Shown one piece after another: positions 1 through 64,000 of a stretch of DNA of 64,000 nucleotides (its first letter is position 1; every line of letters starts with the position of its first letter). Made by a program: the position numbers and the translations under genes. This DNA comes from Prevotella sp. (GTDB lineage: Bacteria; Bacteroidota; Bacteroidia; Bacteroidales; Bacteroidaceae), in NCBI GenBank assembly GCA_017475265.1, contig JAFVFY010000079.1, forward strand, positions 14,119 through 78,118. Reading direction: 5' to 3'. The notes below the pieces were generated by a model. The model made no database searches, had not been told where the DNA came from, and saw only the letters and a program-made list of their open reading frames with translations.

Positions 1-727
1 TGACGGTTCTACTGACAACACACATGCCATTCTGCGGGAATATGCCCAAAAACATTCCAACATTCACATCCTGGAGTACGAAAGCCAGCGAGGTGCCATG
101 AGAAACTTTCTGTCGTTGTTGCAAAGAGTGGAAGCAGATTACTATATGTTTTGTGACCAGGACGATGTGTGGCTAAAACAGAAAGTAGAGCTTTCCTTTG
201 AGGAAATGAAAAGACAAGAGGCCGCCCGTCAGGGGAAACCCATCATTGTCTACACCGACCTCTACGTTACCGATGCTGCCCTGAACATCACCTGCAATTC
301 CTTTTGGCAGGAGATATGTCTGCATCCGGAATTTATTACTACCTTTGACGAGATGGCAGCCTCGACAGCTGTTACAGGATGCACCATGCTCTTCAACCGA
401 CAAGTCAAAGACAACGTCGTGTTCCCCGCGACACACGCAACGATGCATGATGCCTGGATTACGGCATGTACATTGAGAAAGAACGGAAAAATCATTCCCA
501 TTTTCCAGCCACTGGTTTACTACAGGCAACATGAGGACAATTGCATCGGCTCTGACGACCTCAACCATATAAACCTGGCCTATCGTATCAAGAATTTCAG
601 GACGATGCAACGGAGGAATTGGCAGCTATACCGTATGCTTCGCTCCTTAGGCTATGGCTCTATTGTCAAGTTCTTCTACTACAAGTGGAAATACAAACAA
701 AGGATTCAACACAAAGCAGGACTGTAA
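1..727 (+). CDS. GT2 glycosyltransferase (rhamnosyltransferase-like), 5' end outside window
   Basis: Frame is open from base 2 (DGSTDNTHAIL...) into ORF 98..727; motifs YYMFCDQDDVW, TGCTMLFN, MHDAWI, YRQH. Confidence 0.9.
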   Translation, partial: DGSTDNTHAILREYAQKHSNIHILEYESQRGAMRNFLSLLQRVEADYYMFCDQDDVWLKQKVELSFEEMKRQEAARQGKPIIVYTDLYVTDAALNITCNSFWQEICLHPEFITTFDEMAASTAVTGCTMLFNRQVKDNVVFPATHATMHDAWITACTLRKNGKIIPIFQPLVYYRQHEDNCIGSDDLNHINLAYRIKNFRTMQRRNWQLYRMLRSLGYGSIVKFFYYKWKYKQRIQHKAGL

Positions 728-1215
728 TGGACGTTTCTATCATCATAGTCAATTACAACACAACCGACTTACTACTGCAGTGTGTCGACTCTATCGTCAC
801 GCACACTCAGGGCGTAAGCTATGAGATAATTGTTGTCGACAACGTCTCGGAAAAGGAATCGCTGACACCACTGCGTCATGACCAGCGCATCCGTTTAGTG
901 GAGTCAAACGAGAACCTTGGCTTTGGACGTGCCAATAACCTGGGAGCAGCAAATGCATACGGTGGATGTCTGTTCCTGCTTAATCCCGACACGATATTAG
1001 TCAACGATGCCGTTACCATACTTTATCAGCATCTGCTCAGTACACCTCGTAGCGGTTTGTGTGGCGGAAACATTTTCGACAATGACATGCTCCCCATCCA
1101 CGCCCATGACCAGATATTCCCCTCTGGCAAAGAGACATTCCCAAGTGTTTTCAGGCAATATGCGCTTATGCAAATTAAGAATTTCGTAAAGTTCGTGCTA
1201 CATATTAAACATTAA
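727..1215 (+). pseudogene. Truncated or internally deleted GT2 glycosyltransferase (162 aa)
   Basis: ATG overlaps the upstream TAA (TAATG); MDVSIIIVNYN...VVDNVS...NLGFGRANN...LLNPDT N-terminal half only, about half the usual length. Confidence 0.6.
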
Positions 1216-1223
1216 CATTCCAC

Positions 1224-2141
1224 ATGACAGCAGATTCGCAAAAAAGCAAGATAACCGTACTCATGTCCACCTATAATGGTGAGAAGTATCTTACGGAGCA
1301 GATAGAAAGCATTCTCAACCAGAGAAATGTTGATGTCAACATACTCGTTCGCGATGACGGCTCTATCGACGGGACTACGGCCATCCTTGATAACTATTCA
1401 GCCCGGAGCCTGCTTACATGGTATCAGGGAGCCAATGTGGGGCCTGCACGTAGTTTTTTGGATCTTCTTCGGAAAGCACCTGAATCAGAATACTACGCTT
1501 TCTCTGACCAGGATGACTATTGGAACAGTGAAAAGATGGCCAGTGCCTCCAGTAAACTGAAAGCCATGGGTGATGCTCCTACGCTTTATATTGGCCAGAC
1601 CCAACCAGCTGACGAACAACTTCGGCCTCTTCCCATTGTGGCGCAACAGCCTTTGCTTACGTTTGGTGAAGCCTTGGTACATCCCTATGCCAGCGGATGC
1701 ACGATGGTGCTTAACCATGCGCTTCGCGAAGTAATCGTCGCTCATGCCCCCCATAATCTGTATATGCATGACTGGTGGGTTGTTCTCGTTGCTACAGCCA
1801 TAGGTGCCCGCATTGCATTCGACCCCGAACCGCACATGGCTTACCGCCAGCATGCGGCCAATGTAATCGGTGAAGGCGAAAGTCTTGTCGCCGAATGGAA
1901 ACGTAGGATTCATCGCTTTCTCAATGAGCAGGCCAATACGCGCTCTCAAATGGCTGCTGAACTAAAGAAAGCCTGCTATGAATTGATGCCAGCTGAGAAC
2001 CGCCGACTGCTTGACTTGTTCCTTGCAGGGAAACACAGTGCCAGTAAGCGCATCAGACTTTGCACCAGCTCGGATTTCCGCTGCAATGTGAAAAAGACCA
2101 ATTCTTTTTTCAAGATAGCACTCGTTCTAAACACCTATTAA
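1224..2141 (+). CDS. GT2 glycosyltransferase
   Basis: VLMSTYNGEKY, VRDDGS, FSDQDD, MHDWW, YRQH. Confidence 0.92.
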   Translation: MTADSQKSKITVLMSTYNGEKYLTEQIESILNQRNVDVNILVRDDGSIDGTTAILDNYSARSLLTWYQGANVGPARSFLDLLRKAPESEYYAFSDQDDYWNSEKMASASSKLKAMGDAPTLYIGQTQPADEQLRPLPIVAQQPLLTFGEALVHPYASGCTMVLNHALREVIVAHAPHNLYMHDWWVVLVATAIGARIAFDPEPHMAYRQHAANVIGEGESLVAEWKRRIHRFLNEQANTRSQMAAELKKACYELMPAENRRLLDLFLAGKHSASKRIRLCTSSDFRCNVKKTNSFFKIALVLNTY

Positions 2142-2156
2142 TCACCCAAGGTACGC

Positions 2157-2870
2157 ATGATTTCCGTCTGTATAGCCACTTACAATGGTAGCCAATACAT
2201 AGAAGAGCAGTTGTCATCCATCCTTTCTCAACTGGAACCTACCGATGAGGTCATCGTCTCAGACGACGGATCTTCCGATGATACGGTGCAACGCATCAAC
2301 GCCATGGCCGATGCGCGTGTCAAGGTTATACAGCATCAGAAGGAGACTACGAAATTCAACATTGACCATAGTACCCAGAACTTCGTCAATGCCATGAGCC
2401 ATGCGAAAGGCGACACAATTATTCTTTCTGACCAGGACGACTGCTGGCTACCTGGAAAAGTGATCAAGATGACTCAAGCACTCAGAGAAAATGATCTCGT
2501 AATGTCTGACTGTCATATCGCCGACGAGCACCTGAACATTACTCAAGTTTCTTATGCCGATGAGCGCCCGTTTAGCCGAAGCCTTTTCAAGAACCTGCTT
2601 CTCTCTTCTTTCTTGGGCAGTTGTATGGCTTTTCACCGAGAAGTGTTTGAGAAAGCCCGTCCCTTCCCCCCCTATGGTGTTGCCCACGACCTCTGGCTTG
2701 GCATGGTGGCTCTGCGCTATTTCCGTGTGGGCTACATCAGGGAGCCGCTCATGCTCTATCGCCGTCATGGTGGCACCGTGACTGAAAGTGGAAAAGCCAA
2801 TACAAATTCGCTGTTCTTTAAGATTCATTACCGGCTCTACGTGCTCAAGGCTTTGCTTCGTTTGGTCTGA
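2157..2870 (+). CDS. GT2 glycosyltransferase
   Basis: MISVCIATYNG, VSDDGS, LSDQDD, HDLW, YRRH. Confidence 0.92.
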   Translation: MISVCIATYNGSQYIEEQLSSILSQLEPTDEVIVSDDGSSDDTVQRINAMADARVKVIQHQKETTKFNIDHSTQNFVNAMSHAKGDTIILSDQDDCWLPGKVIKMTQALRENDLVMSDCHIADEHLNITQVSYADERPFSRSLFKNLLLSSFLGSCMAFHREVFEKARPFPPYGVAHDLWLGMVALRYFRVGYIREPLMLYRRHGGTVTESGKANTNSLFFKIHYRLYVLKALLRLV

Positions 2871-3046
2871 TACAAATATGAAAGTGTCTAAAAAGACAGG
2901 AGTATGTTCGTCTGAAATTCGGCTATCAGAATTTTATAATACGCTATATGTTCTCAAACCGAGCCTTATCGGCAAATGAGGATGATACTGATTGTCTATG
3001 TTGTTGGCATCGAGTCTTATACCAAACAGCTTTCTACATAATAAAG

Positions 3047-3880
3047 ATGGAGAAAAAAAATGAGAAAATCGCCATTCTGATGGCAACCTATAATGGAAGA
3101 AAATATCTCGGCGAACAGATAGATTCTATTTTGTCACAGACAAACGCCCTATGGCATTTGTATGTTCACGACGATGGGTCGAAAGACAGGACTCCCGAAC
3201 TATTGAACGACTATGCCGCGAAGTATCCTGAAAAGATAACCGTTCTTGACTATCCTTCTCAGGGAGGTGCTTTGCAGAACTTTATGAGTCTTCTGGAGAA
3301 AGTAGAAGCCGACTACTACATGTTTTCCGACCAGGACGATGTATGGCATCCCACCAAGATTGAGAAATCGTATCAGGCAATGAAAGAACAAGAGGCTATA
3401 CACCCTGAAAAGCCTATTATTGTTCATACGGATGTCAGAGTTGTCGACAGTAATCTTTGCTTGCTTCACCCTTCTTACAGAGAATACGGTCACATCTATC
3501 CTGAGAAAGTCACCTGTTTCAAGGAATGCGTTATTAATGTGACGTTAGGATGCGCCATGCTATTCAATAGGAAGTCAAGAGAGGTTTCCATTAACCGTCC
3601 CTGGAAGCATGCCCTCATGCACGATGGATGGGTAACAGCACGTACATACGCAGAAAACGGCATCGTATATGCTATTCCCGAATCACTGATGGAATACCGC
3701 AATCACGGAGATAATACGATAGGTGCCACTGATGGCTCCAGATTCACGCTAGCCTATAGAATCAAACATTTCGGCGAGATGCTCCAACTGAACATGAAGC
3801 AGTACCGCATGCTGCGCAGTGCTGGATATGGTTCTATCTTTATATATTATTATTATAAGTTTAGAATTCACATCCACTAA
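3047..3880 (+). CDS. GT2 glycosyltransferase, paralog of the first gene in the window
   Basis: Start moved to ATG 3047 (MEKKNEKIAILMATYNG); HDDGS, YYMFSDQDDVW, MHDGW. Confidence 0.9.
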   Translation: MEKKNEKIAILMATYNGRKYLGEQIDSILSQTNALWHLYVHDDGSKDRTPELLNDYAAKYPEKITVLDYPSQGGALQNFMSLLEKVEADYYMFSDQDDVWHPTKIEKSYQAMKEQEAIHPEKPIIVHTDVRVVDSNLCLLHPSYREYGHIYPEKVTCFKECVINVTLGCAMLFNRKSREVSINRPWKHALMHDGWVTARTYAENGIVYAIPESLMEYRNHGDNTIGATDGSRFTLAYRIKHFGEMLQLNMKQYRMLRSAGYGSIFIYYYYKFRIHIH

Positions 3881-3897
3881 TCCATAGACAAAGAGAG

Positions 3898-4983
3898 ATG
3901 ACTACATACCTGTATATTAATGGAAGATTCCTGACGCAGCCCATGACGGGTGTGGAGCGCTATGCTTACAATATCTGTAAGGCGATGGCCGCTCTTCATC
4001 AATCGTTTACCATTGTGTGCCCAAAAGCACCTGTTCATCAGGACTATGATGTGAGCGACTTGAACATCGTTCATTACGGTATCGGCAACTCACACTTTTG
4101 GGAGCAGTGTGTACTTCCGTTCTTCTTCATTGGAAAAAAGAAATATCTCGTGGTCAGCTTCACAGGCTTAGGTTCTATACTGATAGGTCATAAGATGATG
4201 ACTATCCACGATTTGGCTTTTCTGAAAAATCCCTCATGGTATTCACGGACTTACTATTGGTATTACAGGTTGATGACACCTTTGGCGGTGAAAACCTCGC
4301 AGCATATCCTGACCGTCAGCGAATTCTCGAAAAGCGAGATACTCCGTTTCTATCCGTTCCTGAAAGGAGAGAAAATCAGCGTGGTCTATAATGCCATTGA
4401 CCGGCAACTGTTCAGACCATTGAACTCAGAACTTGTTAAGGGGGATTTACAATCCCCTGGTTCAGAACGCTTTGTCCTCTGTGTGTCATCCATCGACCCG
4501 AGAAAGAACTTTGCACGACTCATAGAAGCCTGCCAGGGTCTGACAGATGCCAAACTCTATATCGTTGGCAAAAACAACCGCGAGTTCAGCCAGCAAAAGG
4601 AACTGGACACTACCTCTGAGCATATTCACTTTCTGGGCAAAGTAAGCGATAATGAACTTGTTCGTCTCTATAATCAGGCAGCATGTTTTGTCTTTCCATC
4701 TCTATATGAGGGATTCGGACTCCCACCACTTGAGGCAATGGCATGCGGCTGTCCCGTGCTTGTTTCCGATATTCCAGTAGAACATGAGGTATGCGGTGAC
4801 GCTGCAATATATTTCAATCCGCTCGAATCCAATGACATTCTGCATACAATTAAACAATATTTAAACAATGCTGACGTTATAAGAGAAAAGATGCGTCAGA
4901 AAGGCTATGAAAACATCATGCGATTCTCTTGGGAAAAATCTGCAGAAGTGTTGATGAAGATTATTTCAGATAATCGTAAATGA
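3898..4983 (+). CDS. GT4 (GT-B) glycosyltransferase
   Basis: INGRFLTQPMTGVERY, TIHDLAF, PRKNF, FVFPSLYEGFGLPPLEAMACG. Confidence 0.93.
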   Translation: MTTYLYINGRFLTQPMTGVERYAYNICKAMAALHQSFTIVCPKAPVHQDYDVSDLNIVHYGIGNSHFWEQCVLPFFFIGKKKYLVVSFTGLGSILIGHKMMTIHDLAFLKNPSWYSRTYYWYYRLMTPLAVKTSQHILTVSEFSKSEILRFYPFLKGEKISVVYNAIDRQLFRPLNSELVKGDLQSPGSERFVLCVSSIDPRKNFARLIEACQGLTDAKLYIVGKNNREFSQQKELDTTSEHIHFLGKVSDNELVRLYNQAACFVFPSLYEGFGLPPLEAMACGCPVLVSDIPVEHEVCGDAAIYFNPLESNDILHTIKQYLNNADVIREKMRQKGYENIMRFSWEKSAEVLMKIISDNRK

Positions 4984-6113
4984 AGAAGACTATATTACAG
5001 ATAGCAAAATATTATTATCCTGTCGAGGGCGGCATAGAAACTGTCACCAAATACCTAGGCGAGGGGCTGACAATGTTCGAGAATGTTGTCGTATGCTTCA
5101 GCCAAGACGGTATCACGCGCATTGACATGGTCAACGGCGTCAAGGTTTACCGTATTGCGTCGTCCATGAATATAGCCAGTCAGGATATTGCTTTCTCGTA
5201 TTATCGCTACTTGAAGAAAATCATTTACGAAGAACAGCCAAACATTATTCTGCTACATTGTCCCAATCCTTTTCTGTACCCTATCGCAGCCAAGCTAACA
5301 CCCAAGAATGTTAAACTTGTCCTGTTATGGCACTCTGACATTCTTGGCAAAGGCATACTCTACAGGCTAGTCAAACAGTGTGAAAAGTCAATACTGAAGA
5401 AAGCGGACCTCATTCTAGCCACAAGTCCCAACTACATCCACCCGTCGAGTCCCATTTACGACTATCGCGAAAAGACGAAGGTAGTGCCTAACGGCATCAT
5501 CGAGAACGATTTCGTGTGGCGGACAGGCGACGAGACGATGGTAGAAGAAATCCGCCGGAAATACCTTCATAAGAAAATTGTATTCTTTGTGGGTCGCCAT
5601 ACGGCCTACAAAGGTATCAACTATCTCATCGAGGCAGAGAAGTATATTCAGTCCGACTGTGTCATCCTTATTGGTGGGCGTGGCCCTGAAACTGAACGAC
5701 TGAAAGCAAAGGCCAACTCCGACCGTATTAAGTTTATCGGACGCATTCCCAACGATTATCTGCGTTGCTACTACTATGCCTCCGACATCTTTGCCTTTAC
5801 CTCATGCACCAAGCAAGAGGCGTTTGGCATAGCGCTGGCCGAGGCCATGTATTGTGGCAGTGTACCTGTCACCTTCACCATAGAGGGGTCTGGTGTCAAT
5901 TGGGTTTCTGTGAAAGACGAGACAGGAATAGAGATACCGCTTGGCGAAGTAAAAGCATACGCAGAAGCGATTGACAAACTATTATGTGACAAAGAACTCT
6001 ATTCCAAATATGCCTCTGCTGGAAAGAACCGTATAGTCAGCATGTTTACTAGCAAACAGTCCATTATTGAAATTAATAAAATCTTCGGTCAGCTTATTTC
6101 AGATGTGGAATAA
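4980..6113 (+). CDS. GT4 (GT-B) glycosyltransferase
   Basis: KYYYPVEGGIE, GRHTAYKG, EAFGIALAEAM; overlaps the upstream stop (ATGA). Confidence 0.92.
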   Translation: MKKTILQIAKYYYPVEGGIETVTKYLGEGLTMFENVVVCFSQDGITRIDMVNGVKVYRIASSMNIASQDIAFSYYRYLKKIIYEEQPNIILLHCPNPFLYPIAAKLTPKNVKLVLLWHSDILGKGILYRLVKQCEKSILKKADLILATSPNYIHPSSPIYDYREKTKVVPNGIIENDFVWRTGDETMVEEIRRKYLHKKIVFFVGRHTAYKGINYLIEAEKYIQSDCVILIGGRGPETERLKAKANSDRIKFIGRIPNDYLRCYYYASDIFAFTSCTKQEAFGIALAEAMYCGSVPVTFTIEGSGVNWVSVKDETGIEIPLGEVKAYAEAIDKLLCDKELYSKYASAGKNRIVSMFTSKQSIIEINKIFGQLISDVE

Positions 6114-6150
6114 GTAATCCACTGACTCCATTTTGATAATTGCGGCTGCT

Positions 6151-6320
6151 GGTTACAGTTACAGTGGTTACAGTTAAAAAAAGAGGGTATGCATCTCCTT
6201 CTAATCTCTTACAATTTTATTATAACTTATTGATATATAATTAGTTATATATATAATATATATTATATAGAGGAAATGACACCCCCTCTAAAAACAACTG
6301 TAACCACTGTAACTGTAACC
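6151..6320. repeat. Perfect 25-bp inverted repeat around an AT-rich (TA)n core
   Basis: GGTTACAGTTACAGTGGTTACAGTT (6151-6175) and its exact reverse complement (6296-6320). Confidence 0.9.
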
Positions 6321-6382
6321 GCAAGCCGATAATTGTTCATCTAAAAAGCTAATAATCAATGAGATACAATATCAGTAAAAGC

Positions 6383-6572
6383 ATGTCACCCGAGATGCCT
6401 ACCCTCGGAAAGGGTACAGATTGTATCAAATTACTGCTCTAAAGGCCTCAAAAGACGTGTTTGAACCCCTGTTTCCGATGTTTTCCCTGTTCTTGGTGCA
6501 TATATCAGCGGCGCAGAATTTCATTATTCCAACCTTACTTGGAAGGAAAATGAACCAGACAAAACCGATTAG
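6383..6572 (+). pseudogene. Frameshifted remnant resembling the N-terminus of a Prevotella DUF3987-type mobile-element protein
   Basis: Stitching three frames gives MSPEMPTLGKGTDCIKLLL/KASKDVFEPLFPM/FPVLGAYISGAEFHYSNLTWKE; family recognised from memory only. Confidence 0.35.
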
Positions 6573-6627
6573 ATTCTTAACGCGGATGGCCACAAATTAA
6601 GTCAGATGATAAGTCATTTAGAACACA

Positions 6628-6678
6628 AACTAAAAAACGGCAAAAATTTTGCTATTTGCCGTTTTTTAGTTACCTTTG
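6628..6678 (+). promoter_or_regulatory. abiE promoter with 17-bp inverted-repeat operator
   Basis: AACTAAAAAACGGCAAA (6628-6644) / TTTGCCGTTTTTTAGTT (6655-6671), abutting -7 box TACCTTTG (6671-6678). Confidence 0.75.
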
Positions 6679-6702
6679 CACCGTCTTTAATATCATGGTG
6701 CA

Positions 6703-7422
6703 ATGGTAGGAGTAAGCGATATCATCTTGAACTATGCCTCCAGTCTCCCGCAGTTTTCAGTCGATGACATGCCGGTGGCTGTTACTTCAGGCATCGATAG
6801 AAACACGTTAAGCTGGCATCTGAGCAATCTGTGCCGGAAAGGTAAATTGCGCAGAGTTGGCCGTGGTGTCTATACGTCTCAGCCTGCTAATATATATAAT
6901 GTAAAGGCCAGTGCGAAAGCCCGCTCAATTTACCGGGCTTTAGCAAGTCGTTTCCCCTTTGCTGACTTTTGTGTGTACAGCGGAAGTGTCATTGCGCCAT
7001 TGTTGCATGATATGACACCGAATAACAATATGTACATAGAGACAAACCGGGAAGTGACCGAGAGCGTTTTCAATATGCTGCTGCCAAAGTATCAGGGCCG
7101 GATTTTCATTTCACCAACCAAAGAAATTGCGACCACCTATATTGACCTTGGTAAAGAGAACATCATTGTAAAGCCGCTGGTGACTGAGGCGCCCTTGGCG
7201 CTTGACGACAAGGTGCCAGTTCCGACATTGGAGAAGTTGCTTGTTGATACAAGGGTAGATGACGATTTCTACTATTTGCAGGGCTATGAGAATCTGGAAA
7301 TGCTGAGGACTGCCATAAGCCATTACGATGTGAACAAAAATCGGCTACTCAGGTATGCAGACCGCAGGAACGCGAAAGACTCAATAATAAAGGATTTAGA
7401 GACCATACAGGATAATGATTAG
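6703..7422 (+). CDS. abiEi: Type IV TA antitoxin, AbiEi-like (wHTH + DUF6577-like)
   Basis: N-terminal wHTH (LSWHLSNLCRKGKLRRVGRGVY), VPTLEKLLVD motif, overlaps the downstream nucleotidyltransferase. Confidence 0.8.
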   Translation: MVGVSDIILNYASSLPQFSVDDMPVAVTSGIDRNTLSWHLSNLCRKGKLRRVGRGVYTSQPANIYNVKASAKARSIYRALASRFPFADFCVYSGSVIAPLLHDMTPNNNMYIETNREVTESVFNMLLPKYQGRIFISPTKEIATTYIDLGKENIIVKPLVTEAPLALDDKVPVPTLEKLLVDTRVDDDFYYLQGYENLEMLRTAISHYDVNKNRLLRYADRRNAKDSIIKDLETIQDND

Positions 7423-8476
7423 GAAAGAGTGTTTTGAAGAGGAGTGGATTGGGAAAGTCTGCTCCAGCCACAGGTTCCGGCATCCCGCCTTGGTCGAGAA
7501 GGTTATCAGGGCCTTCTCGCTGCTGGAGATGCTGGCTAAGGAAGGATGTCCCTTGACATTCAAGGGAGGCACCAGCCTTCTCCTGATACTTGGCGGCAAT
7601 GCACGTCGCTTGTCAATAGACATCGATGTGCTTTGCCCTCCAGGAACGGAGATTGAGCGGTATCTGGAAAACTGCGAGAAATACGGATTTACAGTATGCA
7701 AGGCCATCAGGCGTGAGAACAGGAACGGAAATGTGCCAAAAGGACATTACAAGTCGTTCTTTGAAGTGGTTTATTCTGACCAGATTGAAGACTCTGTGCT
7801 GCTTGATGTGCTCTATGAGGACAATCACTACAGACATGTTGAGGAGAAGGTGCTGCAGCATCCCTTCATCGAGTCGGATGCGGACAGAACTGTTGTCCAG
7901 GTGCCGTCTGTTGAAGACATCCTCGCTGACAAACTAACTGCATTTGCGCCTAACACAAGCGGTGTTCCTTATTACAAGGGTACGCGCAATTTCACCATCA
8001 ATGTTGCCAAGCAGCTTCATGATGTAGGCCGTCTGTTTGATGCAGCTAACGATTTGAGTGTAGTCGCTGCAACTTTCAAAGACATAGCAGCTATCGAACT
8101 GTCATACAGGGGGAAGTCCGATGACATCAGCATCATTTATGAAGACATTAGGAACACTGCAATGGCATTGGCCACCCGAGGGAAGGTTGATACTAACGAA
8201 GATTTTGAATTGCTGAAGGAAGGCGTTGACAAACTCAAAAGCCATATCTTCTCTGGACGTTACACACTTGACAATGCCATCAGCGATGCGGCGAAGGCGG
8301 CATATCTCGCTACACTAATTGAACACGATGCCTCTGTTATTGAAAGGTATTCTGGCAACCCGTCGGAGTTGAAGGACAAAGTACTACCTTCAGTTAGTAA
8401 AGAATTGGCCAAGCTTCGTCGTGGTAATCCAGAGGCGTATTTTTACTGGATTAAGATAAGTGAACTGCTTATGTGA
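7415..8476 (+). CDS. abiEii: Type IV TA toxin, AbiEii nucleotidyltransferase
   Basis: LVEKVIRA, FKGGTSL, RRLSIDID, ILADKLTAF, KQLHD. Confidence 0.88.
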   Translation: MIRKECFEEEWIGKVCSSHRFRHPALVEKVIRAFSLLEMLAKEGCPLTFKGGTSLLLILGGNARRLSIDIDVLCPPGTEIERYLENCEKYGFTVCKAIRRENRNGNVPKGHYKSFFEVVYSDQIEDSVLLDVLYEDNHYRHVEEKVLQHPFIESDADRTVVQVPSVEDILADKLTAFAPNTSGVPYYKGTRNFTINVAKQLHDVGRLFDAANDLSVVAATFKDIAAIELSYRGKSDDISIIYEDIRNTAMALATRGKVDTNEDFELLKEGVDKLKSHIFSGRYTLDNAISDAAKAAYLATLIEHDASVIERYSGNPSELKDKVLPSVSKELAKLRRGNPEAYFYWIKISELLM

Positions 8477-8584
8477 AGAAGCGAAGCTATACCGTTTATC
8501 GGGTTTCGAACTTGCACACAGTGTGCTGACTATCAATTATCTCTCCCAGACCCTATTCCACTTTATTTTGATAATTGCCTGGAA

Positions 8585-8622
8585 ACGAAAACCCCGCTGA
8601 GTCCGAAGACTTTCGCGGGGTT
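8585..8622 (-). terminator. Rho-independent terminator downstream of tRNA-Phe
   Basis: AACCCCGC...GCGGGGTT stem followed by a T-rich run on the minus strand. Confidence 0.7.
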
Positions 8623-8639
8623 CATAATGAAAGGAGGAG

Positions 8640-8712
8640 TGGTACCTCCAGGAATCGAACCGGGGACACACGGATTTTCAGTCCGATGCTCTACCAACTG
8701 AGCTAAGGCACC
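8640..8712 (-). tRNA. tRNA-Phe(GAA), CCA not encoded
   Basis: Reverse complement GGTGCCTTAGCTCAGTTGGTAGAGCATCGGACTGAAAATCCGTGTGTCCCCGGTTCGATTCCTGGAGGTACCA: acceptor stem, D arm, anticodon GAA, TTCGA loop. Confidence 0.97.
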
Positions 8713-8891
8713 AAGTTTTTGCTTCCTTTCGTTTTGCGGGTGCAAAGGTAGTAAGATTTTTTGATATGGCGAAAAAAGCGGGGGCGAAATGCTTGGAATT
8801 TATTAATTCTTAACATTAAATGCTATTTTAGCCTAATTTGTTTGTCGCAGTCAGTTTTTATTCCTACCTTTGCAGCACACATATATTAATA

Positions 8892-9800
8892 ATGATAGAA
8901 CTTGGAAAATACAACACCCTGCGCATAGACCACAGCGCAGAGCAGGGACTCTACCTGCAGGGCGACGAGGTGACGGGCGACATACTGATGCCGAGACGCT
9001 ACGTCACACCGGAGATGCACATCGGCGACGAGGTGCGCGTTTTCATTTACCTCGACCAGGACGAACGGCTTATTGCCACCACGGAGACACCCTTGGCCAC
9101 GGTTGGCGAGTTTGCCTTCCTGCATGTTGCCTGGACCAACAAGTACGGCGCGTTTCTCAGCTGGGGACTGATGAAAGACCTCTTCTGTCCTTTCCGGGAG
9201 CAGAAGCAGCCCATGCAGCGAGGCAAAGGCTACATCGTCTATGTGAAGGAGGACGAGGAAAGCCACCGTCTCATGGCCACGGCCAAGGTGGAACGCTACT
9301 TGACAGCCGCCTCAGACAAGGAAGAGAGGAGGCTGAACCACGGCGATGCCGTAGACTGCCTTATCTGGCAGAAGACCGACCTGGGCTTCAAGGCCATCGT
9401 AAGGGCTATAGACTCTAAAGACTCTATAGACTCTATAGCCACTATAGAGCCTATAGTCCCCTACTACCAAGGGCAGCTCTATGACAACCAGATATTCCAG
9501 CAGCTGCGCACCGGCGACCGCGTGACGGCCTACGTGGACCATGTGCGCCAGGACGGAAAAATTGACCTCACGCTGCAGCCTACTGGCCACCGCCACACTC
9601 TCAACTTCGCCGAGACCCTCCTGCGCTATCTTCACGAGAACGGTGGCCGTTGTGACTTGGGCGACAACAGCGACCCGGAACTCATCTACGACCGTTTCAA
9701 GGTGTCGAAGAAAGCTTATAAGCGGGCCATCGGCGACCTCTACCGCCGCCACCTCATCATCATCACAAACGAGGGCATCGCCCTTGCAATTGATAATTGA
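8892..9800 (+). CDS. cvfB: CvfB family S1-domain RNA-binding protein
   Basis: MIELGKYNTL, FIYLDQDERL, GAFLSWGLMKDLFCPFREQ, C-terminal wHTH FKVSKKAYKRAIGDLY; carries an in-frame 9-mer repeat insert. Confidence 0.9.
   Translation: MIELGKYNTLRIDHSAEQGLYLQGDEVTGDILMPRRYVTPEMHIGDEVRVFIYLDQDERLIATTETPLATVGEFAFLHVAWTNKYGAFLSWGLMKDLFCPFREQKQPMQRGKGYIVYVKEDEESHRLMATAKVERYLTAASDKEERRLNHGDAVDCLIWQKTDLGFKAIVRAIDSKDSIDSIATIEPIVPYYQGQLYDNQIFQQLRTGDRVTAYVDHVRQDGKIDLTLQPTGHRHTLNFAETLLRYLHENGGRCDLGDNSDPELIYDRFKVSKKAYKRAIGDLYRRHLIIITNEGIALAIDN
9406..9459. repeat. CTATAG-core 9-mer tandem repeat (6 units), in frame in cvfB
   Basis: ctatagact ctaaagact ctatagact ctatagcca ctatagagc ctatagtcc. Confidence 0.9.
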
Positions 9801-9823
9801 CAATTGATAATTGATAATTGACA
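9787..9823. repeat. (C/T)AATTGA heptamer tandem repeat spanning the cvfB stop codon
   Basis: caattga taattga caattga taattga taattga. Confidence 0.9.
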
Positions 9824-9827
9824 GAAG

Positions 9828-10358
9828 ATGCCCCATCCCCTAGACAAATTCAGTTTCTGCCCCGTCTGCGGCAGCAACCACTTCGAGGTGAACAACTTCA
9901 AGAGCAAGCGCTGCCATGACTGTGGCTTCACCTATTACGCGAACCCCTGTTCGGCCACGGCGGCCTTCATCCGTAACAGTCGTGGCGACCTGCTCGTAGC
10001 CGTTCGTGGCAAGGAGCCGGCCAAGGCCACGCTCGACCTGCCTGGTGGTTTCGTAGACATGAACGAGACAGCCGAGGAGGGAATCATCCGTGAGGTGCTT
10101 GAAGAGACTGGGCTCGTCATCACATCGCCCCGATACCTCTTCTCCATCCCCAACCGCTACCTCTACTCTGGCATGGTGATTCATACCGTGGACATGTTCT
10201 ACGAAGTGAACGTGGCCGATGATGTCATTCCCCGTGCCGACGATGATGCCGCCGCCCTGAAATGGATGTCCATCGGAGATGTAGACCCGTCACTATTTGG
10301 ACTGCAAAGCATCAGTCAGGGTGTTCGACAATATCAGTCGGAGATATTGGCTTTGTGA
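9828..10358 (+). CDS. NUDIX hydrolase with N-terminal zinc ribbon (NudC-like)
   Basis: FCPVCG...CHDCG; Nudix box GGFVDMNETAEEGIIREVLEETG. Confidence 0.92.
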   Translation: MPHPLDKFSFCPVCGSNHFEVNNFKSKRCHDCGFTYYANPCSATAAFIRNSRGDLLVAVRGKEPAKATLDLPGGFVDMNETAEEGIIREVLEETGLVITSPRYLFSIPNRYLYSGMVIHTVDMFYEVNVADDVIPRADDDAAALKWMSIGDVDPSLFGLQSISQGVRQYQSEILAL

Positions 10359-10370
10359 AAGCTTTTAGGG

Positions 10371-12329
10371 TTAAAGAGGAAGGCTGACGATAAACCGGCA
10401 GCCATCGTGGTAGTCTGGGTCCATGGTAAGTTCGCCGCCTAGGTTGAAGATGTGACGCTTGGCCAGCGGCAGACCGAGGCCCAGGCCTTCGGAAAGGCTA
10501 TCGATTTTGGTAAAGAACGCGAACATTCTTTCGCGGTGTGAATCGTCAATACCTTTTCCTGTGTCCTCAACAATGAAGAAAACTGTTTTATGGGCATTAT
10601 CAGGCTTATCAGACAAATGGGTCGTTACGATGAGCCTCAGATGCTGTCCGTCAGAGTACTTGGCCGCATTAAAAAGCAGCTCGCGTAGCGTGCGCTCCAA
10701 GTAGAGGCTATTGGTCTTTATACATAAATCGTCAGCCACATCTGTGTGGAAGTTGATATTAATGTCGGGGAAGTGTATATTGATGTATTCGATGGCAGCG
10801 TGTGCCAACTTGTTACATCCTACCTTGTCTTGCTTGTTGCTTTTCAACTCCTCGTTTAATCCTGTATCTGAGCTGTCGAAGAGCATCAATGCCATACGGT
10901 AAAGTATTTTGGAGTTGTGGTCTATGGTGGTGGTAATGACTTTCATTTCCTCATCATTGAGCCGGGGACTGTTGCTGAGAATCTGAGTGAACCCCATGAT
11001 GATGTTCAACGGCGTGCGTATCTGGTGGCTGATGTTCTGTATGAATTCCGTCTTCTGCTGGTTGGCCTCTTCGGCCAGGCGGGTAGCCTCTGCCAGCTCT
11101 TCGTAGCGTCGTTGTGCCAGTTCCGTAGTGTAGCGCACGCTGCCCATGTGGAAATTGAGCCGCTGTAGCATCGATGCGAAGCTGTTCTGCAGGCTTCCTA
11201 TGGCATCTTCGCGCTGGCTGCGTGGTATGTACACCTCCATGTTGCCCGAGGCTATGGTCTGTGTCTTGACAAGCAGCTCGTTGAGCGGGCGTATGGAGTG
11301 GGCCACGGAATGATGGCAAAGCAGGAGGATGAAAATCAGACCGATGACGAGCAAGGGCAAAACGATATAGGTCTGCTGATTATATCCAGACAGGATGTCG
11401 TCGTCAGGACAGACGAGTGCCAGGCTCCACATCGTGCCGGGTACTCGTTGATAGGTGACGAGGCTGTGCACACCTTCAAGGTCGAGGAACATATTGCCAG
11501 TATTGCCCTTAGTCATTTCGTGCCCCAGAGCAATGAGAACGGGCTGCTGGCTTGGTGAGGCTTCGTCGAAGATTGATTGAGAGAAAAGGCGTGAGGAGTC
11601 AGGATGAACGATGTATTGGCCCTTTTCGTTCACCATCATGAAATAAGAGTTGGGATAGGGCTTTTCTTGGGAAATGACCTTTGAGACACGTCTCAGCGAG
11701 ATGTCGGATGAAATGATGCCCACCAACCGACCCTGTAAGTCGTGTATGGGCCTGCCGAAGGAAGAAATCATGCCGTCCAGGGTCAACTCGAGCGAGTCGG
11801 TCTCATCGAAAAAGTCCACCCAGTAAGGGGCATCCTTTTGGCGTGGCAACCTGTACCAGTCTTTACTGAAATAATCATACGGCTCCTCTATCACGGTGAT
11901 GATTGAGTCGGGAATGAAGGGGGTGTCGGGCTGACTCACATCAGACACCCGATTTTGGCGTATGGTGTAGGCAGAAAAATAGCGACCGTATTCTGGAAAC
12001 ACGTCGGATTCCATGCTGATACTACAGCCGTCGATGCTCGGATTGAAACTCACAATGAACCGGGTGAGAGCCAGGATGGAGTCTGGATGCAGCTGCTCTG
12101 GAATGAACATGCTAATGGCATTGGTTGCGGTCTCAACGGAGTTGAGGTGTCTGCAAAGGCGCTGCATGGTGGTGTTCAAGGTACTATTAACGCGACCCAC
12201 TGCCTCTTCACGTATCATACGGCGCGAATGTGTGAAGAGTATGCCCAGCGAAATGAAGAAGACAGGTACGGCAAGCAGCAGCACCGTCAGGCTGAGCTTC
12301 GTAGAGAACGACTTGCGGATGTCAATCAT
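10371..12329 (-). CDS. Sensor histidine kinase (dCache-HAMP-HisKA-HATPase)
   Basis: Two TM segments; H-box FIQNISHQIRTPLN; N box LLFNAAKY; G1 VEDTGKGI; G2 GLGLGL. Confidence 0.92.
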   Translation of the reverse strand: MIDIRKSFSTKLSLTVLLLAVPVFFISLGILFTHSRRMIREEAVGRVNSTLNTTMQRLCRHLNSVETATNAISMFIPEQLHPDSILALTRFIVSFNPSIDGCSISMESDVFPEYGRYFSAYTIRQNRVSDVSQPDTPFIPDSIITVIEEPYDYFSKDWYRLPRQKDAPYWVDFFDETDSLELTLDGMISSFGRPIHDLQGRLVGIISSDISLRRVSKVISQEKPYPNSYFMMVNEKGQYIVHPDSSRLFSQSIFDEASPSQQPVLIALGHEMTKGNTGNMFLDLEGVHSLVTYQRVPGTMWSLALVCPDDDILSGYNQQTYIVLPLLVIGLIFILLLCHHSVAHSIRPLNELLVKTQTIASGNMEVYIPRSQREDAIGSLQNSFASMLQRLNFHMGSVRYTTELAQRRYEELAEATRLAEEANQQKTEFIQNISHQIRTPLNIIMGFTQILSNSPRLNDEEMKVITTTIDHNSKILYRMALMLFDSSDTGLNEELKSNKQDKVGCNKLAHAAIEYINIHFPDININFHTDVADDLCIKTNSLYLERTLRELLFNAAKYSDGQHLRLIVTTHLSDKPDNAHKTVFFIVEDTGKGIDDSHRERMFAFFTKIDSLSEGLGLGLPLAKRHIFNLGGELTMDPDYHDGCRFIVSLPL

Positions 12330-13836
12330 CGTCGCCCTCCTTTCTCCTTTCCTCGTCTGAAAGGTTTATCAGGTTGTCCAGTAGCTTGGCAATTGTTTCA
12401 CCCTTCTCATGGATATCTTCGGCCAAAGCAGCACCGTCCGCCCCTTGAGCTAGACTATTTACGTTCCTTTCGATAGCCTCAGCGGGGCCAATCATCTGGT
12501 TCGTCATGTTGCGCAGGAAGGCCATTTTCATGCGGTCGGCCTTCTGTGCCTGTTCGTAGGCTGTCTTCAGACTCTTGCCGCGCTCCTGTAGTGTCACGGT
12601 CAGCTGTTCTAGCTCGCCTATATGCGAAGACAGAGACTGTTGCATCTGCTGGAAGTTGTCCTGCAGACGGCCTATCTCGTCTTTCTGGTGACTGTCGGGG
12701 ATAGTCTCGTCATAGTGACCATTGGCAATACGCTTTGCCGAGTCGGTCAGCATCTGCAAGGGGAGCAACTGGCGGTGGATGAAGATGCTACAGAGCAGCA
12801 GCAACAGCAACAGCCCCACAACTGCAATGGCCAGCACATAGAAACGCAGGTTGTTATAGTCGCCGAAGATGTCGTCTTTGGGGTAGGCGATTCCTACGCT
12901 CCAGTTCACTTCTTCCGTTGTACGTCCTGGCATGAAGGAACGTTTGAAAGGTTTGTAGAATACGTAGTAAGAGGTGCCGTTGATGAGTATCTGCCTGTAA
13001 CCTGTCTCGCCACTCACCATTGCCTTTGCCGCTTCCGTTACAGAAGAGTCGACTCCAAACTCAGAAAGCTTGAACACATTCTGGTGAAGCGATGCGTTGC
13101 TGTCAGGATGCACGATGTACGAGCCGTCATCGTCTAGCAGCGTGCAGAAAGAGTGAACCGACGGTTTTGCTGAAAGGACGATGCGTGACAGCAGATTGAG
13201 CGACACGTCGACACCAATGACACCGATTGGCTTGCCGTCCAAGCCTAAGATGGGCAGACAGAAAGTGACCACGTTAAAGGCGTCTCCCAGATTCCTTACC
13301 GAAGGGGAATTCCTATATTTATCCTCGTCCTCTACGGAGAGTGGCTTCATCCATCCGGGTGCTACCTTCTTCATGGTCTCAGCATACCATTCCTGCTCCG
13401 TGTAGGGAGTGTCTCCGAAAGACTCTGACCGTACAATTTGCGAGTTGTCCGTGCGGTGGTAATAGGCCATGAAGTTTTGCCCGTCTTTGTAAAAATCGGG
13501 TTTTAATGCGATGGCGCAGCCCACCACGTATGGGTTCGATTCCACCACCTGGCGGCTGGTCGTCAGCACTTTCTCCTTGTTGTTCAGATAGGGCAAAACG
13601 TGGAAGTAAAAGTTACCGGTTGTCTGTTCCACGGTCAACAGGATGTTGTCGATATGCTGCATGGTGGATTCCAGCGTTTGAGTAGCTTTCTGCAAAGCCT
13701 CCTCTTTGAGTGCCTTACGTGCATAAATCATCATCACCACAAGCGAGGCAAGAAGCACCAAAGCCATGGATGACACCACTATCAGGCTGAGTCGTACTGA
13801 TAAGGTTTTTTGGATGATTTTAGGCAATCGTAGCAT
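12322..13836 (-). CDS. dCache-HAMP sensor with degenerate DHp and no ATPase domain
   Basis: Paralogous to the downstream kinase; H-box reads FLRNMTNQMIGPAEAI (no His) and the ORF ends soon after; ATG 13836 lies just downstream of TAATTTTG. Confidence 0.8.
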   Translation of the reverse strand: MLRLPKIIQKTLSVRLSLIVVSSMALVLLASLVVMMIYARKALKEEALQKATQTLESTMQHIDNILLTVEQTTGNFYFHVLPYLNNKEKVLTTSRQVVESNPYVVGCAIALKPDFYKDGQNFMAYYHRTDNSQIVRSESFGDTPYTEQEWYAETMKKVAPGWMKPLSVEDEDKYRNSPSVRNLGDAFNVVTFCLPILGLDGKPIGVIGVDVSLNLLSRIVLSAKPSVHSFCTLLDDDGSYIVHPDSNASLHQNVFKLSEFGVDSSVTEAAKAMVSGETGYRQILINGTSYYVFYKPFKRSFMPGRTTEEVNWSVGIAYPKDDIFGDYNNLRFYVLAIAVVGLLLLLLLCSIFIHRQLLPLQMLTDSAKRIANGHYDETIPDSHQKDEIGRLQDNFQQMQQSLSSHIGELEQLTVTLQERGKSLKTAYEQAQKADRMKMAFLRNMTNQMIGPAEAIERNVNSLAQGADGAALAEDIHEKGETIAKLLDNLINLSDEERRKEGDDD

Positions 13837-13915
13837 ATCGACAGCAAAATTAAGCAAATTTTGCGGAACAGCAATATCTTAACCCACAAAAAAAAGTTAA
13901 ATCTCTCTTACGAGC

Positions 13916-15493
13916 CTATCGTCTGATATCATAGTGGAAGGAACTGAACATCGCTTTGCCACCTTCGGTGGGTGCCGTGGTGTAGCAGAAAAGACCTATT
14001 CGCGAGCCTTTCCAGTAGCCCATACGAAGTGGGAAAGGCTTTCCAGCAGGGGTGAAACGATGTCCGTCGGTGCTGGTGGCCAGTTGGTGGAGGTTGCGAT
14101 CGCTGTCAATGGTGACACGCAGGTATACGGTCTTTTTGGTGCAGCGGCCAAGGAGGGTACGTTGGCCGTCTTGTTCCAGATAGAAGAAGAGTTTACCGTC
14201 CTTGTGGCAGATGCCCACGCCCATGAATTGCTTGCCCGTACAGAGCAGACCGGCGTGGTCGCCGTCGCGAAGGGCAGAGGCGTCGATGGTGACGGTGGCC
14301 TCGCTCTCGTAGCCTACGGTCTTTTGCGTCAACATGTTACGGCTGGCTTTCAGACTGTCGGCGGGCAGGGCGTGGAGGGTCAGCCAGCCCTGCCGCTCAC
14401 TGAGGCTCCAGGCTGAAAGGACGGGGTTGTGGTTCCACTGCCAGAGGGGGGAGAGGAAGGGGGAGGCTGTAGATTCTATAGTTTCTATAGTATCTATAGT
14501 ACCTATAGTGCCTATAGCTTCTATAGTTTCTATAGTTGTTTTCAAAGGTTTTTCCCAGACGGCCACTGGCTCGCCGATGCCATTACCGTCGATGTCTACA
14601 CCGATGAGGGGCCAGTCGTCTTTCCATCGTGCAGGTTGCAGGTGTACCACGCGGCCACGGGGATGAGTCTCCTGAAAGTGGAAAAACCACCAAGTGCTGT
14701 CGGTAGCCTCAACGAGAGCACCCTGGTGCGGTCCGTTGATATTGGTGCTGCCCTGTTCCAGAACCACACGTTTCTCGTATGGACCGTAGATGTTACGCGA
14801 GCGCAGAACCGTTTGCCAACCAGTGCCAACACCGCCCTCGGGGATGATGAGATAGTAGTAGCCGTGGCGTTTCATCATCTTCGTGCCCTCTGCCACGGGT
14901 CCGGTGTAGACCGTCACGCCATCGTCTAGCAGCTGTCTGCCGTCGGCACTCATGCGATGGATGATGATAGGACCTGCACCATACTGGCTACGCCCTAGGT
15001 AAGCCTGTCCGTCATCATCCCAAAAGGGACACGGGTCTTCCCATTTCTCCACGGCCTTGACACAGTGGAGCGGACTCCATGGGCCACGGGCATCGCGGGC
15101 CGTAGACATAAAGAGTCCCTCGTCGGGCGTACAGAAATAGATGTAGAACAGCCCGTCGTGATGGCGTATGGCCGGAGCCCATGAGCCGCCGCCATAGTGT
15201 TCGTTAGTGTCCCAGCCAGGGTAGTCGAAATGGTCGTACACCTGGCTGACCACCCGCCAGTTCACCAAATCGATGGACTCCAGCACCTGCATGCCCATGA
15301 AATGGAAGTCGGAGGCCACCATATAATACTTGTCGCCAACGCGAATGACGTCGGGGTCGCTGAAGTCGGCGTTCAGCACAGGGTTCTTGTACGTGCCGTT
15401 CAGTTGGTCGCCCCAGTCCAGTGGCTGTTGTGCCTGTGAGGCGTTGATGGGCAACATGGCCATTGCCGCCGTGAAGAGTTTTTTAGCAATCAT
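13916..15493 (-). CDS. GH43 glycoside hydrolase (beta-xylosidase/arabinofuranosidase type) with C-terminal beta-sandwich
   Basis: Signal peptide; NPVLNADFSDPDVIRVG, WAP, WEDPCPFWDDDG, AEGTK, PHQGALV; in-frame repeat insert TIETIEAIGTIG. Confidence 0.9.
   Translation of the reverse strand: MIAKKLFTAAMAMLPINASQAQQPLDWGDQLNGTYKNPVLNADFSDPDVIRVGDKYYMVASDFHFMGMQVLESIDLVNWRVVSQVYDHFDYPGWDTNEHYGGGSWAPAIRHHDGLFYIYFCTPDEGLFMSTARDARGPWSPLHCVKAVEKWEDPCPFWDDDGQAYLGRSQYGAGPIIIHRMSADGRQLLDDGVTVYTGPVAEGTKMMKRHGYYYLIIPEGGVGTGWQTVLRSRNIYGPYEKRVVLEQGSTNINGPHQGALVEATDSTWWFFHFQETHPRGRVVHLQPARWKDDWPLIGVDIDGNGIGEPVAVWEKPLKTTIETIEAIGTIGTIDTIETIESTASPFLSPLWQWNHNPVLSAWSLSERQGWLTLHALPADSLKASRNMLTQKTVGYESEATVTIDASALRDGDHAGLLCTGKQFMGVGICHKDGKLFFYLEQDGQRTLLGRCTKKTVYLRVTIDSDRNLHQLATSTDGHRFTPAGKPFPLRMGYWKGSRIGLFCYTTAPTEGGKAMFSSFHYDIRR
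14467..14538. repeat. CTATAG-core 9-mer tandem repeat (8 units, 72 nt), in frame in GH43
   Basis: ctgtagatt ctatagttt ctatagtat ctatagtac ctatagtgc ctatagctt ctatagttt ctatagttg. Confidence 0.92.
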
Positions 15494-15559
15494 GCAGCAA
15501 AAATACACTTTTCCTGGAAATAATGCAAGGAATTGCGAAAAAAGTTGTACTTTTGCAGC

Positions 15560-16903
15560 ATGATTAGACGATTATTTAACATTTTGCTGACAGGGATGCT
15601 CTGCGCAACCGCGTCGGCGAGGGATTACAACATTGTAGACTTCGGAGCCAAGAACGACACGACGGTACTCAGTACTGAGGCCATTCAGAAAGCCATTGAC
15701 GCTTGTTCGGAAAAGGGCGGCGGTCGAGTAGTGGTGCCTTCTGGCATGTACAAGACTGGCACGCTGGTATTGCGCAGCCATGTGGACCTGCACCTGGAGA
15801 CGGGCGCGACACTCTATGGCAGTACCCGCCTGGAGGACTACCGACCGATGAAGACCACCTATGTGTCGCTGCGTACTTGGGGTGAGACTGTGCAGCTGAT
15901 CTTCGCCGATAGTGTACAGGATGTGCAAATCAGTGGACATGGCACCATTGATGGACGCGGTTCGGCGTTCAAGAAGCTGTCTTGGAATGACGAGGGCATC
16001 ACCCGTCCTCACCTGTTGCGCTTCATCCAGAGCCAGGACGTTAGCATCAGCGACGTAACGTTGCGCAATAGTGGCTGCTGGATGCAGCACTACCTGGCTT
16101 GCGACCGTGTTCAGATACGTGGCATCAAGGTGTTTAACCGCAATAACTACAACAACGATGCGCTTGACCTGGACGGCTGCCACGATGTGACCGTCAGCGA
16201 TATGCTGGCTGACAGCGACGACGATGCCATCACACTGAAGTCTACGTCGCCGCGTCTCTGCGAGGACATCGTCATCCACGACTGTATTGTCAGTAGCCAC
16301 TGTAACGGCATAAAGCTGGGCACGGAGACCAATGGCGGCTTCCGCAATATCAATATCTCTAACTGCGTGGTGAAGCCCTCCGCAGACCAGACGACGCAGT
16401 TCTTCGGTGACTCACTGAAGCGTGGAACGTCGGCCATATCGCTGGAGATTGTCGACGGCGGCATACTGGAGAATGTCCATGTGTCTAACATCGTGGTAGA
16501 GGGCACCGAGTCGCCCATCTTCATCCGTCTGGGCAACCGTGCCCGTAGCTATGCCAAAGACGTGCCTGTGAATAGGGTTGGGCAAATCCAAGGTGTGCAT
16601 CTCTCCAATATCACGGTGAACGGAGCTGGACGAACGGGGTGTAGCATCACCGGTCTGCCTGATCACCCTGTCGAGGATATCTGGCTTTCGGACATCACCA
16701 TCCATCAGCAAGGCGGTTGTCAGAACGTTGACATTCCTACCGACGAGAAGGAAAAAGACTACCCCGAAGCTACGATGTGGGGCGTTCTTCCTGCCAAGGG
16801 ATTCTTCGTGCGCCACGCCCGCAATGTTCATTTCAACAATGTCACCATTACCACCATCCAGCCCGACCAGAGACCCGAATATGTGAAGGTGGATGTGGAA
16901 TAA
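15560..16903 (+). CDS. GH28 polygalacturonase-family protein
   Basis: Signal peptide; YNIVDFGAK, AIQKAIDAC, NNDALDLD, SDDDAITLKS, GIKLGTET. Confidence 0.92.
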   Translation: MIRRLFNILLTGMLCATASARDYNIVDFGAKNDTTVLSTEAIQKAIDACSEKGGGRVVVPSGMYKTGTLVLRSHVDLHLETGATLYGSTRLEDYRPMKTTYVSLRTWGETVQLIFADSVQDVQISGHGTIDGRGSAFKKLSWNDEGITRPHLLRFIQSQDVSISDVTLRNSGCWMQHYLACDRVQIRGIKVFNRNNYNNDALDLDGCHDVTVSDMLADSDDDAITLKSTSPRLCEDIVIHDCIVSSHCNGIKLGTETNGGFRNINISNCVVKPSADQTTQFFGDSLKRGTSAISLEIVDGGILENVHVSNIVVEGTESPIFIRLGNRARSYAKDVPVNRVGQIQGVHLSNITVNGAGRTGCSITGLPDHPVEDIWLSDITIHQQGGCQNVDIPTDEKEKDYPEATMWGVLPAKGFFVRHARNVHFNNVTITTIQPDQRPEYVKVDVE

Positions 16904-17020
16904 ATTGCGGGTGAAGTAGTTACATACGATAGCTGGAAAAGTTAAAAAAGAATAAACAACGACCAAAAGTCGCTGTCTCTTCATTGCGTTATGCGGAAAA
17001 GCTGTACCTTTGCACGCACT

Positions 17021-17105
17021 ATTCAAGGGGTGTCCGCTCTGTTGGGCGGGCTGAGATAATACCCTCAAACGAACCTGATGCGGATAATACCGACGAAGGG
17101 ATGAA
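17021..17105 (+). ncRNA. TPP riboswitch
   Basis: GGGGTG...GCTGAGAT.ATACCC...GAACCTGATGCGGATAATACCGACGAAGGGA core, downstream of promoter TACCTTTG (17005-17012) and upstream of thiamine uptake genes. Confidence 0.93.
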
Positions 17106-17117
17106 AAAACAAATGCA

Positions 17118-19490
17118 ATGAAAAGACTACTTCTACTATCGGCATTGGTGGCCAGCACGGTCGCCCAAGCCGAAACCATCGACACGCTGAGACTCTACAG
17201 CCTGCAGGGCGTGCAGGTGGTATCGACGCGTGCGTCGAGAAACACTCCCGTGGCCTACACCAACGTGGACGCGGCACAGTTGAAAACCCTTAACCACGGC
17301 CAGGACGTGCCCTATCTGCTGTCGCTCACGCCCTCGGTGACGATGACCAGCGACGCCGGCAACGGCATCGGCTACACATCGCTTCGGGTACGCGGTACTG
17401 ACCCTTCGCGCATTAACATCACCGCCAACGGCATTCCGATGAACGATGCAGAGAGTTCTACCGTGTTCTGGGTGAACATGGGCGACTTTGCCTCCAGCGT
17501 GCAGTCCATGCAAATACAGCGCGGTGTGGGTACGTCGACCAACGGTGCAGGTGCCTTCGGTGCCACGCTCAACATGCAGACAGAGAACATCGGCCTGAAG
17601 CCTTTTGTGGGTGTTGACCTCAGTGGCGGCTCCTACTATAGCCATAAGGAGACCGTGCGCTTCGGCACAGGACTGGGCGACGGAGGCCACTGGGGACTGC
17701 AGGGCCGACTGTCGAACATTGGGTCGAAGGGCTATCTCGACCGTGCCTCGACGAAGCTCAACAGCTATCTGCTGCAGGGTGGTTACTTCGGCGACAATAC
17801 CGTGGTGAAGTTCATCACCTGGAATGGCGAGGAGGAGACCTACCATGCCTGGAACTACACGTCGAAGTACGAGCAGAGCCTCTATGGCCGCACCTACAAC
17901 TCCTGCGGACTGATGACCACCGACGAGCAGGGCAATCCCACATCCTATTATAAGGACCAGACCGACAACTACCACCAGCAGAACTACCAGCTGCTCTGGA
18001 ACCAGCGGCTGGGGCGGCTGCTTAGTACCAACGTAGGCCTGCACTACACCAAGGGCCAGGGCTACTACCAGCAGTTCCAGAGCAAGGCCACACAGGAGTT
18101 CTACGGCTCGTCGTGGAAGAGCTTCGGCATGAGCACCACAGACGACGTGCAGGAGGACCTCGTGGACCAGCAGAAGATGGACAACGACTTCTTCGGCATG
18201 GTGGCGTCGGCCAACTACGACAACCGGCGCAACCTGCAGGCCACCCTCGGTGGCGGATGGAACCGATACAACGGAAGCCAGTTCGGACATATCGTGTGGA
18301 CAAAGCCCGGTGTCGTGACCACTGTGCCTACGCCGGCATCGCTCTCGCCAGATTTCGAGTATTACCGCAACAACTCCCGCAAAACCGACTTCAACGTTTA
18401 CGGCAAGACCACCTACCTGCTGACGCAAGGCCTCAGCGCCTTCCTGGACTTGCAGTACCGCCACGTGCGTTACAAGCTGCAAGACCCCACGGTGATGTAC
18501 GGCGTGAACACCGACGGACGCTGGGTGGTGGACAACAGCTATGACTTCTTCAACCCGAAGGCGGGCGTATCCTACGACATCACCCCACAGCACAAGGCAT
18601 ACGCCTCTTACGGCATCGGCCACAAGGAGCCCGTGCGAAACAACTTCATGCAGCAGGTGGCCAACCCCGACAGAGCCGACGCCGTAGCAAGGTCGGAGCG
18701 GCTGGGCGACCTCGAGGCGGGCTATAAGTTCCAGAGTCCGCGCTTCACGGCGGGAGCCAATGTCTACTGGATGGACTACAAGGACCAGCTGGTGCTCACC
18801 GGCGAGCTGAACGCCATCGGCGAGGCCCTGACGAAAAACCTCGACAAGAGCTACCGTCTGGGTGTGGAGGTGGAAGCTGCCTGGCAAATTCTCTCCTCCC
18901 CTAAGGAGGCGTCGGGGGTGGGTCTTCGCTGGGATGTCAACGCTACTTTCTCGAAAAACCGTGTGAAGGACATGGTGGTCACGCTCAATGATGGTAGCAA
19001 CATCAACATCGGCGACCAGCCACTGGCTTTCTCGCCCGACATCATCGTCAACAATATCCTGACCTTCACTTACGAAGGGCTGCGCGCTGCCGTGCAGAGC
19101 CAGTACGTGGGCGACCAGTACCTCACCAACACCGGATTCAAGGAGATGGAGTGCTTGGACGAGAATGGCAACGCCACCAGCGAGACGCTCCTGCTGAAGC
19201 GACACTTCAACACCAACGTTGACCTCAGCTACACCTTCAACGTTCATCGTTCAATGCTCAATGGTCAATGGTCAATGTTCAATGTTCAATCAATAACCGC
19301 TGGTGTCACGCTCTACAACATCTTCTCGGCCAAGTACGACAATAACGGTTGGGCTGCCCCACAGCTCATCCGCGCCGCCGACGGAAGCGTCAAGGCCGTC
19401 AACGAGTGGGGCATACGCGATTATGGCGCCGCCGGATTTGCTCCTTCTGCACCTTTTAACTTGATGGCACACCTGTCAGTGAACTTTTAA
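17118..19490 (+). CDS. TonB-dependent receptor, probably thiamine
   Basis: Signal peptide; plug motif LRVRGTDPSRINITANGIPMND; C-terminal ...LSVNF; under a TPP riboswitch. Confidence 0.9.
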   Translation: MKRLLLLSALVASTVAQAETIDTLRLYSLQGVQVVSTRASRNTPVAYTNVDAAQLKTLNHGQDVPYLLSLTPSVTMTSDAGNGIGYTSLRVRGTDPSRINITANGIPMNDAESSTVFWVNMGDFASSVQSMQIQRGVGTSTNGAGAFGATLNMQTENIGLKPFVGVDLSGGSYYSHKETVRFGTGLGDGGHWGLQGRLSNIGSKGYLDRASTKLNSYLLQGGYFGDNTVVKFITWNGEEETYHAWNYTSKYEQSLYGRTYNSCGLMTTDEQGNPTSYYKDQTDNYHQQNYQLLWNQRLGRLLSTNVGLHYTKGQGYYQQFQSKATQEFYGSSWKSFGMSTTDDVQEDLVDQQKMDNDFFGMVASANYDNRRNLQATLGGGWNRYNGSQFGHIVWTKPGVVTTVPTPASLSPDFEYYRNNSRKTDFNVYGKTTYLLTQGLSAFLDLQYRHVRYKLQDPTVMYGVNTDGRWVVDNSYDFFNPKAGVSYDITPQHKAYASYGIGHKEPVRNNFMQQVANPDRADAVARSERLGDLEAGYKFQSPRFTAGANVYWMDYKDQLVLTGELNAIGEALTKNLDKSYRLGVEVEAAWQILSSPKEASGVGLRWDVNATFSKNRVKDMVVTLNDGSNINIGDQPLAFSPDIIVNNILTFTYEGLRAAVQSQYVGDQYLTNTGFKEMECLDENGNATSETLLLKRHFNTNVDLSYTFNVHRSMLNGQWSMFNVQSITAGVTLYNIFSAKYDNNGWAAPQLIRAADGSVKAVNEWGIRDYGAAGFAPSAPFNLMAHLSVNF
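19236..19290. repeat. NTCAATG heptamer tandem repeat (about 8 units), in frame in the TonB receptor
   Basis: ttcaacg ttcatcg ttcaatg ctcaatg gtcaatg gtcaatg ttcaatg ttcaat encodes FNVHRSMLNGQWSMFNVQ. Confidence 0.9.
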
Positions 19491-20068
19491 TGGACTACCT
19501 TGACATTATCACAACAATACTCGGCCTGATTTACATCTGGTTAGAATATCGTGCACACATCGCTCTGTGGGTGGTGGGCATCATCATGCCCGCACTCGAC
19601 ATCGTGCTCTACTGGCAGCACGGGCTCTATGGCGACGCAGGCATGGCGTGCTACTATGTCCTGGCCGCCCTCTACGGTCTGTTCGTGTGGAAATTCAAGA
19701 AGACAAGGAAGAAGAAGGAGCCGTTGCCCATCATCCGCATGCCGCGCAGCAAGTACCTGCCCGTCGTGGTGACCTTCCTGGCGGCATGGGGCATCATCTA
19801 TTATATATTAGTGACCTGGACCAACAGCACCGTGCCCGTTCTCGACTCATTCACCAACGCCATGTCGTTTGTCGGTCTCTGGGCACTGGCACGTAAGTAT
19901 CTGGAGCAGTGGCTCTTCTGGATTGTGGTCGACATCGTTTGCGCCGTCCTCTACGTACACAAGGACATCCCCTTCAAGGCCGGACTCTACGCCCTCTACG
20001 TCATCATCGCCATTGCCGGTTATTTCAAATGGAAGCAAATGACAAAAGAAGTTCACTCTGAACCATGA
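19490..20068 (+). CDS. pnuC: PnuC-family transporter (thiamine-specific PnuT type)
   Basis: Multi-TM; LDSFTNAMS, LARKYLEQWLFWIVVD. Confidence 0.9.
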   Translation: MDYLDIITTILGLIYIWLEYRAHIALWVVGIIMPALDIVLYWQHGLYGDAGMACYYVLAALYGLFVWKFKKTRKKKEPLPIIRMPRSKYLPVVVTFLAAWGIIYYILVTWTNSTVPVLDSFTNAMSFVGLWALARKYLEQWLFWIVVDIVCAVLYVHKDIPFKAGLYALYVIIAIAGYFKWKQMTKEVHSEP

Positions 20069-20724
20069 ACTATTTTGATATTGTAATTGTTGCCAACGGC
20101 ACGTTTCCCACGCACCCCGTGCCCCTTGCTGTGCTACAAGGAGCCAGGCACATCGTGGCTTGTGACGGGGCCATTGCCCAGCTTGCTGCTCACGTTCAAG
20201 GTGATTTGCAATCCCCGACACTTCACCTCACGATAGTTGGCGACGGCGACAGCGTTCCCGCCGAGTATCGCCATCTGCTGATAAAGGTGGAGGAGCAAGA
20301 GGACAACGACCTGACGAAAGCCACCCGATATTGCCTTGGCAACTACCCCAAAACCAACACCCAACACCCAGCACTCCGTATCGCCTACCTCGGCTGCACC
20401 GGCGCACGGGAGGATCACACGCTGGGCAACATCTCACTGCTCATGCGCTACTACCGCGAGATGGGCGTAGAGGGGTGTATGTTCACCGATAATGGTTTCT
20501 TCACTCCAGCCCGGGGCAACCGCACTTTCAACAGCTTCCCCGGCCAGCAGGTGAGCATCTTCAACTTTGGCTGCACGCAGCTCACCTCCGAAGGGCTCAA
20601 GTGGGACAGCTATGCCTACCGCGAATGGTGGCAGGGCACACTAAACGAAGCTGTCGGCAACAGCTTAACGCTGTATGCCGACAGCTACTATCTGGTATTC
20701 CAGACTTACGAAAAAATCCGTTAA
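20065..20724 (+). CDS. thiN: Thiamine pyrophosphokinase
   Basis: VACDGA, IVGDGDS, EQEDNDLTKA, GAREDHTLGN. Confidence 0.92.
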   Translation: MNYFDIVIVANGTFPTHPVPLAVLQGARHIVACDGAIAQLAAHVQGDLQSPTLHLTIVGDGDSVPAEYRHLLIKVEEQEDNDLTKATRYCLGNYPKTNTQHPALRIAYLGCTGAREDHTLGNISLLMRYYREMGVEGCMFTDNGFFTPARGNRTFNSFPGQQVSIFNFGCTQLTSEGLKWDSYAYREWWQGTLNEAVGNSLTLYADSYYLVFQTYEKIR

Positions 20725-21021
20725 ATCTGTGTAATTCGTTTTAATCCGTTGTTTCCCTACGAAAACGAGTGACATTATATCGCCTTCGAAGGTCACGAGA
20801 TTATACGAAGAGATGTTCATGGTCACATTCGTGAACGTCAGCCTCCTGGAGCCCGGCTCCCAGTCAATTGTGCCACTCGTCTTTCCGTCAACACTTATGT
20901 TAGTGAGTTTGGAGTACGCGTCAAGCTCCTTGTTGCCTATAAGCAACTTATTGCCGGCCATCATCTGTGGCCCCATGATTGCTCCTATCATGAGGGCAAA
21001 AAATAGAAATAGTTTTTTCAT
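20665..21021 (-). pseudogene. Short secreted-protein N-terminus, probably truncated
   Basis: Good signal peptide (MKKLFLFFALMIGAIMG) and about 70 aa of beta-rich domain; the frame then reads through a repeat and antisense into thiN. Confidence 0.4.
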
Positions 21022-21322
21022 TAGTACTTAATTTTATGTTAATAAATAAGATTTTGTTATTGTCAGGTTTTATATACGCAAAACAGCATGTCACGGCCCC
21101 TATAAAGGAACTTTCTATGGCTCGTGGCGGTGTTCGTTTTCGAAAATTTGGTGCAAAGACACGGAAAAAAAAGTTAACCTCCAAATGTTTCGTCAATTTT
21201 TTTTAACAAATAGAGCAAGATGCCTATAACAGGTCGGATTCTATCTTTCCTCAAAATTTTCTTTGATTTTTATCAAAGTTGCACCTTTCACTATAACCGT
21301 CTGAACTACTGTTTGTTAACAT

Positions 21323-21582
21323 AGGTGCACCTTTTTCTGAAAGTTCCACCAAGTTCCACCCAAGTAAAACAAGTTGTTTTTACCTGAGAAAAAGCCGTTC
21401 TTTGTGAGGGTTTGGACGGACTTATCTAAGGTAAAACAACTTGTTTTACTATTTCAGTATCCTTTCTGTCAATCAAAGAGCTCGTCACTTTTTACTGCTC
21501 ATAACCGGACTTTTACATTCTTAGACTCGTTTTACCCCCCAAAAGGTGCATGTTGGTGGAACTTTCAAAACAGCATGCACCT
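21323..21582. repeat. Nested inverted repeats in AT-rich intergenic DNA
   Basis: Outer arms AGGTGCAC..TGAAAGTTCCACCAA (21323-21352) / TTGGTGGAACTTTCA..TGCACCT (21553-21582); inner arms 21363-21385 / 21429-21450. Confidence 0.8.
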
Positions 21583-21699
21583 CTAGAAACGCCTATAAAT
21601 AAAGGCGTTTTCAAAGAAAGTGGAACTTTTCGCTATTTTTATAAAATATTTTTGGCCATTCCACTTATTATGTGTATTTTTGCAGAAAAAATTAACGAT

Positions 21700-22332
21700 A
21701 TGCTCTGCAAATTACAAATACTACGCGCTGCCTTTTTCCTCCCATCAAGGGGAGGGGCAGGGTTGGGGCTCCCATACGTTGCGCTATTGCTGATGATGAT
21801 GTCGTGTACTCCCTTTGGCCGCAGGGGGCAGACGGTAGACACAGACTCGTTGAGCATGGCCGCCCACGACGGCGATGCCCGTGCACAGCTGCTCATGGGA
21901 CTACGCTGCGACCGCGACAGCCTCTTCGCCGAGGCTGCCATGTGGTATGAGCTGGCCGCCCGTCAGGGACTGGCCGAGGCACAGAACAACCTGGGCGTGA
22001 TGCTGAAGGACGGGCTGGGCGTGGAGCGCGACGAGGCTAAGGCTGCGGAGTGGTTCCGACGTGCGGCGCAGCAGGGCAATGTGCTGGCGGAGTCGAACTT
22101 GGGATGGATGTTTCACGGTGGAAGGGGTGTGGAGCAGAACTACGACTCGGCACACTACTGGTATCGCAAGGCCGCCATGCAGGGGCATGCCGCCGCGCAG
22201 AACAACCTCGGACTGCTCTTCCGCGACGGCCTGGGACTGCCGCAGGACAGTGACTCCGCCCGCTACTGGTTCTCAATGGCAGCAGAACAGGGACTGCACC
22301 AAGCTCGCCACAACCTTGAAACAATGAATTAA
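21700..22332 (+). CDS. Sel1-like repeat lipoprotein
   Basis: Lipobox-like LLMMMSC; repeats AQNNLGVML...GV...AAEWFRRAAQQG. Confidence 0.88.
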   Translation: MLCKLQILRAAFFLPSRGGAGLGLPYVALLLMMMSCTPFGRRGQTVDTDSLSMAAHDGDARAQLLMGLRCDRDSLFAEAAMWYELAARQGLAEAQNNLGVMLKDGLGVERDEAKAAEWFRRAAQQGNVLAESNLGWMFHGGRGVEQNYDSAHYWYRKAAMQGHAAAQNNLGLLFRDGLGLPQDSDSARYWFSMAAEQGLHQARHNLETMN

Positions 22333-22522
22333 AAATTTGTGGAGAAAAGTTTTTAAAAACACTATACATTCCTACATTTTTGATGTAATAGTCTAAGTAT
22401 AAATGGTTTAGGCAATGTATAGAGCCTACATAATTGATGAGCTCTATACATTCATTGAAAACAAGACGTAGGACTGTAACCGCAATAACGTATCTAAGTA
22501 TAGGATAATCAGTTTGTTTCCC

Positions 22523-22588
22523 TTTGTTTCTCCCGTGGAAACAATTTGTTTCCACGGGAGAAACAAACAGTTTCCACGGAGGAAACTG
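22523..22588. repeat. 22-bp perfect palindrome plus adjacent 8-bp hairpin
   Basis: TTTGTTTCTCCCGTGGAAACAA-T-TTGTTTCCACGGGAGAAACAAA, then CAGTTTCC-ACGGA-GGAAACTG. Confidence 0.9.
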
Positions 22589-22811
22589 AAAGACACTTAG
22601 TCTTCTGTCTATGTATAGAGGTACCATTCTATGTATAGTCTATACATAAACTAACATTCTGTATATATGTGAGTTAAGATGAAAAATGCAGGAATGTATA
22701 GAGAAATCAAATAAAATCTGTGATAAAAATTGCGAGCCCACTTTAGATAGTGGACTCATTTCTGTTCCTTCCAAATATTTCAGCATTTTTCTTCACTTTC
22801 TCGCGAAATTA

Positions 22812-22843
22812 TTTGGTCGTGTCGTGGAAAGTGCTTAATTTTG
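22812..22843 (+). promoter_or_regulatory. Bacteroidota sigma-A promoter (-33 TTTG, -7 TAATTTTG)
   Basis: TTTG at 22812-22815, TAATTTTG at 22836-22843. Confidence 0.7.
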
Positions 22844-22844
22844 C

Positions 22845-23122
22845 ATCGCCATACTGAGAACCGCGACGAGCCGCAGTTCTGTGATGGGTGGCATAAATCG
22901 AGGAAAGCTGAAAAGCTTAGTTCCGCTTGTGAACCTGGAAAGTCACTGTACTAAGGAATAAGTTTGAAGGCTGTTCTTCCTGTTGTGTATATATACGCTG
23001 CCAAAAACATGCCAGCTCACATATATGCCTGCAGGTGTGAGCTGTCATTTCATTCTTATTAGTACAGGTATTCCAGGACCAACAAGCTGAGAATGTAAAG
23101 TTCGAGGCTCACACTCTTTTTA
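22845..23122 (+). ncRNA. Candidate long structured 5' leader of the LRR gene
   Basis: 22925-22962 pairs with 23055-23087, enclosing hairpin 23009-23021/23036-23048; ends in a T-run at about 23117-23122. Confidence 0.5.
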
Positions 23123-23147
23123 TATGAAAACCAAATTATAAAATGAT

Positions 23148-26100
23148 ATGAAACAAACGAGAATCATTCTTCTACTCATTTCCGTAATGAGTTTGGCAAC
23201 GACAAGTGCAAATGCATACGATGCACTGATTAATGGAATTTATTACAATCTATACGGAGGTTACAATACAGCTGAGGTTGTGATGGGTAATCCCTATGAG
23301 GACAGACCGTATGAGCAAGTTGAGGAAAATTACTATCACGGCGATATTGTCATCCCTGAAAAAGTAAAGTATAATGGCATTACTTACACAGTAACTACTA
23401 TAGGAAAGTGGGCTTTCTTCAACTCAAAGCTGAACTCCGTAACGATACCACACTCAATAAAGAAAATAGAAAGCAATGCTTTTGAGTGGTGCAACAGTCT
23501 GTCGGCAGTATATATCTCAGATTTGGAGGCTTGGTGCAACATAGAGTTTGCCAAGGATATTGACTCGGAATATCATATCTCGGAATTTGAAGGAAACAAA
23601 TCCAACCCACTTACAATTGCAGGAAATCTGTATTTAGGAGGTATTCGTATTACAGATTTAATAATACCAGCCTCAGTTAAGGAGATTGGCTTTTCTCAGT
23701 TTAGCGGTATCAATGTCAACTCTGTGGTCATTCCAAGCAGCATAACTTCAATAGGAGACTACGCTTTCTTCAAAGGTAATGTGGGAAAGGTCGAGGTGCC
23801 TGAATCGATAAAGAGATTGGGAGACTTTTCTTTCGCATGGTGTACGCTGTCTTCCATCAATTTGCCAGAAAGCATTGCCATCTATGGCATTGCCACATTC
23901 AGTAATGCCAGTCTTACATCTATATCACTGCCCAAGAACATGAAATCCATTCCTAACAGAACGTTTGAGGGCAGTATGTTGCAATCTATCGACATTCCTG
24001 AAGGTATGAAGCAAATCGGAGAAATGTCGTTTGCCAGTTGTCAATATTTGAAAAAAGTCAACATTCCCACGACTGTTGATTCCATTGGCTATTACGCATT
24101 CGCAGGATGTAGTGCCCAAATCCATGTCAAAGATTTGGCAGCATGGTATGAGATTGGTTTTTGGGATTCTTTTTATGAAGCGACTTATTCGTTGTGGGTC
24201 AATGGAGAGGAAACGGTAAACTTGGTTATCCCTTCCGAAATCAAACATATAAAAAACGGAACCTTCCAAGGCTGTGCGAGCATCCGTAGCGTCAAGATAC
24301 ATGATGATGTGAAATCTATTGGTAGCAGTTCTTTTTATGGCTGCAAAAATCTTCAAACCGTTTCTATCGGAAATGGAGTACCTGCTATCGGAAGTTCTGC
24401 TTTCAGTGACTGTGTGAGTCTTAGCAATGTAGAAATAGGAGAAAATGTTGCCACTATAGGTGTAAGTGCATTTCAGAGATGTGTAGAATTGCCGTCCATA
24501 ACCATACCAGAAAGTGTTACTCGTATAGAGTCGTATGCTTTCGAAGGCTGTACGAAGTTGACTACCGTTAATTTGCCGAATAGCATACAATTCGTTGGTA
24601 CAGGAGCATTTTATGATACTGCATGGTACTTGAATCAAGATAATGGCTTGATGTACTTAGGCAATGTGGCATATAAATACAAGGGTGTGATGCCTGATAG
24701 TACAACCATCAACATAAAGGATGGCACTGTCGCTATTGCGGAGGGAGCTTTCAAAGGTTACCGTAATCTGGTTTCTGTGAATATGCCCAACAGTCTTGAA
24801 TCCATAGGACTAAATGCGTTCGAAGGCTGTAGTGGTCTGACTTCAGTTTCAATTCCTGGCAAAGTGGCGACAATAGGTGCAAATGCATTCCAGTATTGTG
24901 AGAGTTTGAGCAATGTGAATCTGGAGCATGGCGTGACAGAAATAGGAATATATGCATTTAACAATTGTAGCAGCTTAACTTCTATTATTATTCCTGGAAG
25001 TGTGACGAAAATAGGCAATAACGCTTTCAATGGATGTGGGCTAACGGAAGTGAAAATATCTGAAGGGGTTTCTTCGATTGGTAGTAGGGCATTCGCCTAC
25101 TGTAACAATCTGTCTTTGGCAGAGTTTCCTAACAGCATCATATATGTTGGCATGGATGCATTTTACAAGACAGCCTGGCTTGACAGTCAACCAGACGGAC
25201 TAATCTACATTGGGAGGGTAGCTTATAAATACAAGGGTGAAATGCCTGACAATACAAATATAGAAATCAAAAAAGGAACAAAGGCCATATCAGGTGCAGC
25301 ATTCAATGGTTGTATAGGTATGACTTCTATACATATTCCAAGTAGCATCACTTCGATTGGCTCTTCATATAGTGACTGCAAGAAATTGTCAGCAGTATAT
25401 ATAACAGATTTAAAGGCTTGGTGCAACATTGAGTTTGAAGGCAATCCTTTGCAAGCTGCTCATCACTTATACCTCAATGGAGAAGAAATAAAGAATCTGG
25501 TTATACCAGAGGGAATTTCGTCAATAGGGAAAAACTCCTTTGCAGGTGGCAGTGGCTTCACGTCAGTTGCCATGCCCAGTGGCATCACATCTATTGGTGA
25601 ACGTGCCTTTTTCAACTGTTCTGGCTTAGCAAACATACAATTCTCGGAAAATCTTACAAACATAGAGCCGTATGCATTCTGTGGATGCAGCAGCTTAGAA
25701 TCTTTGTCTTTACCTAATGGGCTCCAATCAATTTCGTTTGAAGCTTTTAAAAATTGTTCTGGGCTTAAGACTATTAGTATTCCTAAGACCGTAACAGAAA
25801 TTTCGAGTTGGGCCTTTTCCCGTTGTGGAAATCTGGAAAATGTCATATCGCTTATTGAGTCTCCCTTCGAGATTTATGAGACTGTGTTTTCTGTTGAAAG
25901 CGAGCCATCATTAGTGTTTACTACAGCAAAGCTATATGTTCCCAAGGGCACAAAGGAGAAATATGAAACAACAAAAGGATGGAACAAATTTGAGCATATC
26001 ATAGAAATAATTCCTACAGGTGATAAATGCGCAACTCCCACCATCGCCTACGAACAGGGCGAGCTGGTGTTCAGCTGCGAGACTGAGGGCGCACAGTTCG

Positions 26101-26387
26101 TGAGCGAGATAAAGGTGGCCGACGCCAAGAAGGGCAATGAAGCCCGAGTAACGCTTGTCCCGAACTACGAAATCACCGTCTATGCCACCGCCGACGGCTA
26201 TGCGGACAGCGACGTGGCCACTGCCACCATCGGATGGCGCAACGGCACACCCGTCATGGAGGGTTTCAGTAACATAGACCTCGGAAAGGCTAATAATTCT
26301 TGCGACGTTAACGGTGACGGCTCCATCGATGTGGCCGACATCGCCACCATCATCAGCGAGATGGCGGCGCGAGCAAGGAAACAATGA
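23148..26387 (+). CDS. BspA-like leucine-rich repeat (LRR_5) surface protein with a C-terminal single dockerin repeat
   Basis: Signal peptide; many xxIPxSVTxIGxxAFxxCxxL repeats; ends CDVNGDGSIDVADIATIISEMAARARKQ. Confidence 0.9.
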   Translation: MKQTRIILLLISVMSLATTSANAYDALINGIYYNLYGGYNTAEVVMGNPYEDRPYEQVEENYYHGDIVIPEKVKYNGITYTVTTIGKWAFFNSKLNSVTIPHSIKKIESNAFEWCNSLSAVYISDLEAWCNIEFAKDIDSEYHISEFEGNKSNPLTIAGNLYLGGIRITDLIIPASVKEIGFSQFSGINVNSVVIPSSITSIGDYAFFKGNVGKVEVPESIKRLGDFSFAWCTLSSINLPESIAIYGIATFSNASLTSISLPKNMKSIPNRTFEGSMLQSIDIPEGMKQIGEMSFASCQYLKKVNIPTTVDSIGYYAFAGCSAQIHVKDLAAWYEIGFWDSFYEATYSLWVNGEETVNLVIPSEIKHIKNGTFQGCASIRSVKIHDDVKSIGSSSFYGCKNLQTVSIGNGVPAIGSSAFSDCVSLSNVEIGENVATIGVSAFQRCVELPSITIPESVTRIESYAFEGCTKLTTVNLPNSIQFVGTGAFYDTAWYLNQDNGLMYLGNVAYKYKGVMPDSTTINIKDGTVAIAEGAFKGYRNLVSVNMPNSLESIGLNAFEGCSGLTSVSIPGKVATIGANAFQYCESLSNVNLEHGVTEIGIYAFNNCSSLTSIIIPGSVTKIGNNAFNGCGLTEVKISEGVSSIGSRAFAYCNNLSLAEFPNSIIYVGMDAFYKTAWLDSQPDGLIYIGRVAYKYKGEMPDNTNIEIKKGTKAISGAAFNGCIGMTSIHIPSSITSIGSSYSDCKKLSAVYITDLKAWCNIEFEGNPLQAAHHLYLNGEEIKNLVIPEGISSIGKNSFAGGSGFTSVAMPSGITSIGERAFFNCSGLANIQFSENLTNIEPYAFCGCSSLESLSLPNGLQSISFEAFKNCSGLKTISIPKTVTEISSWAFSRCGNLENVISLIESPFEIYETVFSVESEPSLVFTTAKLYVPKGTKEKYETTKGWNKFEHIIEIIPTGDKCATPTIAYEQGELVFSCETEGAQFVSEIKVADAKKGNEARVTLVPNYEITVYATADGYADSDVATATIGWRNGTPVMEGFSNIDLGKANNSCDVNGDGSIDVADIATIISEMAARARKQ

Positions 26388-26474
26388 CCGAGCCAAAGCA
26401 AGAGACCTGATCATTCCTTTCTTGGCAGTTTTGCAGCAAGCAGGACAGGCAAGGGGCCAGACGAATAGGCAGAG

Positions 26475-27932
26475 TCAGTTCTCCTTCCAGAACGAGCGGG
26501 TGAAGAGCACCAGCACGGCGACGATTTCAAGACGGCCCACAAGCATGAGCCAGGAACAAAGCCACTTCAATGCCGGAGAGAGGTCGGCCCACGACATCTG
26601 TGGGCCGATATTCGTGTCCAGGCCTGCGCCGACATTACAGACGAGGCTCAACGAGATAGTCACGGCGTTGGTGATGTGTATGCCGTTAGCCGCCATAATC
26701 ACAATGACGAGAATCACGGCGATGACATAGAGGATAAAGAAGGCCAGCAGCGAGACAATCCTACCCTGCGGCACGCTCATGCCGTCGACCTTCACGGGCA
26801 GCACGGCATTGGGATGGATGATGTGGCGGAACTCATTGCGCACCACCTTCAGCAGCATGAGCATGCGGATGCTCTTGAAACCTCCCGTGGTGCTACCTGA
26901 ACAAGCACCGCAGAACATCAGCAGGGCGAGGATGGCCCAGGTGATATGGGGCCAGGCACCGGCATCGGTGCTCGTCAGTCCCGTGGTCGTCAGGAACGAC
27001 ACCACCTGGAACAAAGCCATACGAAAGGCATACTCCAGGCCGTAGTCCATCTCCGTGACGAGCAACGCCGTGATGATGAGCGTGCTCAACAATGTGACCA
27101 GAATATAGAAGCGGAACTCGCCATTGCGCATGAGCGTCCCCATCTTCAGCTTGAAAATGCTCACGTAGAGCAACGTGAAGTTGACACCTGCAAGGAACTG
27201 GAACAGCGTGGCTAGGTATTGGTTGAGCGGCGAAGCCATGAAGATAGAGCCGTTGTGGGTGGAGAAGCCGCCCGTAGCCGTGGTCGACATGGAGTAGTTA
27301 GTAGCATCAAACCAGTCCATGCCCGCAGCCCAAAACGACAGGCCACAGGCCACGGTGAGCAGGATGTAAATGCTCCATATCCACTTTGCCGACGTAGACA
27401 GACGCGGGTGCATCTTCGACCGCATAGGTCCCGTGGCCTCGGCAGAGAACACCTTCACGCTACCGCCAACAAGCTGGGGCAGCAACGCCACGGTGAAGAA
27501 CACAATTCCCAGTCCGCCTATCCACTGCATCAGCGACCGCCAGAAGAGCAAGCCGTGGGGCAGACGCTCCACATCGTCAATAATGGTCACACCAGTGGTG
27601 GAGAAGCCCGACATGGTCTCGAAATAGGCATCGGTGACCGAGGGCAACGAACCGTGGATGATGAAAGGAAACATGCCAAAGAAGGAGAACACCACCCACG
27701 TGAGCGACACCACGACGTATGCATCGCGACGGCTCAGACTGTTGCTTGCCCCATGACCGAAGAAGAGAAAGGTGAAAGCACTCGCCAGCGTGAGCAGCAC
27801 AGACGCGGCGAAAGCCATCACGTCGTCCTCATGAAAAGCAAACGCCATGCACAGGCAGCAAGCCATGAAGAACGCCTCGATAAAGAGCAGCGAACCCAGA
27901 ATCTTCGATATGATGCTGAAATTAATCACCAT
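26475..27932 (-). CDS. trkH: TrkH potassium uptake membrane protein
   Basis: FETMSGFSTTG, QWIGGLGIV, TATGGFS, GACSGSTTGGFK, VGRLEI. Confidence 0.93.
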   Translation of the reverse strand: MVINFSIISKILGSLLFIEAFFMACCLCMAFAFHEDDVMAFAASVLLTLASAFTFLFFGHGASNSLSRRDAYVVVSLTWVVFSFFGMFPFIIHGSLPSVTDAYFETMSGFSTTGVTIIDDVERLPHGLLFWRSLMQWIGGLGIVFFTVALLPQLVGGSVKVFSAEATGPMRSKMHPRLSTSAKWIWSIYILLTVACGLSFWAAGMDWFDATNYSMSTTATGGFSTHNGSIFMASPLNQYLATLFQFLAGVNFTLLYVSIFKLKMGTLMRNGEFRFYILVTLLSTLIITALLVTEMDYGLEYAFRMALFQVVSFLTTTGLTSTDAGAWPHITWAILALLMFCGACSGSTTGGFKSIRMLMLLKVVRNEFRHIIHPNAVLPVKVDGMSVPQGRIVSLLAFFILYVIAVILVIVIMAANGIHITNAVTISLSLVCNVGAGLDTNIGPQMSWADLSPALKWLCSWLMLVGRLEIVAVLVLFTRSFWKEN

Positions 27933-28068
27933 ATTTTCCGTGTTTTCGTCGTTTGACAGTGCAAAGGTAAACATTATTTCGGATACCACCAAAATAATTG
28001 ACAAAAAGCTTGGTGCTTTCATCTTTTTGTCGTAACTTTGCGGACACATTTTAACCTAGAACGACACT

Positions 28069-28911
28069 ATGCAGAAATTTGCAGACTACATCAAGCGGAT
28101 AGAAATTGATGCGCTATGGAGCGGGAAGAAGCACATCGTATGGGAGCTGAACCCGCGCGTGAACATACTGAGTGGCATCAACGGTGTGGGCAAGAGCACC
28201 ATCCTCAACAAGGTGGTGAAGGGCTTGGCACAGGGGGGCGAGTTTCCCAGCCATACGCTGAAAGGCGTTCACCTTGAGGTGGTGCCAGAGGATGCGAAGT
28301 GGATACGCTACGACATGATACGCTCACTCGACTCCAACCTCTCACAGACACTTGCCGAGGGCGAAGGCTTCATCCGGCAGGCACTGTCGGCCTTGGCAGG
28401 CGTGGGCGGAGGCTCGCTGCTCGACATACAGCTCTACAACCTGCAGCGCAAATACCTGGACTATCAGGTGAACATCGGAAACCGCATCATTGAGCAGCTA
28501 CAGCAGGGCAATGCGGAAGCCGCACAGCAGTTGTCGGTAAAGAAGAAACGCTTTCAGGACATCATCGACGAGCTGTTTGAAGAGACGGGTAAGCACATCG
28601 TCCGAACGGAGAACGAGATTCGGTTCACGCAGATAGGCGAGGTGCTGATGCCCTACCAGCTATCCAGCGGAGAGAAGCAAATGCTCGTCATCCTGCTCAC
28701 CGTACTCGTGGAGGACGACCTGCCTTACGTGCTCTTCATGGACGAGCCAGAGGTGAGCCTCCACATAGAGTGGCAGAAACGACTCATCGACCTCATCCTG
28801 GAAATGAACCCCAACGTGCAGATTATCCTCACCACCCACTCGCCCGCCCTCATCATGGATGGATGGGCAGACCGGGTCACCGAAGTCTCAGAAATTACTT
28901 TAGCCCCCTAA
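28069..28911 (+). CDS. ABC-type AAA ATPase (AAA_15/AAA_21, AriA-like)
   Basis: Walker A GINGVGKST, signature LSSGEKQ, Walker B FMDEPE, H-loop TTHSP. Confidence 0.9.
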   Translation: MQKFADYIKRIEIDALWSGKKHIVWELNPRVNILSGINGVGKSTILNKVVKGLAQGGEFPSHTLKGVHLEVVPEDAKWIRYDMIRSLDSNLSQTLAEGEGFIRQALSALAGVGGGSLLDIQLYNLQRKYLDYQVNIGNRIIEQLQQGNAEAAQQLSVKKKRFQDIIDELFEETGKHIVRTENEIRFTQIGEVLMPYQLSSGEKQMLVILLTVLVEDDLPYVLFMDEPEVSLHIEWQKRLIDLILEMNPNVQIILTTHSPALIMDGWADRVTEVSEITLAP

Positions 28912-29049
28912 GTTAGGGGGGGTGGGGGTCTGAACAAGCCCAGACCCCATATAAATTAAGTATGACAAAGAATACAAACAATCTTCGTTCAGACCCTCCC
29001 CCCCTCGCTCGGCCGAAGGACGCTTGCCCTAGCAAGAACTTAGGGGGCT
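28902..29049. repeat. Inverted pair of REP-like AGCCCCCTAAGTTAGGGGG..GTCTGAAC units
   Basis: Left arm 28902-28934; right arm 28987-29049 with a 31-nt insert; same unit as 51055-51185. Confidence 0.85.
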
Positions 29050-30044
29050 TAAAGGGATACATCACCAGCCAGTACGTCGAGGCGGCCAACGCCCTGCGTG
29101 GCAAGCAGGCGCGGCGGCGCATCGTGGCATACGTGGAGAGCTACGACGACATCTACTTCTGGCGTACCGTGCTCAGCCGCTTCGAGGACGACAAACGGTA
29201 CTTCGAGGTGATGTTGCCCTCGAAGGAGAACCTTACACGAGGAAAGAAGTCGGTGTTGATGAACTTCATCAGTGGTGAGGGCTCCCTTGGTCAGGATATG
29301 ATTGCCTGCGTGGATGCCGACTACGATTTCCTCATACAGAGAGCCACGGAGCAGTCGCGGAAGGTGATTGACAGTCCCTACGTGTTCCATACCTACGTCT
29401 ACGCTATCGAGAACTACCAGTGCTACGCCCCATCGCTCCACGATGTGTGCGTGGCAGTGACACTTAACGACCACCGCATCTTCGACTTCGACGAATACTT
29501 CCGTCTCTACAGCGAAGCTTGCTTCCCGCTCTTCGTCTGGTCGGTATGGGCCTACCGCACGGGCCATCACAACCGCTTTTCGCTCACCGACTTCAACCGT
29601 GTCTGCGACCCTGGTGGCTTCACCGTGCAGCAACCACAGACTTCGATAGACAACATACGTCGGAAAGTGCGCACAAAGGTGAACGAGCTGCAGCGGCAAT
29701 TCCCCAACAACAAGGAGGCCTACCTCAAGGTGAAGGCCGACGTGCTAGCGCTGGGCGTCACACCACAGACTACCTATTTATATATGCAGGGGCATCACCT
29801 CTTCGATACCGTTACAGCACCCATCCTGACAAAGGTGTGCAACCAGCTGCGGCAGGAGCGCCAGACGGAAATCTACCATTCGCAGGCTCACCGCACGCAG
29901 AAGCGCAACGAGATGTCGTGTTACGAGAACTCCCGGCAGGACGTGAAAGCCATGCTCAAGAAAAACACCGGCTACACCCGCTGTGAGCGTTTCCTGCAGC
30001 TGCAGGAAGACATCGACCACTACCTCTCACAGCCCGCCCATTAA
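28962..30044 (+). CDS. DUF4435/TOPRIM-like protein (AriB-like)
   Basis: AYVESYDDIYFW (TOPRIM Glu), ACVDADYD (DxD), YAIENYQC, QGHHL; follows the ABC ATPase. Confidence 0.8.
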   Translation: MTKNTNNLRSDPPPLARPKDACPSKNLGGLKGYITSQYVEAANALRGKQARRRIVAYVESYDDIYFWRTVLSRFEDDKRYFEVMLPSKENLTRGKKSVLMNFISGEGSLGQDMIACVDADYDFLIQRATEQSRKVIDSPYVFHTYVYAIENYQCYAPSLHDVCVAVTLNDHRIFDFDEYFRLYSEACFPLFVWSVWAYRTGHHNRFSLTDFNRVCDPGGFTVQQPQTSIDNIRRKVRTKVNELQRQFPNNKEAYLKVKADVLALGVTPQTTYLYMQGHHLFDTVTAPILTKVCNQLRQERQTEIYHSQAHRTQKRNEMSCYENSRQDVKAMLKKNTGYTRCERFLQLQEDIDHYLSQPAH

Positions 30045-30098
30045 CCCTACTAAGCCCATTAACCCTACTAAGCCCATTAAGCCCATTAAGCCCATAAA
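30036..30098. repeat. GCCCATTAA/CCCTACTAA 9-mer tandem repeat (7 units)
   Basis: Read directly; supplies the stop codon of the DUF4435 gene. Confidence 0.9.
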
Positions 30099-30104
30099 AA
30101 AACT

Positions 30105-31511
30105 ATGCCCAAAGACAAAACAGTATACGTCTGCAGTAATTGCGGACAGGAGAGTGCCAAGTGGATTGGCAAGTGCCCCGCCTGTGGCCAGTGGAACACG
30201 ATGAAGGAAATGCGCGTGGCCGCCGACACCGCCCGCCAAACCGCCACGTCGGCCGCTGCCCAGGCCGGCCACCAGCTGCGCAAGAACCGCGTGATGCGGC
30301 TCTCGGAAATAAGCAGCCACGACGACCCCCGCATAGACATGCACGACAACGAGCTGAACCGTGTCCTCGGCGGTGGTCTCGTACCCGGCAGCATCGTGCT
30401 CCTCGGCGGAGAGCCTGGCATCGGCAAGAGCACCCTCCTGCTCCAGACCGTCCTCGCCCTCACCGAGAAGAAAATCCTCTATGTCAGCGGTGAGGAGAGC
30501 GCCCACCAGCTGAAGATGCGCGCCGAGAGGATACTAGCTCCCCTCCCTCAACAGGGAGGGGCAGGGGGTGGGTCTTTCCTCATCCTCTGCGAGAACTCCC
30601 TGGAGGCCATCTTTGAACACATCCGCGACGTGCAGCCCGAACTCGTCGTCATCGACTCCATACAGACCATTGCCACCGACGAGGTGGAGTCGAGTGCGGG
30701 CAGCATCGCCCAGGTACGTGAGTGCGCCTCTGCCCTGCTGCGCTTTGCCAAGACCAGCGGCGTGCCCGTCATCCTCATTGGCCACATCACCAAGGAGGGA
30801 ACGTTGGCTGGTCCGAAGATTCTGGAACACATTGTCGACACGGTTATCCAATTCGAGGGCGACCAGCACTACTTGTACCGCATTCTCCGCTCCATGAAGA
30901 ACCGTTTCGGCTCCACCTCCGAGCTGGGCATCTATGAGATGCAACAGACAGGACTGCGACAGGTCTCCAACCCCTCGGAACTGCTGCTCACACAGGAGCA
31001 CGAGGGACTCTCAGGCATCGCCATCAGTACGGCCATAGAAGGTGTGCGTCCCTTCCTGTTGGAGACACAGGCACTCGTCTCCACCGCCGCCTACGGCACG
31101 CCACAGCGACAGGCTACCGGTTTCGACCAACGAAGGCTTAACATGCTGCTTGCCGTGCTGGAGAAGCGCGTGGGCTTCAAACTCATACAGAAAGATGTGT
31201 TCATCAATATCGCCGGTGGACTGCGCGTCACCGACCTGGCCATGGACCTCAGCGTCATCGCCGCCGTGCTCTCCAGCAACGTAGACACCCCGCTCGAAAG
31301 CGGATGGTGTATGTGCGGAGAGGTGGGACTCAGCGGAGAGGTGCGGCCCGTCAGCCGCATAGAGCAGCGAGTGGCAGAGGCTCAGAAGCTGGGATTCCAG
31401 CACATCATCGTACCCAAGCACAATCTTCAGGGGCTGAACACCAAGAAGCTGCAGATAGAATTACACCCCGTGCGCAAGGTCGAAGAGGCATTACGCGCAC
31501 TCTTCGGGTAA
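30105..31511 (+). CDS. radA: DNA repair protein RadA/Sms
   Basis: C4 zinc finger CSNCG...CPACG, GEPGIGKST, KNRFG, Lon-like C-terminus GEVGLSGE. Confidence 0.97.
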   Translation: MPKDKTVYVCSNCGQESAKWIGKCPACGQWNTMKEMRVAADTARQTATSAAAQAGHQLRKNRVMRLSEISSHDDPRIDMHDNELNRVLGGGLVPGSIVLLGGEPGIGKSTLLLQTVLALTEKKILYVSGEESAHQLKMRAERILAPLPQQGGAGGGSFLILCENSLEAIFEHIRDVQPELVVIDSIQTIATDEVESSAGSIAQVRECASALLRFAKTSGVPVILIGHITKEGTLAGPKILEHIVDTVIQFEGDQHYLYRILRSMKNRFGSTSELGIYEMQQTGLRQVSNPSELLLTQEHEGLSGIAISTAIEGVRPFLLETQALVSTAAYGTPQRQATGFDQRRLNMLLAVLEKRVGFKLIQKDVFINIAGGLRVTDLAMDLSVIAAVLSSNVDTPLESGWCMCGEVGLSGEVRPVSRIEQRVAEAQKLGFQHIIVPKHNLQGLNTKKLQIELHPVRKVEEALRALFG

Positions 31512-31603
31512 TTTTTTTGCGTTTTCTTTTGGCGGTTCGGAAAAAATGCGTAAATTTGCACCCAAACCAGTAACAAGAATGAAAATACTAAAATCTAACT
31601 ACT

Positions 31604-32233
31604 ATGAATAAGGAAGAGAAATTTGTCATCACCATCAGCCGCCAGTTTGGCACCGGTGGACACGAGATTGGCGCAGGACTGGCCCAGCGCCTAGGTGTAA
31701 AACTGCTTGACAAGCAGATACTTAATGAAGTGGCCAGCAAGTTTGGAATGGTGGAGGAGGCCATGGAGCGCATAGAGGCTCGCAACCCGCTATGGCGCGA
31801 TGACTTCACACAGTTCTACCGCCAGTATATGGCTGGAGCGGAATACAACGGCATGGAGCACGACCAGACGTCGCACCAGCTCTTTGAGGCACAGGCTGCC
31901 GCTATCCGTAAGATAGCTGCCGAGGAGTCGTGCGTCATCGTAGGACGCTGCGGATTCTACATCTTCCGCGACCATCCCAACGCCATGAAAATATTCATCC
32001 ATGCCGACGACGACTGCCGCAAGCAGCGCATAGCACGTCGCTACGACATGTCGGAGAGCGATGCCGCAGCCATGATTGTAGACAACGACTACAGCCGAGA
32101 GCTCTACACCAAGACCTTCACCGGTCTGGACTGGACGGATGCACGTAACTACGACATCTCGCTCAACGTACGGCGTTTCGGCGTGAACGGAGCCGTGGAC
32201 TTCCTCATGAACTGCTTCAGCCCGCTGGAATAG
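31604..32233 (+). CDS. Cytidylate kinase-like family protein
   Basis: ITISRQFGTGG, CVIVGRCG, YDISLN. Confidence 0.88.
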   Translation: MNKEEKFVITISRQFGTGGHEIGAGLAQRLGVKLLDKQILNEVASKFGMVEEAMERIEARNPLWRDDFTQFYRQYMAGAEYNGMEHDQTSHQLFEAQAAAIRKIAAEESCVIVGRCGFYIFRDHPNAMKIFIHADDDCRKQRIARRYDMSESDAAAMIVDNDYSRELYTKTFTGLDWTDARNYDISLNVRRFGVNGAVDFLMNCFSPLE

Positions 32234-32285
32234 CGCGCCTCATCCAGAAGCAGCCACACAAGAAACAAATCACTAACCATATTTT

Positions 32286-35108
32286 ATGAAAAAGACATTT
32301 GCATTGCGGAGGGCATCGGCAATTCTCGTTACCATGCCCTTTATGTTGTTGGCCACAGAAAGCCAGGCCCAACAGCTGAAAGTAGACATCAGTATCACCA
32401 ACCGACAGGCACAGGAGGTACAGGAGCCAGGCTACGCGCTCTGGCAAGTCGCACAGGGTAAGAGCACATCGATGGAGTTTCCTGTTGAAGGGGATTTGCA
32501 ATCCCCGATTACCTGTACGCTATCGTGCCCCGCCGATGCCGACTACGAGATTCGCACGGGTTGGAGCAAGACCTACATCCAGAACGCCACATATAAAGAG
32601 CAGAACGGCCGACTGACCTTCGATGGTATCAGCCTCGACCCCCGCACCTACGGTTCATTCACGTTGAAGATAAAAGGTCTGCCCGCCGGCCAGCACACCA
32701 TCCAGACTTATCATAACTGCTGGGAGAATCCCACAGCCTTCTACGCCGCCCCGATGACTGTCAAACTAAACGGCGAGGTTGTGCATGAGAATGTCGTGCC
32801 CTCGTTCCTCCAGTCCGTGGCTGCCAACGCCACCCTGCTCGTCACCCCCTTCACCATTGCTGTCGACGGTTCCCCCGTCGAGCTGGAATTCATCACCTCG
32901 GACAGCAACCCCGGCATTGCGCCGAGCGGTTCGCCCGCGAGCAACGAGTTCCAGGCCCCACTGCTCAACGGCTTCGAGCTGAACACCGCCGATATCACCG
33001 TGCAGGCCAAGGAACCCTACCCCGCCAACAACGACATGCACGCCAACTGCGACGGTGGCAGCGTCACGCTGAGCTGGACACCAGCATCGACCAGTGTCAA
33101 GGAGCACCGACTCTATTTCGGTAAGAGTGAGGATAACCTCACGCAACTGGCTACCATAGTGGGCAACGCTTCCGAGCGTTGCGAACACACCGTAGACGGT
33201 CTCTACAGTGGCAACACCTACTACTGGCGCGTCGACGAGGTGACAGCCGCCCCCGAGGGAGGGGAGATCGTCAACGAGGGCACCGTGTGGTGCTTCAAAC
33301 CCCGTCAGCTGGCCTTCCCCGAGGCCGAGGGCTACGGCCGTTTCGCCATCGGCGGACGAGGCGGAAGCGTCTACCACGTGACGAGCCTCTCCAATGAGAA
33401 CGTTCCCGGCACACTGAAGTACGGACTGCTGCTCGACGAGCCCCACACCATCGTGTTCGATGTCTCCGGCATCATCGACCTGGGCTTCGAGGCCATTTTC
33501 ACCAAGCCCTATATCACCATCGCCGCCCAGACAGCCCCCGGCAAGGGCATCTGTCTGAAGGCTTCCAACATCAACATCGGCTCCGACAACATCTGCCGCT
33601 TTCTCCGCTTCAAGCGCGGCCTGGGGGTCTACGGCGAGAACACCGGCAACGCTATGGGCATGAGCGGCGCCGACCACAGCATCGTGGACCATTGCACAGC
33701 CGCCTGGGGCACCGACGAGACCGTCTCCGGCCGCGGAGCCAAGAACATCACCTTCCAGTACAGCGGCATCTTCGAGGCACTGGGCATCACTGGTCACAAG
33801 AACTACAGCGACGGCACTAACCACGGCTATGCCGCCACCATCGACGGACAGAAAGGCTCCTGGCACCACAACCTGCTGCTCAACTGCGAGGGCCGCAACT
33901 GGAGCATGGGCGGTGGCATGGACGGACAGAACCGGCCCATCGGCGGACTTGATCTATTTAATAATGTGTGCTACAACTGGCACAACCGCACCACCGACGG
34001 CAACTGCCACGCCGTGAACTTCGTGAACAACTATTATAAAATGGGACCCGACACGAGCAAGAAGCTGCTTTTCACCCAGGACTTCGAGGGTGGCATAGCC
34101 GACGACGGCATAGACCAGGCCTACATCAACGGCAACATCCGCGAGAACAAAGACCACTCGCTGACTATCCAGACGAAGGCGCTCGACAAGAAGGGTGACA
34201 TCTTCAACGCCCGAGCCAGCAACGGCGGCAAGCTGCCCACCACCTACGAGTATCAGGTCACTGAGCCTCTCTTTGAGAGCTTCGCCACCATCCACACGGC
34301 CAAAGAGGCCATGAAGATTGTCACCTCCTACGGCGGTGCCATCATGCCCATGCGCGACGAGCAGCACCAGCGCGTCATCCGCGAGACCCTCGATGGCACC
34401 TGGACCTACCGTGGCTCGAAGAGCAACATCCGAGGCGAGATAGACAACGAGGCTGATATCACCGACGCTGCCAACGGCGGCTGGGAGGAATGGCCCGAGG
34501 AGACCCGCGCCGAAGACTGGGACACCGACCTGGACGGTATGCCCGACTGGTGGGAGCACATCACAGGCAGCGACCCGCAGACCGCCAACCACAACGACGA
34601 CCCCGACGGTGACGGCTGGACACTCTTGGAGGACTACCTGGAGTTCATGGCCCACCCCTACGTCATCATCGGCCTTGCCAGCAGCGCAAGCATCGACCTG
34701 AAGGAGCACTTTACCGGCTTCTACGGACAGAATGGCAAGACTGTCACACCCACCTACACCGTCGACTATATAGAAAACCACTTCTCACCCTCCATCGATG
34801 GTGACATTCTCACAGTCAAGTCTTTCAACACGCCCTGCACAGGCTATTGCGTGGTACGGGTCAACGATGGCGAGACCACCTTCACCCAACGCTTCGGCGT
34901 GGCCGTCACCCACGACTTCCAGCCCCTAAAGGGTGATGTCAATGGCGACGGCACGGTCAACGTGGCCGACATTGCCGCCGTCATTGATGTGATGGCAGGG
35001 AATGTAACGCTAGGAAGCGTTACCCACTACGCCGACGTCAACGACGACGGGACGGTAGATGTAGCCGACATCGCAACCATCATCTCCATTATGGCAGGAG
35101 AAGAATAA
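32286..35108 (+). CDS. Secreted pectate lyase (PL1-type) with accessory domains and C-terminal dockerin
   Basis: AFPEAEGYGRFAIGGRGG, AAQTAPGKGI, DHCTAAWGTDE, DTDLDGMPDWWE; dockerin GDVNGDGTVNVADI...DVNDDGTVDVADI at 34932-35108. Confidence 0.9.
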   Translation: MKKTFALRRASAILVTMPFMLLATESQAQQLKVDISITNRQAQEVQEPGYALWQVAQGKSTSMEFPVEGDLQSPITCTLSCPADADYEIRTGWSKTYIQNATYKEQNGRLTFDGISLDPRTYGSFTLKIKGLPAGQHTIQTYHNCWENPTAFYAAPMTVKLNGEVVHENVVPSFLQSVAANATLLVTPFTIAVDGSPVELEFITSDSNPGIAPSGSPASNEFQAPLLNGFELNTADITVQAKEPYPANNDMHANCDGGSVTLSWTPASTSVKEHRLYFGKSEDNLTQLATIVGNASERCEHTVDGLYSGNTYYWRVDEVTAAPEGGEIVNEGTVWCFKPRQLAFPEAEGYGRFAIGGRGGSVYHVTSLSNENVPGTLKYGLLLDEPHTIVFDVSGIIDLGFEAIFTKPYITIAAQTAPGKGICLKASNINIGSDNICRFLRFKRGLGVYGENTGNAMGMSGADHSIVDHCTAAWGTDETVSGRGAKNITFQYSGIFEALGITGHKNYSDGTNHGYAATIDGQKGSWHHNLLLNCEGRNWSMGGGMDGQNRPIGGLDLFNNVCYNWHNRTTDGNCHAVNFVNNYYKMGPDTSKKLLFTQDFEGGIADDGIDQAYINGNIRENKDHSLTIQTKALDKKGDIFNARASNGGKLPTTYEYQVTEPLFESFATIHTAKEAMKIVTSYGGAIMPMRDEQHQRVIRETLDGTWTYRGSKSNIRGEIDNEADITDAANGGWEEWPEETRAEDWDTDLDGMPDWWEHITGSDPQTANHNDDPDGDGWTLLEDYLEFMAHPYVIIGLASSASIDLKEHFTGFYGQNGKTVTPTYTVDYIENHFSPSIDGDILTVKSFNTPCTGYCVVRVNDGETTFTQRFGVAVTHDFQPLKGDVNGDGTVNVADIAAVIDVMAGNVTLGSVTHYADVNDDGTVDVADIATIISIMAGEE

Positions 35109-35137
35109 CAAGGCAGAGAGAAATACCTCACAGCGAA

Positions 35138-35175
35138 CAGAGCGTGCCACCTGAAAAAGCAGGGGGCGCGTTCTG
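35138..35175 (+). terminator. GC-rich hairpin after the pectate lyase
   Basis: CAGAGCGTGCCACCTG-AAAAAG-CAGGGGGCGCGTTCTG with G-U pairs. Confidence 0.5.
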
Positions 35176-35295
35176 CTATGTAAACGTTTGCACTAAAATC
35201 ATTAAAGTTTAAAGCATTAGCTAGGGACACCCCAAAAGTAATTTTCTTAATTTTGCCACGAAAAGCGACATTTATTAACTAAAAACAAAAACAAT

Positions 35296-38200
35296 ATGAA
35301 AAGAGTTATTACTATTGCAACAGTATTATTCTGCTTAGTACTGACTGCCAATGCATGGGTCGTCTCGGGTTCAGGTGCCATTCTGAATGGTGAAACCTGG
35401 AACCACACCAGCGAAAAGAACACGATGACAAAGCAGGCTGACGGCACGTGGCAGCTCGTTGTTAGCGATGCCGTGCTCGAAGTTGGCACTACTTATGAAT
35501 GGCTTGTTACCGATGGAACCAATTGGATTAAAAACGGTAACGACAACTACAAGCTCACTGTAAGCGAGACAGCCAAGTACCAGATTACCTTCACTCTCGC
35601 TGCAGACGAGATGAGCGCAATGGCATCGCAAGTAAAGACAGGAGATGCAGGAGCCATCACCCACACCTACAGCATTGCTGGGGAACCCGCTTCGGTCTTT
35701 GGGGCTGAATGGGCAGAGAAAAGCACAGCCACTGACATGACCCTCGGCAACGACGGACTCTACCGATGGACGAAAGCCGACATTGAGCTGGCAAAAAACA
35801 CTAAAATAGCGTTTAAGGTCGTTGTGGACCATTCTTGGGGAGAAAGCTTCCCCTCTGCAAACTACCCTATTACTATCGAGGAAGATGCCAAGTATGACAT
35901 CATCATCACTTTCAATGCCTCGACGAAGGCTGTAGAAGGTTATGCCACGAAGAAGGGTGATGCTGTTATAGAGCAGAACTACGTCATCGCTGGTAGCAGC
36001 ATGGAGCTCTTCGGCGCCGAATGGGACGGCATTGCCGAGGCCAATAAGATGGAGAAACAAGCCGACGGCACATACGCCAAGACCTACTCCAACGTGACAC
36101 TCCCCGAAGGCACTATTGAGTGGAAAGTGGTGCTCAACGGCGTGACATGGATTCCTGACCCAGGCGATAACCTCACTATCTATGTGCCCAGAGATGGAGC
36201 CTACGACGTCATTTTCAACTACAATCCTGACACTCAGACACCTACCTCAACACTCATGCAGGATGGTAAGGTGATTGACGAAAAGCCTATTGTCAAGGGC
36301 GAGGGATGGCCAGCCAATTACGGTGGCGTGATGATGCAGACATTCTACTGGAACTCGTTCGAGGACACCCAATGGCGCACGCTCACCGCACAGGCCGACG
36401 AACTGTCGAAGTACTTCGACATCCTCTGGCTGCCCAACTCGAGCAACTGTAACGTGGCCAACTCCATGGGCTACCTGCCTGTATACTGGCTCGACCACCG
36501 CAGCTCCTTCGGTGCCCGCGAGCGCTACCTTACCGAGCTGATTGCCGCTTACCACGAGCGCGGAACGAAAGTCATCGAGGACGTTGTGCTCAACCACAAG
36601 TCGCCCCTCGGCAAGGATGGTTCCTACATCGACTTCGTCAATGAGAGCAAGACCGTAGACGGCGTCACCTATGAGCTCAACTGGAGCGGAGCCGACATCT
36701 GCCAGAACGATGACGGCGGCTACATCAAGGAACTGGGCTGGGACATTACAGGTGCCGACGACACTGGCGATGACTTCAGTGGTGCACGCGACCTAGACCA
36801 CACCGGCGAGAACGTGCAGAAGAACTGCATGACCTACCTCGACTACCTGCTCAACGGACTGCACTACGACGGTTTCCGCCTCGATATGGTGAAGGGCTAC
36901 TCTCCTGAGTACACCCGTATGTACAACGAACACGCGCAGCCTGAGTTCTGCGTCGGCGAGTACTGGGACGGCTACGACGCCATCATGAACTGGGTGAAGG
37001 GCACGGGCTACACCTCGGCCGCTTTCGACTTCCCCCTGAAGTACGTATTCCGCGATGCATTCGGCAGCGGCGACTGGAGCGCCTTCAACTCGAAGGGTAT
37101 AGCCGGCGACCCCGACAACTGCCGTTACGCCGTGACCTTCGTCGACAACCATGACACCTACGAGAACGAGGGCCGTCTGGTCAACGGTGTGCTCGGTGCC
37201 AACGCCGTCATCCTTGCCATGCCTGGCACGCCCTGCATTTTCCTCAAGCACTGGCAGCGCTACCCCATCGCCATCGGCAACATGATTCTCGCCCGTAAGG
37301 CCGCAGGCATCACCAACCAGAGCCCCATCACTGAGCAGCAGCTTGACGAGGGCAAGGGATATATAATTAAGGTGCAGGGCACCACTGGCTCTGTGCTCGT
37401 GCTCGCAGGAAATCCCACCTACGACACTACGGGCTTCACCAAAATTGCCAGCGGACAGAACTTCGCATATTTCGTCTCTGACAACGTGACCGTCGAGGGA
37501 CTCCAAGAGGGCAACGACGACGAGGAGGCTAAGACCATCACCGTGAACGTGCAGGCCAACGACGCTCCCTACGTCTACGCCTGGGACATGAGCGGCAACC
37601 CAGTACTCGACACATGGCCCGGAACGAAGCTCACCGAGAAGACCACAGCCAAGGACGGTACGGAGTTCTGGACAACAACCTTCGAGAAGGTTCCCGTCAA
37701 CGTCATCTTCAACAACGGCGAGGGCGTACAGACAGCCGACATCCTCAACATCACCCACGACAGCTACTACACCTTCGACCCCGCCAACGAGGACAAGGAG
37801 ACCAACTGGACCGACATCACCTCCAGCTACTACACACCCGTAGTTGACCTGCCCGAGTGCGCCAAGGAGATTCCCGGACACTTCTATGTCTACTTCCAGG
37901 CCAACAAGGACTACGACTCACCCTACGCCTGGGTATGGGGCGAGGAAGGCAAGAGTTTCAACACCGTGACCGAATGGCCCGGCGACAAGATGGTGAAGGC
38001 CGGATACGACAAAGACCAACACGCCGTATGGCTCTGGGATGGAGGTGAACTGAAGGAGGGTGCCGAACTGCCCACCGAGTTGCTCTTCAGCAACCACGGT
38101 TCGCCACAGACCGACAACTTCAAGTTTGTCAACGGCGGCTACTACGACGCTACGGGATTCCTTGCCAGCGTCATCAAGACTTCTGTCAAAGGTGATACCA

Positions 38201-38355
38201 ATGACGACAATGTAGTTGATGTGGCTGACATCGCGACCATCATTACCGTTATGGCCATAGGCACTTACGATGCCAAAGCCGACGTGAATGATGACAAGGT
38301 GGTGGACGTGGCCGACATTTCAAACGTTATCGACATCATGGCTGGTAAAGAGTAA
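35296..38355 (+). CDS. Multimodular GH13 alpha-amylase: three N-terminal beta modules, catalytic domain, two CBM26-like modules, dockerin
   Basis: MQTFYW, DVVLNHK, GFRLDMVKGY, VGEYWD, FVDNHDT; PYVYAW/PYAWVW modules; dockerin at 38191-38355. Confidence 0.92.
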   Translation: MKRVITIATVLFCLVLTANAWVVSGSGAILNGETWNHTSEKNTMTKQADGTWQLVVSDAVLEVGTTYEWLVTDGTNWIKNGNDNYKLTVSETAKYQITFTLAADEMSAMASQVKTGDAGAITHTYSIAGEPASVFGAEWAEKSTATDMTLGNDGLYRWTKADIELAKNTKIAFKVVVDHSWGESFPSANYPITIEEDAKYDIIITFNASTKAVEGYATKKGDAVIEQNYVIAGSSMELFGAEWDGIAEANKMEKQADGTYAKTYSNVTLPEGTIEWKVVLNGVTWIPDPGDNLTIYVPRDGAYDVIFNYNPDTQTPTSTLMQDGKVIDEKPIVKGEGWPANYGGVMMQTFYWNSFEDTQWRTLTAQADELSKYFDILWLPNSSNCNVANSMGYLPVYWLDHRSSFGARERYLTELIAAYHERGTKVIEDVVLNHKSPLGKDGSYIDFVNESKTVDGVTYELNWSGADICQNDDGGYIKELGWDITGADDTGDDFSGARDLDHTGENVQKNCMTYLDYLLNGLHYDGFRLDMVKGYSPEYTRMYNEHAQPEFCVGEYWDGYDAIMNWVKGTGYTSAAFDFPLKYVFRDAFGSGDWSAFNSKGIAGDPDNCRYAVTFVDNHDTYENEGRLVNGVLGANAVILAMPGTPCIFLKHWQRYPIAIGNMILARKAAGITNQSPITEQQLDEGKGYIIKVQGTTGSVLVLAGNPTYDTTGFTKIASGQNFAYFVSDNVTVEGLQEGNDDEEAKTITVNVQANDAPYVYAWDMSGNPVLDTWPGTKLTEKTTAKDGTEFWTTTFEKVPVNVIFNNGEGVQTADILNITHDSYYTFDPANEDKETNWTDITSSYYTPVVDLPECAKEIPGHFYVYFQANKDYDSPYAWVWGEEGKSFNTVTEWPGDKMVKAGYDKDQHAVWLWDGGELKEGAELPTELLFSNHGSPQTDNFKFVNGGYYDATGFLASVIKTSVKGDTNDDNVVDVADIATIITVMAIGTYDAKADVNDDKVVDVADISNVIDIMAGKE

Positions 38356-38363
38356 CACAGTCA

Positions 38364-38397
38364 CCCCTGGCTCATCCAATAAGGGCTGAGCCAGGGG
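38364..38397 (+). terminator. Intergenic stem-loop (terminator or mRNA-stabilising)
   Basis: CCCCTGGCTCA / TGAGCCAGGGG 11-bp stem without a clean U tract. Confidence 0.6.
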
Positions 38398-38443
38398 AAT
38401 TATTGAAACATCTTTTTATTTTATAACTTAAATTACAACGATT

Positions 38444-39406
38444 ATGAAAAAACTATTACTAACAATGTTCGTGGCCATGATGACCATAACGTCACAGGCC
38501 GCCATCACCGTCTATGTGCAGGCCGAAAAGGCTCCCTACCTCTGGGCTTGGGGAGCTCCAGGAAACATCTTTGCCGACGAGGGATGGCCCGGACACCTAC
38601 TCACCGACAAGAAAACCGTGAAGAACAACGAGACCAGTGAGGACGTAGAGTTCTGGTACTACACCTTCGACGAAAGCATCACGCTCATCAACTACCTCTT
38701 CGATGACGGCGGCAACGAGCTGCATCAGGACGTGAAGCAGACAAAGGACATCAGCGGAGTGACCACCGACCGCTACTTCACCTACGACGGCGCCAGCTCT
38801 TTCGAAGACGTCACCGAGCAGTATGGCGGCGAAATTCCCGACGCCGAGGTAACATCGCTAATCCTCGTGGGCAACCACAACGCCTGGTCGGGCGACGACC
38901 CGTACACCTTCACCGTTTTGGAAGGCGGAAAGACCTTCAAGGGAACCATTACCATTGATCTCACCGACGTGGAGATTCCCGACAACCTCTGGCAGTTCAA
39001 GGTACGCCCCAACGCCCAGGGATGGGTGGGTTACTACGACGATGCCACCATCACGACTCCTGAGTGGTGCTATCAGGCACGCACCGATGGCAACTTCGAG
39101 ATTGACCTCGAGCATGATGCCGTCCTGGCCAACGGCCCGAAGTTCAAAATCGATGCCCAATGGGATGGCGGCAGAGACTATGAGTGGGGATGGAAATTCA
39201 CCTTCGCACTCTCTACCGGCGATGATCCTATTCCTTCTGTTCCCGGCGATGTCAACGGCGACGGTACTGTCGACGTGGCTGACATCTCCGCCATCATCAG
39301 TGTTATGGCTGGTACGGCAACATACCCCGCAGCTGATGTTAACGGTGACAATACAGTGGACGTGGCTGACATCTCAAATGTTATTTCCATCATGGCAGGT
39401 AACTAA
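38444..39406 (+). CDS. Non-catalytic starch-binding (CBM26-like) protein with C-terminal dockerin
   Basis: Signal peptide; VYVQAEKAPYLWAWG; dockerin GDVNGDGTVDVADI...DVNGDNTVDVADI at 39245-39406. Confidence 0.8.
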   Translation: MKKLLLTMFVAMMTITSQAAITVYVQAEKAPYLWAWGAPGNIFADEGWPGHLLTDKKTVKNNETSEDVEFWYYTFDESITLINYLFDDGGNELHQDVKQTKDISGVTTDRYFTYDGASSFEDVTEQYGGEIPDAEVTSLILVGNHNAWSGDDPYTFTVLEGGKTFKGTITIDLTDVEIPDNLWQFKVRPNAQGWVGYYDDATITTPEWCYQARTDGNFEIDLEHDAVLANGPKFKIDAQWDGGRDYEWGWKFTFALSTGDDPIPSVPGDVNGDGTVDVADISAIISVMAGTATYPAADVNGDNTVDVADISNVISIMAGN

Positions 39407-39419
39407 CCATAGACTGACA

Positions 39420-40256
39420 ATGAAAGCAATACAATGTTTCGATGAACTGGTGGGACGCCTCGCGGAGTCCCACCAGCATCGTCGTGTGGCCGTGGTATGT
39501 GCCCGCGACGAAAGTACACGCCAAGCCGTGGCCCGTGCGGAGGAGGCTGGCTTTTGCGAGCCTATCTTCGTTGACGACGATGATGTAGACGTGGCCGCTG
39601 CCAAGGCAGTTAGCCTGGTAAGGGAAGGCAAGGCCGACGTGCTAATGAAAGGCCTGCTCAACACTGACAACCTGGTGAAGGCCATCCTCAACAAGGAGAA
39701 CGGCATACTGCCCAAGGGCAATGTGCTCACCCACATCACCTGCGCCAAGATGCCTCAGTACGACAAGTTACTCTTCCTGACCGATGTGGCCGTCATCCCC
39801 TACCCTACCCTTGAACAGCGTGAGCAACAGCTGCGTTACCTCCTGGCATTATGCAGGAAGATGGGCATCGAAGAACCGAGGGTGGCACTCATCAACTGCT
39901 CGGAAAAGGTGAACGCCAAGCACTTCCCCGTCACCGTGGACTATCGCGACCTGGTAGAACGGTCGCAGAAAGGAGAGTTCGGAACCTGCATCGTCGACGG
40001 CCCACTTGACCTCAAGACGGCTCTTTCACCTCAGGCCTTACATAAGAAAGGCATCCAGTCTCCACTGGAGGGGCGTTCCGACGGACTCATCTTTTCCGAT
40101 ATCCAGGCCGGTAACGTATTCTACAAGTCCATTACGCTCTTCTGCGAAGCGCAGACGGCGGCCATACTGCAAGGGCCACAAGTGCCAGTAGTACTCACCA
40201 GCAGAGCCGATAGTATCGACTCAAAATTCTACAGCCTCGCACTGGCTTGCGTCTGA
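39420..40256 (+). CDS. ptb: Phosphate butyryltransferase / phosphate acyltransferase
   Basis: Real start ATG 39420 (MKAIQCF); LMKGLLNT, VDGPLDL, AGNVFYK, VVLTSRAD. Confidence 0.88.
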   Translation: MKAIQCFDELVGRLAESHQHRRVAVVCARDESTRQAVARAEEAGFCEPIFVDDDDVDVAAAKAVSLVREGKADVLMKGLLNTDNLVKAILNKENGILPKGNVLTHITCAKMPQYDKLLFLTDVAVIPYPTLEQREQQLRYLLALCRKMGIEEPRVALINCSEKVNAKHFPVTVDYRDLVERSQKGEFGTCIVDGPLDLKTALSPQALHKKGIQSPLEGRSDGLIFSDIQAGNVFYKSITLFCEAQTAAILQGPQVPVVLTSRADSIDSKFYSLALACV

Positions 40257-40418
40257 GAAAAGGAAAGGAGGATGAGATAAGTTTTTGTGGGCCAAAATGT
40301 TCAAAAGGGAGGAATTGTTGTCGTATAAAGGAACTACTGGAAATTATAGACAACATTTCTCTCTATTTGTACATCATTATATAAAAAAAAATATAGACCT
40401 TTGCGCCGACAAAAACTA

Positions 40419-41309
40419 ATGCTTATGGCCTACTTAACTAAAAGCGACTCGCCAGGATGCGTTGATTTCGACAATCTCATAGTGGACTATGCAGAAGACG
40501 ACCTGTCTACTCACGACAAGGTGAAGGACATAGCCCGTTTGTATCCTCTTAGGCCCATGAGCAATCTCATTGCATTATGCAGAAGAGGTCAGTTGAGGGT
40601 AAAGAGCAGTGACAGCAACTTTGAGTTTCGCGAAGGCGAAGTATTTATCTGCCCTCCCAACGTTGATTTCGATGATATAAATTTTAGTGACGATTTCGAG
40701 TGTCGGATACTATGTATCTCCGACCACCTTATTCAGGGAGTTCTCCGCAATAAGGCCGATGTGTGGCATCATGCTGTATACATCAACCAGCCCAATATTT
40801 TCAGCATATCGGCCGTGAGCCAAGAGGAGTTCAAGCATTATTATACACTCATACGCTCGAAGCTGACTAACCACGATGACGCATTGCCCAAGGAGATACT
40901 CCTGTCAGTGGTAAGGGCATTCCTTCTTGAATTGTGCCATTATCTGGAGGGCACCCGAAACATAGACCGAGGACAGAAGCTGTCACAGGGGAAGTTGCTC
41001 TTCAACAAGTTCATCAGTCTGCTCTCCAGTAGCGACGTGAAGCGGCAACCCATCACCGTCTATGCCAGTGAGCTGGCCATCACCCCGAAATACCTCACCA
41101 TGCTATGTCTGAAATACAGTAACAAGACGGCATCGGAATGGGTGGCACAATACACCATGGAGGAAATACGCTTCTACCTGAAGAGTTCCAACCTAAGCAT
41201 CAAGGAGATTTCTGCTAAGCTAGGTTTCTCCAACATGTCACACTTCGGTTCATACGTTCGCAAGCGCCTTGGCAGGTCGCCCAGCGAGTATCGGCATGGG
41301 AAATCCTGA
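40419..41309 (+). CDS. AraC-family transcriptional regulator
   Basis: C-terminal double HTH YASELAITPKYL...LSIKEISAKLGFSNMSHFGSYVRKRLGRSPSEYR. Confidence 0.92.
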   Translation: MLMAYLTKSDSPGCVDFDNLIVDYAEDDLSTHDKVKDIARLYPLRPMSNLIALCRRGQLRVKSSDSNFEFREGEVFICPPNVDFDDINFSDDFECRILCISDHLIQGVLRNKADVWHHAVYINQPNIFSISAVSQEEFKHYYTLIRSKLTNHDDALPKEILLSVVRAFLLELCHYLEGTRNIDRGQKLSQGKLLFNKFISLLSSSDVKRQPITVYASELAITPKYLTMLCLKYSNKTASEWVAQYTMEEIRFYLKSSNLSIKEISAKLGFSNMSHFGSYVRKRLGRSPSEYRHGKS

Positions 41310-41390
41310 AGTCCCGAACGATGACTATATTCCCAAAAAATTGAAAACAGTTTCGCTGTTTTCATTTTTTTTATTACCTTTGCCGCCTAA

Positions 41391-43385
41391 ATGAGCGAGA
41401 TACTGTCACCCATATTGGAACTACAGCGGCAGCGTGCCCTCTTGCAGATGGAGTATGAGCACGAGAAAACGGCCTACGAACAGCAAGTCGAGGCCATAGG
41501 TCTTCGTCGCCGTGTGGAGCGTGGCGAGGCGTGGATGCCCGTAAGTGTAGGCCGCAACTACTACAACTCGCTCAACCAGCTTTGCGTAGAAGTGTTCCGT
41601 TCACACACCGCCGATGACGAAGAGGAGGCCGACCACTGTTTCGAGTTTGGAAAGCCGGTGCAGTTCTTCAAATTTGAGAATGGAGATTTGAGATTTGAGA
41701 TTTCAGATATGCAAGCTAAAACCTCAAACCTCAAACCTCAAATCTCAAATCTCTTTCCCGGCACTGTGAGCTTCGTTGACGGCGACCGCATGGTGGTGGC
41801 CGTTCCCGACAACGTCCCACTGGCCGACCTGCAGGTGCAGGAGGGACAACAGTTGGGCGTGCAGCTATTTTTCGACGAAACCACCTACCGCCTGATGTTC
41901 GACGCCTTGGAGCGTACCATGCGGGCTAAGGGACGGCTGGGTTATCTGCGCGACCTTTTCTATACACGGCAGAAGGCCGAGACATTCACTTTCCCCGACA
42001 TGGGCTTCGACTACCTGAACCCTACGCAGGAGCACGCCGTCAACGAGGTGCTCAGGGCGAAAGACGTGGCCGTAGTTCATGGTCCTCCCGGAACGGGCAA
42101 GACGACGACCCTCGTCGAAGCCATCTACGAGACGCTACGCCGCGAGAGTCAAGTGCTTGTCTGCGCGCAGAGCAACATGGCCGTCGACTGGATTTCGGAA
42201 AAGCTTGTTGACCGCGGGCTGAACGTGCTGCGCATCGGCAACCCCTCACGTGTAGACGACAAGATGCTCTCCTTCACCTACGAGCGGCGCTTTGAGGCCC
42301 ACCCCGACTACCCGCAGCTATGGGCCATCCGCAAGGCCATTCGCGAACTGCGTCAACAGCGCAAGCGCAGCGACAACTGGCATCAGAAGATGGACCGGCT
42401 AAAAAGCCGCTCCGTAGAGTTAGAGCTACGCATTAACGCCCAACTCTTCGGCGAGGCGCGTGTCATCGCCTCCACGCTGGCGGGGGCGGCCAACCGTCTG
42501 CTTGATGGTATGAAGTTCGGCACACTCTTCATCGACGAGGCAGCTCAGGCCCTGGAGGCCGCCTGCTGGATTCCCATCCGACGCGCCGGCCGCGTCATCT
42601 TCGCTGGCGACCACTGTCAGCTGCCGCCCACGGTGAAGTGCTACGAGGCCATGAAGGGCGGTCTGGGCCGCACGCTCATGGAACGCATCTGTAGTCAGAA
42701 GCCCGAAGTCGTGACACTACTACGCATGCAGTACCGCATGCACGAGGACATCATGCGCTTCTCTTCCGACTGGTTCTACCATAACCTCATGGTGGCAGCC
42801 CCCGAAGTCAGGAACCGCTCCATACTCGACCTTGATATACCGATAACGTGGGTGGACACCAGTAACTTTGTGGGGAGTGAAAGGGGAGTGAACGGAAGTG
42901 AAGGGGGAGTGAAAGGGACGTTACCTTTTGCAGAAGATGCACTCCAAACATCTCACTTCAACGAGGGTGAGGCCCGCCTCACTATTCTCGCCCTGCAGGC
43001 CTACTACGAGCTGATAGGCCGTGAGCGCATTCTCGAAGAACGTCTCGACGTGGGCATCATCTCACCCTACCGTGCACAGGTACAGCTGCTCCGTCGGCTG
43101 TTGAAAAAGAGTGAGTTCTTCAAACCTTACCGGCGACTCATATCGGTGAACACCGTCGACGGCTTCCAGGGACAGGAGCGCGACATCATCGTCATCTCAC
43201 TCGTACGCTCCAACGACGAGGGGCAGATAGGCTTCCTTCGTGACCTGCGCCGCATGAACGTGGCCATCACACGCGCACGCATGAAACTTATTATATTAGG
43301 CGACCGCGGCACTCTCACCCGTCACCCCTTCTACCGCAAGCTTTGGCAGTACGTGCAGAGCCTGCGGGAAGAAAGAACGGCTTAA
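41391..43385 (+). CDS. Superfamily 1 helicase (Upf1/DNA2-NAM7-like)
   Basis: HGPPGTGKTTT, CAQSNMAVD, IDEAAQ, GDHCQLPP, QYRMH, TVDGFQGQERD, NVAITRAR; two repeat inserts. Confidence 0.93.
   Translation: MSEILSPILELQRQRALLQMEYEHEKTAYEQQVEAIGLRRRVERGEAWMPVSVGRNYYNSLNQLCVEVFRSHTADDEEEADHCFEFGKPVQFFKFENGDLRFEISDMQAKTSNLKPQISNLFPGTVSFVDGDRMVVAVPDNVPLADLQVQEGQQLGVQLFFDETTYRLMFDALERTMRAKGRLGYLRDLFYTRQKAETFTFPDMGFDYLNPTQEHAVNEVLRAKDVAVVHGPPGTGKTTTLVEAIYETLRRESQVLVCAQSNMAVDWISEKLVDRGLNVLRIGNPSRVDDKMLSFTYERRFEAHPDYPQLWAIRKAIRELRQQRKRSDNWHQKMDRLKSRSVELELRINAQLFGEARVIASTLAGAANRLLDGMKFGTLFIDEAAQALEAACWIPIRRAGRVIFAGDHCQLPPTVKCYEAMKGGLGRTLMERICSQKPEVVTLLRMQYRMHEDIMRFSSDWFYHNLMVAAPEVRNRSILDLDIPITWVDTSNFVGSERGVNGSEGGVKGTLPFAEDALQTSHFNEGEARLTILALQAYYELIGRERILEERLDVGIISPYRAQVQLLRRLLKKSEFFKPYRRLISVNTVDGFQGQERDIIVISLVRSNDEGQIGFLRDLRRMNVAITRARMKLIILGDRGTLTRHPFYRKLWQYVQSLREERTA
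41684..41752. repeat. Inverted heptamer arrays (AGATTTG)n ... (CAAATCT/CAAACCT)n, in frame in the helicase
   Basis: gagatttgagatttgagattt ... acctcaaacctcaaacctcaaatctcaaatctc. Confidence 0.88.
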
Positions 43386-43481
43386 AGTCTGAGGCCGTTC
43401 ACACTTTTTCCTGCATCCGCTTTGTCATTTCAGCAAAAATGAGTAATTTTGCGGCCAAATTGAAATAGAAACAAAGACAAC

Positions 43482-45077
43482 ATGAATCAGGAGATAGAAC
43501 GCAGGCGAACGTTTGCAATCATTTCGCACCCCGATGCGGGTAAGACCACACTAACGGAGAAGTTCCTTCTCTTCGGCGGACAGATACAGGTGGCAGGAGC
43601 CGTGAAAAGCAACAAGATAAAAAAAACAGCCACCTCCGACTGGATGGACATCGAGAAGCAGCGCGGCATCTCGGTATCGACGTCGGTCATGGAGTTCGAC
43701 TACACCCCTCCCTCGGAGGGGACGGGGGAGGTTTATAAGGTGAACATCCTTGACACCCCCGGTCACCAAGACTTTGCCGAGGACACTTTCCGTACGCTGA
43801 CCGCCGTCGACTCGGCCATCATCGTGGTTGACGGTGCCAAGGGCGTTGAGACCCAGACGCGCAAGCTGATGACTGTCTGCCGCATGAGGAAGACGCCCGT
43901 CATCATCTTCATCAACAAGATGGACCGTGAGGGCCGCGATCCCTTCGACCTCCTCGACGAACTGGAACAGGAACTCGAAATCAAAGTCCGTCCCCTCTCC
44001 TGGCCCATTAACCAGGGTGCCAAATTCAAGGGCGTGTACAACATCTACGAGCAGAAGCTCGACCTCTTCACCCCCGACAAGCAGCGCGTGACGGAGAAAG
44101 TTAGTGTGGAGTTCGGATCCGTCGAGCTGGACGATAAAGTCGGAGAGCAGGACGCCCAGAAACTCCGCGACGACCTGGAGCTGGTGGAGGGTGTCTACCC
44201 CGAGTTCGACGTGGATACCTACCGTCAGGCCGAAGTCGCTCCTGTATTCTTTGGTTCGGCGCTCAACAACTTCGGCGTTCAAGAACTGCTCAACTGCTTT
44301 GTGGAGATAGCCCCTTCGCCCCGTCCAACGAAAGCCGAGGAGCGCGACGTGCAGCCTGAGGAGCCCAAGTTCACGGGCTTCATCTTCAAAATCACCGCCA
44401 ACATCGACCCCAACCACCGCTCGTGCATCGCCTTCTGCAAGGTGTGCTCCGGCCGTTTCCAGCGCAACCAGCCCTATCTGCATGTGCGTCAGCAGAAGAC
44501 CATGCGCTTCACCTCGCCCACGCAGTTCATGGCCCAGCGTAAGTCGACCATCGACGAGGCCTGGCCGGGCGACATCGTCGGTCTGCCCGACACCGGTGGC
44601 ATCTTCAAGATAGGCGACACGCTGACCGAGGGCGAACTGCTCCACTTCCGCGGACTGCCCTCCTTCTCGCCCGAGCTGTTCAAGTACATCGAGAACGATG
44701 ACCCCATGAAGGCCAAGCAACTACAGAAGGGCATCGACCAGCTCATGGACGAGGGCGTGGCCCAGTTGTTCGTCAACCAGTTCAATAACCGCAAAATCAT
44801 CGGCACCGTCGGCCAGCTGCAGTTCGAGGTTATCCAGTACCGCCTGGAGAACGAGTACAATGCGAAGTGCCGTTGGGAACCCGTCCACCTCTACAAGGCC
44901 TGCTGGATTTCCAGCGATGACGAGGAGGAACTCAACTCCTTCAAGAAACGCAAGTACCAGTACATGGCCAAGGACAAGGAAGGTCGCGACGTGTTTCTCG
45001 CCGACAGCGGTTACATGTTGCAGATGGCACAGCAGGACTTCAAGCACATACAGTTCCACTTCACCAGCGAATACTAG
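43482..45077 (+). CDS. prfC: Peptide chain release factor 3
   Basis: [42 protein letters not shown]. Confidence 0.97.
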
Positions 45078-45086
45078 CTATTGCTC

Positions 45087-45131
45087 CTATAGAGACTATA
45101 GAGACTATAGTAACTATAGCAACAATAGCCT
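45087..45131. repeat. CTATAG-core 9-mer repeat downstream of prfC
   Basis: ctatagaga ctatagaga ctatagtaa ctatagcaa caatagcct. Confidence 0.88.
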
Positions 45132-45255
45132 CTATCCCTCCAAAAGAGGAAAAATAGCGGCCAGCCAAAACTTTTCTGCAAAAATGTTTGGTGGTTTCAG
45201 GGAATTTACTTAACTTTGCCGCGTAAACATAGAATTAACTTTAAATTTAATCATT

Positions 45256-45756
45256 ATGCAAAGAAAACTATTAGTTTCCGCGCTGCTCTTGCTGTTGGCC
45301 TTTGTCGGGGCAAGGGCGCAGACTGACGAGCAGAAATCGCTGTGTGCTGTGGTTGAGCAGACCGATGGCACAACAACGGAGTATATGCTCAATGAACTGC
45401 CACAAATCACCTATGGTTCCAATGTTGTGAAACTCGCCACGAGCTTCACAACTGTAGAGCTACAGTCCTCGAAAGTGGCCCGTATCTATATGGCAGAGAA
45501 AGGCTCTGCGCAGGGAATAAAAGCCACGAAATCATCACAGGCAGTTGCACATGTGGATGTCACCCCAACTGCCGTTACTGTCACGGGGCTTGAGCCGGGC
45601 AGTGATGCCGCTCTTTACACTGCCGACGGACGTTGTCTGAAAGCCACTACCGCCGCATCCGACGGTACTCTCTCACTGCCCATGCCGACAAAATCGCAAG
45701 GTGTCCTTATCGTAAAAACAAAGAATCAATCATTTAAAATCATCAATAAACAATGA
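45256..45756 (+). CDS. Small secreted protein with a T9SS type A-like C-terminal domain
   Basis: Signal peptide; ALYTADGRCLK...QGVLIVKTKNQSFKIINK. Confidence 0.75.
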   Translation: MQRKLLVSALLLLLAFVGARAQTDEQKSLCAVVEQTDGTTTEYMLNELPQITYGSNVVKLATSFTTVELQSSKVARIYMAEKGSAQGIKATKSSQAVAHVDVTPTAVTVTGLEPGSDAALYTADGRCLKATTAASDGTLSLPMPTKSQGVLIVKTKNQSFKIINKQ

Positions 45757-46478
45757 AAAAGTTATTTACCCTTATAGCTGCCGCCATGCTGTGCGTGGGA
45801 GCGCAGGCACAGTCAGTAAACATTCACTTAACGAACGGAAAATCTATCGGTTTTTCCGGCAGTGAGGTTCAGTATGTAGATTTTAACGAGACCAATGCCG
45901 CTTCATCAGGTACTTTCTGGATCAAATTCAAGGGGTGTTCTGTTTATTGGGCTAGTAGAAACGTCGGAGCTGAGAACGATTACGACTTCGGTAAATTTTT
46001 CACATGGGGAGAAGCAGATGGTTTCTTTCCGATATCATACGATGGAGATTACAATTTCTACCCTCAAAATCGTGAATTTAAAGAGCAGAATATAACTTCA
46101 TTTGCAGATGGTGCCCAGAAAAACTGGGGTAATCCCTGGACTGTGCCATCAGTAAAGGACGTTAATGATCTGTTAGACAACACCCAAAGTTATTGGACTA
46201 CTTATCAAAACACTGGCATTACTGGTAGGTGGTTTGTCGGAACAAATGCAGAAACGAACAAGCCTGATTCTATTTTCTTCCCTGCTGCATCCCAGTTGAT
46301 TTATGACAAATGGACGGAAGTAGGAAGATTTGGATGCTACTGGGCTAAAGATCAGGCAGACAAGGAACATGGCGGTGGTTTATTCTTTGGCACTGAACCA
46401 GATAATTCATATAGGATTTATAATGCTGAACTTAAGTGGCATGGACTGCCTATACGTGCCGTCCGCAGTACAAAATAA
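45753..46478 (+). CDS. Secreted protein with a C-type-lectin-fold-like (DUF1566/FSMP-like) domain
   Basis: Signal peptide; YWASRNVGA, FTWGE, SIFFPAA, GCYW...GLPIRAVR; overlaps the upstream stop. Confidence 0.65.
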   Translation: MKKLFTLIAAAMLCVGAQAQSVNIHLTNGKSIGFSGSEVQYVDFNETNAASSGTFWIKFKGCSVYWASRNVGAENDYDFGKFFTWGEADGFFPISYDGDYNFYPQNREFKEQNITSFADGAQKNWGNPWTVPSVKDVNDLLDNTQSYWTTYQNTGITGRWFVGTNAETNKPDSIFFPAASQLIYDKWTEVGRFGCYWAKDQADKEHGGGLFFGTEPDNSYRIYNAELKWHGLPIRAVRSTK

Positions 46479-46561
46479 CATTCCTGTCTCATGCGAAACA
46501 CTCGGGCGAATCGCTTTGCGATTCGCCTGATTTTTGCCAATAAAATAATGAATACACCGAA

Positions 46562-48094
46562 ATGAAAAAGAGAGCACTTCTTCTAGCCACGCTGCTCGTC
46601 ATGGCAACCGTGGCGATGGCGCAGCAAAGCATCAGCGTCAGCTACAAGGGTCAGCAGCCTGTCATCACCGATTTTGTCAATGCCATCCTCTCGCAGCGCG
46701 AGCTGAACGAGGCGTTGGACAACGTAAGGAACAACTGGAACCGCCGCCGGCTGGGACAGCAGATGGCAGAAGGCGTGGAGTTCATCGTCGATGAAAGAAA
46801 TGGCTTCGTTCGTTACGACATAGCTTACAGTCCCGCAGAGCGCAGCTGGACGGAGTTCTGCTACTGGAACTGCAACGACGGCACGCACAAGCTCGTAGCC
46901 GTAAACACTGGTCATGAGCTGCGCTTCAAGCCGGTACAGACAGAGTGCACGGGACTGACGTTCTACAGCTACGACAACCAGACGCGTACCCTTACCCCTG
47001 CCTCGGCCCACGACCTTGGAGCCTCCATCATCGTCACCCCCGTGGTGAACTACCGTCTGCCACGCCAAGGGAAGGACATCACGGCCGTCATCAACGCCAA
47101 GGACAAGCCCGTGAACATCGTCATGCACTGGGACGGCATGAAGTTCCACCAGGAGCAGACGCAGACCCCAAGCCAGACAGCTGGAGGGGATTTGCAATCC
47201 CCGACAAGAATGGTCATGAACCACGGTGTAGAGGAGGAGAAAGAGTACATCCGCGTGACTACTGCCGAGGGATTCCTTAACGCGATAGGCTCCGAGCGCA
47301 ATATCCTCATCGCCGCCGACACGGAGATAAACCTTACACCCGCATTAAACGACGCCGCCAACTTCCGCACCACCTACCGTCTGTGGATGCCCGATGCCAC
47401 AGCCATCATCAAGGGGAAGTCGTGCATAGTCAGCGAGGAGGTGTTCGACGGTCGCCAACTGACGCTCGTAGGCTTCAAGAAACTCCTCATCCGTGGTGAG
47501 CGTAACTCGCGCATCACCGTCGACCCCCGCTACGCCTTCTGCCTCCGCTTCATCGACTGCGAAGACTGCACCGTCGACAACCTCACCATCGGTCATACCG
47601 AGGGAGGCTACTGCGAGGGCGGCGTCATCGGCATCACAGGCGGGCGCAACACGATGGTCTGCAACTGCGACCTCTACGGCTGCGGCACCTACGGGCTGGA
47701 GATTGAAGGCACGGACGGCTTCAACATGTTCGCCTCGAACATCCACGACTGCACATACGGCATCATGCAGCTGCGCAGCTCGCGCAATCTGAACTTCATC
47801 CATAGCGACTTCTTCAACAACCGTGAGTTCGACCTCATCGGAAGCCTCGGCTGCGAGGGACTTTCGTTCGAGGACTGTCGTTTCTTCGCCAACTGGGGCG
47901 ACTCCCCGCTCTTCAGCATCGACAACGAGTTCCGCCTCTCGGGCTGCGCCATCTATCATCCTACGCAGAACCTGGGTACCATCGACCTGGCCAACCAGTC
48001 GGAGATAAGCAACCAGTTCTCAGAAAACCCGATTGACAATAATATTACAGGTCGCGAGATAGGTCCCGACGGCCACTGGGTACACACGAAATAA
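46562..48094 (+). CDS. Secreted protein with a right-handed parallel beta-helix domain
   Basis: Signal peptide; VTTAEGFLNAI, NLTIGHTEGGYCEGGVI, CDLYGCGTYG, NIHDCTYGI. Confidence 0.75.
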   Translation: MKKRALLLATLLVMATVAMAQQSISVSYKGQQPVITDFVNAILSQRELNEALDNVRNNWNRRRLGQQMAEGVEFIVDERNGFVRYDIAYSPAERSWTEFCYWNCNDGTHKLVAVNTGHELRFKPVQTECTGLTFYSYDNQTRTLTPASAHDLGASIIVTPVVNYRLPRQGKDITAVINAKDKPVNIVMHWDGMKFHQEQTQTPSQTAGGDLQSPTRMVMNHGVEEEKEYIRVTTAEGFLNAIGSERNILIAADTEINLTPALNDAANFRTTYRLWMPDATAIIKGKSCIVSEEVFDGRQLTLVGFKKLLIRGERNSRITVDPRYAFCLRFIDCEDCTVDNLTIGHTEGGYCEGGVIGITGGRNTMVCNCDLYGCGTYGLEIEGTDGFNMFASNIHDCTYGIMQLRSSRNLNFIHSDFFNNREFDLIGSLGCEGLSFEDCRFFANWGDSPLFSIDNEFRLSGCAIYHPTQNLGTIDLANQSEISNQFSENPIDNNITGREIGPDGHWVHTK

Positions 48095-48107
48095 TTTTTT
48101 ATTGGAC

Positions 48108-48884
48108 ATGAAATTCATAGGAATCATTCCGGCGCGCTATTCCTCTACGCGCTTTCCCGGCAAGCCGCTGGCCATGCTCGGCGGCAAGACCGTGATACAG
48201 AGAGTCTACGAACAAGTAGCTTCCGTGCTCAATTCTCAATTCTCAATTCTCAATTCCCAACCCTCCCCCGTCTGGGTAGCCACCGACGATGACCGTATCT
48301 TCAAGGCCGTGGAGGCCTTCGGCGGACATGCCGTTATGACCCGCACCGACCATAAGAGCGGCACCGACCGCATTCAGGAGGCCGCTGAGAAAATAGGCAC
48401 CACAGCCGATGTCATCATCAACGTGCAGGGCGACGAGCCCTTCATCCAGCCATCGCAGCTCGAGACCGTTTGCAGCCTCTTCGACGACCCCCGCACGCAG
48501 ATTGCCACATTAGGAAAGCCCTTCGAGACGATGGACGCCGTGGACAACCCAAACTCCCCGAAGATTGTCACCGACCTCGACGGCTATGCCCTCTACTTCA
48601 GCCGCTCCGTCATCCCCTTCGTGCGCGACAAATCTCAAGCCTCAATTCTCAAACCTCAAACCTTCCTCAAGCACATCGGCCTCTACGCCTACCGCCGCGA
48701 AGTGCTGGCAGAAATCACACGTCTGCCGCAGAGTCCGCTGGAGCTGGCCGAAAGCCTGGAGCAACTGCGCTGGTTACAGAACGGCTATAAGATACGCGTG
48801 GGCCTCACCAACGTAGAGACCATCGGCATCGATACCCCTGAAGACTTGGCTCGCGCAGAGGAAGTACTGGCAAAAAGAGCCTGA
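48108..48884 (+). CDS. kdsB: 3-deoxy-manno-octulosonate cytidylyltransferase
   Basis: IIPARYSSTRFPGKPLA, VATDD, SGTDR, NVQGDEP, KHIGLYAY, ESLEQLRWL; two heptamer inserts. Confidence 0.96.
   Translation: MKFIGIIPARYSSTRFPGKPLAMLGGKTVIQRVYEQVASVLNSQFSILNSQPSPVWVATDDDRIFKAVEAFGGHAVMTRTDHKSGTDRIQEAAEKIGTTADVIINVQGDEPFIQPSQLETVCSLFDDPRTQIATLGKPFETMDAVDNPNSPKIVTDLDGYALYFSRSVIPFVRDKSQASILKPQTFLKHIGLYAYRREVLAEITRLPQSPLELAESLEQLRWLQNGYKIRVGLTNVETIGIDTPEDLARAEEVLAKRA
48228..48255. repeat. (CTCAATT)4 in frame in kdsB; a second degenerate array lies at 48694-48722
   Basis: Read directly; encodes LNSQFSILNSQ. Confidence 0.9.
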
Positions 48885-48982
48885 GCTACCTCCAAAACCT
48901 CGTTAAATCTGTTAAATAACCGTAAAAGTATGGTTACGCAAGCCGTTACTTGCTCTTAAGCGGCGGAAAAGCAGTACCTTTG

Positions 48983-49131
48983 CAGTCCGATTATTACAGG
49001 GGAGGTCTTAGAATCCCCGTGAGCGTCGTGTAAATAGCGTTCGTCTTTGGCCGGACGGCGTGGTTTGTGAATCGGCACTCAGTACACATTATCTATTATT
49101 ACAAAACTGTTTTTTAGTACTTAAACGTAAA
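48983..49131 (+). ncRNA. Candidate rplM (L13) 5' leader
   Basis: About 150-nt untranslated region between promoter TACCTTTG (48975-48982) and rplM; an L13-Bacteroidia leader family is described but the match was not computed. Confidence 0.4.
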
Positions 49132-49593
49132 ATGAACACACTGAGTTACAAGACCGTCTCCATCAACAAGGAGACCGCCCAGAAGGAATGGGTCGTCATC
49201 GATGCCGCCGGGCAGGTGGTAGGACGACTGGCTTCTAAGGTCGCAAAGCTTATCCGTGGTAAGTACAAGCCCAGCTTTACTCCCCACGTTGACTGCGGCG
49301 ACAACGTCATCATTATCAATGCCGACAAGGTAATCTTCACTGGCAAGAAGGAGACCGACAAGGTCTACACCCGCTACACGGGCTATCCCGGTGGCCAGCG
49401 CTTCACGTCGCCCGCCGACCTGCGCAAGAAGCCCTTCGGAGCAGAGCGCATCCTGAAGCACGCCGTTAAGGGCATGCTGCCCAAAGGTCCCCTCGGACGT
49501 CACCTGCTAAACAACCTCTACGTCTACAACGGCACAGAGCATCCGCATGAGGCACAGAAGCCCAAAGCTATCGACATCAACCAGTACAAGTAA
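49132..49593 (+). CDS. rplM: 50S ribosomal protein L13
   Basis: WVVIDAAGQVVGRLAS, FTPHVDCGD, VKGMLPK. Confidence 0.98.
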   Translation: MNTLSYKTVSINKETAQKEWVVIDAAGQVVGRLASKVAKLIRGKYKPSFTPHVDCGDNVIIINADKVIFTGKKETDKVYTRYTGYPGGQRFTSPADLRKKPFGAERILKHAVKGMLPKGPLGRHLLNNLYVYNGTEHPHEAQKPKAIDINQYK

Positions 49594-49608
49594 ACAATAA
49601 CAAAGACA

Positions 49609-49995
49609 ATGGAATATATTAATGCAATAGGTCGTCGCAAGAGCTCAGTGGCTCGCGTGTACATGTCGGAAGGCACCGGCAAGATAACGATTAACAAGAA
49701 AGACCTCACAGAGTATTTCCCCTCAGCCATCCTCCAGTATGTGGTGAAGCAGCCCCTGATGGTGCTCGGATGCGAAGGTAAGTACGACATCAAGGTGAAC
49801 CTCGACGGTGGTGGCTTCACCGGCCAGAGCCAGGCTCTGCGCATGGCTATCGCCCGCGCACTCGTCAAGGTGAACGCCGAGGACAAGAAGGCACTCAAGG
49901 TGCAGGGCTTCCTCACCCGCGACAGCCGCGAGGTGGAGCGCAAAAAGCCCGGTCAGCCCAAGGCACGCCGTCGCTTCCAGTTCAGTAAGCGTTAA
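49609..49995 (+). CDS. rpsI: 30S ribosomal protein S9
   Basis: GRRKSSVARV, GGGFTGQSQA, RRRFQFSKR. Confidence 0.98.
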   Translation: MEYINAIGRRKSSVARVYMSEGTGKITINKKDLTEYFPSAILQYVVKQPLMVLGCEGKYDIKVNLDGGGFTGQSQALRMAIARALVKVNAEDKKALKVQGFLTRDSREVERKKPGQPKARRRFQFSKR

Positions 49996-50080
49996 TGGAA
50001 TTTACAATTTACAATTTATTTGTGACAGTAGTCCGTATATTGTAATACTGAACACTGTTTAGCATCTAAACTGGCTGGAT

Positions 50081-50125
50081 TTATAGACGCTATAGAGACT
50101 ATAGACGCTATAGAAACTATAGAGG
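50081..50125. repeat. CTATAG-core 9-mer repeat (5 units) in the rpsB leader
   Basis: ttatagacg ctatagaga ctatagacg ctatagaaa ctatagagg. Confidence 0.9.
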
Positions 50126-50204
50126 CTACAACTACCCGCCGGTTGATTCTAAGCCAAAGAATTAAAAAGAAAGTAAACAACCAATTAAAAGCAAAAAAAC
50201 AACA

Positions 50205-51050
50205 ATGGCAAGAACAAATTTTGACCAGCTGCTGCAGGCTGGCTGCCACTTCGGACACCTCAAGCGCAAGTGGAACCCCGCCATGGCTCCCTACATCTAC
50301 TGCGAGCGCAATGGCATTCATATCATCGACCTCCACAAGACCGTCATGAAGATTGACGAGGCCGCCGAGGCACTGAAGAACATCGCCCGTCAGGGCAAGC
50401 GTATCCTCTTCGTGGGTACTAAGAAACAGACCAAAGAGCTGATTGCCGAGAAGGCAACAAGCATCAATATGCCTTACGTCATCGAGCGTTGGCCGGGCGG
50501 CATGCTCACCAACTTCCCCACCATCCGCAAGGCTGTGAAGAAGATGACCAATATCGACAAGCTGATGAGCGACGGTACCTTCGGCAACCTGTCGAAGCGC
50601 GAGCTGCTCCAGATTACCCGCCAGCGCGCCAAGCTGGAGAAGAACCTCGGTTCTATCTCTGACATGACCCGCCAGCCCAGCGCTCTATTCGTCGTCGACG
50701 TGATGAAGGAGAACATCGCCGTGAAGGAGGCTAACCGCCTGGGTATCCCCGTGTTCGGCATCGTCGACACGAACAGCGACCCGAAGAACATTGACTTCGT
50801 CATCCCCGCCAACGATGACGCCAAGGACAGTGTGGAGGCTATCCTCAACGCTTGCTGTGCCGCCATCGCCGAGGGTATTGAAGAGCGCAAGGTGGAGAAA
50901 GCCGACGAGAAGGCATCTGAGGCTCAGACAGAGACCGAGGCCGAAGTGCTCGACGAGGCTCCCAAGCGTGCCACCGGTGCCCGCAAGAGCCGCAAGGCTG
51001 AGGTTGCTGAGGAAGCTGCTCCCGCAGAGGAGGCTCCCGCCGCTGAGTAA
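50205..51050 (+). CDS. rpsB: 30S ribosomal protein S2
   Basis: AGCHFGH, WNPAM, RWPGGMLTN, DTNSDP, IPANDD. Confidence 0.98.
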   Translation: MARTNFDQLLQAGCHFGHLKRKWNPAMAPYIYCERNGIHIIDLHKTVMKIDEAAEALKNIARQGKRILFVGTKKQTKELIAEKATSINMPYVIERWPGGMLTNFPTIRKAVKKMTNIDKLMSDGTFGNLSKRELLQITRQRAKLEKNLGSISDMTRQPSALFVVDVMKENIAVKEANRLGIPVFGIVDTNSDPKNIDFVIPANDDAKDSVEAILNACCAAIAEGIEERKVEKADEKASEAQTETEAEVLDEAPKRATGARKSRKAEVAEEAAPAEEAPAAE

Positions 51051-51054
51051 CTTG

Positions 51055-51185
51055 AGCCCCCTAAGTTAGGGGGTTGGGAGTCTGAACAAGCGCAGACGCC
51101 AACCCTTTGACTCCATTTAAACAATAATAACAAAACGGTCTGATAAACGCTTGTTCAGACCCCCATCCCCCTAACTTAGGGGGCT
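51055..51185. repeat. 38-bp inverted repeat pair (REP/BIME-like) between rpsB and tsf
   Basis: 51055-51092 versus 51148-51185, 2 mismatches; each arm contains the hairpin CCCCCTAA-G-TTAGGGGG. Confidence 0.9.
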
Positions 51186-51192
51186 AATAACA

Positions 51193-52191
51193 ATGGCAAT
51201 TTCAATTGATGATATCAAGAAACTGCGTGCCATGACCGGTGCTGGTCTGGCCGATGTGAAGAAAGCACTGACCGAGGCCGAGGGTGACTTCGACCGTGCC
51301 AAGGAGCTGCTCCGCGAGCGTGGCCTGGCCATCGCCGCCAAGCGTAGCGACCGCGAGACCTCAAACGGTTGCGTGCTGGTGAAGAACGAGGGTGGTTTCG
51401 CCGCCATGATTGCCCTGAAGTGCGAGACCGACTTCGTGGCCAATGGTGCCGACTTCATCGCTCTGACCAAGAGCATCCTCGACGCTGCCGTCGCCGCTAA
51501 GTGCAAGACCCTCGACGAGGTGAAGGAGCTGACCATCAACGGTCAGACCGCTCAGGAGGCTGTCACACAGCGTTCGGGCATCACCGGCGAGAAGATGGAA
51601 CTCGATGGCTACCTCTTCCTCGAGGGCGAGAACATTGAGATCTACGACCACATGGGCAAGCACATGCTCTGCACCATGGTTCAGCTGAACAAGGACGAGA
51701 AGGAGATTGGCCACAAGCTCGCCATGCAGGTGGCTGCCATGAAGCCCGTAGCACTCGACGCCGACAGCATCGACCCGAAGATTCTTGACGAGGAGTACAA
51801 GACCGCCGTGGAGAAGTCGAAGCTTGAGCAGGTGCAGAAGTTCGTCGACATGAAGCTGAAGAAGGCCGGCATCAATCCCGCACACGTGGACAGCGAGGAC
51901 CACATCGAGAGCAACACCGCCAAGGGCTGGATCACCAAGGAGCAGGCCGACGAGGCCCGCAAGATCATCGCCGAGGCTAAGGCTGAGGGCGAGGCCCAGC
52001 TGAAGATGCCCATGATTGAGGGTATCGCCCGTGGCCGCGTGGAGAAGTTCAAGAAGGAGAGCTGCCTCGTAGACCAGGAGTTCCAGTTCGGCGACGGCAA
52101 CGACAAGCTGAACGTTAGCGCATGGCTGAAGCAGCAGGACAAGGAGCTGAAGATTGTGGCTTTCCGCCGCTTCACCCTCGTCGCCGAGTAA
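51193..52191 (+). CDS. tsf: Elongation factor Ts
   Basis: IKKLRAMTGAGLADVKKAL, CETDFVA, AMQVAA, FRRF. Confidence 0.97.
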   Translation: MAISIDDIKKLRAMTGAGLADVKKALTEAEGDFDRAKELLRERGLAIAAKRSDRETSNGCVLVKNEGGFAAMIALKCETDFVANGADFIALTKSILDAAVAAKCKTLDEVKELTINGQTAQEAVTQRSGITGEKMELDGYLFLEGENIEIYDHMGKHMLCTMVQLNKDEKEIGHKLAMQVAAMKPVALDADSIDPKILDEEYKTAVEKSKLEQVQKFVDMKLKKAGINPAHVDSEDHIESNTAKGWITKEQADEARKIIAEAKAEGEAQLKMPMIEGIARGRVEKFKKESCLVDQEFQFGDGNDKLNVSAWLKQQDKELKIVAFRRFTLVAE

Positions 52192-52239
52192 GACAGAAGG
52201 ACGTTTTTCTGACATAAAGACAGAAGAACATATTTATGT

Positions 52240-52272
52240 AAGCCAGACAACCCTCAGGTTGTCTGGTTTTCA
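52240..52272 (+). terminator. Rho-independent terminator after tsf
   Basis: AAGCCAGACAACC-CTCA-GGTTGTCTGGTTT followed by T. Confidence 0.85.
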
Positions 52273-52375
52273 TTTGAAAACAGCGAAATAATAGACATTA
52301 GCAAAGCTATTTCGGAAAATATTTTGTTATTTCGACTATTATTTGTATCTTTGCACGCATAAATCATCAAAGGAA

Positions 52376-53899
52376 GTGAGAAGAACGGTCTATACATGCC
52401 TGGTGTGCCTCTTTGCACTGGCATCAACGGCTCAGATAGAACTGTGGACGGAGGCGCAGCTTTCGGTCTCCGATGGAACTACACCGCTATGGCTCAATGC
52501 CAACAAATACGGCCTCAGCTCGCTTGACAAGACCAACGGTTATGCCCGTATCGGAGCCTTCCGTCCTCTGGAAACGGACTCTGCACGCCGCTGGGGTTGG
52601 TCGGCAGGAGCCGATGTAGCCGTGGCAGGTGGCTACACCAGCACGCTCATCGTGCAACAGGCCTATGCCGAGCTTCGCTGGCTGAAAGGACTGCTCACCG
52701 TGGGCAGCAAAGAGCAGCCGCTACAGCTGAAAGACCAACAGTTGAGCAGCGGTTCACAGTCACTGGGCATCAACGCACACCCCGTGCCATCCGTGCGACT
52801 GGAACTGCCTGAATACTGGGACATACCAGGACTGAACCACTGGCTGGGGCTGAAAGGTCACATCGCCTACGGCATAACGACCGACACGCGGTGGCAGAAA
52901 GACTTCACCGCCCAGCGGTCGAACTACACAGAGAACGTGCGACTGCACACCAAGGCTGGCTACCTGCGCATTGGACAGCCACAACGGCCGCTCACCGTGG
53001 AGCTGGGAGTAGAGATGGGCTGCCAGTATGGCGGCACGTCACACATCTTCGACCATGGAAACGAGCAGGTAATAGAGAACGAAGGTGGGCTGAAAGGTGC
53101 CTGGCACGCCCTGATACCCGGTGGCGAGGAGGTGCTGGAGCGCGAAATCGAGTATAAGAACACATCGGGAAACCACGTGGGAAGCTATGTCATGCGTGTG
53201 AACTACGACCAGCCGTCATGGGGCGTCTCCGTCTACGCCGACCACGTATTCGATGACCAGTCGCAGATGTTCTTCTACAGCAACAACAGCTACGGACAAA
53301 ACGGCAAGAGTTGGACTGAGAAGGGCGACAAATACCTCGTGTTCGATCTCAAGGATATGATGCTCGGCCTCGAGGTGAGGGTGAAGGGCTGTCCATGGCT
53401 GGAGAAGTTTGTGGCCGAATACCTCTACACGAAATACCAAAGCGGCCCCATCTACCACGACCATTCGGAGCATCTGCTCGACCACATCTGCGGCATCGAC
53501 GACTATTACAACCACTACATTTTCGTTGCCTGGCAGCATTGGGGACAGGTGATGGGTAACCCGCTATACCGCTCGCCGCTATATAATGACACGGGCGACA
53601 TCATCATAGTCGACAACCGCTTCACCGCCTGGCACCTGGCCGCTACAGGTGCGCCCCTGAAGGGGCTGCGTTACCGCCTGATGTGTACCTTCCAACACGG
53701 ACTGGGCACTTACAGGAAACCTTTCAGCAACCCCCGCAACAATGTGAGCATCTTGGCCGAGGCGGCATACTCCTTCCCTTCAATATCAGAACCTCTGAAG
53801 GGCGTGACCGTGAAGGGAGCCTTAGGCTTCGACCGCGGACCACTGCTGGGCAACAACACGGGATTCCAGCTGACTGTAGCTAAGACCCTGAACCTCTGA
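52376..53899 (+). CDS. Capsule assembly Wzi-family outer-membrane protein
   Basis: Signal peptide; TPLWLNANKYGLSS, LSSGSQSLGINAHP, RLHTKAGYLRIG, GNHVGS, DDYYNH; GTG start assumed downstream of TATCTTTG. Confidence 0.75.
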   Translation: MRRTVYTCLVCLFALASTAQIELWTEAQLSVSDGTTPLWLNANKYGLSSLDKTNGYARIGAFRPLETDSARRWGWSAGADVAVAGGYTSTLIVQQAYAELRWLKGLLTVGSKEQPLQLKDQQLSSGSQSLGINAHPVPSVRLELPEYWDIPGLNHWLGLKGHIAYGITTDTRWQKDFTAQRSNYTENVRLHTKAGYLRIGQPQRPLTVELGVEMGCQYGGTSHIFDHGNEQVIENEGGLKGAWHALIPGGEEVLEREIEYKNTSGNHVGSYVMRVNYDQPSWGVSVYADHVFDDQSQMFFYSNNSYGQNGKSWTEKGDKYLVFDLKDMMLGLEVRVKGCPWLEKFVAEYLYTKYQSGPIYHDHSEHLLDHICGIDDYYNHYIFVAWQHWGQVMGNPLYRSPLYNDTGDIIIVDNRFTAWHLAATGAPLKGLRYRLMCTFQHGLGTYRKPFSNPRNNVSILAEAAYSFPSISEPLKGVTVKGALGFDRGPLLGNNTGFQLTVAKTLNL

Positions 53900-53921
53900 T
53901 TATATTTCTACCACAGATTTA

Positions 53922-54038
53922 ACGAATTACACGGAGGGGTTTTAACAACGAATTTGACGAATTACACGGAGGGGTTTTAACAACGAATTTGACGAATTAC
54001 ACGGAGGGGTTTTAACAACGAATTTGACGAATTACACG
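53922..54038. repeat. 35-bp perfect tandem repeat x3 plus a 12-nt partial copy
   Basis: ACGAATTACACGGAGGGGTTTTAACAACGAATTTG at 53922, 53957 and 53992; no spacers. Confidence 0.95.
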
Positions 54039-54048
54039 AATTGCACTA

Positions 54049-54516
54049 ATGGGACGGATTACAACATATATTTTTTTGTTACTGACAGCGGCAGCTTTCT
54101 GGGCATGCAGTAACTTCGAGACCTCGGGCAACGGAGCCTTCGATGGTCTCTGGCAGTTGGAACAGGTAGACACGTTGGCTACCGGCGGCAGTACTGACAT
54201 GCACGATGAGCTGATTTTCTGGGCCGTGCAGCACCGCGTCATAGAACTTCGTAGCCACAAGCTGGTCGAAGACGGCAGTATGCTTGTCCGCCTGTCGGTG
54301 TACTATCACTTCAAGCGCAGCGGTGACACCCTGCAATTCCTTGCCGACCCCTACCCTGTCCTGGACTTACGCCCCTCCGACCCCTACGCCGAATTAAAAC
54401 ATGTGCAGGCGTATGGTTTCAGCCGCTTCGATGAGACGTTCCTTGTTCTTCGTCTCGACGATGACCACATGACGCTGCAGTCGCCGCTCTATCGAATGTA
54501 CTTTCGGAAATACTAA
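54049..54516 (+). CDS. Lipocalin-like domain lipoprotein
   Basis: Lipobox FWAC; DGLWQLEQVD; C-terminal LVLRLDDDHMTLQSPLYRMYFRKY. Confidence 0.8.
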   Translation: MGRITTYIFLLLTAAAFWACSNFETSGNGAFDGLWQLEQVDTLATGGSTDMHDELIFWAVQHRVIELRSHKLVEDGSMLVRLSVYYHFKRSGDTLQFLADPYPVLDLRPSDPYAELKHVQAYGFSRFDETFLVLRLDDDHMTLQSPLYRMYFRKY

Positions 54517-54704
54517 TCCCTAATCGGTCTTTAGAAACAAATTACCATAATACGCATAATTCTAACCATAAATTTAATAATAATGACAATTATAGTGAAA
54601 ACCATTTGACTACTTAATTAAATCACAGTTCCTTAGTGGAATAAATTATGAAAATTATGGTAATTCGTTTCAAATAAACTCTAATGACAGATTTAGGTTT
54701 ATAA

Positions 54705-54741
54705 GAAAAACAGTGCGGGCAGCGCTAACGCGCTGCCCGCA
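54705..54741 (-). terminator. Rho-independent terminator of the cohesin operon
   Basis: 12-bp perfect stem TGCGGGCAGCGC-TAAC-GCGCTGCCCGCA, then a T-run on the minus strand. Confidence 0.85.
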
Positions 54742-54768
54742 GAGTGTTATGTCATTCCACTCACTCCA

Positions 54769-54936
54769 TTAAAGTTGGCGTGAGAAGAATTCACCGTCAT
54801 ATTCATCTTCAGTAGTCTCAACGTTCTGATTGTCTATAGTTGAATCAAGCGTTGACTGGATATCAAGGACAGGTTCACCTTCTACGAATAAGAAGTCTAC
54901 CTCGGGAGAAACATATTTCTTTTTCATTTCCTTCAT
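54769..54936 (-). CDS. Small acidic peptide (55 aa) with KKKYVSPE N-terminal motif, below the ORF-track cutoff
   Basis: Hand translation MKEMKKKYVSPEVDFLFVEGEPVLDIQSTLDSTIDNQNVETTEDEYDGEFFSRQL*; starts 13 nt after the scaffoldin stop behind an A-rich leader and ends before the terminator. Confidence 0.7.
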   Translation of the reverse strand: MKEMKKKYVSPEVDFLFVEGEPVLDIQSTLDSTIDNQNVETTEDEYDGEFFSRQL

Positions 54937-54949
54937 CTTTTATTAATAA

Positions 54950-57247
54950 TTACTTAACAATGACTTTCTTTCCGTCGATAATAAACACACCCTTGCTGGC
55001 TTTCAGCATCTTCTGTCCGTTCAGGTTGTAAACCTCCGTCTGTTTATTGCTGATTAACGTACCTTCGATGTTGGTAGTAGAGCCATCGCTGAAGGCGAGA
55101 CGTGAAGGAGTAGATCCAGTAATCTCGAAGTAAGCACGGAAGCCCTTCATATAGGCCTCTTCGTTACCCTTGGCAATCTTGGCCTTATCGGTTACGCCAT
55201 ACTTACCGGCCATACCCGGGGCATCGATAGGTGCAAACGTTCCGATGAAGGAAGCACCGTCTTCTTTCGTCACTTTTCCAGCCTCAGCTGCAATTTCTAC
55301 GTCAGTGAGTTCCTTTTCAGAGAAAGCAGTCTCAACGTAAACCACGTATGGAGTGCAAGTCTCAAGGCCACCGCTCACGAGGTCGAGCTTCAGAATGTTC
55401 TCACCTTCAACGTTTTCATAGCCGGTGAAAGCGTAAACCTTGGCACCCTCGCCGAAGAACTCAGCCACATCGTCGATGGCGAAGGGCAGACATACCGTGT
55501 TGAAGCCAGCACGGAAGTTACGCTTCAGCGTCACAGTGTTGTAAGTGCCGGCCACGATAGGCTCAGAGGAGGTCTCGTCGAGCGTGTACTTCGTGACAAA
55601 CTTAACGGTCAGTTCAATGTCGTCTGCCTTGCTGCTCTTGGAGCTGGCGGTGGTGGTCTTAAGGTTGGTCAGGGTGACGGTGCCGTCGGCAGCAAACTCA
55701 TCGCCGGCAGTCAGGGTGATGGTGAACAGCACGCCGTCGTTGCCCTTGATGCCTCCCAGATAAGTGATGTTGCCTGTTCCCTCACGGTAGGTGGGGTCAG
55801 AAGCCAAACGGTCGCTCTTGGTCAGCGTGGCAGTGATGCCCTCAGGCAGTGTCAGCGTGGCCCCGAAGCCTGCGCGTGCGCGGTCGTTAGTCAGCGTCAC
55901 ATCCACGTCGACAGACTCACCGGCGGCCAGCTTAACCTCTGTCTCACTGAAGGCGAAGGCGATGTTGTCGGTACCCTTCTTCACGTTGAGGGAAATCGAG
56001 GCAGGGTTGGCAGTGATGCTGTGTGAAGAAGGTGTGGTGGCCTTCAGGTTCGACAGAATCAGAGTGCCGTCGGCAAAATCATCGCCGGCAGTTAGCTTCA
56101 GCGTGAACAACACGCCGTCCTTGCCGCTGATACCGCCAAGGTAATTGATGTTGCCATTTTCCTCATTATAGTTAGGAGCAGCAGCCAGACGGTCGCTCTT
56201 CACCAGTTCGGCGGTGACACCGCTGGGCAGCGTCATCGTTGCCTGGAAACCGCTCAAGGTACAGCCGTTGGTCAGCGTCACAGGCACCTCAACAGACTCA
56301 CCGGGAATAAGGTCGATGTCACCCTCGAAGTCGAAAGCGAACGAAGCCGTCTCTGTCTCGGGCTCAGCCTCGGGAGCGATGACAAGGGTAATGTCATCGA
56401 ACTCGTAAGGATCCTCTATGGTCTCATCTGGGTCGTAAGCCACAATATTCTTTAATGTTACTGTACCCTCACCGCTGAAACTATCTTCAGCTTTAATGGT
56501 AACTGTGAACAGAGTACCGACGTTTGCAGCAATCTCTTCAATGGTCACCTTCTTAGTACGTTTAGTATAAGTAGCACCAGTTACACCTTCAATACTTAAT
56601 CCCTCGGATGTAGCAAAAAGTGCATCAAAGCCAACCATTTTCACATTATCCTGCATAATAACCTCTACTTCAGCTGTCTTACCAGCTGCGAGGCTGAGCG
56701 TTGCGGGCGAGAAAACGATGGGTCCTGTGGTCACGGGTTCGGGAGTCACTGTAGCTGCCTCGCAGGTCACGGTAGCGTTGCCAGTCGTGGCAGCTTCCTC
56801 TGTGCCGTCGCCGTCGGTGTGCTTCACCGTGAAGTCAGAGAGCGCGATGGTCTTTGTGCCGTCAGCCAGATCGTCTGCGGCTTTCACCTTGATGGTAGCG
56901 ATGGCGCCCGACGTGCCGGTGATGGCATTCTTCACGAGGCTTGTAAGGCGGAACAGACCCGTACTCAAGTTCATGTTGATAGAGAATCCGCTGGTGCGGC
57001 TTGTCGTGGCCACCTGTGCCATGCCGCTGGAAACCACCACCTCGATACCTTCAGGCATGTCGATGGTGCCATTGACATAGTAGATATCGCTGGCATCGCT
57101 GGTGAAATCCACCTCGATGGTTTTCTCCTCGCCAGCCTTGATGCTAAAGTCGCTGATGCTCACGTTGTGGTCAGCGACGGCCATTCCTGCTTGGCCCAGG
57201 AAGAGGGCCAGCAGGAATGACAGGCGTGAAATAAACTTGTTGTTCAT
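54950..57247 (-). CDS. Scaffoldin-like secreted protein: four cohesin-like domains, C-terminal domain and T9SS-type tail
   Basis: Signal peptide; four ~120-140 aa repeats of F.I.AGE...V.V.L.N...GF.A...LP.G separated by P/E/T linkers; tail VYNLNGQK...KGVFIIDGKKVIVK. Confidence 0.75.
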   Translation of the reverse strand: MNNKFISRLSFLLALFLGQAGMAVADHNVSISDFSIKAGEEKTIEVDFTSDASDIYYVNGTIDMPEGIEVVVSSGMAQVATTSRTSGFSINMNLSTGLFRLTSLVKNAITGTSGAIATIKVKAADDLADGTKTIALSDFTVKHTDGDGTEEAATTGNATVTCEAATVTPEPVTTGPIVFSPATLSLAAGKTAEVEVIMQDNVKMVGFDALFATSEGLSIEGVTGATYTKRTKKVTIEEIAANVGTLFTVTIKAEDSFSGEGTVTLKNIVAYDPDETIEDPYEFDDITLVIAPEAEPETETASFAFDFEGDIDLIPGESVEVPVTLTNGCTLSGFQATMTLPSGVTAELVKSDRLAAAPNYNEENGNINYLGGISGKDGVLFTLKLTAGDDFADGTLILSNLKATTPSSHSITANPASISLNVKKGTDNIAFAFSETEVKLAAGESVDVDVTLTNDRARAGFGATLTLPEGITATLTKSDRLASDPTYREGTGNITYLGGIKGNDGVLFTITLTAGDEFAADGTVTLTNLKTTTASSKSSKADDIELTVKFVTKYTLDETSSEPIVAGTYNTVTLKRNFRAGFNTVCLPFAIDDVAEFFGEGAKVYAFTGYENVEGENILKLDLVSGGLETCTPYVVYVETAFSEKELTDVEIAAEAGKVTKEDGASFIGTFAPIDAPGMAGKYGVTDKAKIAKGNEEAYMKGFRAYFEITGSTPSRLAFSDGSTTNIEGTLISNKQTEVYNLNGQKMLKASKGVFIIDGKKVIVK

Positions 57248-57250
57248 TAT

Positions 57251-57306
57251 TGTCAATTTTCAATCTTCAATTTTCAATCTTCAATTTTCAATCTTCAATC
57301 TTCAAT
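57251..57306. repeat. (T/C)TTCAAT heptamer tandem repeat (8 units) between the cohesin genes
   Basis: tgtcaat tttcaat cttcaat tttcaat cttcaat tttcaat cttcaat cttcaat. Confidence 0.92.
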
Positions 57307-57313
57307 CGAAGAA

Positions 57314-58462
57314 TCACTTCTGAGTGCCGTCGATGTTAAGGCCCATCGAGAGGTTGAAGGCGGCCTGTGCGTCGGCAATGTCAATCTCACCGTCACCGTT
57401 GACGTCATAGATGGCAAACATCGGGTCGTTGGGGTCGGTGGGATAGGTGTTGTCGAGCAGGGCATCGATCAGTGTGTCCACATCGCCATCGTCCACCTCG
57501 CCGTCTCCGCCGAAGTCACCGGGAATGGTGGGAATCTCGGGCTCTGCTGCCTTCGTCACGGTGATGGTCACGTCAGCCAGTTCCTGGTTGAGGGCAGTGT
57601 TAGTGCCAATACTCAGCTTCGTGAGCTTGATGGTGCTGCTCTCAGCGATGCCGTCGCCGGCCTTCACCTTGAATGAGAAGATGATGCCCTCTGTGCCGGT
57701 AATCAGCGTGTTGTTGGTAGAGCTGAGGATGAATGCTATTCCATTCGTTCCCTCTTCAAAAGCGAACTCCAGAGGCTCGGGTGTGCGCTCACTGTAGATG
57801 AAATTACCGTCGGGTCCTGGCACGATGGTCAGACCTGCGGGCAGTGTGAGCAGGCCAGAGAAGCCTGTCAGGTTGTCGGCGCCCTCATTGTTGAGCATAA
57901 TGTCAATCTGATACTCCTCACCAACGGTCACCTCCAAGCTCTCAGGGTCAGCGGCGAAGGTACATGTGGAGAGGTCGGGAGCTGGCCCGCGTGTCACCGT
58001 GGTAGTGGCGGTTGCAGCGTCGGCGATGTTTTCTGCGTCGGCATCTGAGATGACGATGTTGGAGAGTTCAATCTGGTATTCGCCCTCAGCGAGCAAGTTG
58101 TTGATGTTGACAGTGAAGGTGAAAACGGCACCTGTTCCTGCATCTACGGCGTTACCGCCGGTCTTGGCGATGCGCAACTTGCCGTCGACCTCAGAGACAT
58201 TCAGCGTGACGCCACGTCCGGACAGACGGTCGGTCTTGGTAATCGACGACTTGTCGATAGTCAGGCCGTAAGGCATCTGGATGTCGAGCTGGAACACGGT
58301 GGCCTCCTTACTATTGTCAAGAATGACGGCCACCTCTTTCTGGTTCTCGTTGTAGGCCAGCGAGAAGTCCTCGATGTAGAGGCTTGCCTGACCGAACGAC
58401 ATGGCCGAATACCCCAGGAAAAGCATGAGGAGCAACGCCATCTTTTTCGTAATCCTATTCAT
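57314..58462 (-). CDS. Adaptor scaffoldin-like protein: two cohesin-like domains and a C-terminal dockerin
   Basis: Signal peptide; LYIEDFSL...VILDN...FQLDIQMPYG; LEVTVGEE...LNN...FSGLLTLPAG; dockerin GDFGGDGEVDDGD...DVNGDGEIDIAD. Confidence 0.75.
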   Translation of the reverse strand: MNRITKKMALLLMLFLGYSAMSFGQASLYIEDFSLAYNENQKEVAVILDNSKEATVFQLDIQMPYGLTIDKSSITKTDRLSGRGVTLNVSEVDGKLRIAKTGGNAVDAGTGAVFTFTVNINNLLAEGEYQIELSNIVISDADAENIADAATATTTVTRGPAPDLSTCTFAADPESLEVTVGEEYQIDIMLNNEGADNLTGFSGLLTLPAGLTIVPGPDGNFIYSERTPEPLEFAFEEGTNGIAFILSSTNNTLITGTEGIIFSFKVKAGDGIAESSTIKLTKLSIGTNTALNQELADVTITVTKAAEPEIPTIPGDFGGDGEVDDGDVDTLIDALLDNTYPTDPNDPMFAIYDVNGDGEIDIADAQAAFNLSMGLNIDGTQK

Positions 58463-58589
58463 AGTTTTCTATTTACATTTATGTTTTCAAATTTAAAACG
58501 GGGTGGCCGCCACAGTAGCGTAGCCGCCACCCCACTCTTTATTATGAGAGAAACTGATTTGCGTTATACGATCATACCGAAGCCAGTGC

Positions 58590-61500
58590 CTACTTGGAAA
58601 CCTTCTTCTCGACGGTGCCGTCGGCGCGACGGATGATGTTCACACCCTTGCGGATGCCGTTCATCAGCTTGCCACCGAGGTTGTAAACCTGCTGCTTCAG
58701 GGTGTCGAGCACGCTGGCCGTCTCTATGCCGGTAGCGTCGCCACCTATAGCGAAGGCGCGTATCTGCGAGCTGGGCTGCGAGAAGATGATGTTCGTGACC
58801 TGCACATCACCACCGGCGTAGGCATCGCTGGTCTGTACCTCAATGACGAGCACGTCGCCCTTGGTGCCCTTGAAGGTCTCGCCCTTGATGCTCGAAGCGA
58901 GGAAGCGTACGCTGCCGTCGAGCTGCTTGCGGCAGAGCAGGCTGTGGCTGTCGGCTGCACGGTCGGTGAGATCCTTGTTCACGATGCTCATGCCCTCAGG
59001 CAACACAAGGTCGAGCTGGAAGGCGGTGTAGTCGTGAACGTTGTCGAGGCTGATGGCGATGCGCTGTGTGCCGTTCTCTGTCATCGAGACAGCCATGTCA
59101 ACGCTCTCGCTCTCCATCTCAACGTTCATGCCACGGGCAGCAGCCACGTTCCACTGACGGCCCATGATGATGTTCACCACGCCAGCGAGGTCGCCCACGT
59201 CGATGGTCTCGTTGGTGTTCACGTCGGCCAGCAGGAAGGCGTTGGCATCGCTGGCAGGCTGGCTCTCGGGCTTCAGGATCCAGTTGCTCACCGTCTGGTA
59301 GTCGAGTACGTCGACCTTCTTGTCCATGTTGGCGTCGCCGTTCAACAGGTTCATGTTAGCAACCGTGTTGGTCAGTACGTCAATGGCATCCTGGATTTTG
59401 CGTACGGTCTCCATCAGTGCCTCATAGTCGGCATCCGGGTCAGTGGAAGCGTCTATGGCATCAGACAGTGCGGTAATCTGTGCATCAATCTCTGCCTCCT
59501 GATCAACCAAATTGTTCCAAAGAGCCTGTGAGTACTTGCTGGTGTCGGAACCATCATTGATGGCGTTGGCCAAGTTGGTCTCCAGTTGCTCCGTCTGGGC
59601 AAACAGCTCATCGGATGCACGATACTCAAGATAGTTGTCGATGTTGTCGGAAATGCTTTTGTTATACCAACCAAAGCTATAGCCATTGAGCTGGAAGGCC
59701 TGAGTGACCTTCAACTCATGGCGGCGCTTCAGTTCAGCATTTACGTCAGTGATATCACTTTCAGCCTGATTGATGTAAGAGGTACGGTAATCATGGCCAC
59801 TGTATCTCTTCACCCTCTCGCGGGCAGCGGCGGCGCGATCTGAGAGGCCAGTCATGATGCCTGTGTAATCGTTGTAAGCCTGCTGGTCGGCATCTACCTG
59901 AGCCTGGAGGGTGCTAATCTTGCTGGTGACGCTTCCAAGGTCTGTCTCGATTTCCTCCAGTTTCTGCTGGAAGCGTCCCTTGTAGAAGGCGAGGTTCTCC
60001 TCGGCAGCAATATCTTTCTCTACGGCGTCGATGCGGTCGTTGATGTCGTCAATTCCCTCGGCAACAGTCTTACCGTACTTCCAATCCTGCTGTCCTATCC
60101 ACTCATCCTTACCTTCGAGTGTGGCACCAGCCCTCAGCTCCTCAATCTTGCTGGTGAGGGTAGTCAAAGCCTGACTGTTGGCTTCTGCATTCATTGCGGT
60201 TTCCAATTCGGCAATTGCATTCTGGGCGGCAATGATAGCGTCGCAAGCGTCGAAGGCCGCGTCGAAGGTGAGACCATTCAGCGTTTGAGTCTGATTGACA
60301 ACTCTCTCGCTGCTGTTGATGGTAGCCTGATACTCTTGAGCTGTCGCATCGAGACCGTGGGCAGCAACATATTCGTTCCAGAGGTTCTTCAGCTCAGCGA
60401 TGGTCGTGCCCAGACCGTCACGCTCCTGACCAAAGGCTCCGTTGAGTGTGCTAAGAACTTCCTGCTCCATCATTGGGATATACGTATTGACAGTCCAGTC
60501 TTTGTCGTCAACAGCATATCCGCCAGTCTTAGCGTCCTCGTTTGCCTCCTCCTGGTTAGCGACAGCCTGGTCACAGCTTGCGAAATCGTAGGTACTAAAG
60601 ACGAACTGAGCATTCTTCTCCTTGGCAGTTGCGAGCTTAGCTTTCCAGGCATTTGTTGCAGCAACCATGTCGTTGTAGGCAGCGGTGTTAGCCTCATCGG
60701 CCTGTTTGTTAATCTCTGCTTGGGCAAGAATGTTGCGGACTCTGTTAGTGTACTGATTAAGCATGTTGATAATCCAGCTGCGGTTGTTACCGGCGAGTGT
60801 ACCAGCCTCGTAACTATCATTGAATCTGGTCTCTGCAGCGGTGTAGTAGTCCGTAACGGTGCTTTCAAATGTATTGGGGGCATATTCACCGTAGGCAGCG
60901 ACGGCAGCGCGGTCGGCATCCACATCAATGGCAGCGAATCTCGGCTCAAGGTCCTTCTTGGCAGCCTCGTTGATGCAGTCAGCTATCTGGTCGTCAATGT
61001 CGGCCAGACTGTTCAGAGCAGCCTCAACAGCTTCAAGGGTAGCGGCGGCGTTACCAGCGGCAATCTCATCCTCCACGGTCTTGAAGGCATTCTGCTTGGC
61101 CTCAGCGCTGTAACTGGCAATCTGCTGCTTAGCAGCGGTAACCTGAGCATTGTAGTCATCCACCTTGGCTGTCCACAGGCTCGTAACCTCTTTTTTAACA
61201 GCTTCCTTGAAAGCATTCTTCGTGTTGACAATATTTGCCTTGACGGCATTTGCCTGTCCAACAAACGTTTGGACTTGGCCTTCAGTGTAGGAAGCGGGGC
61301 TTTCCACTGAGGCGTAGGCTGTTCCTTCGTTTGCTGCAATTGTGGCCAGCTGCTCCTCGTAGACATTCAAAGCATTGATATAGTCAGAAATAATGTTATA
61401 GAGAGCAGCGGCAATGTCCGGGTTGCTCGAGCTGTTCTTCTGTATCTCAGCCTTTGCGTCGTCAAGGGCACTCGTTGCGAGACCAAGCTCTGTGGTGAAT

Positions 61501-64000
61501 GCTTCGTGATGAGCTAAATTATCGGCAGCAACAGCTGGGATGTAGTCAGCATCTTCCTGGGCCACCAGATCACTGATGCGTCCCTGAATGCCAGCGAAGT
61601 CTATCTCTGAAGCCTTTTCCACTGCCTCGCCAGCCTTGAAATAGTGCTCTGCGTTCAGGATGGCCTGGTCAATCTCCCCCTGAATAACATTGAGTTGGTT
61701 AAGATAACCCTGCTGTGCAGTGTAGGACACTTCCCTGCTACTGATGGTAGTGTAAGCATTGTTCCACGCAGTCTGCGTAGTCAACCAGTCTTCAGTCTGC
61801 TGGTTGTACTTTGCAAGGTTGGCGGAAGCAGCCGATACGAGGCCATTCACCTTTGTCCTGAGCTGCGTGATGGCGGTCACATAACCTGCCTTGTCGGCGG
61901 CCATGGTGCGGCCGTTCAGGCTGGCAGTAATGTTTGTCAACAGCGTAGCGGTCTGTGTGGCATAGTCATTATACAGAGCGTTATAGTGGTCTGCAGCGTC
62001 TCCTGCTGCTGCGGCAAGACCGTTGTTGGCCGTGGCAAGCTCTGTGTTCAGGTTGTTCCAGTAATTCTTGTCGCTGGAAGTTGCACCCTGCATCTTCGTG
62101 GTCTTGTAAGCATCCCAGTTGGCTTTCTCAGTAGCCACATCGGCCTTCAGCTGGTCGATGGCGGCCTTGATGGTAGCCACGCTGTAGTTGCCAATCGTGC
62201 CGTTCTGGTAGTCAGCGACAAGGGTCTCTGCCTCGTAAGATGCCTGCACGGCATCCTTCATGGCTTCGATGTCGGCATCGATGGCAGCCTTACGTGCTGT
62301 GTAGGTTGCATCGTTAGCAAGACCACTCTGGAAGATGTACCAGTCGGTGGGGTCGTTACGGTAGGCACCTGTAGCGTTGTAGTCACCATTGCCATCAGTA
62401 ATCTTGCCGTAGGAGTTATCGTTGCCAAGGTTCTTCAGCGTAGAGGTCTCGTATGTTCCCAGATATACGAGGTTATTGTTATAGTAAGCCGAGCTGGAGG
62501 TGTTAAACTGGTAGATATACTTGTAAGCGTCGGCATTGGCCTTCACCTCTGTAGCAATCTGGCTTGCCTCAGTGTCGAGGGCAGCCTTTCTATCGTTCAG
62601 ACCGTTGTAGGTCACGGCCAGTTCGTCGAGCTTCGTCTTGTTGGCATCGGTATAGACACCTGTGAGCGACTTAATCTGTATGCCGTGCCAGGAAGAGCCT
62701 CCTGCCAGCTTTTCAAGTGAAATGGTCAGAGTGCCATCAGTCACCTGAATGTTATCTAAGACAACCGTCTCAGCCACTTCGCCAGTGGCAGGAGCGGGCT
62801 TTGTCTTTCCGTTAGCATTGACCTGTACGTTGCTGCCTACGGATGCAAAAGTATAAACCTCCAGGTTGTAAACACCATTGGGAAGCTCATCGACAGTCTG
62901 GGTGAGAAGTGTTCCTGTCTTACCGACGTTGCCACTTTGACCACTACTCCAGTGCTCAATAAATGTCACACCGCCAATTACTTTTTTATTGCCATCAAGC
63001 GTGGAATTGTTTGCAATGCTACCGACTATCCAGTCATTGTTCGTCTCTCCTACCTTATCTGTGAAGTTACCGCTGAGGTTAGTGTCGCTAACGGCAGCAA
63101 CTGCTTCAGCCAGTGCCTCCAGTTCGTCCTCAATGGCCTGCTCCTTCACGAATGTTGCATCCTTGCGGAGTCCCAGCTTTTTGTTATTGTCATTCTCGTA
63201 ACCGTAAGTCGTTTCGAAGGTATTGAGCGAGTTCTGCAGTGTGTTGATGTTGCCTGTAAGTCCGCTCTTGGTAGTCTGGGCAGTTGTGACAGCGGTCTTG
63301 ACGGGTGTTGCCTCGCTCTCAAGCTGCGTCTGTTGCTCGTCGAGTTCTGCTATTTTATCCTTCCATGACTCAATTCTTGAGGCAGTGGTAGCTATGCCTG
63401 TGAGCGACTTAATCTGGATGGCGTGCCACCCGCACATGCCAGCCATGTCAATGGCAAGACCGATGTTGAGCTTACCGTCCACGACTTCCACGTTCTCTAA
63501 CAGATATGCAACAGGTTCATCTGCTTCAGCTGCTTGATTTTTGCGGGCCAAGATAGGTGTTGTCACTGCAGGGGCATCGCCTGACTGTGCAAAAACATGA
63601 GCCACCTCCCATGAGCTCGTCTGCAAATTGGCACCATCTTCACCCCGTGCGTTATGCGAGAGGGCATACAACTCCACATTATATATCCCATTTTCTAAGC
63701 CGCTTATCTCCTGAGAGATCATTGTGCCAACGCCGCTCTCACCATAATGCTCAATCATGGTAACACCATTTGGTGTGATTGTTCCCTTGTTACTGTTATT
63801 TCCCGAAGAAACCGTCCATGAATCGGCATCTTTACCCACGAGATTCGTGTAGTCATTGCTGGCGACAGTCTCTGAGTAGGTATTGGTGGCAGCAATTGTG
63901 GTCTGGATAGCTCCAAGGGCTGTTTCAATGGCGTCCTCACGGTCCTTTAAGCCCTGATAGTAATCACCCGTGTTGGCAGCGGTGTAGGTATTTCTGAATG
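58590..64000 (-). CDS. Giant (>1800 aa) secreted protein: helical stalk with inserted beta-sandwich modules, dockerin, cohesin-like domain and T9SS-type tail; 5' end outside window
   Basis: Frame is open to the window edge (FRNTYTAANTGDYY...); dockerin GDANMDKKVDVLD...DVNTNETIDVGD; YTAFQLDLVLPEG; tail VYNLGGKLMNGIRKGVNIIRRADGTVEKKVSK. Confidence 0.85.
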   Translation of the reverse strand, partial: FRNTYTAANTGDYYQGLKDREDAIETALGAIQTTIAATNTYSETVASNDYTNLVGKDADSWTVSSGNNSNKGTITPNGVTMIEHYGESGVGTMISQEISGLENGIYNVELYALSHNARGEDGANLQTSSWEVAHVFAQSGDAPAVTTPILARKNQAAEADEPVAYLLENVEVVDGKLNIGLAIDMAGMCGWHAIQIKSLTGIATTASRIESWKDKIAELDEQQTQLESEATPVKTAVTTAQTTKSGLTGNINTLQNSLNTFETTYGYENDNNKKLGLRKDATFVKEQAIEDELEALAEAVAAVSDTNLSGNFTDKVGETNNDWIVGSIANNSTLDGNKKVIGGVTFIEHWSSGQSGNVGKTGTLLTQTVDELPNGVYNLEVYTFASVGSNVQVNANGKTKPAPATGEVAETVVLDNIQVTDGTLTISLEKLAGGSSWHGIQIKSLTGVYTDANKTKLDELAVTYNGLNDRKAALDTEASQIATEVKANADAYKYIYQFNTSSSAYYNNNLVYLGTYETSTLKNLGNDNSYGKITDGNGDYNATGAYRNDPTDWYIFQSGLANDATYTARKAAIDADIEAMKDAVQASYEAETLVADYQNGTIGNYSVATIKAAIDQLKADVATEKANWDAYKTTKMQGATSSDKNYWNNLNTELATANNGLAAAAGDAADHYNALYNDYATQTATLLTNITASLNGRTMAADKAGYVTAITQLRTKVNGLVSAASANLAKYNQQTEDWLTTQTAWNNAYTTISSREVSYTAQQGYLNQLNVIQGEIDQAILNAEHYFKAGEAVEKASEIDFAGIQGRISDLVAQEDADYIPAVAADNLAHHEAFTTELGLATSALDDAKAEIQKNSSSNPDIAAALYNIISDYINALNVYEEQLATIAANEGTAYASVESPASYTEGQVQTFVGQANAVKANIVNTKNAFKEAVKKEVTSLWTAKVDDYNAQVTAAKQQIASYSAEAKQNAFKTVEDEIAAGNAAATLEAVEAALNSLADIDDQIADCINEAAKKDLEPRFAAIDVDADRAAVAAYGEYAPNTFESTVTDYYTAAETRFNDSYEAGTLAGNNRSWIINMLNQYTNRVRNILAQAEINKQADEANTAAYNDMVAATNAWKAKLATAKEKNAQFVFSTYDFASCDQAVANQEEANEDAKTGGYAVDDKDWTVNTYIPMMEQEVLSTLNGAFGQERDGLGTTIAELKNLWNEYVAAHGLDATAQEYQATINSSERVVNQTQTLNGLTFDAAFDACDAIIAAQNAIAELETAMNAEANSQALTTLTSKIEELRAGATLEGKDEWIGQQDWKYGKTVAEGIDDINDRIDAVEKDIAAEENLAFYKGRFQQKLEEIETDLGSVTSKISTLQAQVDADQQAYNDYTGIMTGLSDRAAAARERVKRYSGHDYRTSYINQAESDITDVNAELKRRHELKVTQAFQLNGYSFGWYNKSISDNIDNYLEYRASDELFAQTEQLETNLANAINDGSDTSKYSQALWNNLVDQEAEIDAQITALSDAIDASTDPDADYEALMETVRKIQDAIDVLTNTVANMNLLNGDANMDKKVDVLDYQTVSNWILKPESQPASDANAFLLADVNTNETIDVGDLAGVVNIIMGRQWNVAAARGMNVEMESESVDMAVSMTENGTQRIAISLDNVHDYTAFQLDLVLPEGMSIVNKDLTDRAADSHSLLCRKQLDGSVRFLASSIKGETFKGTKGDVLVIEVQTSDAYAGGDVQVTNIIFSQPSSQIRAFAIGGDATGIETASVLDTLKQQVYNLGGKLMNGIRKGVNIIRRADGTVEKKVSK

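Follow-up and report, generated by a model that had tools for sequence, protein, structure and literature searches.

REP elements are by definition extragenic, and the mechanism by which the REP-associated tyrosine transposases (RAYTs) spread them is still unsettled. In the IS200/IS605 family, such as IS608 and ISDra2, a short guide located 5' of the hairpin foot pairs with the cleavage site, and the Rickettsia palindromic element (RPE) of type RPE-1 is roughly 100-150 bp in size. The Bacteroidetes RAYTs of subclass 2.6, whose structures were termed 'atypical', are listed with the motifs NH[LIV]H, WQ and YIH[QN]NP and a length of about 179 aa (PMC6006769), while intragenic REPs with GTAG or CGTC motifs are known from Opitutus terrae and R. 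conorii (Di Nocera et al. 2013, PMC3733652). Here we describe a hairpin repeat of Prevotella that has copied itself into dozens of genes and left them intact, in most cases with GDLQSP as the added peptide. It is best read, with reasonable though far from complete confidence, as a REP-like element that would be mobilised by a RAYT and, much as the palindromic elements of Rickettsia do, persists in frame. No relevant report of the repeat sequence or of the GDLQSP peptide was found in the literature.

The window, i.e. the whole 64-kb stretch of DNA analysed, contains four matches to the 17-mer GGGGATTTGCAATCCCC, all on the + strand, compared with a mean of 0.03 in shuffled sequences (0/100 shuffles reached four), confirming the first-pass annotation, which had placed four palindromes in four unrelated ORFs, each read as GDLQSP (Table 1). 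Each had been described as a hairpin with a 7-bp stem, mismatched in one copy; the stem is indeed broken in one copy only, but copies 1 (loop change) and 2 (stem change) both depart from the consensus, giving two variants rather than one. The label of pectate lyase for the host of copy 3 was left unconfirmed, since only fn3 and dockerin domains were matched in this ORF. Copy 1 does lie in an AT-richer stretch, as had been proposed for one of the copies (GC 44-47% vs 50-59%), and the GT4 orthologue in the related genome G152 carries no element, a heptamer array occupying that position. This setting and the empty orthologue are consistent with a late insertion of the GT4 copy.

Table 1. Copies of the hairpin repeat in the 64-kb window and the ORFs in which they lie.
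Feature	Position	Strand	Description
Copy 1	4433..4460	+	Leader CTTGTTAAG, hairpin GGGGATTTACAATCCCC (loop variant) and tail; core 4441-4457; read as VKGDLQSPG
Host of copy 1	3898-4983		GT4 glycosyltransferase (Pfam); copy in frame
Copy 2	20192..20219	+	Leader CACGTTCAA, hairpin GGTGATTTGCAATCCCC (one stem mismatch) and GAC; core 20200-20216; read as VQGDLQSPT
Host of copy 2	20065-20724		Thiamine pyrophosphokinase (Pfam); copy in frame
Copy 3	32482..32509	+	Leader CCTGTTGAA, exact hairpin and GAT; core 32490-32506; read as VEGDLQSPI
Host of copy 3	32286-35108		940 aa; fn3 and dockerin domains (Pfam); copy in frame near the N-terminus
Copy 4	47178..47205	+	Leader CAGCTGGA, exact hairpin and GAC; core 47186-47202; read as AGGDLQSPT
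Host of copy 4	46562-48094		Right-handed beta-helix (Pfam); copy in frame

Searching the 4.75-Mb draft genome (Prevotella group, hereafter G000) for GGGGATTTGCAATCCCC revealed 32 exact copies, 56 at ≤1 mismatch and 82 at ≤2 mismatches, on both DNA strands; the reversed control pattern gave 0 matches genome-wide at ≤1 mismatch, compared with 56 for the real one. Alignment of the genome-wide copies demonstrated that the unit is longer than 17 bp, with the consensus CTGYTNRA, GGGGATTTGCAATCCCC and G(ACC), and that conservation spans -8 to about +20 around the 17-mer, including G at -6 in 98%, T at -4 in 93% and A at -1 in 88% of copies. The hairpin core consists of a 7-bp stem and a 3-nt loop, and its predicted fold as single-stranded DNA has an energy of -6.2 to -6.6 kcal/mol (z about -3); rare variants preserve the stem by paired changes (GCGG..CCGC, CTGG..CCAG and TCGG..CCGA). 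With leader and tail, the full element comes to ~26-30 bp, and its unit boundaries can be read as 21, 27 or 30 bp. The CTGYTNRA leader is restricted to hairpins with the ATTTGCAAT centre, and the leader triplet covaries with the tail triplet among copies. Most of the 56 copies are solo or in direct tandem, in arrays with 21-bp or 30-bp periods, and a single inverted pair was observed (C40:35757/35929). At the junctions in the kinase and in SufB, target-site duplications were not seen, and no fixed target tetranucleotide emerged. As one hairpin with an asymmetric leader, showing neither terminal inverted repeats nor, at these junctions, a target-site duplication, the unit does not correspond to a MITE.

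The copies are DNA-level insertions that are missing at orthologous sites. GDLQSP occurs 39 times in the six-frame translation of the genome, 39/39 from one DNA word with 0 synonymous variants, and each of the remaining 719 orderings of G, D, L, Q, S and P occurs four times or fewer. For the thiamine pyrophosphokinase, two homologues at 78-79% identity lack the element and three at 79-86% identity carry it, one as an expanded array; the nearest element-free homologue is 21 bp shorter at the insertion point. Eight more host sites of G000 are empty in its nearest relatives (G015, G152 and G082), making nine with the kinase, and G082 has 17 copies elsewhere despite its empty orthologous sites. 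The invariable DNA word and the orthologues without the peptide thus identify a DNA element rather than a protein motif and, together with the empty host sites, support the proposal that it donates a peptide in the manner of RPE. The repeat family is common to many rumen and gut Prevotella/Segatella genomes, with a patchy distribution in the genus (51/251 genomes). Two candidate lines of evidence were discarded. Orthologous copies in which the element appeared conserved and the flanks diverged suffer from ascertainment bias, because both copies had been picked for matching the 17-mer, and the kinase case, which is free of this bias, shows ordinary decay (P0002 has GGAGACTTGCAATCACC, and P0003 reads GDLQSL). 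Relatives in S. copri were set aside as an exact empty site, since the junction in the neighbour genome contains an entire additional gene, so that no precise element boundary can be read there.

About 80% of copies lie within ORFs, similar to random positions; 49/56 are in ORFs of at least 200 aa, compared with 84% of random positions, and genic copies amount to 55% as against 59% of random positions. The extragenic habitat expected of REPs was therefore not found. The first reading of the window, in which no intergenic copy was noticed, holds there but not genome-wide, where about 10 copies are intergenic. The unit, as read from its sequence, is free of stop codons in all six frames, and its indel quanta (21, 27 and 30 bp) are all multiples of three, which would leave the host protein intact at permissive sites. 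As in RPE, the repeats lie in frame in unrelated genes that are still open and whose orthologues lack them. The sequence flanking the copies is coding-like on both sides, the copy in the asparaginase falls between its two Pfam domains, and an AlphaFold model shows the kinase insert as a loop that joins helix 34-43 to strand 54-59. The intact ORFs, the coding-like flanks and the modelled loop are indirect hints that the encoded peptide may be translated and the host proteins may still function.

A candidate mobiliser is encoded in the same genome. G000 has one RAYT (C20:26234-26770; NF047646, 97.6 bits vs a cut-off of 80), a protein of 179 aa in which NHLH, FWQ and YIHQNP give the pattern of subclass 2.6; its best, albeit weak, match among solved structures is E. 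coli TnpA_REP 4er8 (E = 0.029). The gene is bracketed by inverted hairpins, CTGTTCA-GGCGAATTTGCAATTCGCC and CCGTTCA-GCCGAATTTGCAATTCGGC, that have the leader and the ATTTGCAAT centre of the dispersed copies and a different outer stem; in a hand alignment, these flanks equal the dispersed CTGTTCAA-GGGGATTTGCAATCCCC at 22 of about 27 positions. This hairpin type occurs only twice in the genome, both times at the RAYT. Of the RAYT gene flanked by the same palindrome that the first-pass annotation proposed to look for, the gene exists, but its flanks are a sister hairpin of the dispersed one. Across the genus, the ATTTGCAAT centre recurs in the hairpins that flank 11/12 loci of RAYT homologues, and a near-exact hairpin adjoins the homologue in G010, G266 and G074, where the CTGYTNRA leader is missing. 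Among 250 congeners, the RAYT is present in 8/50 genomes with the element vs 5/200 without it (odds ratio 7.4, p = 0.0009). The resemblance to REP/RAYT systems noted at the outset is therefore supported by the NF047646 RAYT, by the palindrome beside its homologues in three congeners and by the genus-wide co-occurrence, and the RAYT flanked by the closest relatives of the hairpin probably spreads the repeat. The 17-mer would then form the central hairpin of a miniature, REP-like repeat of about 26-30 bp, most likely mobilised in trans by the subclass 2.6 tyrosine (HUH/Y1) transposase, which may recognise leader and hairpin on single-stranded DNA; copies landing in permissive loops, linkers or signal peptides would spare the host protein and so be kept. 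The sister flanks of the RAYT in G000, the leaderless copies beside its homologues in the three congeners and the scarcity of this RAYT clade among element-rich genomes speak against this reading.

A different origin, in which the hairpin unit multiplies through template switching, slippage or short-patch gene conversion during cellular replication or repair and RAYTs merely attract or collect such hairpins, is unlikely but deserves consideration. Such transposase-free spread would suit the exact 21- or 30-bp array periods, which resemble slippage, the presence of 1 vs 3 units at one orthologous site in S. copri strains and the heptamer arrays that fill the same protein loops in relatives. It would also agree with the lack of a RAYT of this clade in most element-rich genomes, including G048 (98% complete), G150 (93%) and G220 (94%). 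Slippage accounts for arrays, but not for more than 50 unrelated sites with a conserved asymmetric leader, and both the significant co-occurrence of element and RAYT and the hairpin centre common to the RAYT flanks speak against it.

The distribution over frames and strands raised two further explanations. The GDLQSP frame holds 35/56 copies (62%, p about 2e-14), so that the constant frame claimed from the window stands there but not genome-wide, and sense copies outnumber the others by 43 to 13 (p = 7e-5). Copies read in the RGFAIP frame sit at the N-terminus, within signal or lipoprotein peptides. A simple model in which copies insert at random and five of six frames are then purged fits the genic frequency poorly (p about 1e-5), and replication orientation estimated from local GC skew was informative for 18 copies only, with a skew that tracks gene strand. 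A target-site cause was rejected: CCCCGAC in genes is 77% in ATC-CCC-GAC phase, CCGAC is in CCG-ACN phase in only 5% in genes, and CT is codon-final in only 11% of occurrences. These phases predict other frames, suggesting that natural codon phase is not the source of the bias. Selection on the encoded peptide (hydrophilic VGGDLQSPT loops, hydrophobic RGFAIP signal peptides) may shape it.

Beyond later selection, insertion itself might also favour the coding strand and a single codon phase, with the subclass 2.6 RAYT acting, for instance, on the non-template strand that transcription leaves single-stranded. We consider this doubtful; it is prompted indirectly by genic copies that are as frequent as random although one frame holds most of them, and by the natural phase of the candidate target words. 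If true, it would describe a REP system at home in the reading frame, a 'peptide-writing' element that diversifies Prevotella protein loops. Doubtful, too, is that the element is kept for a usefulness of its sense orientation, either as an mRNA or DNA hairpin signal or as a flexible peptide module, and that positive selection sets the frame. The strand and frame biases, the lack of depletion of genic copies relative to random positions and the many secreted or surface hosts (SusD, TonB receptor, GH2 and beta-helix) would agree with this, whereas the decay of the orthologous kinase copies like ordinary sequence, the lack of the element in most congeners and in orthologues of every host tested, and the unrelated functions of the hosts argue against it.

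It is very unlikely that a DUF559 (Vsr-like) nuclease cassette spreads the hairpin. Hairpins do bracket one DUF559 gene in the genome, but they are of another family (CCCCTCC..GGGAGGGG), the gene has no copy of the GGGGATTTGCAATCCCC type next to it, and the CTGYTNRA leader is specific to ATTTGCAAT hairpins. The bracketing family, CCCCTCCC-N3-GGGAGGGG, has 42 copies in the genome, 93% of them in ORFs; it associates with DUF559, and the GGGGATTTGCAATCCCC family with the RAYT. That GDLQSP is simply a conserved motif of proteins, or recurs by chance, with incidental DNA identity, has virtually no standing: one peptide does recur in one frame in four proteins of the window, but the 0.03 copies expected there by chance, the want of synonymous codon variants, the orthologues without the peptide and the identical DNA read in five other frames and present between genes refute it.

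Two other sources were also rejected. The reverse complement GGGGATTGCAAATCCCC resembles a tRNA-Cys anticodon arm, and a tRNA origin was dropped because the genome's own arm, acggtctgcaaaaccgt, differs from it. Carriage by phages was discarded with 10 exact matches in 2.9 million viral contigs, about the chance level by a rough estimate, most of which lack the leader.

The RAYT is a candidate mobiliser for at least one in-frame hairpin family of Prevotella. If the RAYT-mobilised reading holds, it adds a REP-like, mainly intragenic family of a little-studied Bacteroidetes RAYT subclass in abundant gut and rumen Prevotella and in Segatella copri, and a second, independent case besides Rickettsia of selfish DNA writing peptides into proteins. 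It may also provide a compact model for RAYT mobilisation, comprising a 29-nt substrate and a 179-aa enzyme. Annotation and strain typing of Prevotella are affected, as the element makes short in-frame indels and 21/30-bp copy-number variants, with sufB and the thiamine pyrophosphokinase gene among the housekeeping genes concerned.

Compared with known systems, the Prevotella repeat is closest to REP/RAYT (subclass 2.6 corresponds to RAYT group 5 of Bertels et al.; PMC6006769; PMC2817692; PMC5581495), with which it shares a short hairpin dispersed in tens of copies, stems that differ between RAYT lineages, consistent with co-evolution, and, less clearly, a conserved motif at the 5' foot and a single RAYT gene that lies between inverted hairpins of its family. 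Unlike REPs with a GTAG or CGTC foot motif, it has a CTGYT-NRA leader; its copies are mostly intragenic rather than extragenic and occur singly or as direct tandems instead of forming inverted REPIN/BIME pairs, its number is modest (56-82), and the hairpins beside the RAYT in G000 are sisters of the dispersed ones. In common with RPE and the intragenic REPs of Opitutus and R. conorii, the palindromes lie in frame within numerous unrelated genes that apparently still function, and a peptide segment is added at permissive sites. The insert (7-10 residues) is much shorter than RPE-1, differs from RPE in sequence and phylum, and is distinguished by an identified candidate transposase and by one dominant frame of six. 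IS200/IS605 elements (IS608, ISDra2) share the Y1/HUH enzyme family and the layout of a hairpin with a short stretch 5' of its foot, and the covariation of leader and tail triplets may, by analogy, resemble their pairing of guide and cleavage site, whereas the Prevotella element itself encodes no transposase and no target tetranucleotide was found for it. REP/RAYT systems and RPE-like in-frame palindromes are thus known, and the Prevotella family with the CTGYTNRA leader is new as another member.

Searching both strands of the window for the 17-mer GGGGATTTGCAATCCCC with up to two mismatches returned four matches, against 0.03 expected per window in shuffled sequence. Pattern search and translation confirmed the first-pass annotation in that each copy is read as GDLQSP in a + strand ORF, although the host of the third copy, named there as a pectate lyase, is an fn3/dockerin protein by Pfam and the lyase identity was unconfirmed. 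Two copies are exact; of the others, one differs in the loop (TGC to TAC) and one in the stem (GGGG to GGTG). The proposed 7-bp stem with a single stem mismatch therefore stood, with a second copy also deviating, in its loop. The GC content is 43.5–47.5% over window positions 1–8000 versus 50–59% across most of the window, and a second AT-rich stretch (40–42%) lies at 22000–26000.

Element copies in the window and related loci on other contigs (C-numbers) of the same genome
Feature	Location	Strand	Host (Pfam)	Peptide
Element copy	window, 4441	+	GT4 glycosyltransferase	VKGDLQSPG
Element copy	window, 20200	+	thiamine pyrophosphokinase	VQGDLQSPT
Element copy	window, 32490	+	fn3/dockerin protein	VEGDLQSPI
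Element copy	window, 47186	+	beta-helix protein	AGGDLQSPT
Host ORF	C102:22353		no match	
Inverted element pair	C40:35757-35945			
Repeats of its longer context	C6:34087, C40:17870, C63:16865			
RAYT gene	C20:26234-26770			
Second transposase (Y1_Tnp match)	C37:7265-7939 (C37:7392-7733)			
DUF559 gene	C99:15704-16157			

Across the draft assembly (4.75 Mb, 135 contigs, 52% GC; gene calls approximated by ORFs and codon score), in which the window corresponds to C115:14119-78118, 32 exact copies of GGGGATTTGCAATCCCC were found on both DNA strands together. Allowing one mismatch raised the count to 56, and allowing two raised it to 82. A reversed control pattern gave zero matches against these 56, bearing out the suspected genome-wide repeat. 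Alignment of the copies revealed that the conserved block exceeds the palindrome, running from C(-8) T G Y T N R A through the hairpin to G(+17), often followed by ACC, and the element is asymmetric because of this leader, which is specific to hairpins with a ATTTGCAAT centre. A few stem variants carry compensating paired changes (GCGG..CCGC, CTGG..CCAG and TCGG..CCGA), and the unit as single-stranded DNA is predicted to fold into a 7-bp hairpin of about -6.5 kcal/mol. Tandem copies have a period of 21 bp within genes and 30 bp elsewhere. One 385-aa membrane-protein ORF holds two inverted copies 172 bp apart, both embedded in a longer common context, GTGTAGGGGCAGGTG..hairpin..GGTGCCAGCCCG, which recurs on several contigs and in other genomes and therefore represents a composite subfamily.

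The recurrence of GDLQSP reflects this DNA element and not a protein motif. Six-frame translation of the genome gave 39 occurrences, essentially always the same DNA word and none with synonymous codons, and each of the remaining 719 orderings of these residues occurred at most four times. The same element DNA also yields (R)GFAIP, GICNP, GDCKSP, GIANP and GLQIP. Some copies are intergenic, and the earlier observation of no such copy holds inside the window but fails genome-wide.

Alignment with orthologues upheld the view of GDLQSP as an insertion. In thiamine pyrophosphokinase the segment occupies a variable loop preceding the VGDGDS motif and is missing from 15 congeneric orthologues. G015, G152 and G082, which encode the REP-associated tyrosine transposases (RAYTs) most similar to that of the genome under study, have nothing inserted at eight more host sites, among them the GT4 gene, sufB and genes encoding asparaginase, a TonB receptor and a glycoside hydrolase; G082 carries 17 copies, at different positions. 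Among closer metagenomic kinase homologues, three have the element (79–86% identical), one as an expanded array, and two are without it (78–79%); at the DNA level, CAC-GTTCAAGGTGATTTGCAATCC-CCGACA compares with CAC-CCGACC in the homologue P0005, a difference of 21 bp. Length differences at the empty sites spread over 9–27 bp because host loops vary in other ways too, leaving the unit boundary ambiguous (21, 27 or 30 bp). The nearest relatives share just 70–84% DNA identity. SufB gives a clean 27-bp gap falling between codons, and all insertion quanta observed are divisible by three. The kinase insert is placed by its AlphaFold model (pLDDT 86) in a loop that joins helix 34-43 to strand 54-59, and the asparaginase insert lies between its two Pfam domains.

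At the position of the GT4 element, the G152 orthologue (locus L150) has an in-frame heptamer array, and in G082 (locus L156) such an array replaces the element in the orthologue of the C102 host ORF; the two arrays are (GACATCA)n and (GAAGAGT)n. The same permissive loops gather different short repeats from one species to another. Tandem heptamer repeats (AACTCTC, ATGGTCA, ATTTGAG, ATTTACG and others) are very abundant genome-wide, for instance at about 21000–23000 of the window and in many intergenic spacers.

The GDLQSP frame is used by 35 of the 56 copies (p = 2e-14), so that "always GDLQSP" describes the four window copies but not the genome. Sense orientation prevails, at 43 of 56 (p = 7e-5). 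A stricter test of codon usage on either side of each copy classes 30 as clearly genic, 22 of them in the GDLQSP frame. At 101 loci from other genomes, 58 of 144 copies use the GDLQSP frame. The consensus is free of stop codons in every frame, which removes them as an explanation for the bias. An origin in the target word was likewise rejected, as the natural codon phase of the possible target words CCCCGAC, CCGAC and CT predicts other frames. Where the hydrophobic RGFAIP frame is used, the copies lie within signal or lipoprotein peptides, and GDLQSP copies lie within loops and linkers, a match of peptide to context that suggests selection acting on the peptide. However, the genic share and the target-word phases do not fit a simple peptide-selection picture: the genic share of the element versus random positions is 55% versus 59% by codon score and 88% versus 84% by long ORFs, and a model of random insertion in which most frames are subsequently lost, predicting ~26% genic, is rejected at p about 1e-5. 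The leader and tail triplets covary (mutual information 1.63 versus at most 0.93 in shuffles), which could reflect subfamilies or, by analogy, a guide-to-target relation like that of IS608.

Three Pfam Y1_Tnp matches were found in the genome. The C20 protein is recognised at 97.6 bits (cut-off 80) by the NCBIfam equivalog model "REP-associated tyrosine transposase". [quoted passage not shown] This gene and a small neighbour are bracketed, inverted, by CCGTTCA-GCCGAATTTGCAATTCGGC and CTGTTCA-GGCGAATTTGCAATTCGCC, a flank type found in this genome at the RAYT only. The anticipated RAYT is thus present between inverted hairpins with the leader and centre of the dispersed element, but their outer stem differs. 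Of 250 congeners, 13 encode a homologue; at 11 of 12 loci inspected the homologue is flanked by ATTTGCAAT-centred hairpins, with stems varying by RAYT lineage, and in G010 (Segatella sinensis), G266 and G074 near-exact GGGGATTTGCAATCCC(C) lies, without the leader, in hairpin clusters adjoining the homologue. The RAYT is encoded by 8 of 50 element-bearing genomes versus 5 of 200 without the element (odds ratio 7.4, p = 0.0009), and many carriers in the congener scan, some nearly complete genomes included, lack this RAYT clade. The element most probably belongs with a Bacteroidetes RAYT, through a link that consists of family resemblance and statistical association and does not demonstrate mobilisation by the RAYT.

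In G010, G266 and G074 (loci L122, the G010 contig, L139 and L140), the homologue lies between two direct copies of a ~250-bp cluster of four different hairpins (GGGGGATTACAAATCCCCC, CGGCGGATTTCAAATCCGCCG, CGACGGATTTGCAATCCGTCG and GGGGATTTGCAATCCCC), a BIME-like arrangement whose context is also found in a few IMG/VR contigs. A second, stronger Y1_Tnp match (C37, 75 bits) has the flanks CGGGGGTGACAACCCCCG and CGGGGGTTATCACCCCCG, and this pair of transposase and hairpin has about 5 hairpin copies only.

A scan of GTDB species genomes found the hairpin with its leader to be present in many genomes of Prevotella, Segatella copri and other rumen/gut Prevotellaceae. Within the GTDB genus the distribution is patchy, with the element in 51 of 251 genomes, at least eight copies in 18 and the maximum in the genome under study. 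At one intergenic S. copri site, some strains have one unit and others three 30-bp units.

The hairpins CCCCTCCTAAAGGGAGGGG and CCCCTCCCTTTGGGAGGGG, which flank the genome's sole DUF559 (Vsr-like) gene, are members of a distinct hairpin family (CCCCTCC..GGGAGGGG; 42 copies, 93% within ORFs of at least 200 aa), which constitutes a second, independent in-frame hairpin family of this genome. A DUF559 nuclease may be the agent behind that second family, but not behind the GDLQSP element. A further hairpin, CCCCCTAAGTTAGGGGG, has 114 copies, chiefly intergenic (24% in long ORFs).

Overall, the element is genuine: a REP-like hairpin of about 26–30 bp, active recently, that persists in frame in many genes. 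Its frame and genic bias could raise its interest beyond that of one more REP-like family member. A full-text literature search found the sequence in no paper and the peptide string in one, unrelated. Intragenic REPs are known from Opitutus terrae, R. conorii and others (PMC3733652). The element departs from classical REPs, which are extragenic, form inverted pairs and have a GTAG foot, and corresponds to the subclass 2.6 structures termed "atypical"; it probably operates in the manner of REPs with their RAYTs, and it shares with the Rickettsia palindromic elements the donation of peptides to its hosts.

Follow-up and report, generated by a model that had tools for sequence, protein, structure and literature searches.

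Short repeats have entered protein-coding genes of the Prevotella genome studied here on an unusual scale. Comparison with relatives shows that they were recently added to genes that are otherwise conserved, or replaced sequence there; they are read as extra loop or linker residues, and selection plainly favours copies that lie in frame, free of stop codons and within loops. The repeats belong to a known but unexplained class, whose invasion of coding sequence stands out in this rumen-type Prevotella. The window, by which we mean the whole stretch of 64,000 nt that was analysed, fairly represents the genome as a whole, throughout which short tandem repeats are scattered along with small hairpins and foldback elements. 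Heptamers, of the TCAA-NNN type and a few others, make up most of the tandem repeats, alongside some 9-mers and 11-mers; the elements measure 17-100 nt and many are pure tandem arrays.

Repeat inserts within the window

All six repeat families named in a preliminary description of this DNA were found at their places, with 16 inserts in frame within 11 intact genes where that description had estimated roughly 15; further copies are intergenic or extend across gene ends. Alignment of the hosts to homologues or solved structures locates the inserts in loops and linkers, which gain 7-11 residues, and new peptide segments have, as had been proposed, been created in intact housekeeping genes. No transposase was found among the scanned ORFs of the window, in agreement with the preliminary description. 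Positions given below are those of the window, and features lie on the plus strand unless stated otherwise.

The hairpin GGGGATT-TGC-AATCCCC is translated as GDLQSP at each of its four sites and has about 28 nt of conserved context. It occurs with one mismatch between the two Pfam domains of a GT4 glycosyltransferase (4441-4457; gene 3898-4983), in a thiamine pyrophosphokinase-like gene (20200-20216; gene 20065-20724; about 7 aa gained relative to 2omk), in the gene of a dockerin-bearing protein (32490-32506; gene 32286-35108), where it is identical in a relative of 95% identity (the 95% relative), and in the gene of a beta-helix protein (47186-47202; gene 46562-48094), where two substitutions in the relative give GDSQSP. 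A GC hairpin with a G-rich tail contributes 8 additional aa to each of three proteins, namely a TonB-dependent receptor (18893-18930; gene 17118-19490; compared with three orthologs), the radA product (30535-30572; gene 30105-31511; compared with 5lkm) and the prfC product (43697-43731; gene 43482-45077; compared with 3tr5). The 95% relative has a different, longer double hairpin at the radA site and a different sequence, 2 aa shorter, at the prfC site. A strict regular expression matches the common form of the G-rich tail 16 times, a number that covers this form only and does not measure copy number. The GC hairpins and the 38-bp REP have the tail GGGGGTGGG(G/T)TCT in common, which contradicts the earlier view that the families are all unrelated. 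This REP is a hairpin found in about 60-100 copies, single or as inverted pairs and mostly at gene ends. An inverted pair (copies at 51055 and 51148; 51055-51185, no strand assigned) separates rpsB from tsf and is conserved in the relative, and an additional copy (28900-28939) belongs to a segment (28883-29059) that is about 135 nt longer than its counterpart in the 95% relative and remodels the end of the gene at 28069-28911 and the start of the gene at 28962-30044.

Arrays of CTATAG-NNN 9-mers are in frame in cvfB (9406-9456; gene 8889-9800; translation SIDSIATIEPI) and, on the minus strand, in a GH43 gene (14470-14537; gene 13916-15508), where the translation TIETIEAIGTIGTIDTIETIE forms part of an inter-domain linker about 7 aa longer than that of 6mly. 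Two other CTATAG arrays are intergenic: the array at 45087-45129, with one unit fewer in the 95% relative, starts 10 nt past the prfC stop codon and is therefore not in prfC, and the array at 50082-50128 is conserved in the relative. An array of GCCCATTAA/CCCTACTAA 9-mers (30036-30095) runs across the stop codon of the gene at 28962-30044 and has one more unit in the 95% relative. Units of the ACGAATTAC type, likewise 9-mers, make up a 35-mer tandem array of 3.5 copies (53917-54038), of which the relative has the seed only.

The TCAAT heptamers singled out in the preliminary description are one branch of a far larger heptamer population. An AATTGAT array (9788-9821) overlaps the cvfB stop codon and supplies it, a TTCAATG array (19236-19290) lengthens the TonB-dependent receptor by 9 aa, and a CCAACAC array (20354-20374) lengthens the thiamine pyrophosphokinase-like protein by 8 aa relative to 2omk. 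Two elements lie in frame in the helicase gene (41391-43385), an inverted heptamer-array pair, (GAGATTT)n-loop-(AAATCTC)n (41672-41753), and an array of GGGGAGTGAAA 11-mers (42872-42917); the 95% relative has another foldback element at the unchanged position of the first and a heptamer foldback instead of the second, one and the same composite element occupying both sites. Two heptamer loci are found in kdsB (48102-48884), a CTCAATT array (48228-48260), which extends a low-confidence loop by 11 aa, and a heptamer patch (48629-48663) that replaces a native segment of equal length (36 nt). This constant-length replacement adjoins a native CCTCAAG and is seen only in this genome and in a homologue with 98% protein identity. 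Outside genes, a TCAATYT array of 7.9 copies is intergenic (57253-57307), and a 46-nt segment with (AATTTAC)3 that follows the rpsI stop codon (49997-50042) is missing from the relative; no second copy of its 25-nt non-repeat part was found in the genome.

Turnover of the repeats between close relatives

Comparison with relatives shows that the repeats change more rapidly than the sequence around them, and often do so repeatedly at a small number of permissive loops. Over 20.7 kb aligned with a close relative at 94.5% DNA identity, all indels of at least 10 nt are at repeat loci, and 10 of the 16 repeat loci differ: two 9-mer arrays by a single 9-nt unit, and heptamer sites in length or content. 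At several permissive loops, the repeat family present depends on the lineage. Close relatives either lack the inserts or have other repeats at the insert sites, and most inserts are thus not ancestral, in line with the preliminary description. The reading frame is preserved in the helicase of the 95% relative and in every kdsB copy that was aligned; matches from other genomes of the genus that contain a stop codon, three for the helicase and one for kdsB, were excluded from the alignments. A 22-mer array in the relative removes the helicase stop codon.

Genome-wide scale and selection within genes

Counting across the whole genome yielded 1,063 period-7 arrays versus 88 period-8 arrays and bears out the earlier suggestion that the repeats, heptamers above all, are a genome-wide feature. 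Four consecutive TCAAN3 units occur 787 times, versus about 0.002 expected per genome; this excess and the preponderance of period 7 over period 8 are therefore not due to chance. The top four units are found at 70-108 loci each. With genes taken from a crude ORF and codon-usage caller, so that counts inside and outside genes are approximate, 441 of 792 heptamer-type arrays reported by TRF are inside ORFs, 418 arrays are deep inside genes (254 genes, housekeeping enzymes included), and about 8% of genes, or about one in twelve, have an array. Pfam confirmed 8 host genes, taken as a sample, as housekeeping enzymes.

Units within genes are oriented almost only such that they contain no stop codons. 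Of the genic occurrences of AACTCTC, 61 are oriented without stops and 5 the other way round; AACATTG divides 0 to 21 between its two orientations, and genes are almost devoid of units that have stops on both strands (1 of 29 and 4 of 21 genic). This bias is a clear selection filter and, together with the location of inserts in low-confidence loops, agrees with the earlier claim that selection keeps in-frame loop insertions. The genic share of TCAATGG arrays (85 of 92, 92%) is far above that expected if arrays inserted at random and were then filtered for frame and orientation.

The arrays have no shared termini or conserved flanks, their flanks reaching background within two units on both sides, and their decay is symmetric, with no polarity as in telomerase- or CRISPR-like growth. 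About 40 arrays are inverted pairs flanking small conserved hairpins, for example ATGATTAC...GTAATCAT, and a hairpin core between heptamer arrays is also present as the composite GACTTTAC...GTAAAGTC. CGTAAAT arrays and REPs are found directly before start codons.

Within the genus, 84 of the 121 genomes have TCAA-NNN heptamers; across Bacteroidales these are found, at a low level, in 73 of 151. The dominant unit differs from genome to genome, and in repeat abundance the present genome is the extreme case. As far as the phenomenon goes, the lineage-level process put forward in the preliminary description stands, being genome-wide, patchy in the genus and low across the order; its mechanism is inferred.

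Relation to known repeat systems

Awareness of dispersed heptamer repeats dates from 1990, and no mechanism for them is known. In the account of Mrazek 2007 given in PMC4679880, heptamers are the commonest long simple-sequence repeats in prokaryotes and polymerase slippage is proposed as their source. TAACTGA heptamers occur in Beggiatoaceae, cyanobacteria and some Bacteroidetes (PMC4679880), and GGGAATC and GGGGAYT heptamers in Xanthomonas and Nostoc, respectively (PMC4692102, which also cites the Calothrix STRR). Our search for literature on heptamer repeats in Prevotella found none. Like the heptanucleotide LSSR/STRR, the present repeats consist of tandem 7-nt units in three or more copies and of one or few sequences, are located at tens to hundreds of loci per genome with a patchy phylogeny, have no known transposase or cause, and are limited by stop codons in their genic orientation; LSSR/STRR copy-number variability has its parallel in the unit numbers that vary between the present genome and its relative. 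LSSR/STRR are, however, mainly intergenic and under-represented in ORFs, whereas more than half of the arrays counted here (the 441 of 792) are inside them; moreover, several unit families here coexist with 9-mers, 11-mers and hairpins, and, from one close relative to the next, arrays substitute for one another at the same loops.

Ogata and colleagues reportedly described, in 2000, Rickettsia palindromic elements inserted in frame in conserved genes and translated as surface segments. These elements, reviewed in PMC10969869, resemble the small palindromes seen here (GDLQSP, GC hairpins and heptamer foldbacks), which are in frame in conserved genes, leave the ORF intact and have no transposase of their own. 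They differ in being about 100-150 bp long and in forming defined families, compared with 17-100 nt and many pure tandem arrays in our case, and the present host is a free-living gut or rumen member of the Bacteroidota. The 38-bp hairpin resembles REP/REPIN-RAYT systems (PMC3116915, PMC3733652) in its occurrence as single copies and inverted pairs, mostly at gene ends; unlike in those systems, the RAYT-like gene is flanked by a different REP and relatives of the hairpin are in frame inside radA, prfC and the TonB receptor. MITEs have fixed terminal inverted repeats and a target-site duplication, whereas the arrays have no conserved flanks. The small dispersed repeats of cyanobacteria, which Elhai and colleagues reportedly found in 2008 nested in heptamer arrays, would resemble the tiny hairpin cores between heptamer arrays, but belong to another phylum and have other sequences.

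Origin of the repeats

In our judgement there is about an even chance that the repeats are made by host-intrinsic slippage and template switching, selection then keeping the in-frame, stop-free loop copies. Their source would be the cell's own replication and repair, with no dedicated transposase. Slippage would alter the number of units. New sites would be seeded, or old arrays overwritten, through template switching or through microhomology-primed copying of arrays elsewhere, and such ectopic copying would homogenise the unit types within a genome; selection would remove copies that break the frame, bring in a stop codon or hit a structured part of the protein. From the order-wide occurrence of TCAA heptamers, the genome-specific dominant units and the dispensability of Y1_Tnp and RVT_1 we infer a host-intrinsic origin. 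Slippage by itself cannot explain how one small set of units reached hundreds of sites at which relatives have none of them, and the inverted array pairs around conserved hairpins look element-like, a point against slippage and template switching. The genic excess of TCAATGG and the 25 nt of the 46-nt segment that have no second copy in the genome likewise speak against this reading.

It is possible, if on the unlikely side, that the repeats are non-autonomous mobile DNAs, tiny MITE-, REPIN- or SDR-like elements with heptamer arrays as arms, moved in trans by a transposase encoded elsewhere, possibly of an unrecognised family, with the pure arrays as decayed or partial copies. The same units at hundreds of loci, the inverted pairs around hairpins, the composite element shared by the two helicase sites of the 95% relative, the conserved context of the GDLQSP element and a weak association with Y1_Tnp are consistent with this. 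TTAC and TCAA, the tetranucleotides at which IS608-type HUH transposases cut, are present in the hairpin cores and the heptamers. Gene content was compared with heptamer counts (not REPs) in 121 draft genomes for two families, Y1_Tnp and RVT_1. Y1_Tnp/RAYT is weakly associated (p = 0.012 for any match, p = 0.29 for strong matches) and RVT_1 shows no association (p = 0.32), and several of the repeat-richest genomes have neither; for these two families, the earlier expectation that abundance tracks mobility genes was not supported. The preliminary description had named mostly ancestral inserts and counts unrelated to mobility genes as speaking against it; the former were not observed, whereas the latter applied in part, for Y1/RAYT and RVT_1. 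The sole RAYT-like gene of the present genome (C37:7392-7733) is flanked by a different REP, with about 4 copies and not in the window, and was rejected as the cognate of the 38-bp REP. Mobile DNA is also at odds with the lack of shared termini and the symmetric decay at both array ends, and the constant-length kdsB replacement is unlike an insertion.

Conservation of the TCAA core across the order hints at a putative sequence-specific factor. We consider it unlikely, yet worth stating, that an activity of this kind in Bacteroidales might fill gaps or breaks by writing or copying TCAA-NNN arrays and similar short units, and might have run away in some rumen Prevotella, where it would act preferentially in genes and continually produce and rewrite loop peptides in about 8% of the proteome.

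That arrays are instead kept as useful, whether as flexible linkers, surface variation, frame-shifting contingency switches or, outside genes, leader or terminator signals, appears quite improbable. The TCAATGG excess inside genes would fit, as would the CGTAAAT arrays and REPs before start codons, which recall the Beggiatoa TAACTGA repeats (PMC4679880), the frame shift of one per 7-nt unit and the 22-mer array that removes the helicase stop codon. Yet the hosts include cytoplasmic housekeeping enzymes whose switching off would harm, the aligned kdsB copies and the 95% relative's helicase are in frame (the four stop-containing matches being those left out of the alignments), site content is not conserved between close relatives, and the inserts are in low-confidence loops. 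A reverse transcriptase or other templated polymerase that fills breaks with tandem units copied from a short RNA template, in the manner of telomerase, is highly improbable: pure tandem units without flanks, genome-specific unit types and RVT_1 matches on three contigs of the present genome are in its favour, but RVT_1 is unrelated to array abundance, being missing in 5 of the 10 richest genomes and present in 10 of 28 array-free ones, and the arrays decay without polarity.

Implications

A tractable system for finding the mechanism behind heptamer repeats is offered by this genome, whose arrays number about 1,000 and extend into essential genes and whose close relatives differ from it at the majority of repeat loci. 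As a practical caution, indel-rich 'hypervariable loops' and seeming frameshifts, whether in Prevotella genomes or in bins from metagenomes, are often a product of repeat turnover; the arrays could also act as strain markers. For the proteins themselves, the repeats show a route by which bacteria gain and exchange short loop segments at a high rate.

Short repeats in coding sequence of the window

The window was inventoried by ORF listing, repeat finding and TRF, and every repeat family named in the preliminary description was recovered at its position. Four unrelated genes (4441, 20200, 32490 and 47186) contain the hairpin GGGGATT-TGC-AATCCCC, read as GDLQSP in each case. CTATAG-NNN 9-mers are in frame in cvfB (9406-9456) and, on the minus strand, in a GH43 gene (14470-14537), and non-genic at 50082 and at 45087, the latter 10 nt 3' of the prfC stop. 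Heptamer arrays, the TCAAT type forming one portion of a large population, stand in genes for a TonB-dependent receptor (19236-19290) and a thiamine pyrophosphokinase-like protein (20354-20374), at two sites in kdsB (48228-48260 and 48629-48663), as an inverted pair in a helicase gene (41672-41753), across the cvfB stop (9788-9821) and in intergenic sequence (57253-57307). The helicase also contains GGGGAGTGAAA 11-mers (42872-42917), and the TonB-dependent receptor gene, radA and prfC each contain a GC hairpin with a G-rich tail behind it. The families are not all unrelated, as had been supposed, since a tail GGGGGTGGG(G/T)TCT is common to these three GC hairpins and the 38-bp hairpin element REP. 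In total, 16 in-frame inserts were counted in 11 intact genes, in agreement with the rough figure of 15 proposed earlier, and Pfam scans of doubtful window ORFs likewise found no transposase.

Two further features were noted. By Pfam, 6703-8476 encodes a pair made up of an AbiEi-like antitoxin (with DUF6577) and an AbiEii nucleotidyltransferase toxin; next to it lies an AT-rich spacer (6143-6328) that contains GTTACAG repeats in inverted orientation. Several secreted proteins (23148-39406 and 54950-63998) have paired dockerin-like repeats DVNGDGTVDVADI at their C-terminus, and 49 genome loci carry the 13-mer ACGTGGCCGACAT. This is a protein-domain repeat, separate from the short repeats.

Inserts as added residues and their turnover

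Palindromic repeats inserted in frame are a known phenomenon in Rickettsia (see also PMC10969869). Judged by alignment, the repeat inserts here are additions to their host genes: 11 residues in KdsB (against genus and order orthologs), 8 and 9 in the TonB-dependent receptor (against orthologs) and, relative to solved structures, 8 in RadA (5lkm), 8 in PrfC (3tr5), about 7 in the GH43 linker (6mly) and 7 and 8 in the thiamine pyrophosphokinase-like protein (2omk). An AlphaFold2 model places both kdsB arrays in predicted low-confidence loops between secondary-structure elements, and the glycosyltransferase copy of GDLQSP lies between the protein's two Pfam domains. Intact frames and the filter against stop codons suggest that the inserts are translated.

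The history of the two kdsB sites was followed in a graded series of homologues; the source names of the close ones place the genus in Prevotella in the broad sense, close to Xylanibacter. Loop 1 is without insert in some homologues of 85-89% protein identity and holds a heptamer array in those of at least 91%, with variant forms in some remoter ones; in others the loop is filled by an insert of 11-mer or GC type, or by unrelated ones. At site 2, heptamers take the place of a 36-nt native segment with no change in length, adjoining a native CCTCAAG. This replacement is limited to this genome and one homologue of 98% protein identity; at this site a 75% homologue has independent heptamers and another species an array of about 80 nt.

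Comparison with a relative's metagenome contig (94.5% DNA identity, 20.7 kb aligned) placed all indels of at least 10 nt at repeat loci, 6 of the 16 loci being conserved and 10 different. Together with the empty kdsB loop 1 of some homologues, this indicates that the inserts are mostly not ancestral, in keeping with the earlier proposal. Both helicase sites, which are hypervariable loops genus-wide, bear another foldback element in the relative (AAATGAN arrays around ATGATTAC...GTAATCAT), its radA site a longer double hairpin and its prfC site other sequence. At two 9-mer arrays the difference is a single unit. Specific to this genome are a 35-mer array, a 46-nt insert, kdsB site 2 and the REP segment at 28883. 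In the relative an 88-nt 22-mer array deletes the helicase stop codon (8040-8130 of its DNA, L034, corresponding to window 43370), and the ORF extends by about 95 residues, reaching the prfC start. Genes for a GH13 amylase and a CBM26-like dockerin protein (35300-39245) have no DNA match in the relative, although genes of like type occupy that place in it and the flanks match at 94-96%.

Genome-wide load and selection

Across the assembly (4.75 Mb, 135 contigs, 52% G+C), a single detector returned 1,063 arrays of period 7, compared with 88, 146 and 65 at periods 8, 9 and 11, respectively. TRF arrays cover about 1.8% of the genome, and nearly all of its most frequent 13-mers are repeat units; TCAACTC, TCAAATC, TCAATGG and TCAATTC occupy 70-108 loci each. 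By a crude gene caller, ORFs contain 441 of the 792 TRF arrays of heptamer type, and for 354 of these the distance to either ORF end is 90 nt or more. Our own detector placed 418 arrays deep within 254 genes (about 8% of genes), 89 of which hold two or more. Sampled hosts, confirmed by Pfam as ordinary enzymes, are cysteinyl-tRNA synthetase, glycerol kinase, adenylosuccinate lyase, class 3 fructose bisphosphatase, a pseudouridine synthase, glycine dehydrogenase, an aldehyde-dehydrogenase-family protein and an alanine symporter. Exact copies of the GDLQSP hairpin number 32, 29 of them genic and 19 of these in the GDLQSP frame, yet all six frames are represented; copies sometimes form the units of 21-nt tandem repeats. 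Four of the genome's 11 CTATAG 9-mer arrays (at 9406-50128) fall in the 64-kb window, which is 1.3% of the genome, a local clustering.

Where one strand of a unit is free of stops, genes contain the unit almost solely in that orientation (AACTCTC 61 versus 5 in the other; AACATTG 0 versus 21; AAATGAT 0 versus 16), and units whose two strands both carry stops are nearly missing from genes (1/29 and 4/21). Arrays in the stop-bearing orientation accumulate at gene 3' ends, where they provide the stop codon, and genic arrays in the "wrong" orientation have each third unit changed and the TGA gone, as in the IDHSPLT arrays. This pattern is as predicted by random orientation followed by purifying selection, and bears out the suggestion that selection retains in-frame copies. 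TCAATGG arrays are genic in 85 of 92 cases (92%), above the coding fraction, a share far exceeding what would be left by random insertion after filtering for frame and orientation.

Distribution and origin of the repeats

Heptamers are described in PMC4679880 as the commonest long simple-sequence repeats of prokaryotes. Dispersed families are recorded from Beggiatoaceae, cyanobacteria, a few Bacteroidetes and Xanthomonas, their origin unexplained (PMC4679880, PMC4692102); these are mainly intergenic, unlike the arrays of this genome, more than half of which are in ORFs. A literature search on Prevotella and heptamer repeats found no paper. Throughout the genome, the 38-bp REP and arrays of the CGTAAAT type often stop just a few bases 5' of a start codon (e.g. 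51148-51192), much like the TAACTGA repeats that stand upstream of start codons in Beggiatoa (PMC4679880).

TCAAN3 x4 was found in 84 of 121 genus genomes (drafts), with counts of 0-397 in the others against 787 here and with dominant units that vary from genome to genome. Of 151 Bacteroidales genomes (nearly all one per genus), 73 have it at low level. Of the proposed lineage-level mechanism seeding repeats, the lineage-wide pattern thus stands, but the expected link of abundance to mobility genes is at most weak for the two families compared. Y1_Tnp (65/121 genomes) is only weakly linked to heptamer counts (p = 0.012 for any hit and 0.29 for strong ones, with no correction for phylogeny or genome size), and RVT_1 (53/121) shows no link among the 121 draft genomes (p = 0.32), being absent from five of the ten heptamer-richest.

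A trans-mobilised element or a sequence-specific factor may be in play because the TCAA core is conserved across an order, foldback composites exist (about 40 arrays are inverted pairs, some flanking small conserved hairpins) and TCAATGG arrays are so strongly genic, all of which sit uneasily with slippage or template switching. Against such a mobilised element stand the gene-content results and the genome's one RAYT-like Y1 transposase gene (G000:C37:7092-8033); the REP that flanks it in inverted copies, containing GGGCGACAGATTACAGACGGGGGTG, is its own, numbers only about 4 copies and differs from the window's 38-bp REP. The flanks of arrays reach background within two units on either side, and comparison across genome arrays found no shared termini, which argues against classical MITEs and polar telomerase-like growth. 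From these flank, Y1_Tnp, RVT_1 and RAYT results we therefore favour a host-intrinsic origin of the repeats. Slippage would be one source, template switching or microhomology-primed copying between arrays would be another, and selection would act as a filter on the copies so produced.

Follow-up and report, generated by a model that had tools for sequence, protein, structure and literature searches.

A candidate cohesin–dockerin display system in a diderm Prevotella, with possible piggy-back export of dockerin-tagged cargo

In the cellulosomes and amylosomes of Firmicutes (Ruminococcus flavefaciens ScaA/B/C/E; the Ruminococcus bromii amylosome), many dockerin-tagged enzymes and binding proteins are accompanied by scaffoldins, Coh-Doc adaptors and single-cohesin anchors. 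Prevotella is dominant in the rumen and in many human guts, and its degradation of fibre and starch is usually credited to polysaccharide utilisation loci and to enzymes secreted directly by the T9SS. T9SS-linked CAZymes are known from 'Ca. Paraporphyromonas polyenzymogenes' (PMC5831590). In rumen Prevotella metagenomes, orphan dockerins have been described on GH, CBM and DUF proteins, and in the same reports Bacteroidetes cohesins were few or absent and the dockerins were described as having an undefined role (PMC6487960; PMC7480376). Proteins pass the T9SS in the folded state, and Tat and peroxisomal import are established cases of hitchhiking (PMC9251779); we found no report of T9SS hitchhiking in the literature. 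The genome of the rumen-type Prevotella analysed here, together with one stretch of it of 64,000 nucleotides (the window), contains the same classes of dockerin and cohesin proteins as the Firmicutes systems, with ~104 dockerin proteins that lack a cohesin alongside ~21 cohesin proteins. New relative to the orphan-dockerin reports is the identification of the cohesin partners, of their C-terminal tails and of a swap of tail for dockerin. The four dockerin proteins of the window may be cargo of a genome-wide, cellulosome- or amylosome-like display system in a diderm host. Piggy-back export on tailed cohesin carriers would be the most economical route for them, although it is unproven, and we assign this reading a probability of about 0.4.

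The pectate-lyase-like enzyme (32286..35108, forward strand; 940 aa) is composed of a signal peptide, an fn3 domain, a pectate lyase core with a PelZ-like match (8.5e-21) and a C-terminal dockerin (34929-35099) that is separated from the stop by 2 aa. The GH13 alpha-amylase (35296..38355, forward strand; 1019 aa) contains a signal peptide, two X25 modules, the GH13 domain, two CBM26 modules and a C-terminal dockerin (38188-38346), also 2 aa from the stop; X25, CBM26 and Alpha-amylase were matched with Pfam, and NF006970 was matched at 2.4e-44. A 320-aa protein (38444..39406, forward strand) consists of a signal peptide, a CBM26-like region and a dockerin (39242-39400) that ends 1 aa before the stop. 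Its residues 21–165 are 34% identical to residues 748–888 of the amylase (BLASTP, E 3.6e-15), which correspond to CBM26, and it is probably a starch-binding, non-catalytic cargo protein. The amylosome likewise combines a CBM26-containing GH13 amylase with a non-catalytic starch-binding dockerin protein. The fourth protein is a BspA-type LRR protein (23148..26387, forward strand; 1079 aa; Pfam LRR_5 6.7e-195) with a Sec signal peptide and no tail. Its C-terminus is a single-repeat 'half' dockerin (26253-26369), matched by positions 30-56 only of the genome dockerin HMM and followed by ARARKQ. The dockerins of the other three proteins are formed by two tandem repeats of ~22 residues, each with a DxNxDxxxDxxD calcium loop and a helix, which read as DVNGDGTVNVAD...DVNDDGTVDVAD in the pectate lyase, DTNDDNVVDVAD...DVNDDKVVDVAD in the amylase and DVNGDGTVDVAD...DVNGDNTVDVAD in the 320-aa protein. 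Pfam Dockerin_1 (PF00404, gathering cut-off 22.9 bits) recognizes the pectate lyase (36.9 bits) and the 320-aa protein (35.3 bits); the amylase dockerin remains below the cut-off at 18.1 bits, yet scores 56 bits with the dockerin HMM built from its own genome. All four N-termini contain a basic residue, a hydrophobic stretch and an AxA-type site (TESQA/QQ, LTANA/WV, ITSQA/AI and TSANA/YD). The translations agree with the first-pass annotation, in which these proteins were described as having Sec signal peptides and stopping right after the dockerin: the chains end 1–5 residues past it (IISIMAGEE in the pectate lyase, IDIMAGKE in the amylase, ISIMAGN in the 320-aa protein and, after its half dockerin, EMAARARKQ in the LRR protein).

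The putative partners of these dockerins are also encoded in the window. The scaffoldin (54950..57256, reverse strand; 768 aa) contains a signal peptide, four cohesins located with the genome cohesin HMM (56783-57154, 56381-56704, 55991-56323 and 55607-55942), a beta-sandwich X domain (55091-55591) and a short tail (54953-55090). It exceeds the cut-off of Pfam Cohesin (PF00963, 24.1 bits) with 38.9 bits, and its chain ends with EVYNLNGQKMLKASKGVFIIDGKKVIVK, the tail HMM match (6e-10) lying 0 aa from the stop. The adaptor (57314..58462, reverse strand; 382 aa) combines a signal peptide and two cohesins (58004-58372 and 57560-57943; 86 and 91 bits with the genome cohesin HMM, and 19.2 bits, below the cut-off, with Pfam Cohesin) with a divergent dockerin (57344-57523; Dockerin_1 25.7 bits) and has no tail. 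The giant protein has a full length of 2445 aa in the genome, of which the C-terminal 1802 aa lie in the window (58590..64000, reverse strand). This part includes a dockerin (59160-59342; Dockerin_1 24.6 bits), a cohesin (58746-59093; cohesin HMM 90 bits) and a longer variant of the tail (58593-58730) that ends with VYNLGGKLMNGIRKGVNIIRRADGTVEKKVSK at the stop; this tail was read directly and is in the seed alignment, but is absent among the listed matches of the tail HMM. A profile of 20 cohesin modules matches the PDB entry 5N5P_A, deposited as a 'putative cellulosomal scaffoldin protein', with E 1.1e-6. With the genome cohesin HMM, ~29 cohesin modules were counted in the ~21 cohesin proteins of the genome. 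The tail is present on 14 of these proteins, 13 of which have a single cohesin. The four-cohesin and giant proteins had earlier been annotated as ending in T9SS-like tails; a short conserved tail is indeed found on both, but the thresholds of TIGR04183 and PF18962 are not reached, and the label 'T9SS-like' is an inference.

In the whole genome, 97 ORFs end in a dockerin (≤25 aa from the C-terminus) and ~107 end in a tail. The tail HMM gave 123 matches; in 107 cases the match lies in a complete ORF and at most 8 aa from its stop, and the N-terminal signals of these 107 ORFs are SPI-like in 71, ambiguous in 27 and missing in 9. Cargo and tail proteins have signal peptides of the same profile, and the signal-peptide analysis of the dockerin cargo revealed no convincing lipobox. 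The tail occurs on none of the 104 dockerin ORFs without a cohesin, where ~9.7 would be expected under independence among ~1,100 signal-peptide-like ORFs (P = 2e-5). On cargo, the dockerin and the tail thus exclude one another throughout the genome, and the frequent co-occurrence on cargo that the first-pass annotation had named as refuting its export hypothesis is absent. Dockerin and tail are found together in four ORFs, and in each of them a cohesin lies between the two (Fisher P = 3e-5). Because the two modules coexist in this arrangement, their exclusivity is not a mere positional conflict.

The same choice between tail and dockerin is seen among homologs. The amylase listing of 120 proteins, which includes the query's own cluster, has 20 with a dockerin, 98 with a tail and none with both. 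The 120 listed homologs of the pectate lyase include 24 with a dockerin ending, most of the others have the short or the longer tail, and none has both; one longer-tail homolog from this search is named T9SS C-terminal target protein by NCBI. Within the genome, a tailed paralog exists for 39 of 91 dockerin-protein bodies, and in the C44 trio the swap junction coincides exactly with the tail's beginning. A tail is exchanged for a dockerin between homologs as well as between paralogs, so that the dockerin occupies the position of an export or anchor tail. In this lineage it has replaced, module for module, the short T9SS-linked C-terminal tail of orthologous enzymes elsewhere, a tail that the cohesin proteins have kept.

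In the proposed mechanism, cargo and cohesin carriers, both with predicted signal peptides, would enter the periplasm via Sec, and the dockerin would bind the cohesin there with the assistance of calcium. The tail of the carrier would lead this complex, in folded form, through the translocon SprA; PorU would then cut off the tail and fix the carrier to the surface, as suggested by the biology of the T9SS in P. gingivalis and F. johnsoniae. Outside the cell, further assembly would take place on Coh2-Doc adaptors and the four-cohesin scaffoldin. SprA, PorM and PorU are all encoded in the genome. The dockerin is N-terminal or internal in ~12 tail-less proteins, and this leads us to lean towards binding-based co-export rather than a C-terminal dockerin signal; the single cohesin of nearly all tailed cohesin proteins points in the same direction. 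The wider claim, that the T9SS exports non-covalent complexes in which ~100 dockerin-tagged periplasmic enzymes and adhesins ride SprA on a few cohesin carriers with a ~40-aa tail, is tentative, with the odds somewhat against it.

Alternatively, the T9SS or another outer-membrane route could recognize the dockerin or a shared feature directly, and cohesin–dockerin assembly would occur outside only, as in Gram-positive cellulosomes. We consider this rather unlikely, but a number of features fit it. The dockerin is the sole feature common to the ~100 unrelated cargo proteins, and in 97 ORFs it is located near the C-terminus, where T9SS signals act. Multi-tier adaptors and the tailed four-cohesin scaffoldin are better suited to assembly outside; this scaffoldin leans against simple cargo–carrier pairing. 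Loaded with 100-kDa enzymes in the periplasm, it would also seem too large to cross a translocon in one go. Only 4 of 104 dockerin genes are found within 5 kb of a cohesin gene, so cargo and carrier genes are unpaired, which also leans against simple pairing. In addition, dockerin ORFs far outnumber cohesin modules (~100 versus ~29), and co-export would therefore need carriers in large excess. The N-terminal and internal dockerins, however, speak against direct recognition. A genome search revealed no T2SS secretin, and no extra T9SS component was found that is specific to dockerin-rich genomes, a duplication of PorU being confined to the present genome. The dockerin, a helical calcium-binding module, is moreover unlike any known T9SS signal.

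It is less probable still that there is no dedicated export, so that the cargo would be periplasmic, or released by vesicles or lysis, and would later meet surface cohesins of its own or neighbouring cells, or that the dockerin has another calcium-dependent role. The cargo has a Sec signal only and no known outer-membrane route, and Bacteroidota shed vesicles abundantly; the membrane would, however, separate cargo in the vesicle lumen from surface cohesins. Single dockerin-like modules are also present in SprA-negative relatives, but all 15 genomes with at least three dockerins have SprA. In a sample of 32 genomes that were hand-picked by dockerin count, cohesins were detected in nearly all dockerin-rich genomes and mostly not in dockerin-free ones, which counts against this reading. 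The polymers attacked by starch- and pectin-binding enzymes that have CBM26, X25 or CBM77 modules are too big to be handled in the periplasm. Finally, since these enzymes have homologs with the export tail, they were ancestrally located outside the cell.

The tail is ~35–48 aa long and has the end motif ...G(I/L)YI.NGKKV.VK, which we take to resemble the ...KVIVK end of RgpB. At the curated cut-offs (23 bits for TIGR04183 and 27 bits for PF18962) it is not recognized: the tails of the window were absent from a genome search at E ≤ 0.1, one of them reached 14 bits and the other had no TIGR04183 match when scanned alone, and tails of homologs were likewise below the cut-offs. The short tail is abundant in the family, with up to at least 66 matches per genome, and because the standard models miss it, Prevotella T9SS secretomes may be under-counted. 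In an hhalign comparison, 87 tails matched 10 canonical CTDs of the same genome with a probability of 76% (E 2.2e-5, 27 columns, a deletion of ~14 aa), and the alignment spans the central and C-terminal conserved stretches. The AF2 model of the scaffoldin X domain and tail (pLDDT 89.7) contains a disordered linker (pLDDT < 50) ahead of the tail, which forms a beta-meander of ~30 aa (pLDDT 83–93) rather than a 7-strand CTD or an Ig-like beta-sandwich of 70–100 aa; Foldseek gave no CTD match and no PDB match. Among 101 related genomes of the family, the tail is present in 65 of 67 SprA-positive and 4 of 34 SprA-negative ones (Fisher 5e-19), three of the latter four having a single match each. 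Within a single genus, g3, the tail follows SprA, with 10 tails in the SprA-positive genome and no tail in either of the two that lack SprA. The tail is thus linked to the T9SS through its phyletic profile with SprA. The alternative that it is a C-terminal module of another kind, such as a hairpin for surface attachment or glycan binding, and competes with the dockerin for the C-terminus would agree with the sub-threshold scores and with the model, but is very improbable in view of the co-occurrence with SprA, the profile match to canonical CTDs, the invariable location at the extreme C-terminus of signal-peptide proteins, the presence of the tail on one PorU paralog and the NCBI name of the longer-tail homolog.

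A T9SS-anchored, cellulosome-style plug-and-socket layer on a diderm surface would alter the usual picture of degradation by Prevotella. The presence of a plug, the dockerin, instead of an export signal on ~100 proteins raises the question of whether the T9SS can carry hitchhikers. If piggy-back export is correct, the T9SS would have its first hitchhiker mechanism, and a Gram-negative gut bacterium would possess a modular export and display system of the 'one signal, many cargo' type. A tag of 60 aa would then allow simple display or secretion of arbitrary folded proteins from Bacteroidota.

In known hitchhiker systems (HybOC, DmsAB and PaoABC of Tat, peroxisomal piggy-back import and the assembled oligomers of the T2SS), a signal-less folded partner is carried non-covalently, as proposed here. 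Those systems use a dedicated subunit pair, whereas in Prevotella a generic cohesin adaptor would serve ~100 cargo proteins with a standard tag. T9SS cargo with type A CTDs (P. gingivalis RgpB, F. johnsoniae SprB and ChiA) includes secreted glycanases and adhesins with a Sec signal and a C-terminal sorting module, like the tailed Prevotella proteins; type A CTDs, however, comprise 70–100 aa, and the shorter Prevotella tail falls under the curated HMM cut-offs. Moreover, type A enzymes bear the sorting module themselves, whereas the Prevotella cargo enzymes bear a dockerin instead. From Firmicutes cellulosomes, the present system differs in its host, a diderm member of Bacteroidota with SprA, PorM and PorU. 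Cellulosome anchors of monoderm bacteria have SLH or sortase motifs, in place of which Prevotella cohesin proteins have the T9SS-linked tail, and most of the tailed ones hold a single cohesin. Sec export ends outside the cell for cellulosomes but in the periplasm for Prevotella, where a further outer-membrane step is therefore needed.

The four cargo genes of the window, all on the plus strand, encode a BspA-type LRR protein with one dockerin repeat (23148–26387; translation and domain scan), a pectate-lyase-like enzyme (32286–35108) and a GH13 amylase with X25 and CBM26 modules (35296–38355), both with a C-terminal dockerin, and a 320-aa dockerin protein (38444–39406) whose N-terminal half is similar to the CBM26 region of the amylase. 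ORF translations agreed with the first-pass annotation in that all four begin with a Sec signal peptide and stop right after the dockerin (...MAARARKQ, ...MAGEE, ...MAGKE and ...MAGN, respectively); each signal peptide has an AxA-type site at its end. The body of the LRR gene (∼22–26 kb of the window) is far AT-richer than its surroundings (GC 0.40–0.42 versus ∼0.55). Its single-repeat 'half' dockerin with a charged ...MAARAR.Q.E.EE extension (26253–26387, plus strand) recurs in ∼20 other ORFs of the genome, and this class sits mostly on BspA-type LRR proteins.

The cohesin proteins are encoded on the minus strand and comprise a 768-aa scaffoldin with four cohesins and a tail (a short conserved C-terminal end), a 382-aa adaptor with two cohesins and one dockerin, and a 2445-aa giant protein with a dockerin, a cohesin and a tail, the C-terminal part of which lies in the window. 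The translated tails read as previously described, with the scaffoldin ending in ...VYNLNGQ...GVFIIDGKKVIVK and the giant protein in ...VYNLGG...KKVSK. The scaffoldin tail is preceded by a ∼170-aa β-sandwich, termed here the X domain (55091–55591, minus strand; motifs NTVCLPF...PY.VYV...GFRAYFE), which was modeled by AF2 with a pLDDT of ∼95, had no PDB match by Foldseek, and also precedes the tail at the C-termini of large surface proteins, in dozens of 600–1340-aa metagenome proteins. A gene for a Wzi-like outer-membrane protein (Caps_assemb_Wzi, 5.5e-9; 52343–53899, plus strand) faces the end of the cohesin operon in convergent orientation. At 45256–46478 (plus strand), two genes overlap, the stop of the first with the start of the second: a 166-aa protein made up almost entirely of a signal peptide and a CTD-like end (...LYTADGRCL...GVLIVKTKNQSFKIINKQ) is followed by a 241-aa signal-peptide protein that has no tail and ends in ...GLPIRAVRSTK. 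These neighbors are possibly another candidate carrier/partner pair.

The genome assembly (4.75 Mb, 99% complete) contained 123 matches to Pfam Dockerin_1 and 117 ORFs matching a window-seeded dockerin HMM, with the dockerin ending at most 25 residues from the stop in 97 complete ORFs. A scaffoldin-seeded cohesin HMM found ∼21 proteins with ∼29 modules, and 107 of the 123 matches of the tail HMM lay at the extreme end of complete ORFs. None of the 104 cohesin-free dockerin ORFs carried a tail, with ∼9.7 expected under independence (P = 2e-5). The mutual exclusivity of the two modules on cargo, for which the first-pass annotation had proposed a genome-wide check, is therefore observed, and dockerin and CTD commonly together on cargo, the pattern it had set against piggy-back export, was looked for and not seen. 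The four ORFs with both dockerin and tail all have a cohesin between them (Fisher P = 3e-5). A CTD-like match before the dockerin of ORF C44:16369-19665 was rejected as a C-terminal signal, being an internal DUF3244-like Ig domain that also precedes the tail in the paralog of this protein. A single cohesin is present in 13 of the 14 tailed cohesin proteins, several of which consist of signal peptide, cohesin and tail alone (219–226 aa), and three of the seven cohesin proteins with a dockerin and without a tail have two cohesins. In ∼12 tail-less proteins the dockerin is N-terminal or internal. Among these, proteins with an N-terminal dockerin, of the Cthe_2159-type β-helix and pectate lyase + CBM77 kinds, are encoded at C9:17501-20479, C128:30732-33092 and C129:12770-15322; both families presumably also occur in Firmicute cellulosomes, which would hint at whole-protein transfer from Firmicutes.

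The same enzymes occur with either module. Among the 120 best proteins of the amylase search (50–100% identity, the query's own cluster included), 20 carried a dockerin, 98 a tail and none both, two being truncated. The 120 closest pectate lyase homologs included 24 with a dockerin and 13 with the short tail at the C-terminus; most of the other 83 had a longer relative of the tail (...REFFTLDGK...EVYLMK.TD..G....KIIKN), and one of these is named a T9SS C-terminal target protein by NCBI. Of the 91 bodies of dockerin proteins, 39 had a tailed paralog within the genome. Contig C44 has three genes in tandem whose sequences run parallel until ...ENSEESFTG.FEAQ and then continue into either a dockerin or TTGIS...tail, so a module boundary lies at this point. 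Since homologs and paralogs end in either module, the same enzymes appear to be addressed by tail or by dockerin, and, judged by these alignments, the dockerin stands in place of the tail on cargo.

The topology leaves two options: either the cargo joins its carrier within the periplasm and the two exit together, or the cargo exits alone. In the former, piggy-back export, the cargo dockerin would bind a tailed cohesin carrier and the complex would leave through the T9SS, a tentative reading to which we assign a probability of roughly 0.4. Such binding-based co-export is favored by the ∼12 proteins with N-terminal or internal dockerins and by the predominance of single cohesins in tailed carriers. 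It is disfavored by the 4-cohesin scaffoldin together with the adaptors, which are better suited to assembly outside the cell, by the lack of pairing between cargo and carrier genes, and by the large excess of dockerins over cohesins. In either option the dockerin, as the sole feature common to ∼100 unrelated cargo proteins, would most likely be the export determinant; the signal peptides of cargo and tail proteins have the same crude profile. We regard independent export of the cargo as rather doubtful, and the case that cargo has no dedicated export as improbable. The piggy-back interpretation of the first-pass annotation is partly supported, in that its premises hold and the mechanism itself is predicted. 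The T9SS moves folded proteins, and hitchhiking is established for Tat and peroxisomal import (PMC9251779); no report of T9SS hitchhiking was found in the literature.

The genome encodes SprA, PorM and PorU, and a T2SS route for cargo was ruled out because the genome contains no secretin. A signal-peptide heuristic flagged 20 cargo proteins as 'SPII?', and tail proteins in equal fraction; in the 20, the cysteine lies within the hydrophobic core ahead of an AxA site, making lipoprotein export of cargo unlikely. Dedicated cargo–carrier gene pairs were rejected as a general rule, as 3–4 of 104 dockerin genes lie within 2–5 kb of a cohesin gene, a proximity close to background for large ORFs. Duplication of a T9SS component specifically in dockerin-rich genomes was likewise rejected: tandem paralogs of the T9SS sortase PorU (C99:8174-14331), the first with a TIGR04183 CTD of canonical type, the second with an end of the short/longer tail type, occur in this genome alone, and among 24 other genomes searched PorU gave a single match in 22, two fragments on separate contigs in one and none in one.

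The description of the tails as T9SS-like stands in part, supported by co-occurrence with SprA and, tentatively, by alignment with CTD profiles but not by curated-model scores or by fold. The window tails were absent from a TIGR04183 search of the genome at E ≤ 0.1 and, scanned alone, reached at most 14 bits versus cut-offs of 23 and 27 bits (NCBIfam TIGR04183 and Pfam PF18962, respectively); tails of homologs were also sub-threshold. In AF2 models the last ∼30 residues of the tail alone form a confident small β-meander, placed behind a disordered linker when modeled with the X domain, which differs from the seven-strand sandwich of the canonical CTD. Foldseek searches of the PDB with both models gave no match below E = 0.09, so structure does not settle CTD membership. 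In profile–profile comparison, the tail aligned with 10 canonical CTDs of the genome (76% probability, E = 2e-5) over '...vYDLqGRrv...' and '...kGiYI...' with a ∼14-residue deletion. The tail invariably occupies the C-terminus of proteins that have a signal peptide, and one of the two PorU paralogs ends in it where the other has a canonical CTD. The most telling pointer to the T9SS is the phyletic profile with SprA: in a 101-genome family sample the tail was found in 65 of 67 SprA-positive and 4 of 34 SprA-negative genomes (Fisher 5e-19), three of these four with a single match each, and within one genus a SprA-positive genome had ten tails and two SprA-negative genomes none. We treat the tail as a putative truncated T9SS sorting signal missed by standard models and outside TIGR04183 membership; a function other than T9SS signal, with which the sub-threshold scores and the differing fold would agree, is very unlikely in view of this profile. 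One genome (G070, genus g10) had at least 66 tail matches and no SprA match at E ≤ 1e-30, its three congeners being SprA-positive; the absence likely reflects an assembly gap or masked stretch and, if real, would be a counter-example to the tail–T9SS link. The tail is abundant across the family, with at least 66 matches in several genomes among the candidates scored, and as TIGR04183 and PF18962 miss it, Prevotella T9SS cargo counts from those models are probably too low.

With 74 strong dockerin matches, the window's genome is an extreme case of dockerin richness; among 60 other genomes of the genus, at least seven such matches were found in just five (31, 15, 10, 9 and 7), and most had 0–2. 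SprA was present in all 15 family genomes with three or more dockerins (P = 0.002). In 32 genomes hand-picked for high or low dockerin counts, cohesins occurred in nearly all dockerin-rich genomes and were mostly absent from dockerin-free ones. Loci from seven genera (L002–L012) showed architectures shared with the window's genome, e.g. Doc-Coh-tail, Coh-tail and Coh-Doc. The cohesin–dockerin system is a lineage-restricted, recurrent trait of rumen-/gut-type Prevotella and relatives.

Orphan dockerins in rumen Prevotella were noted earlier and their role called undefined (PMC6487960; PMC7480376), and a paper on T9SS and CAZymes describes Bacteroidetes as being without cohesins and dockerins; no paper was found tying Bacteroidota cohesin–dockerin systems to the T9SS. 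The cohesin profile matches PDB 5N5P, deposited as a putative cellulosomal scaffoldin protein. The Prevotella system, known from sequence, has the same parts list as the cellulosomes and amylosomes of Firmicutes, but differs from them in its envelope, its anchor module and the export problem that it faces.
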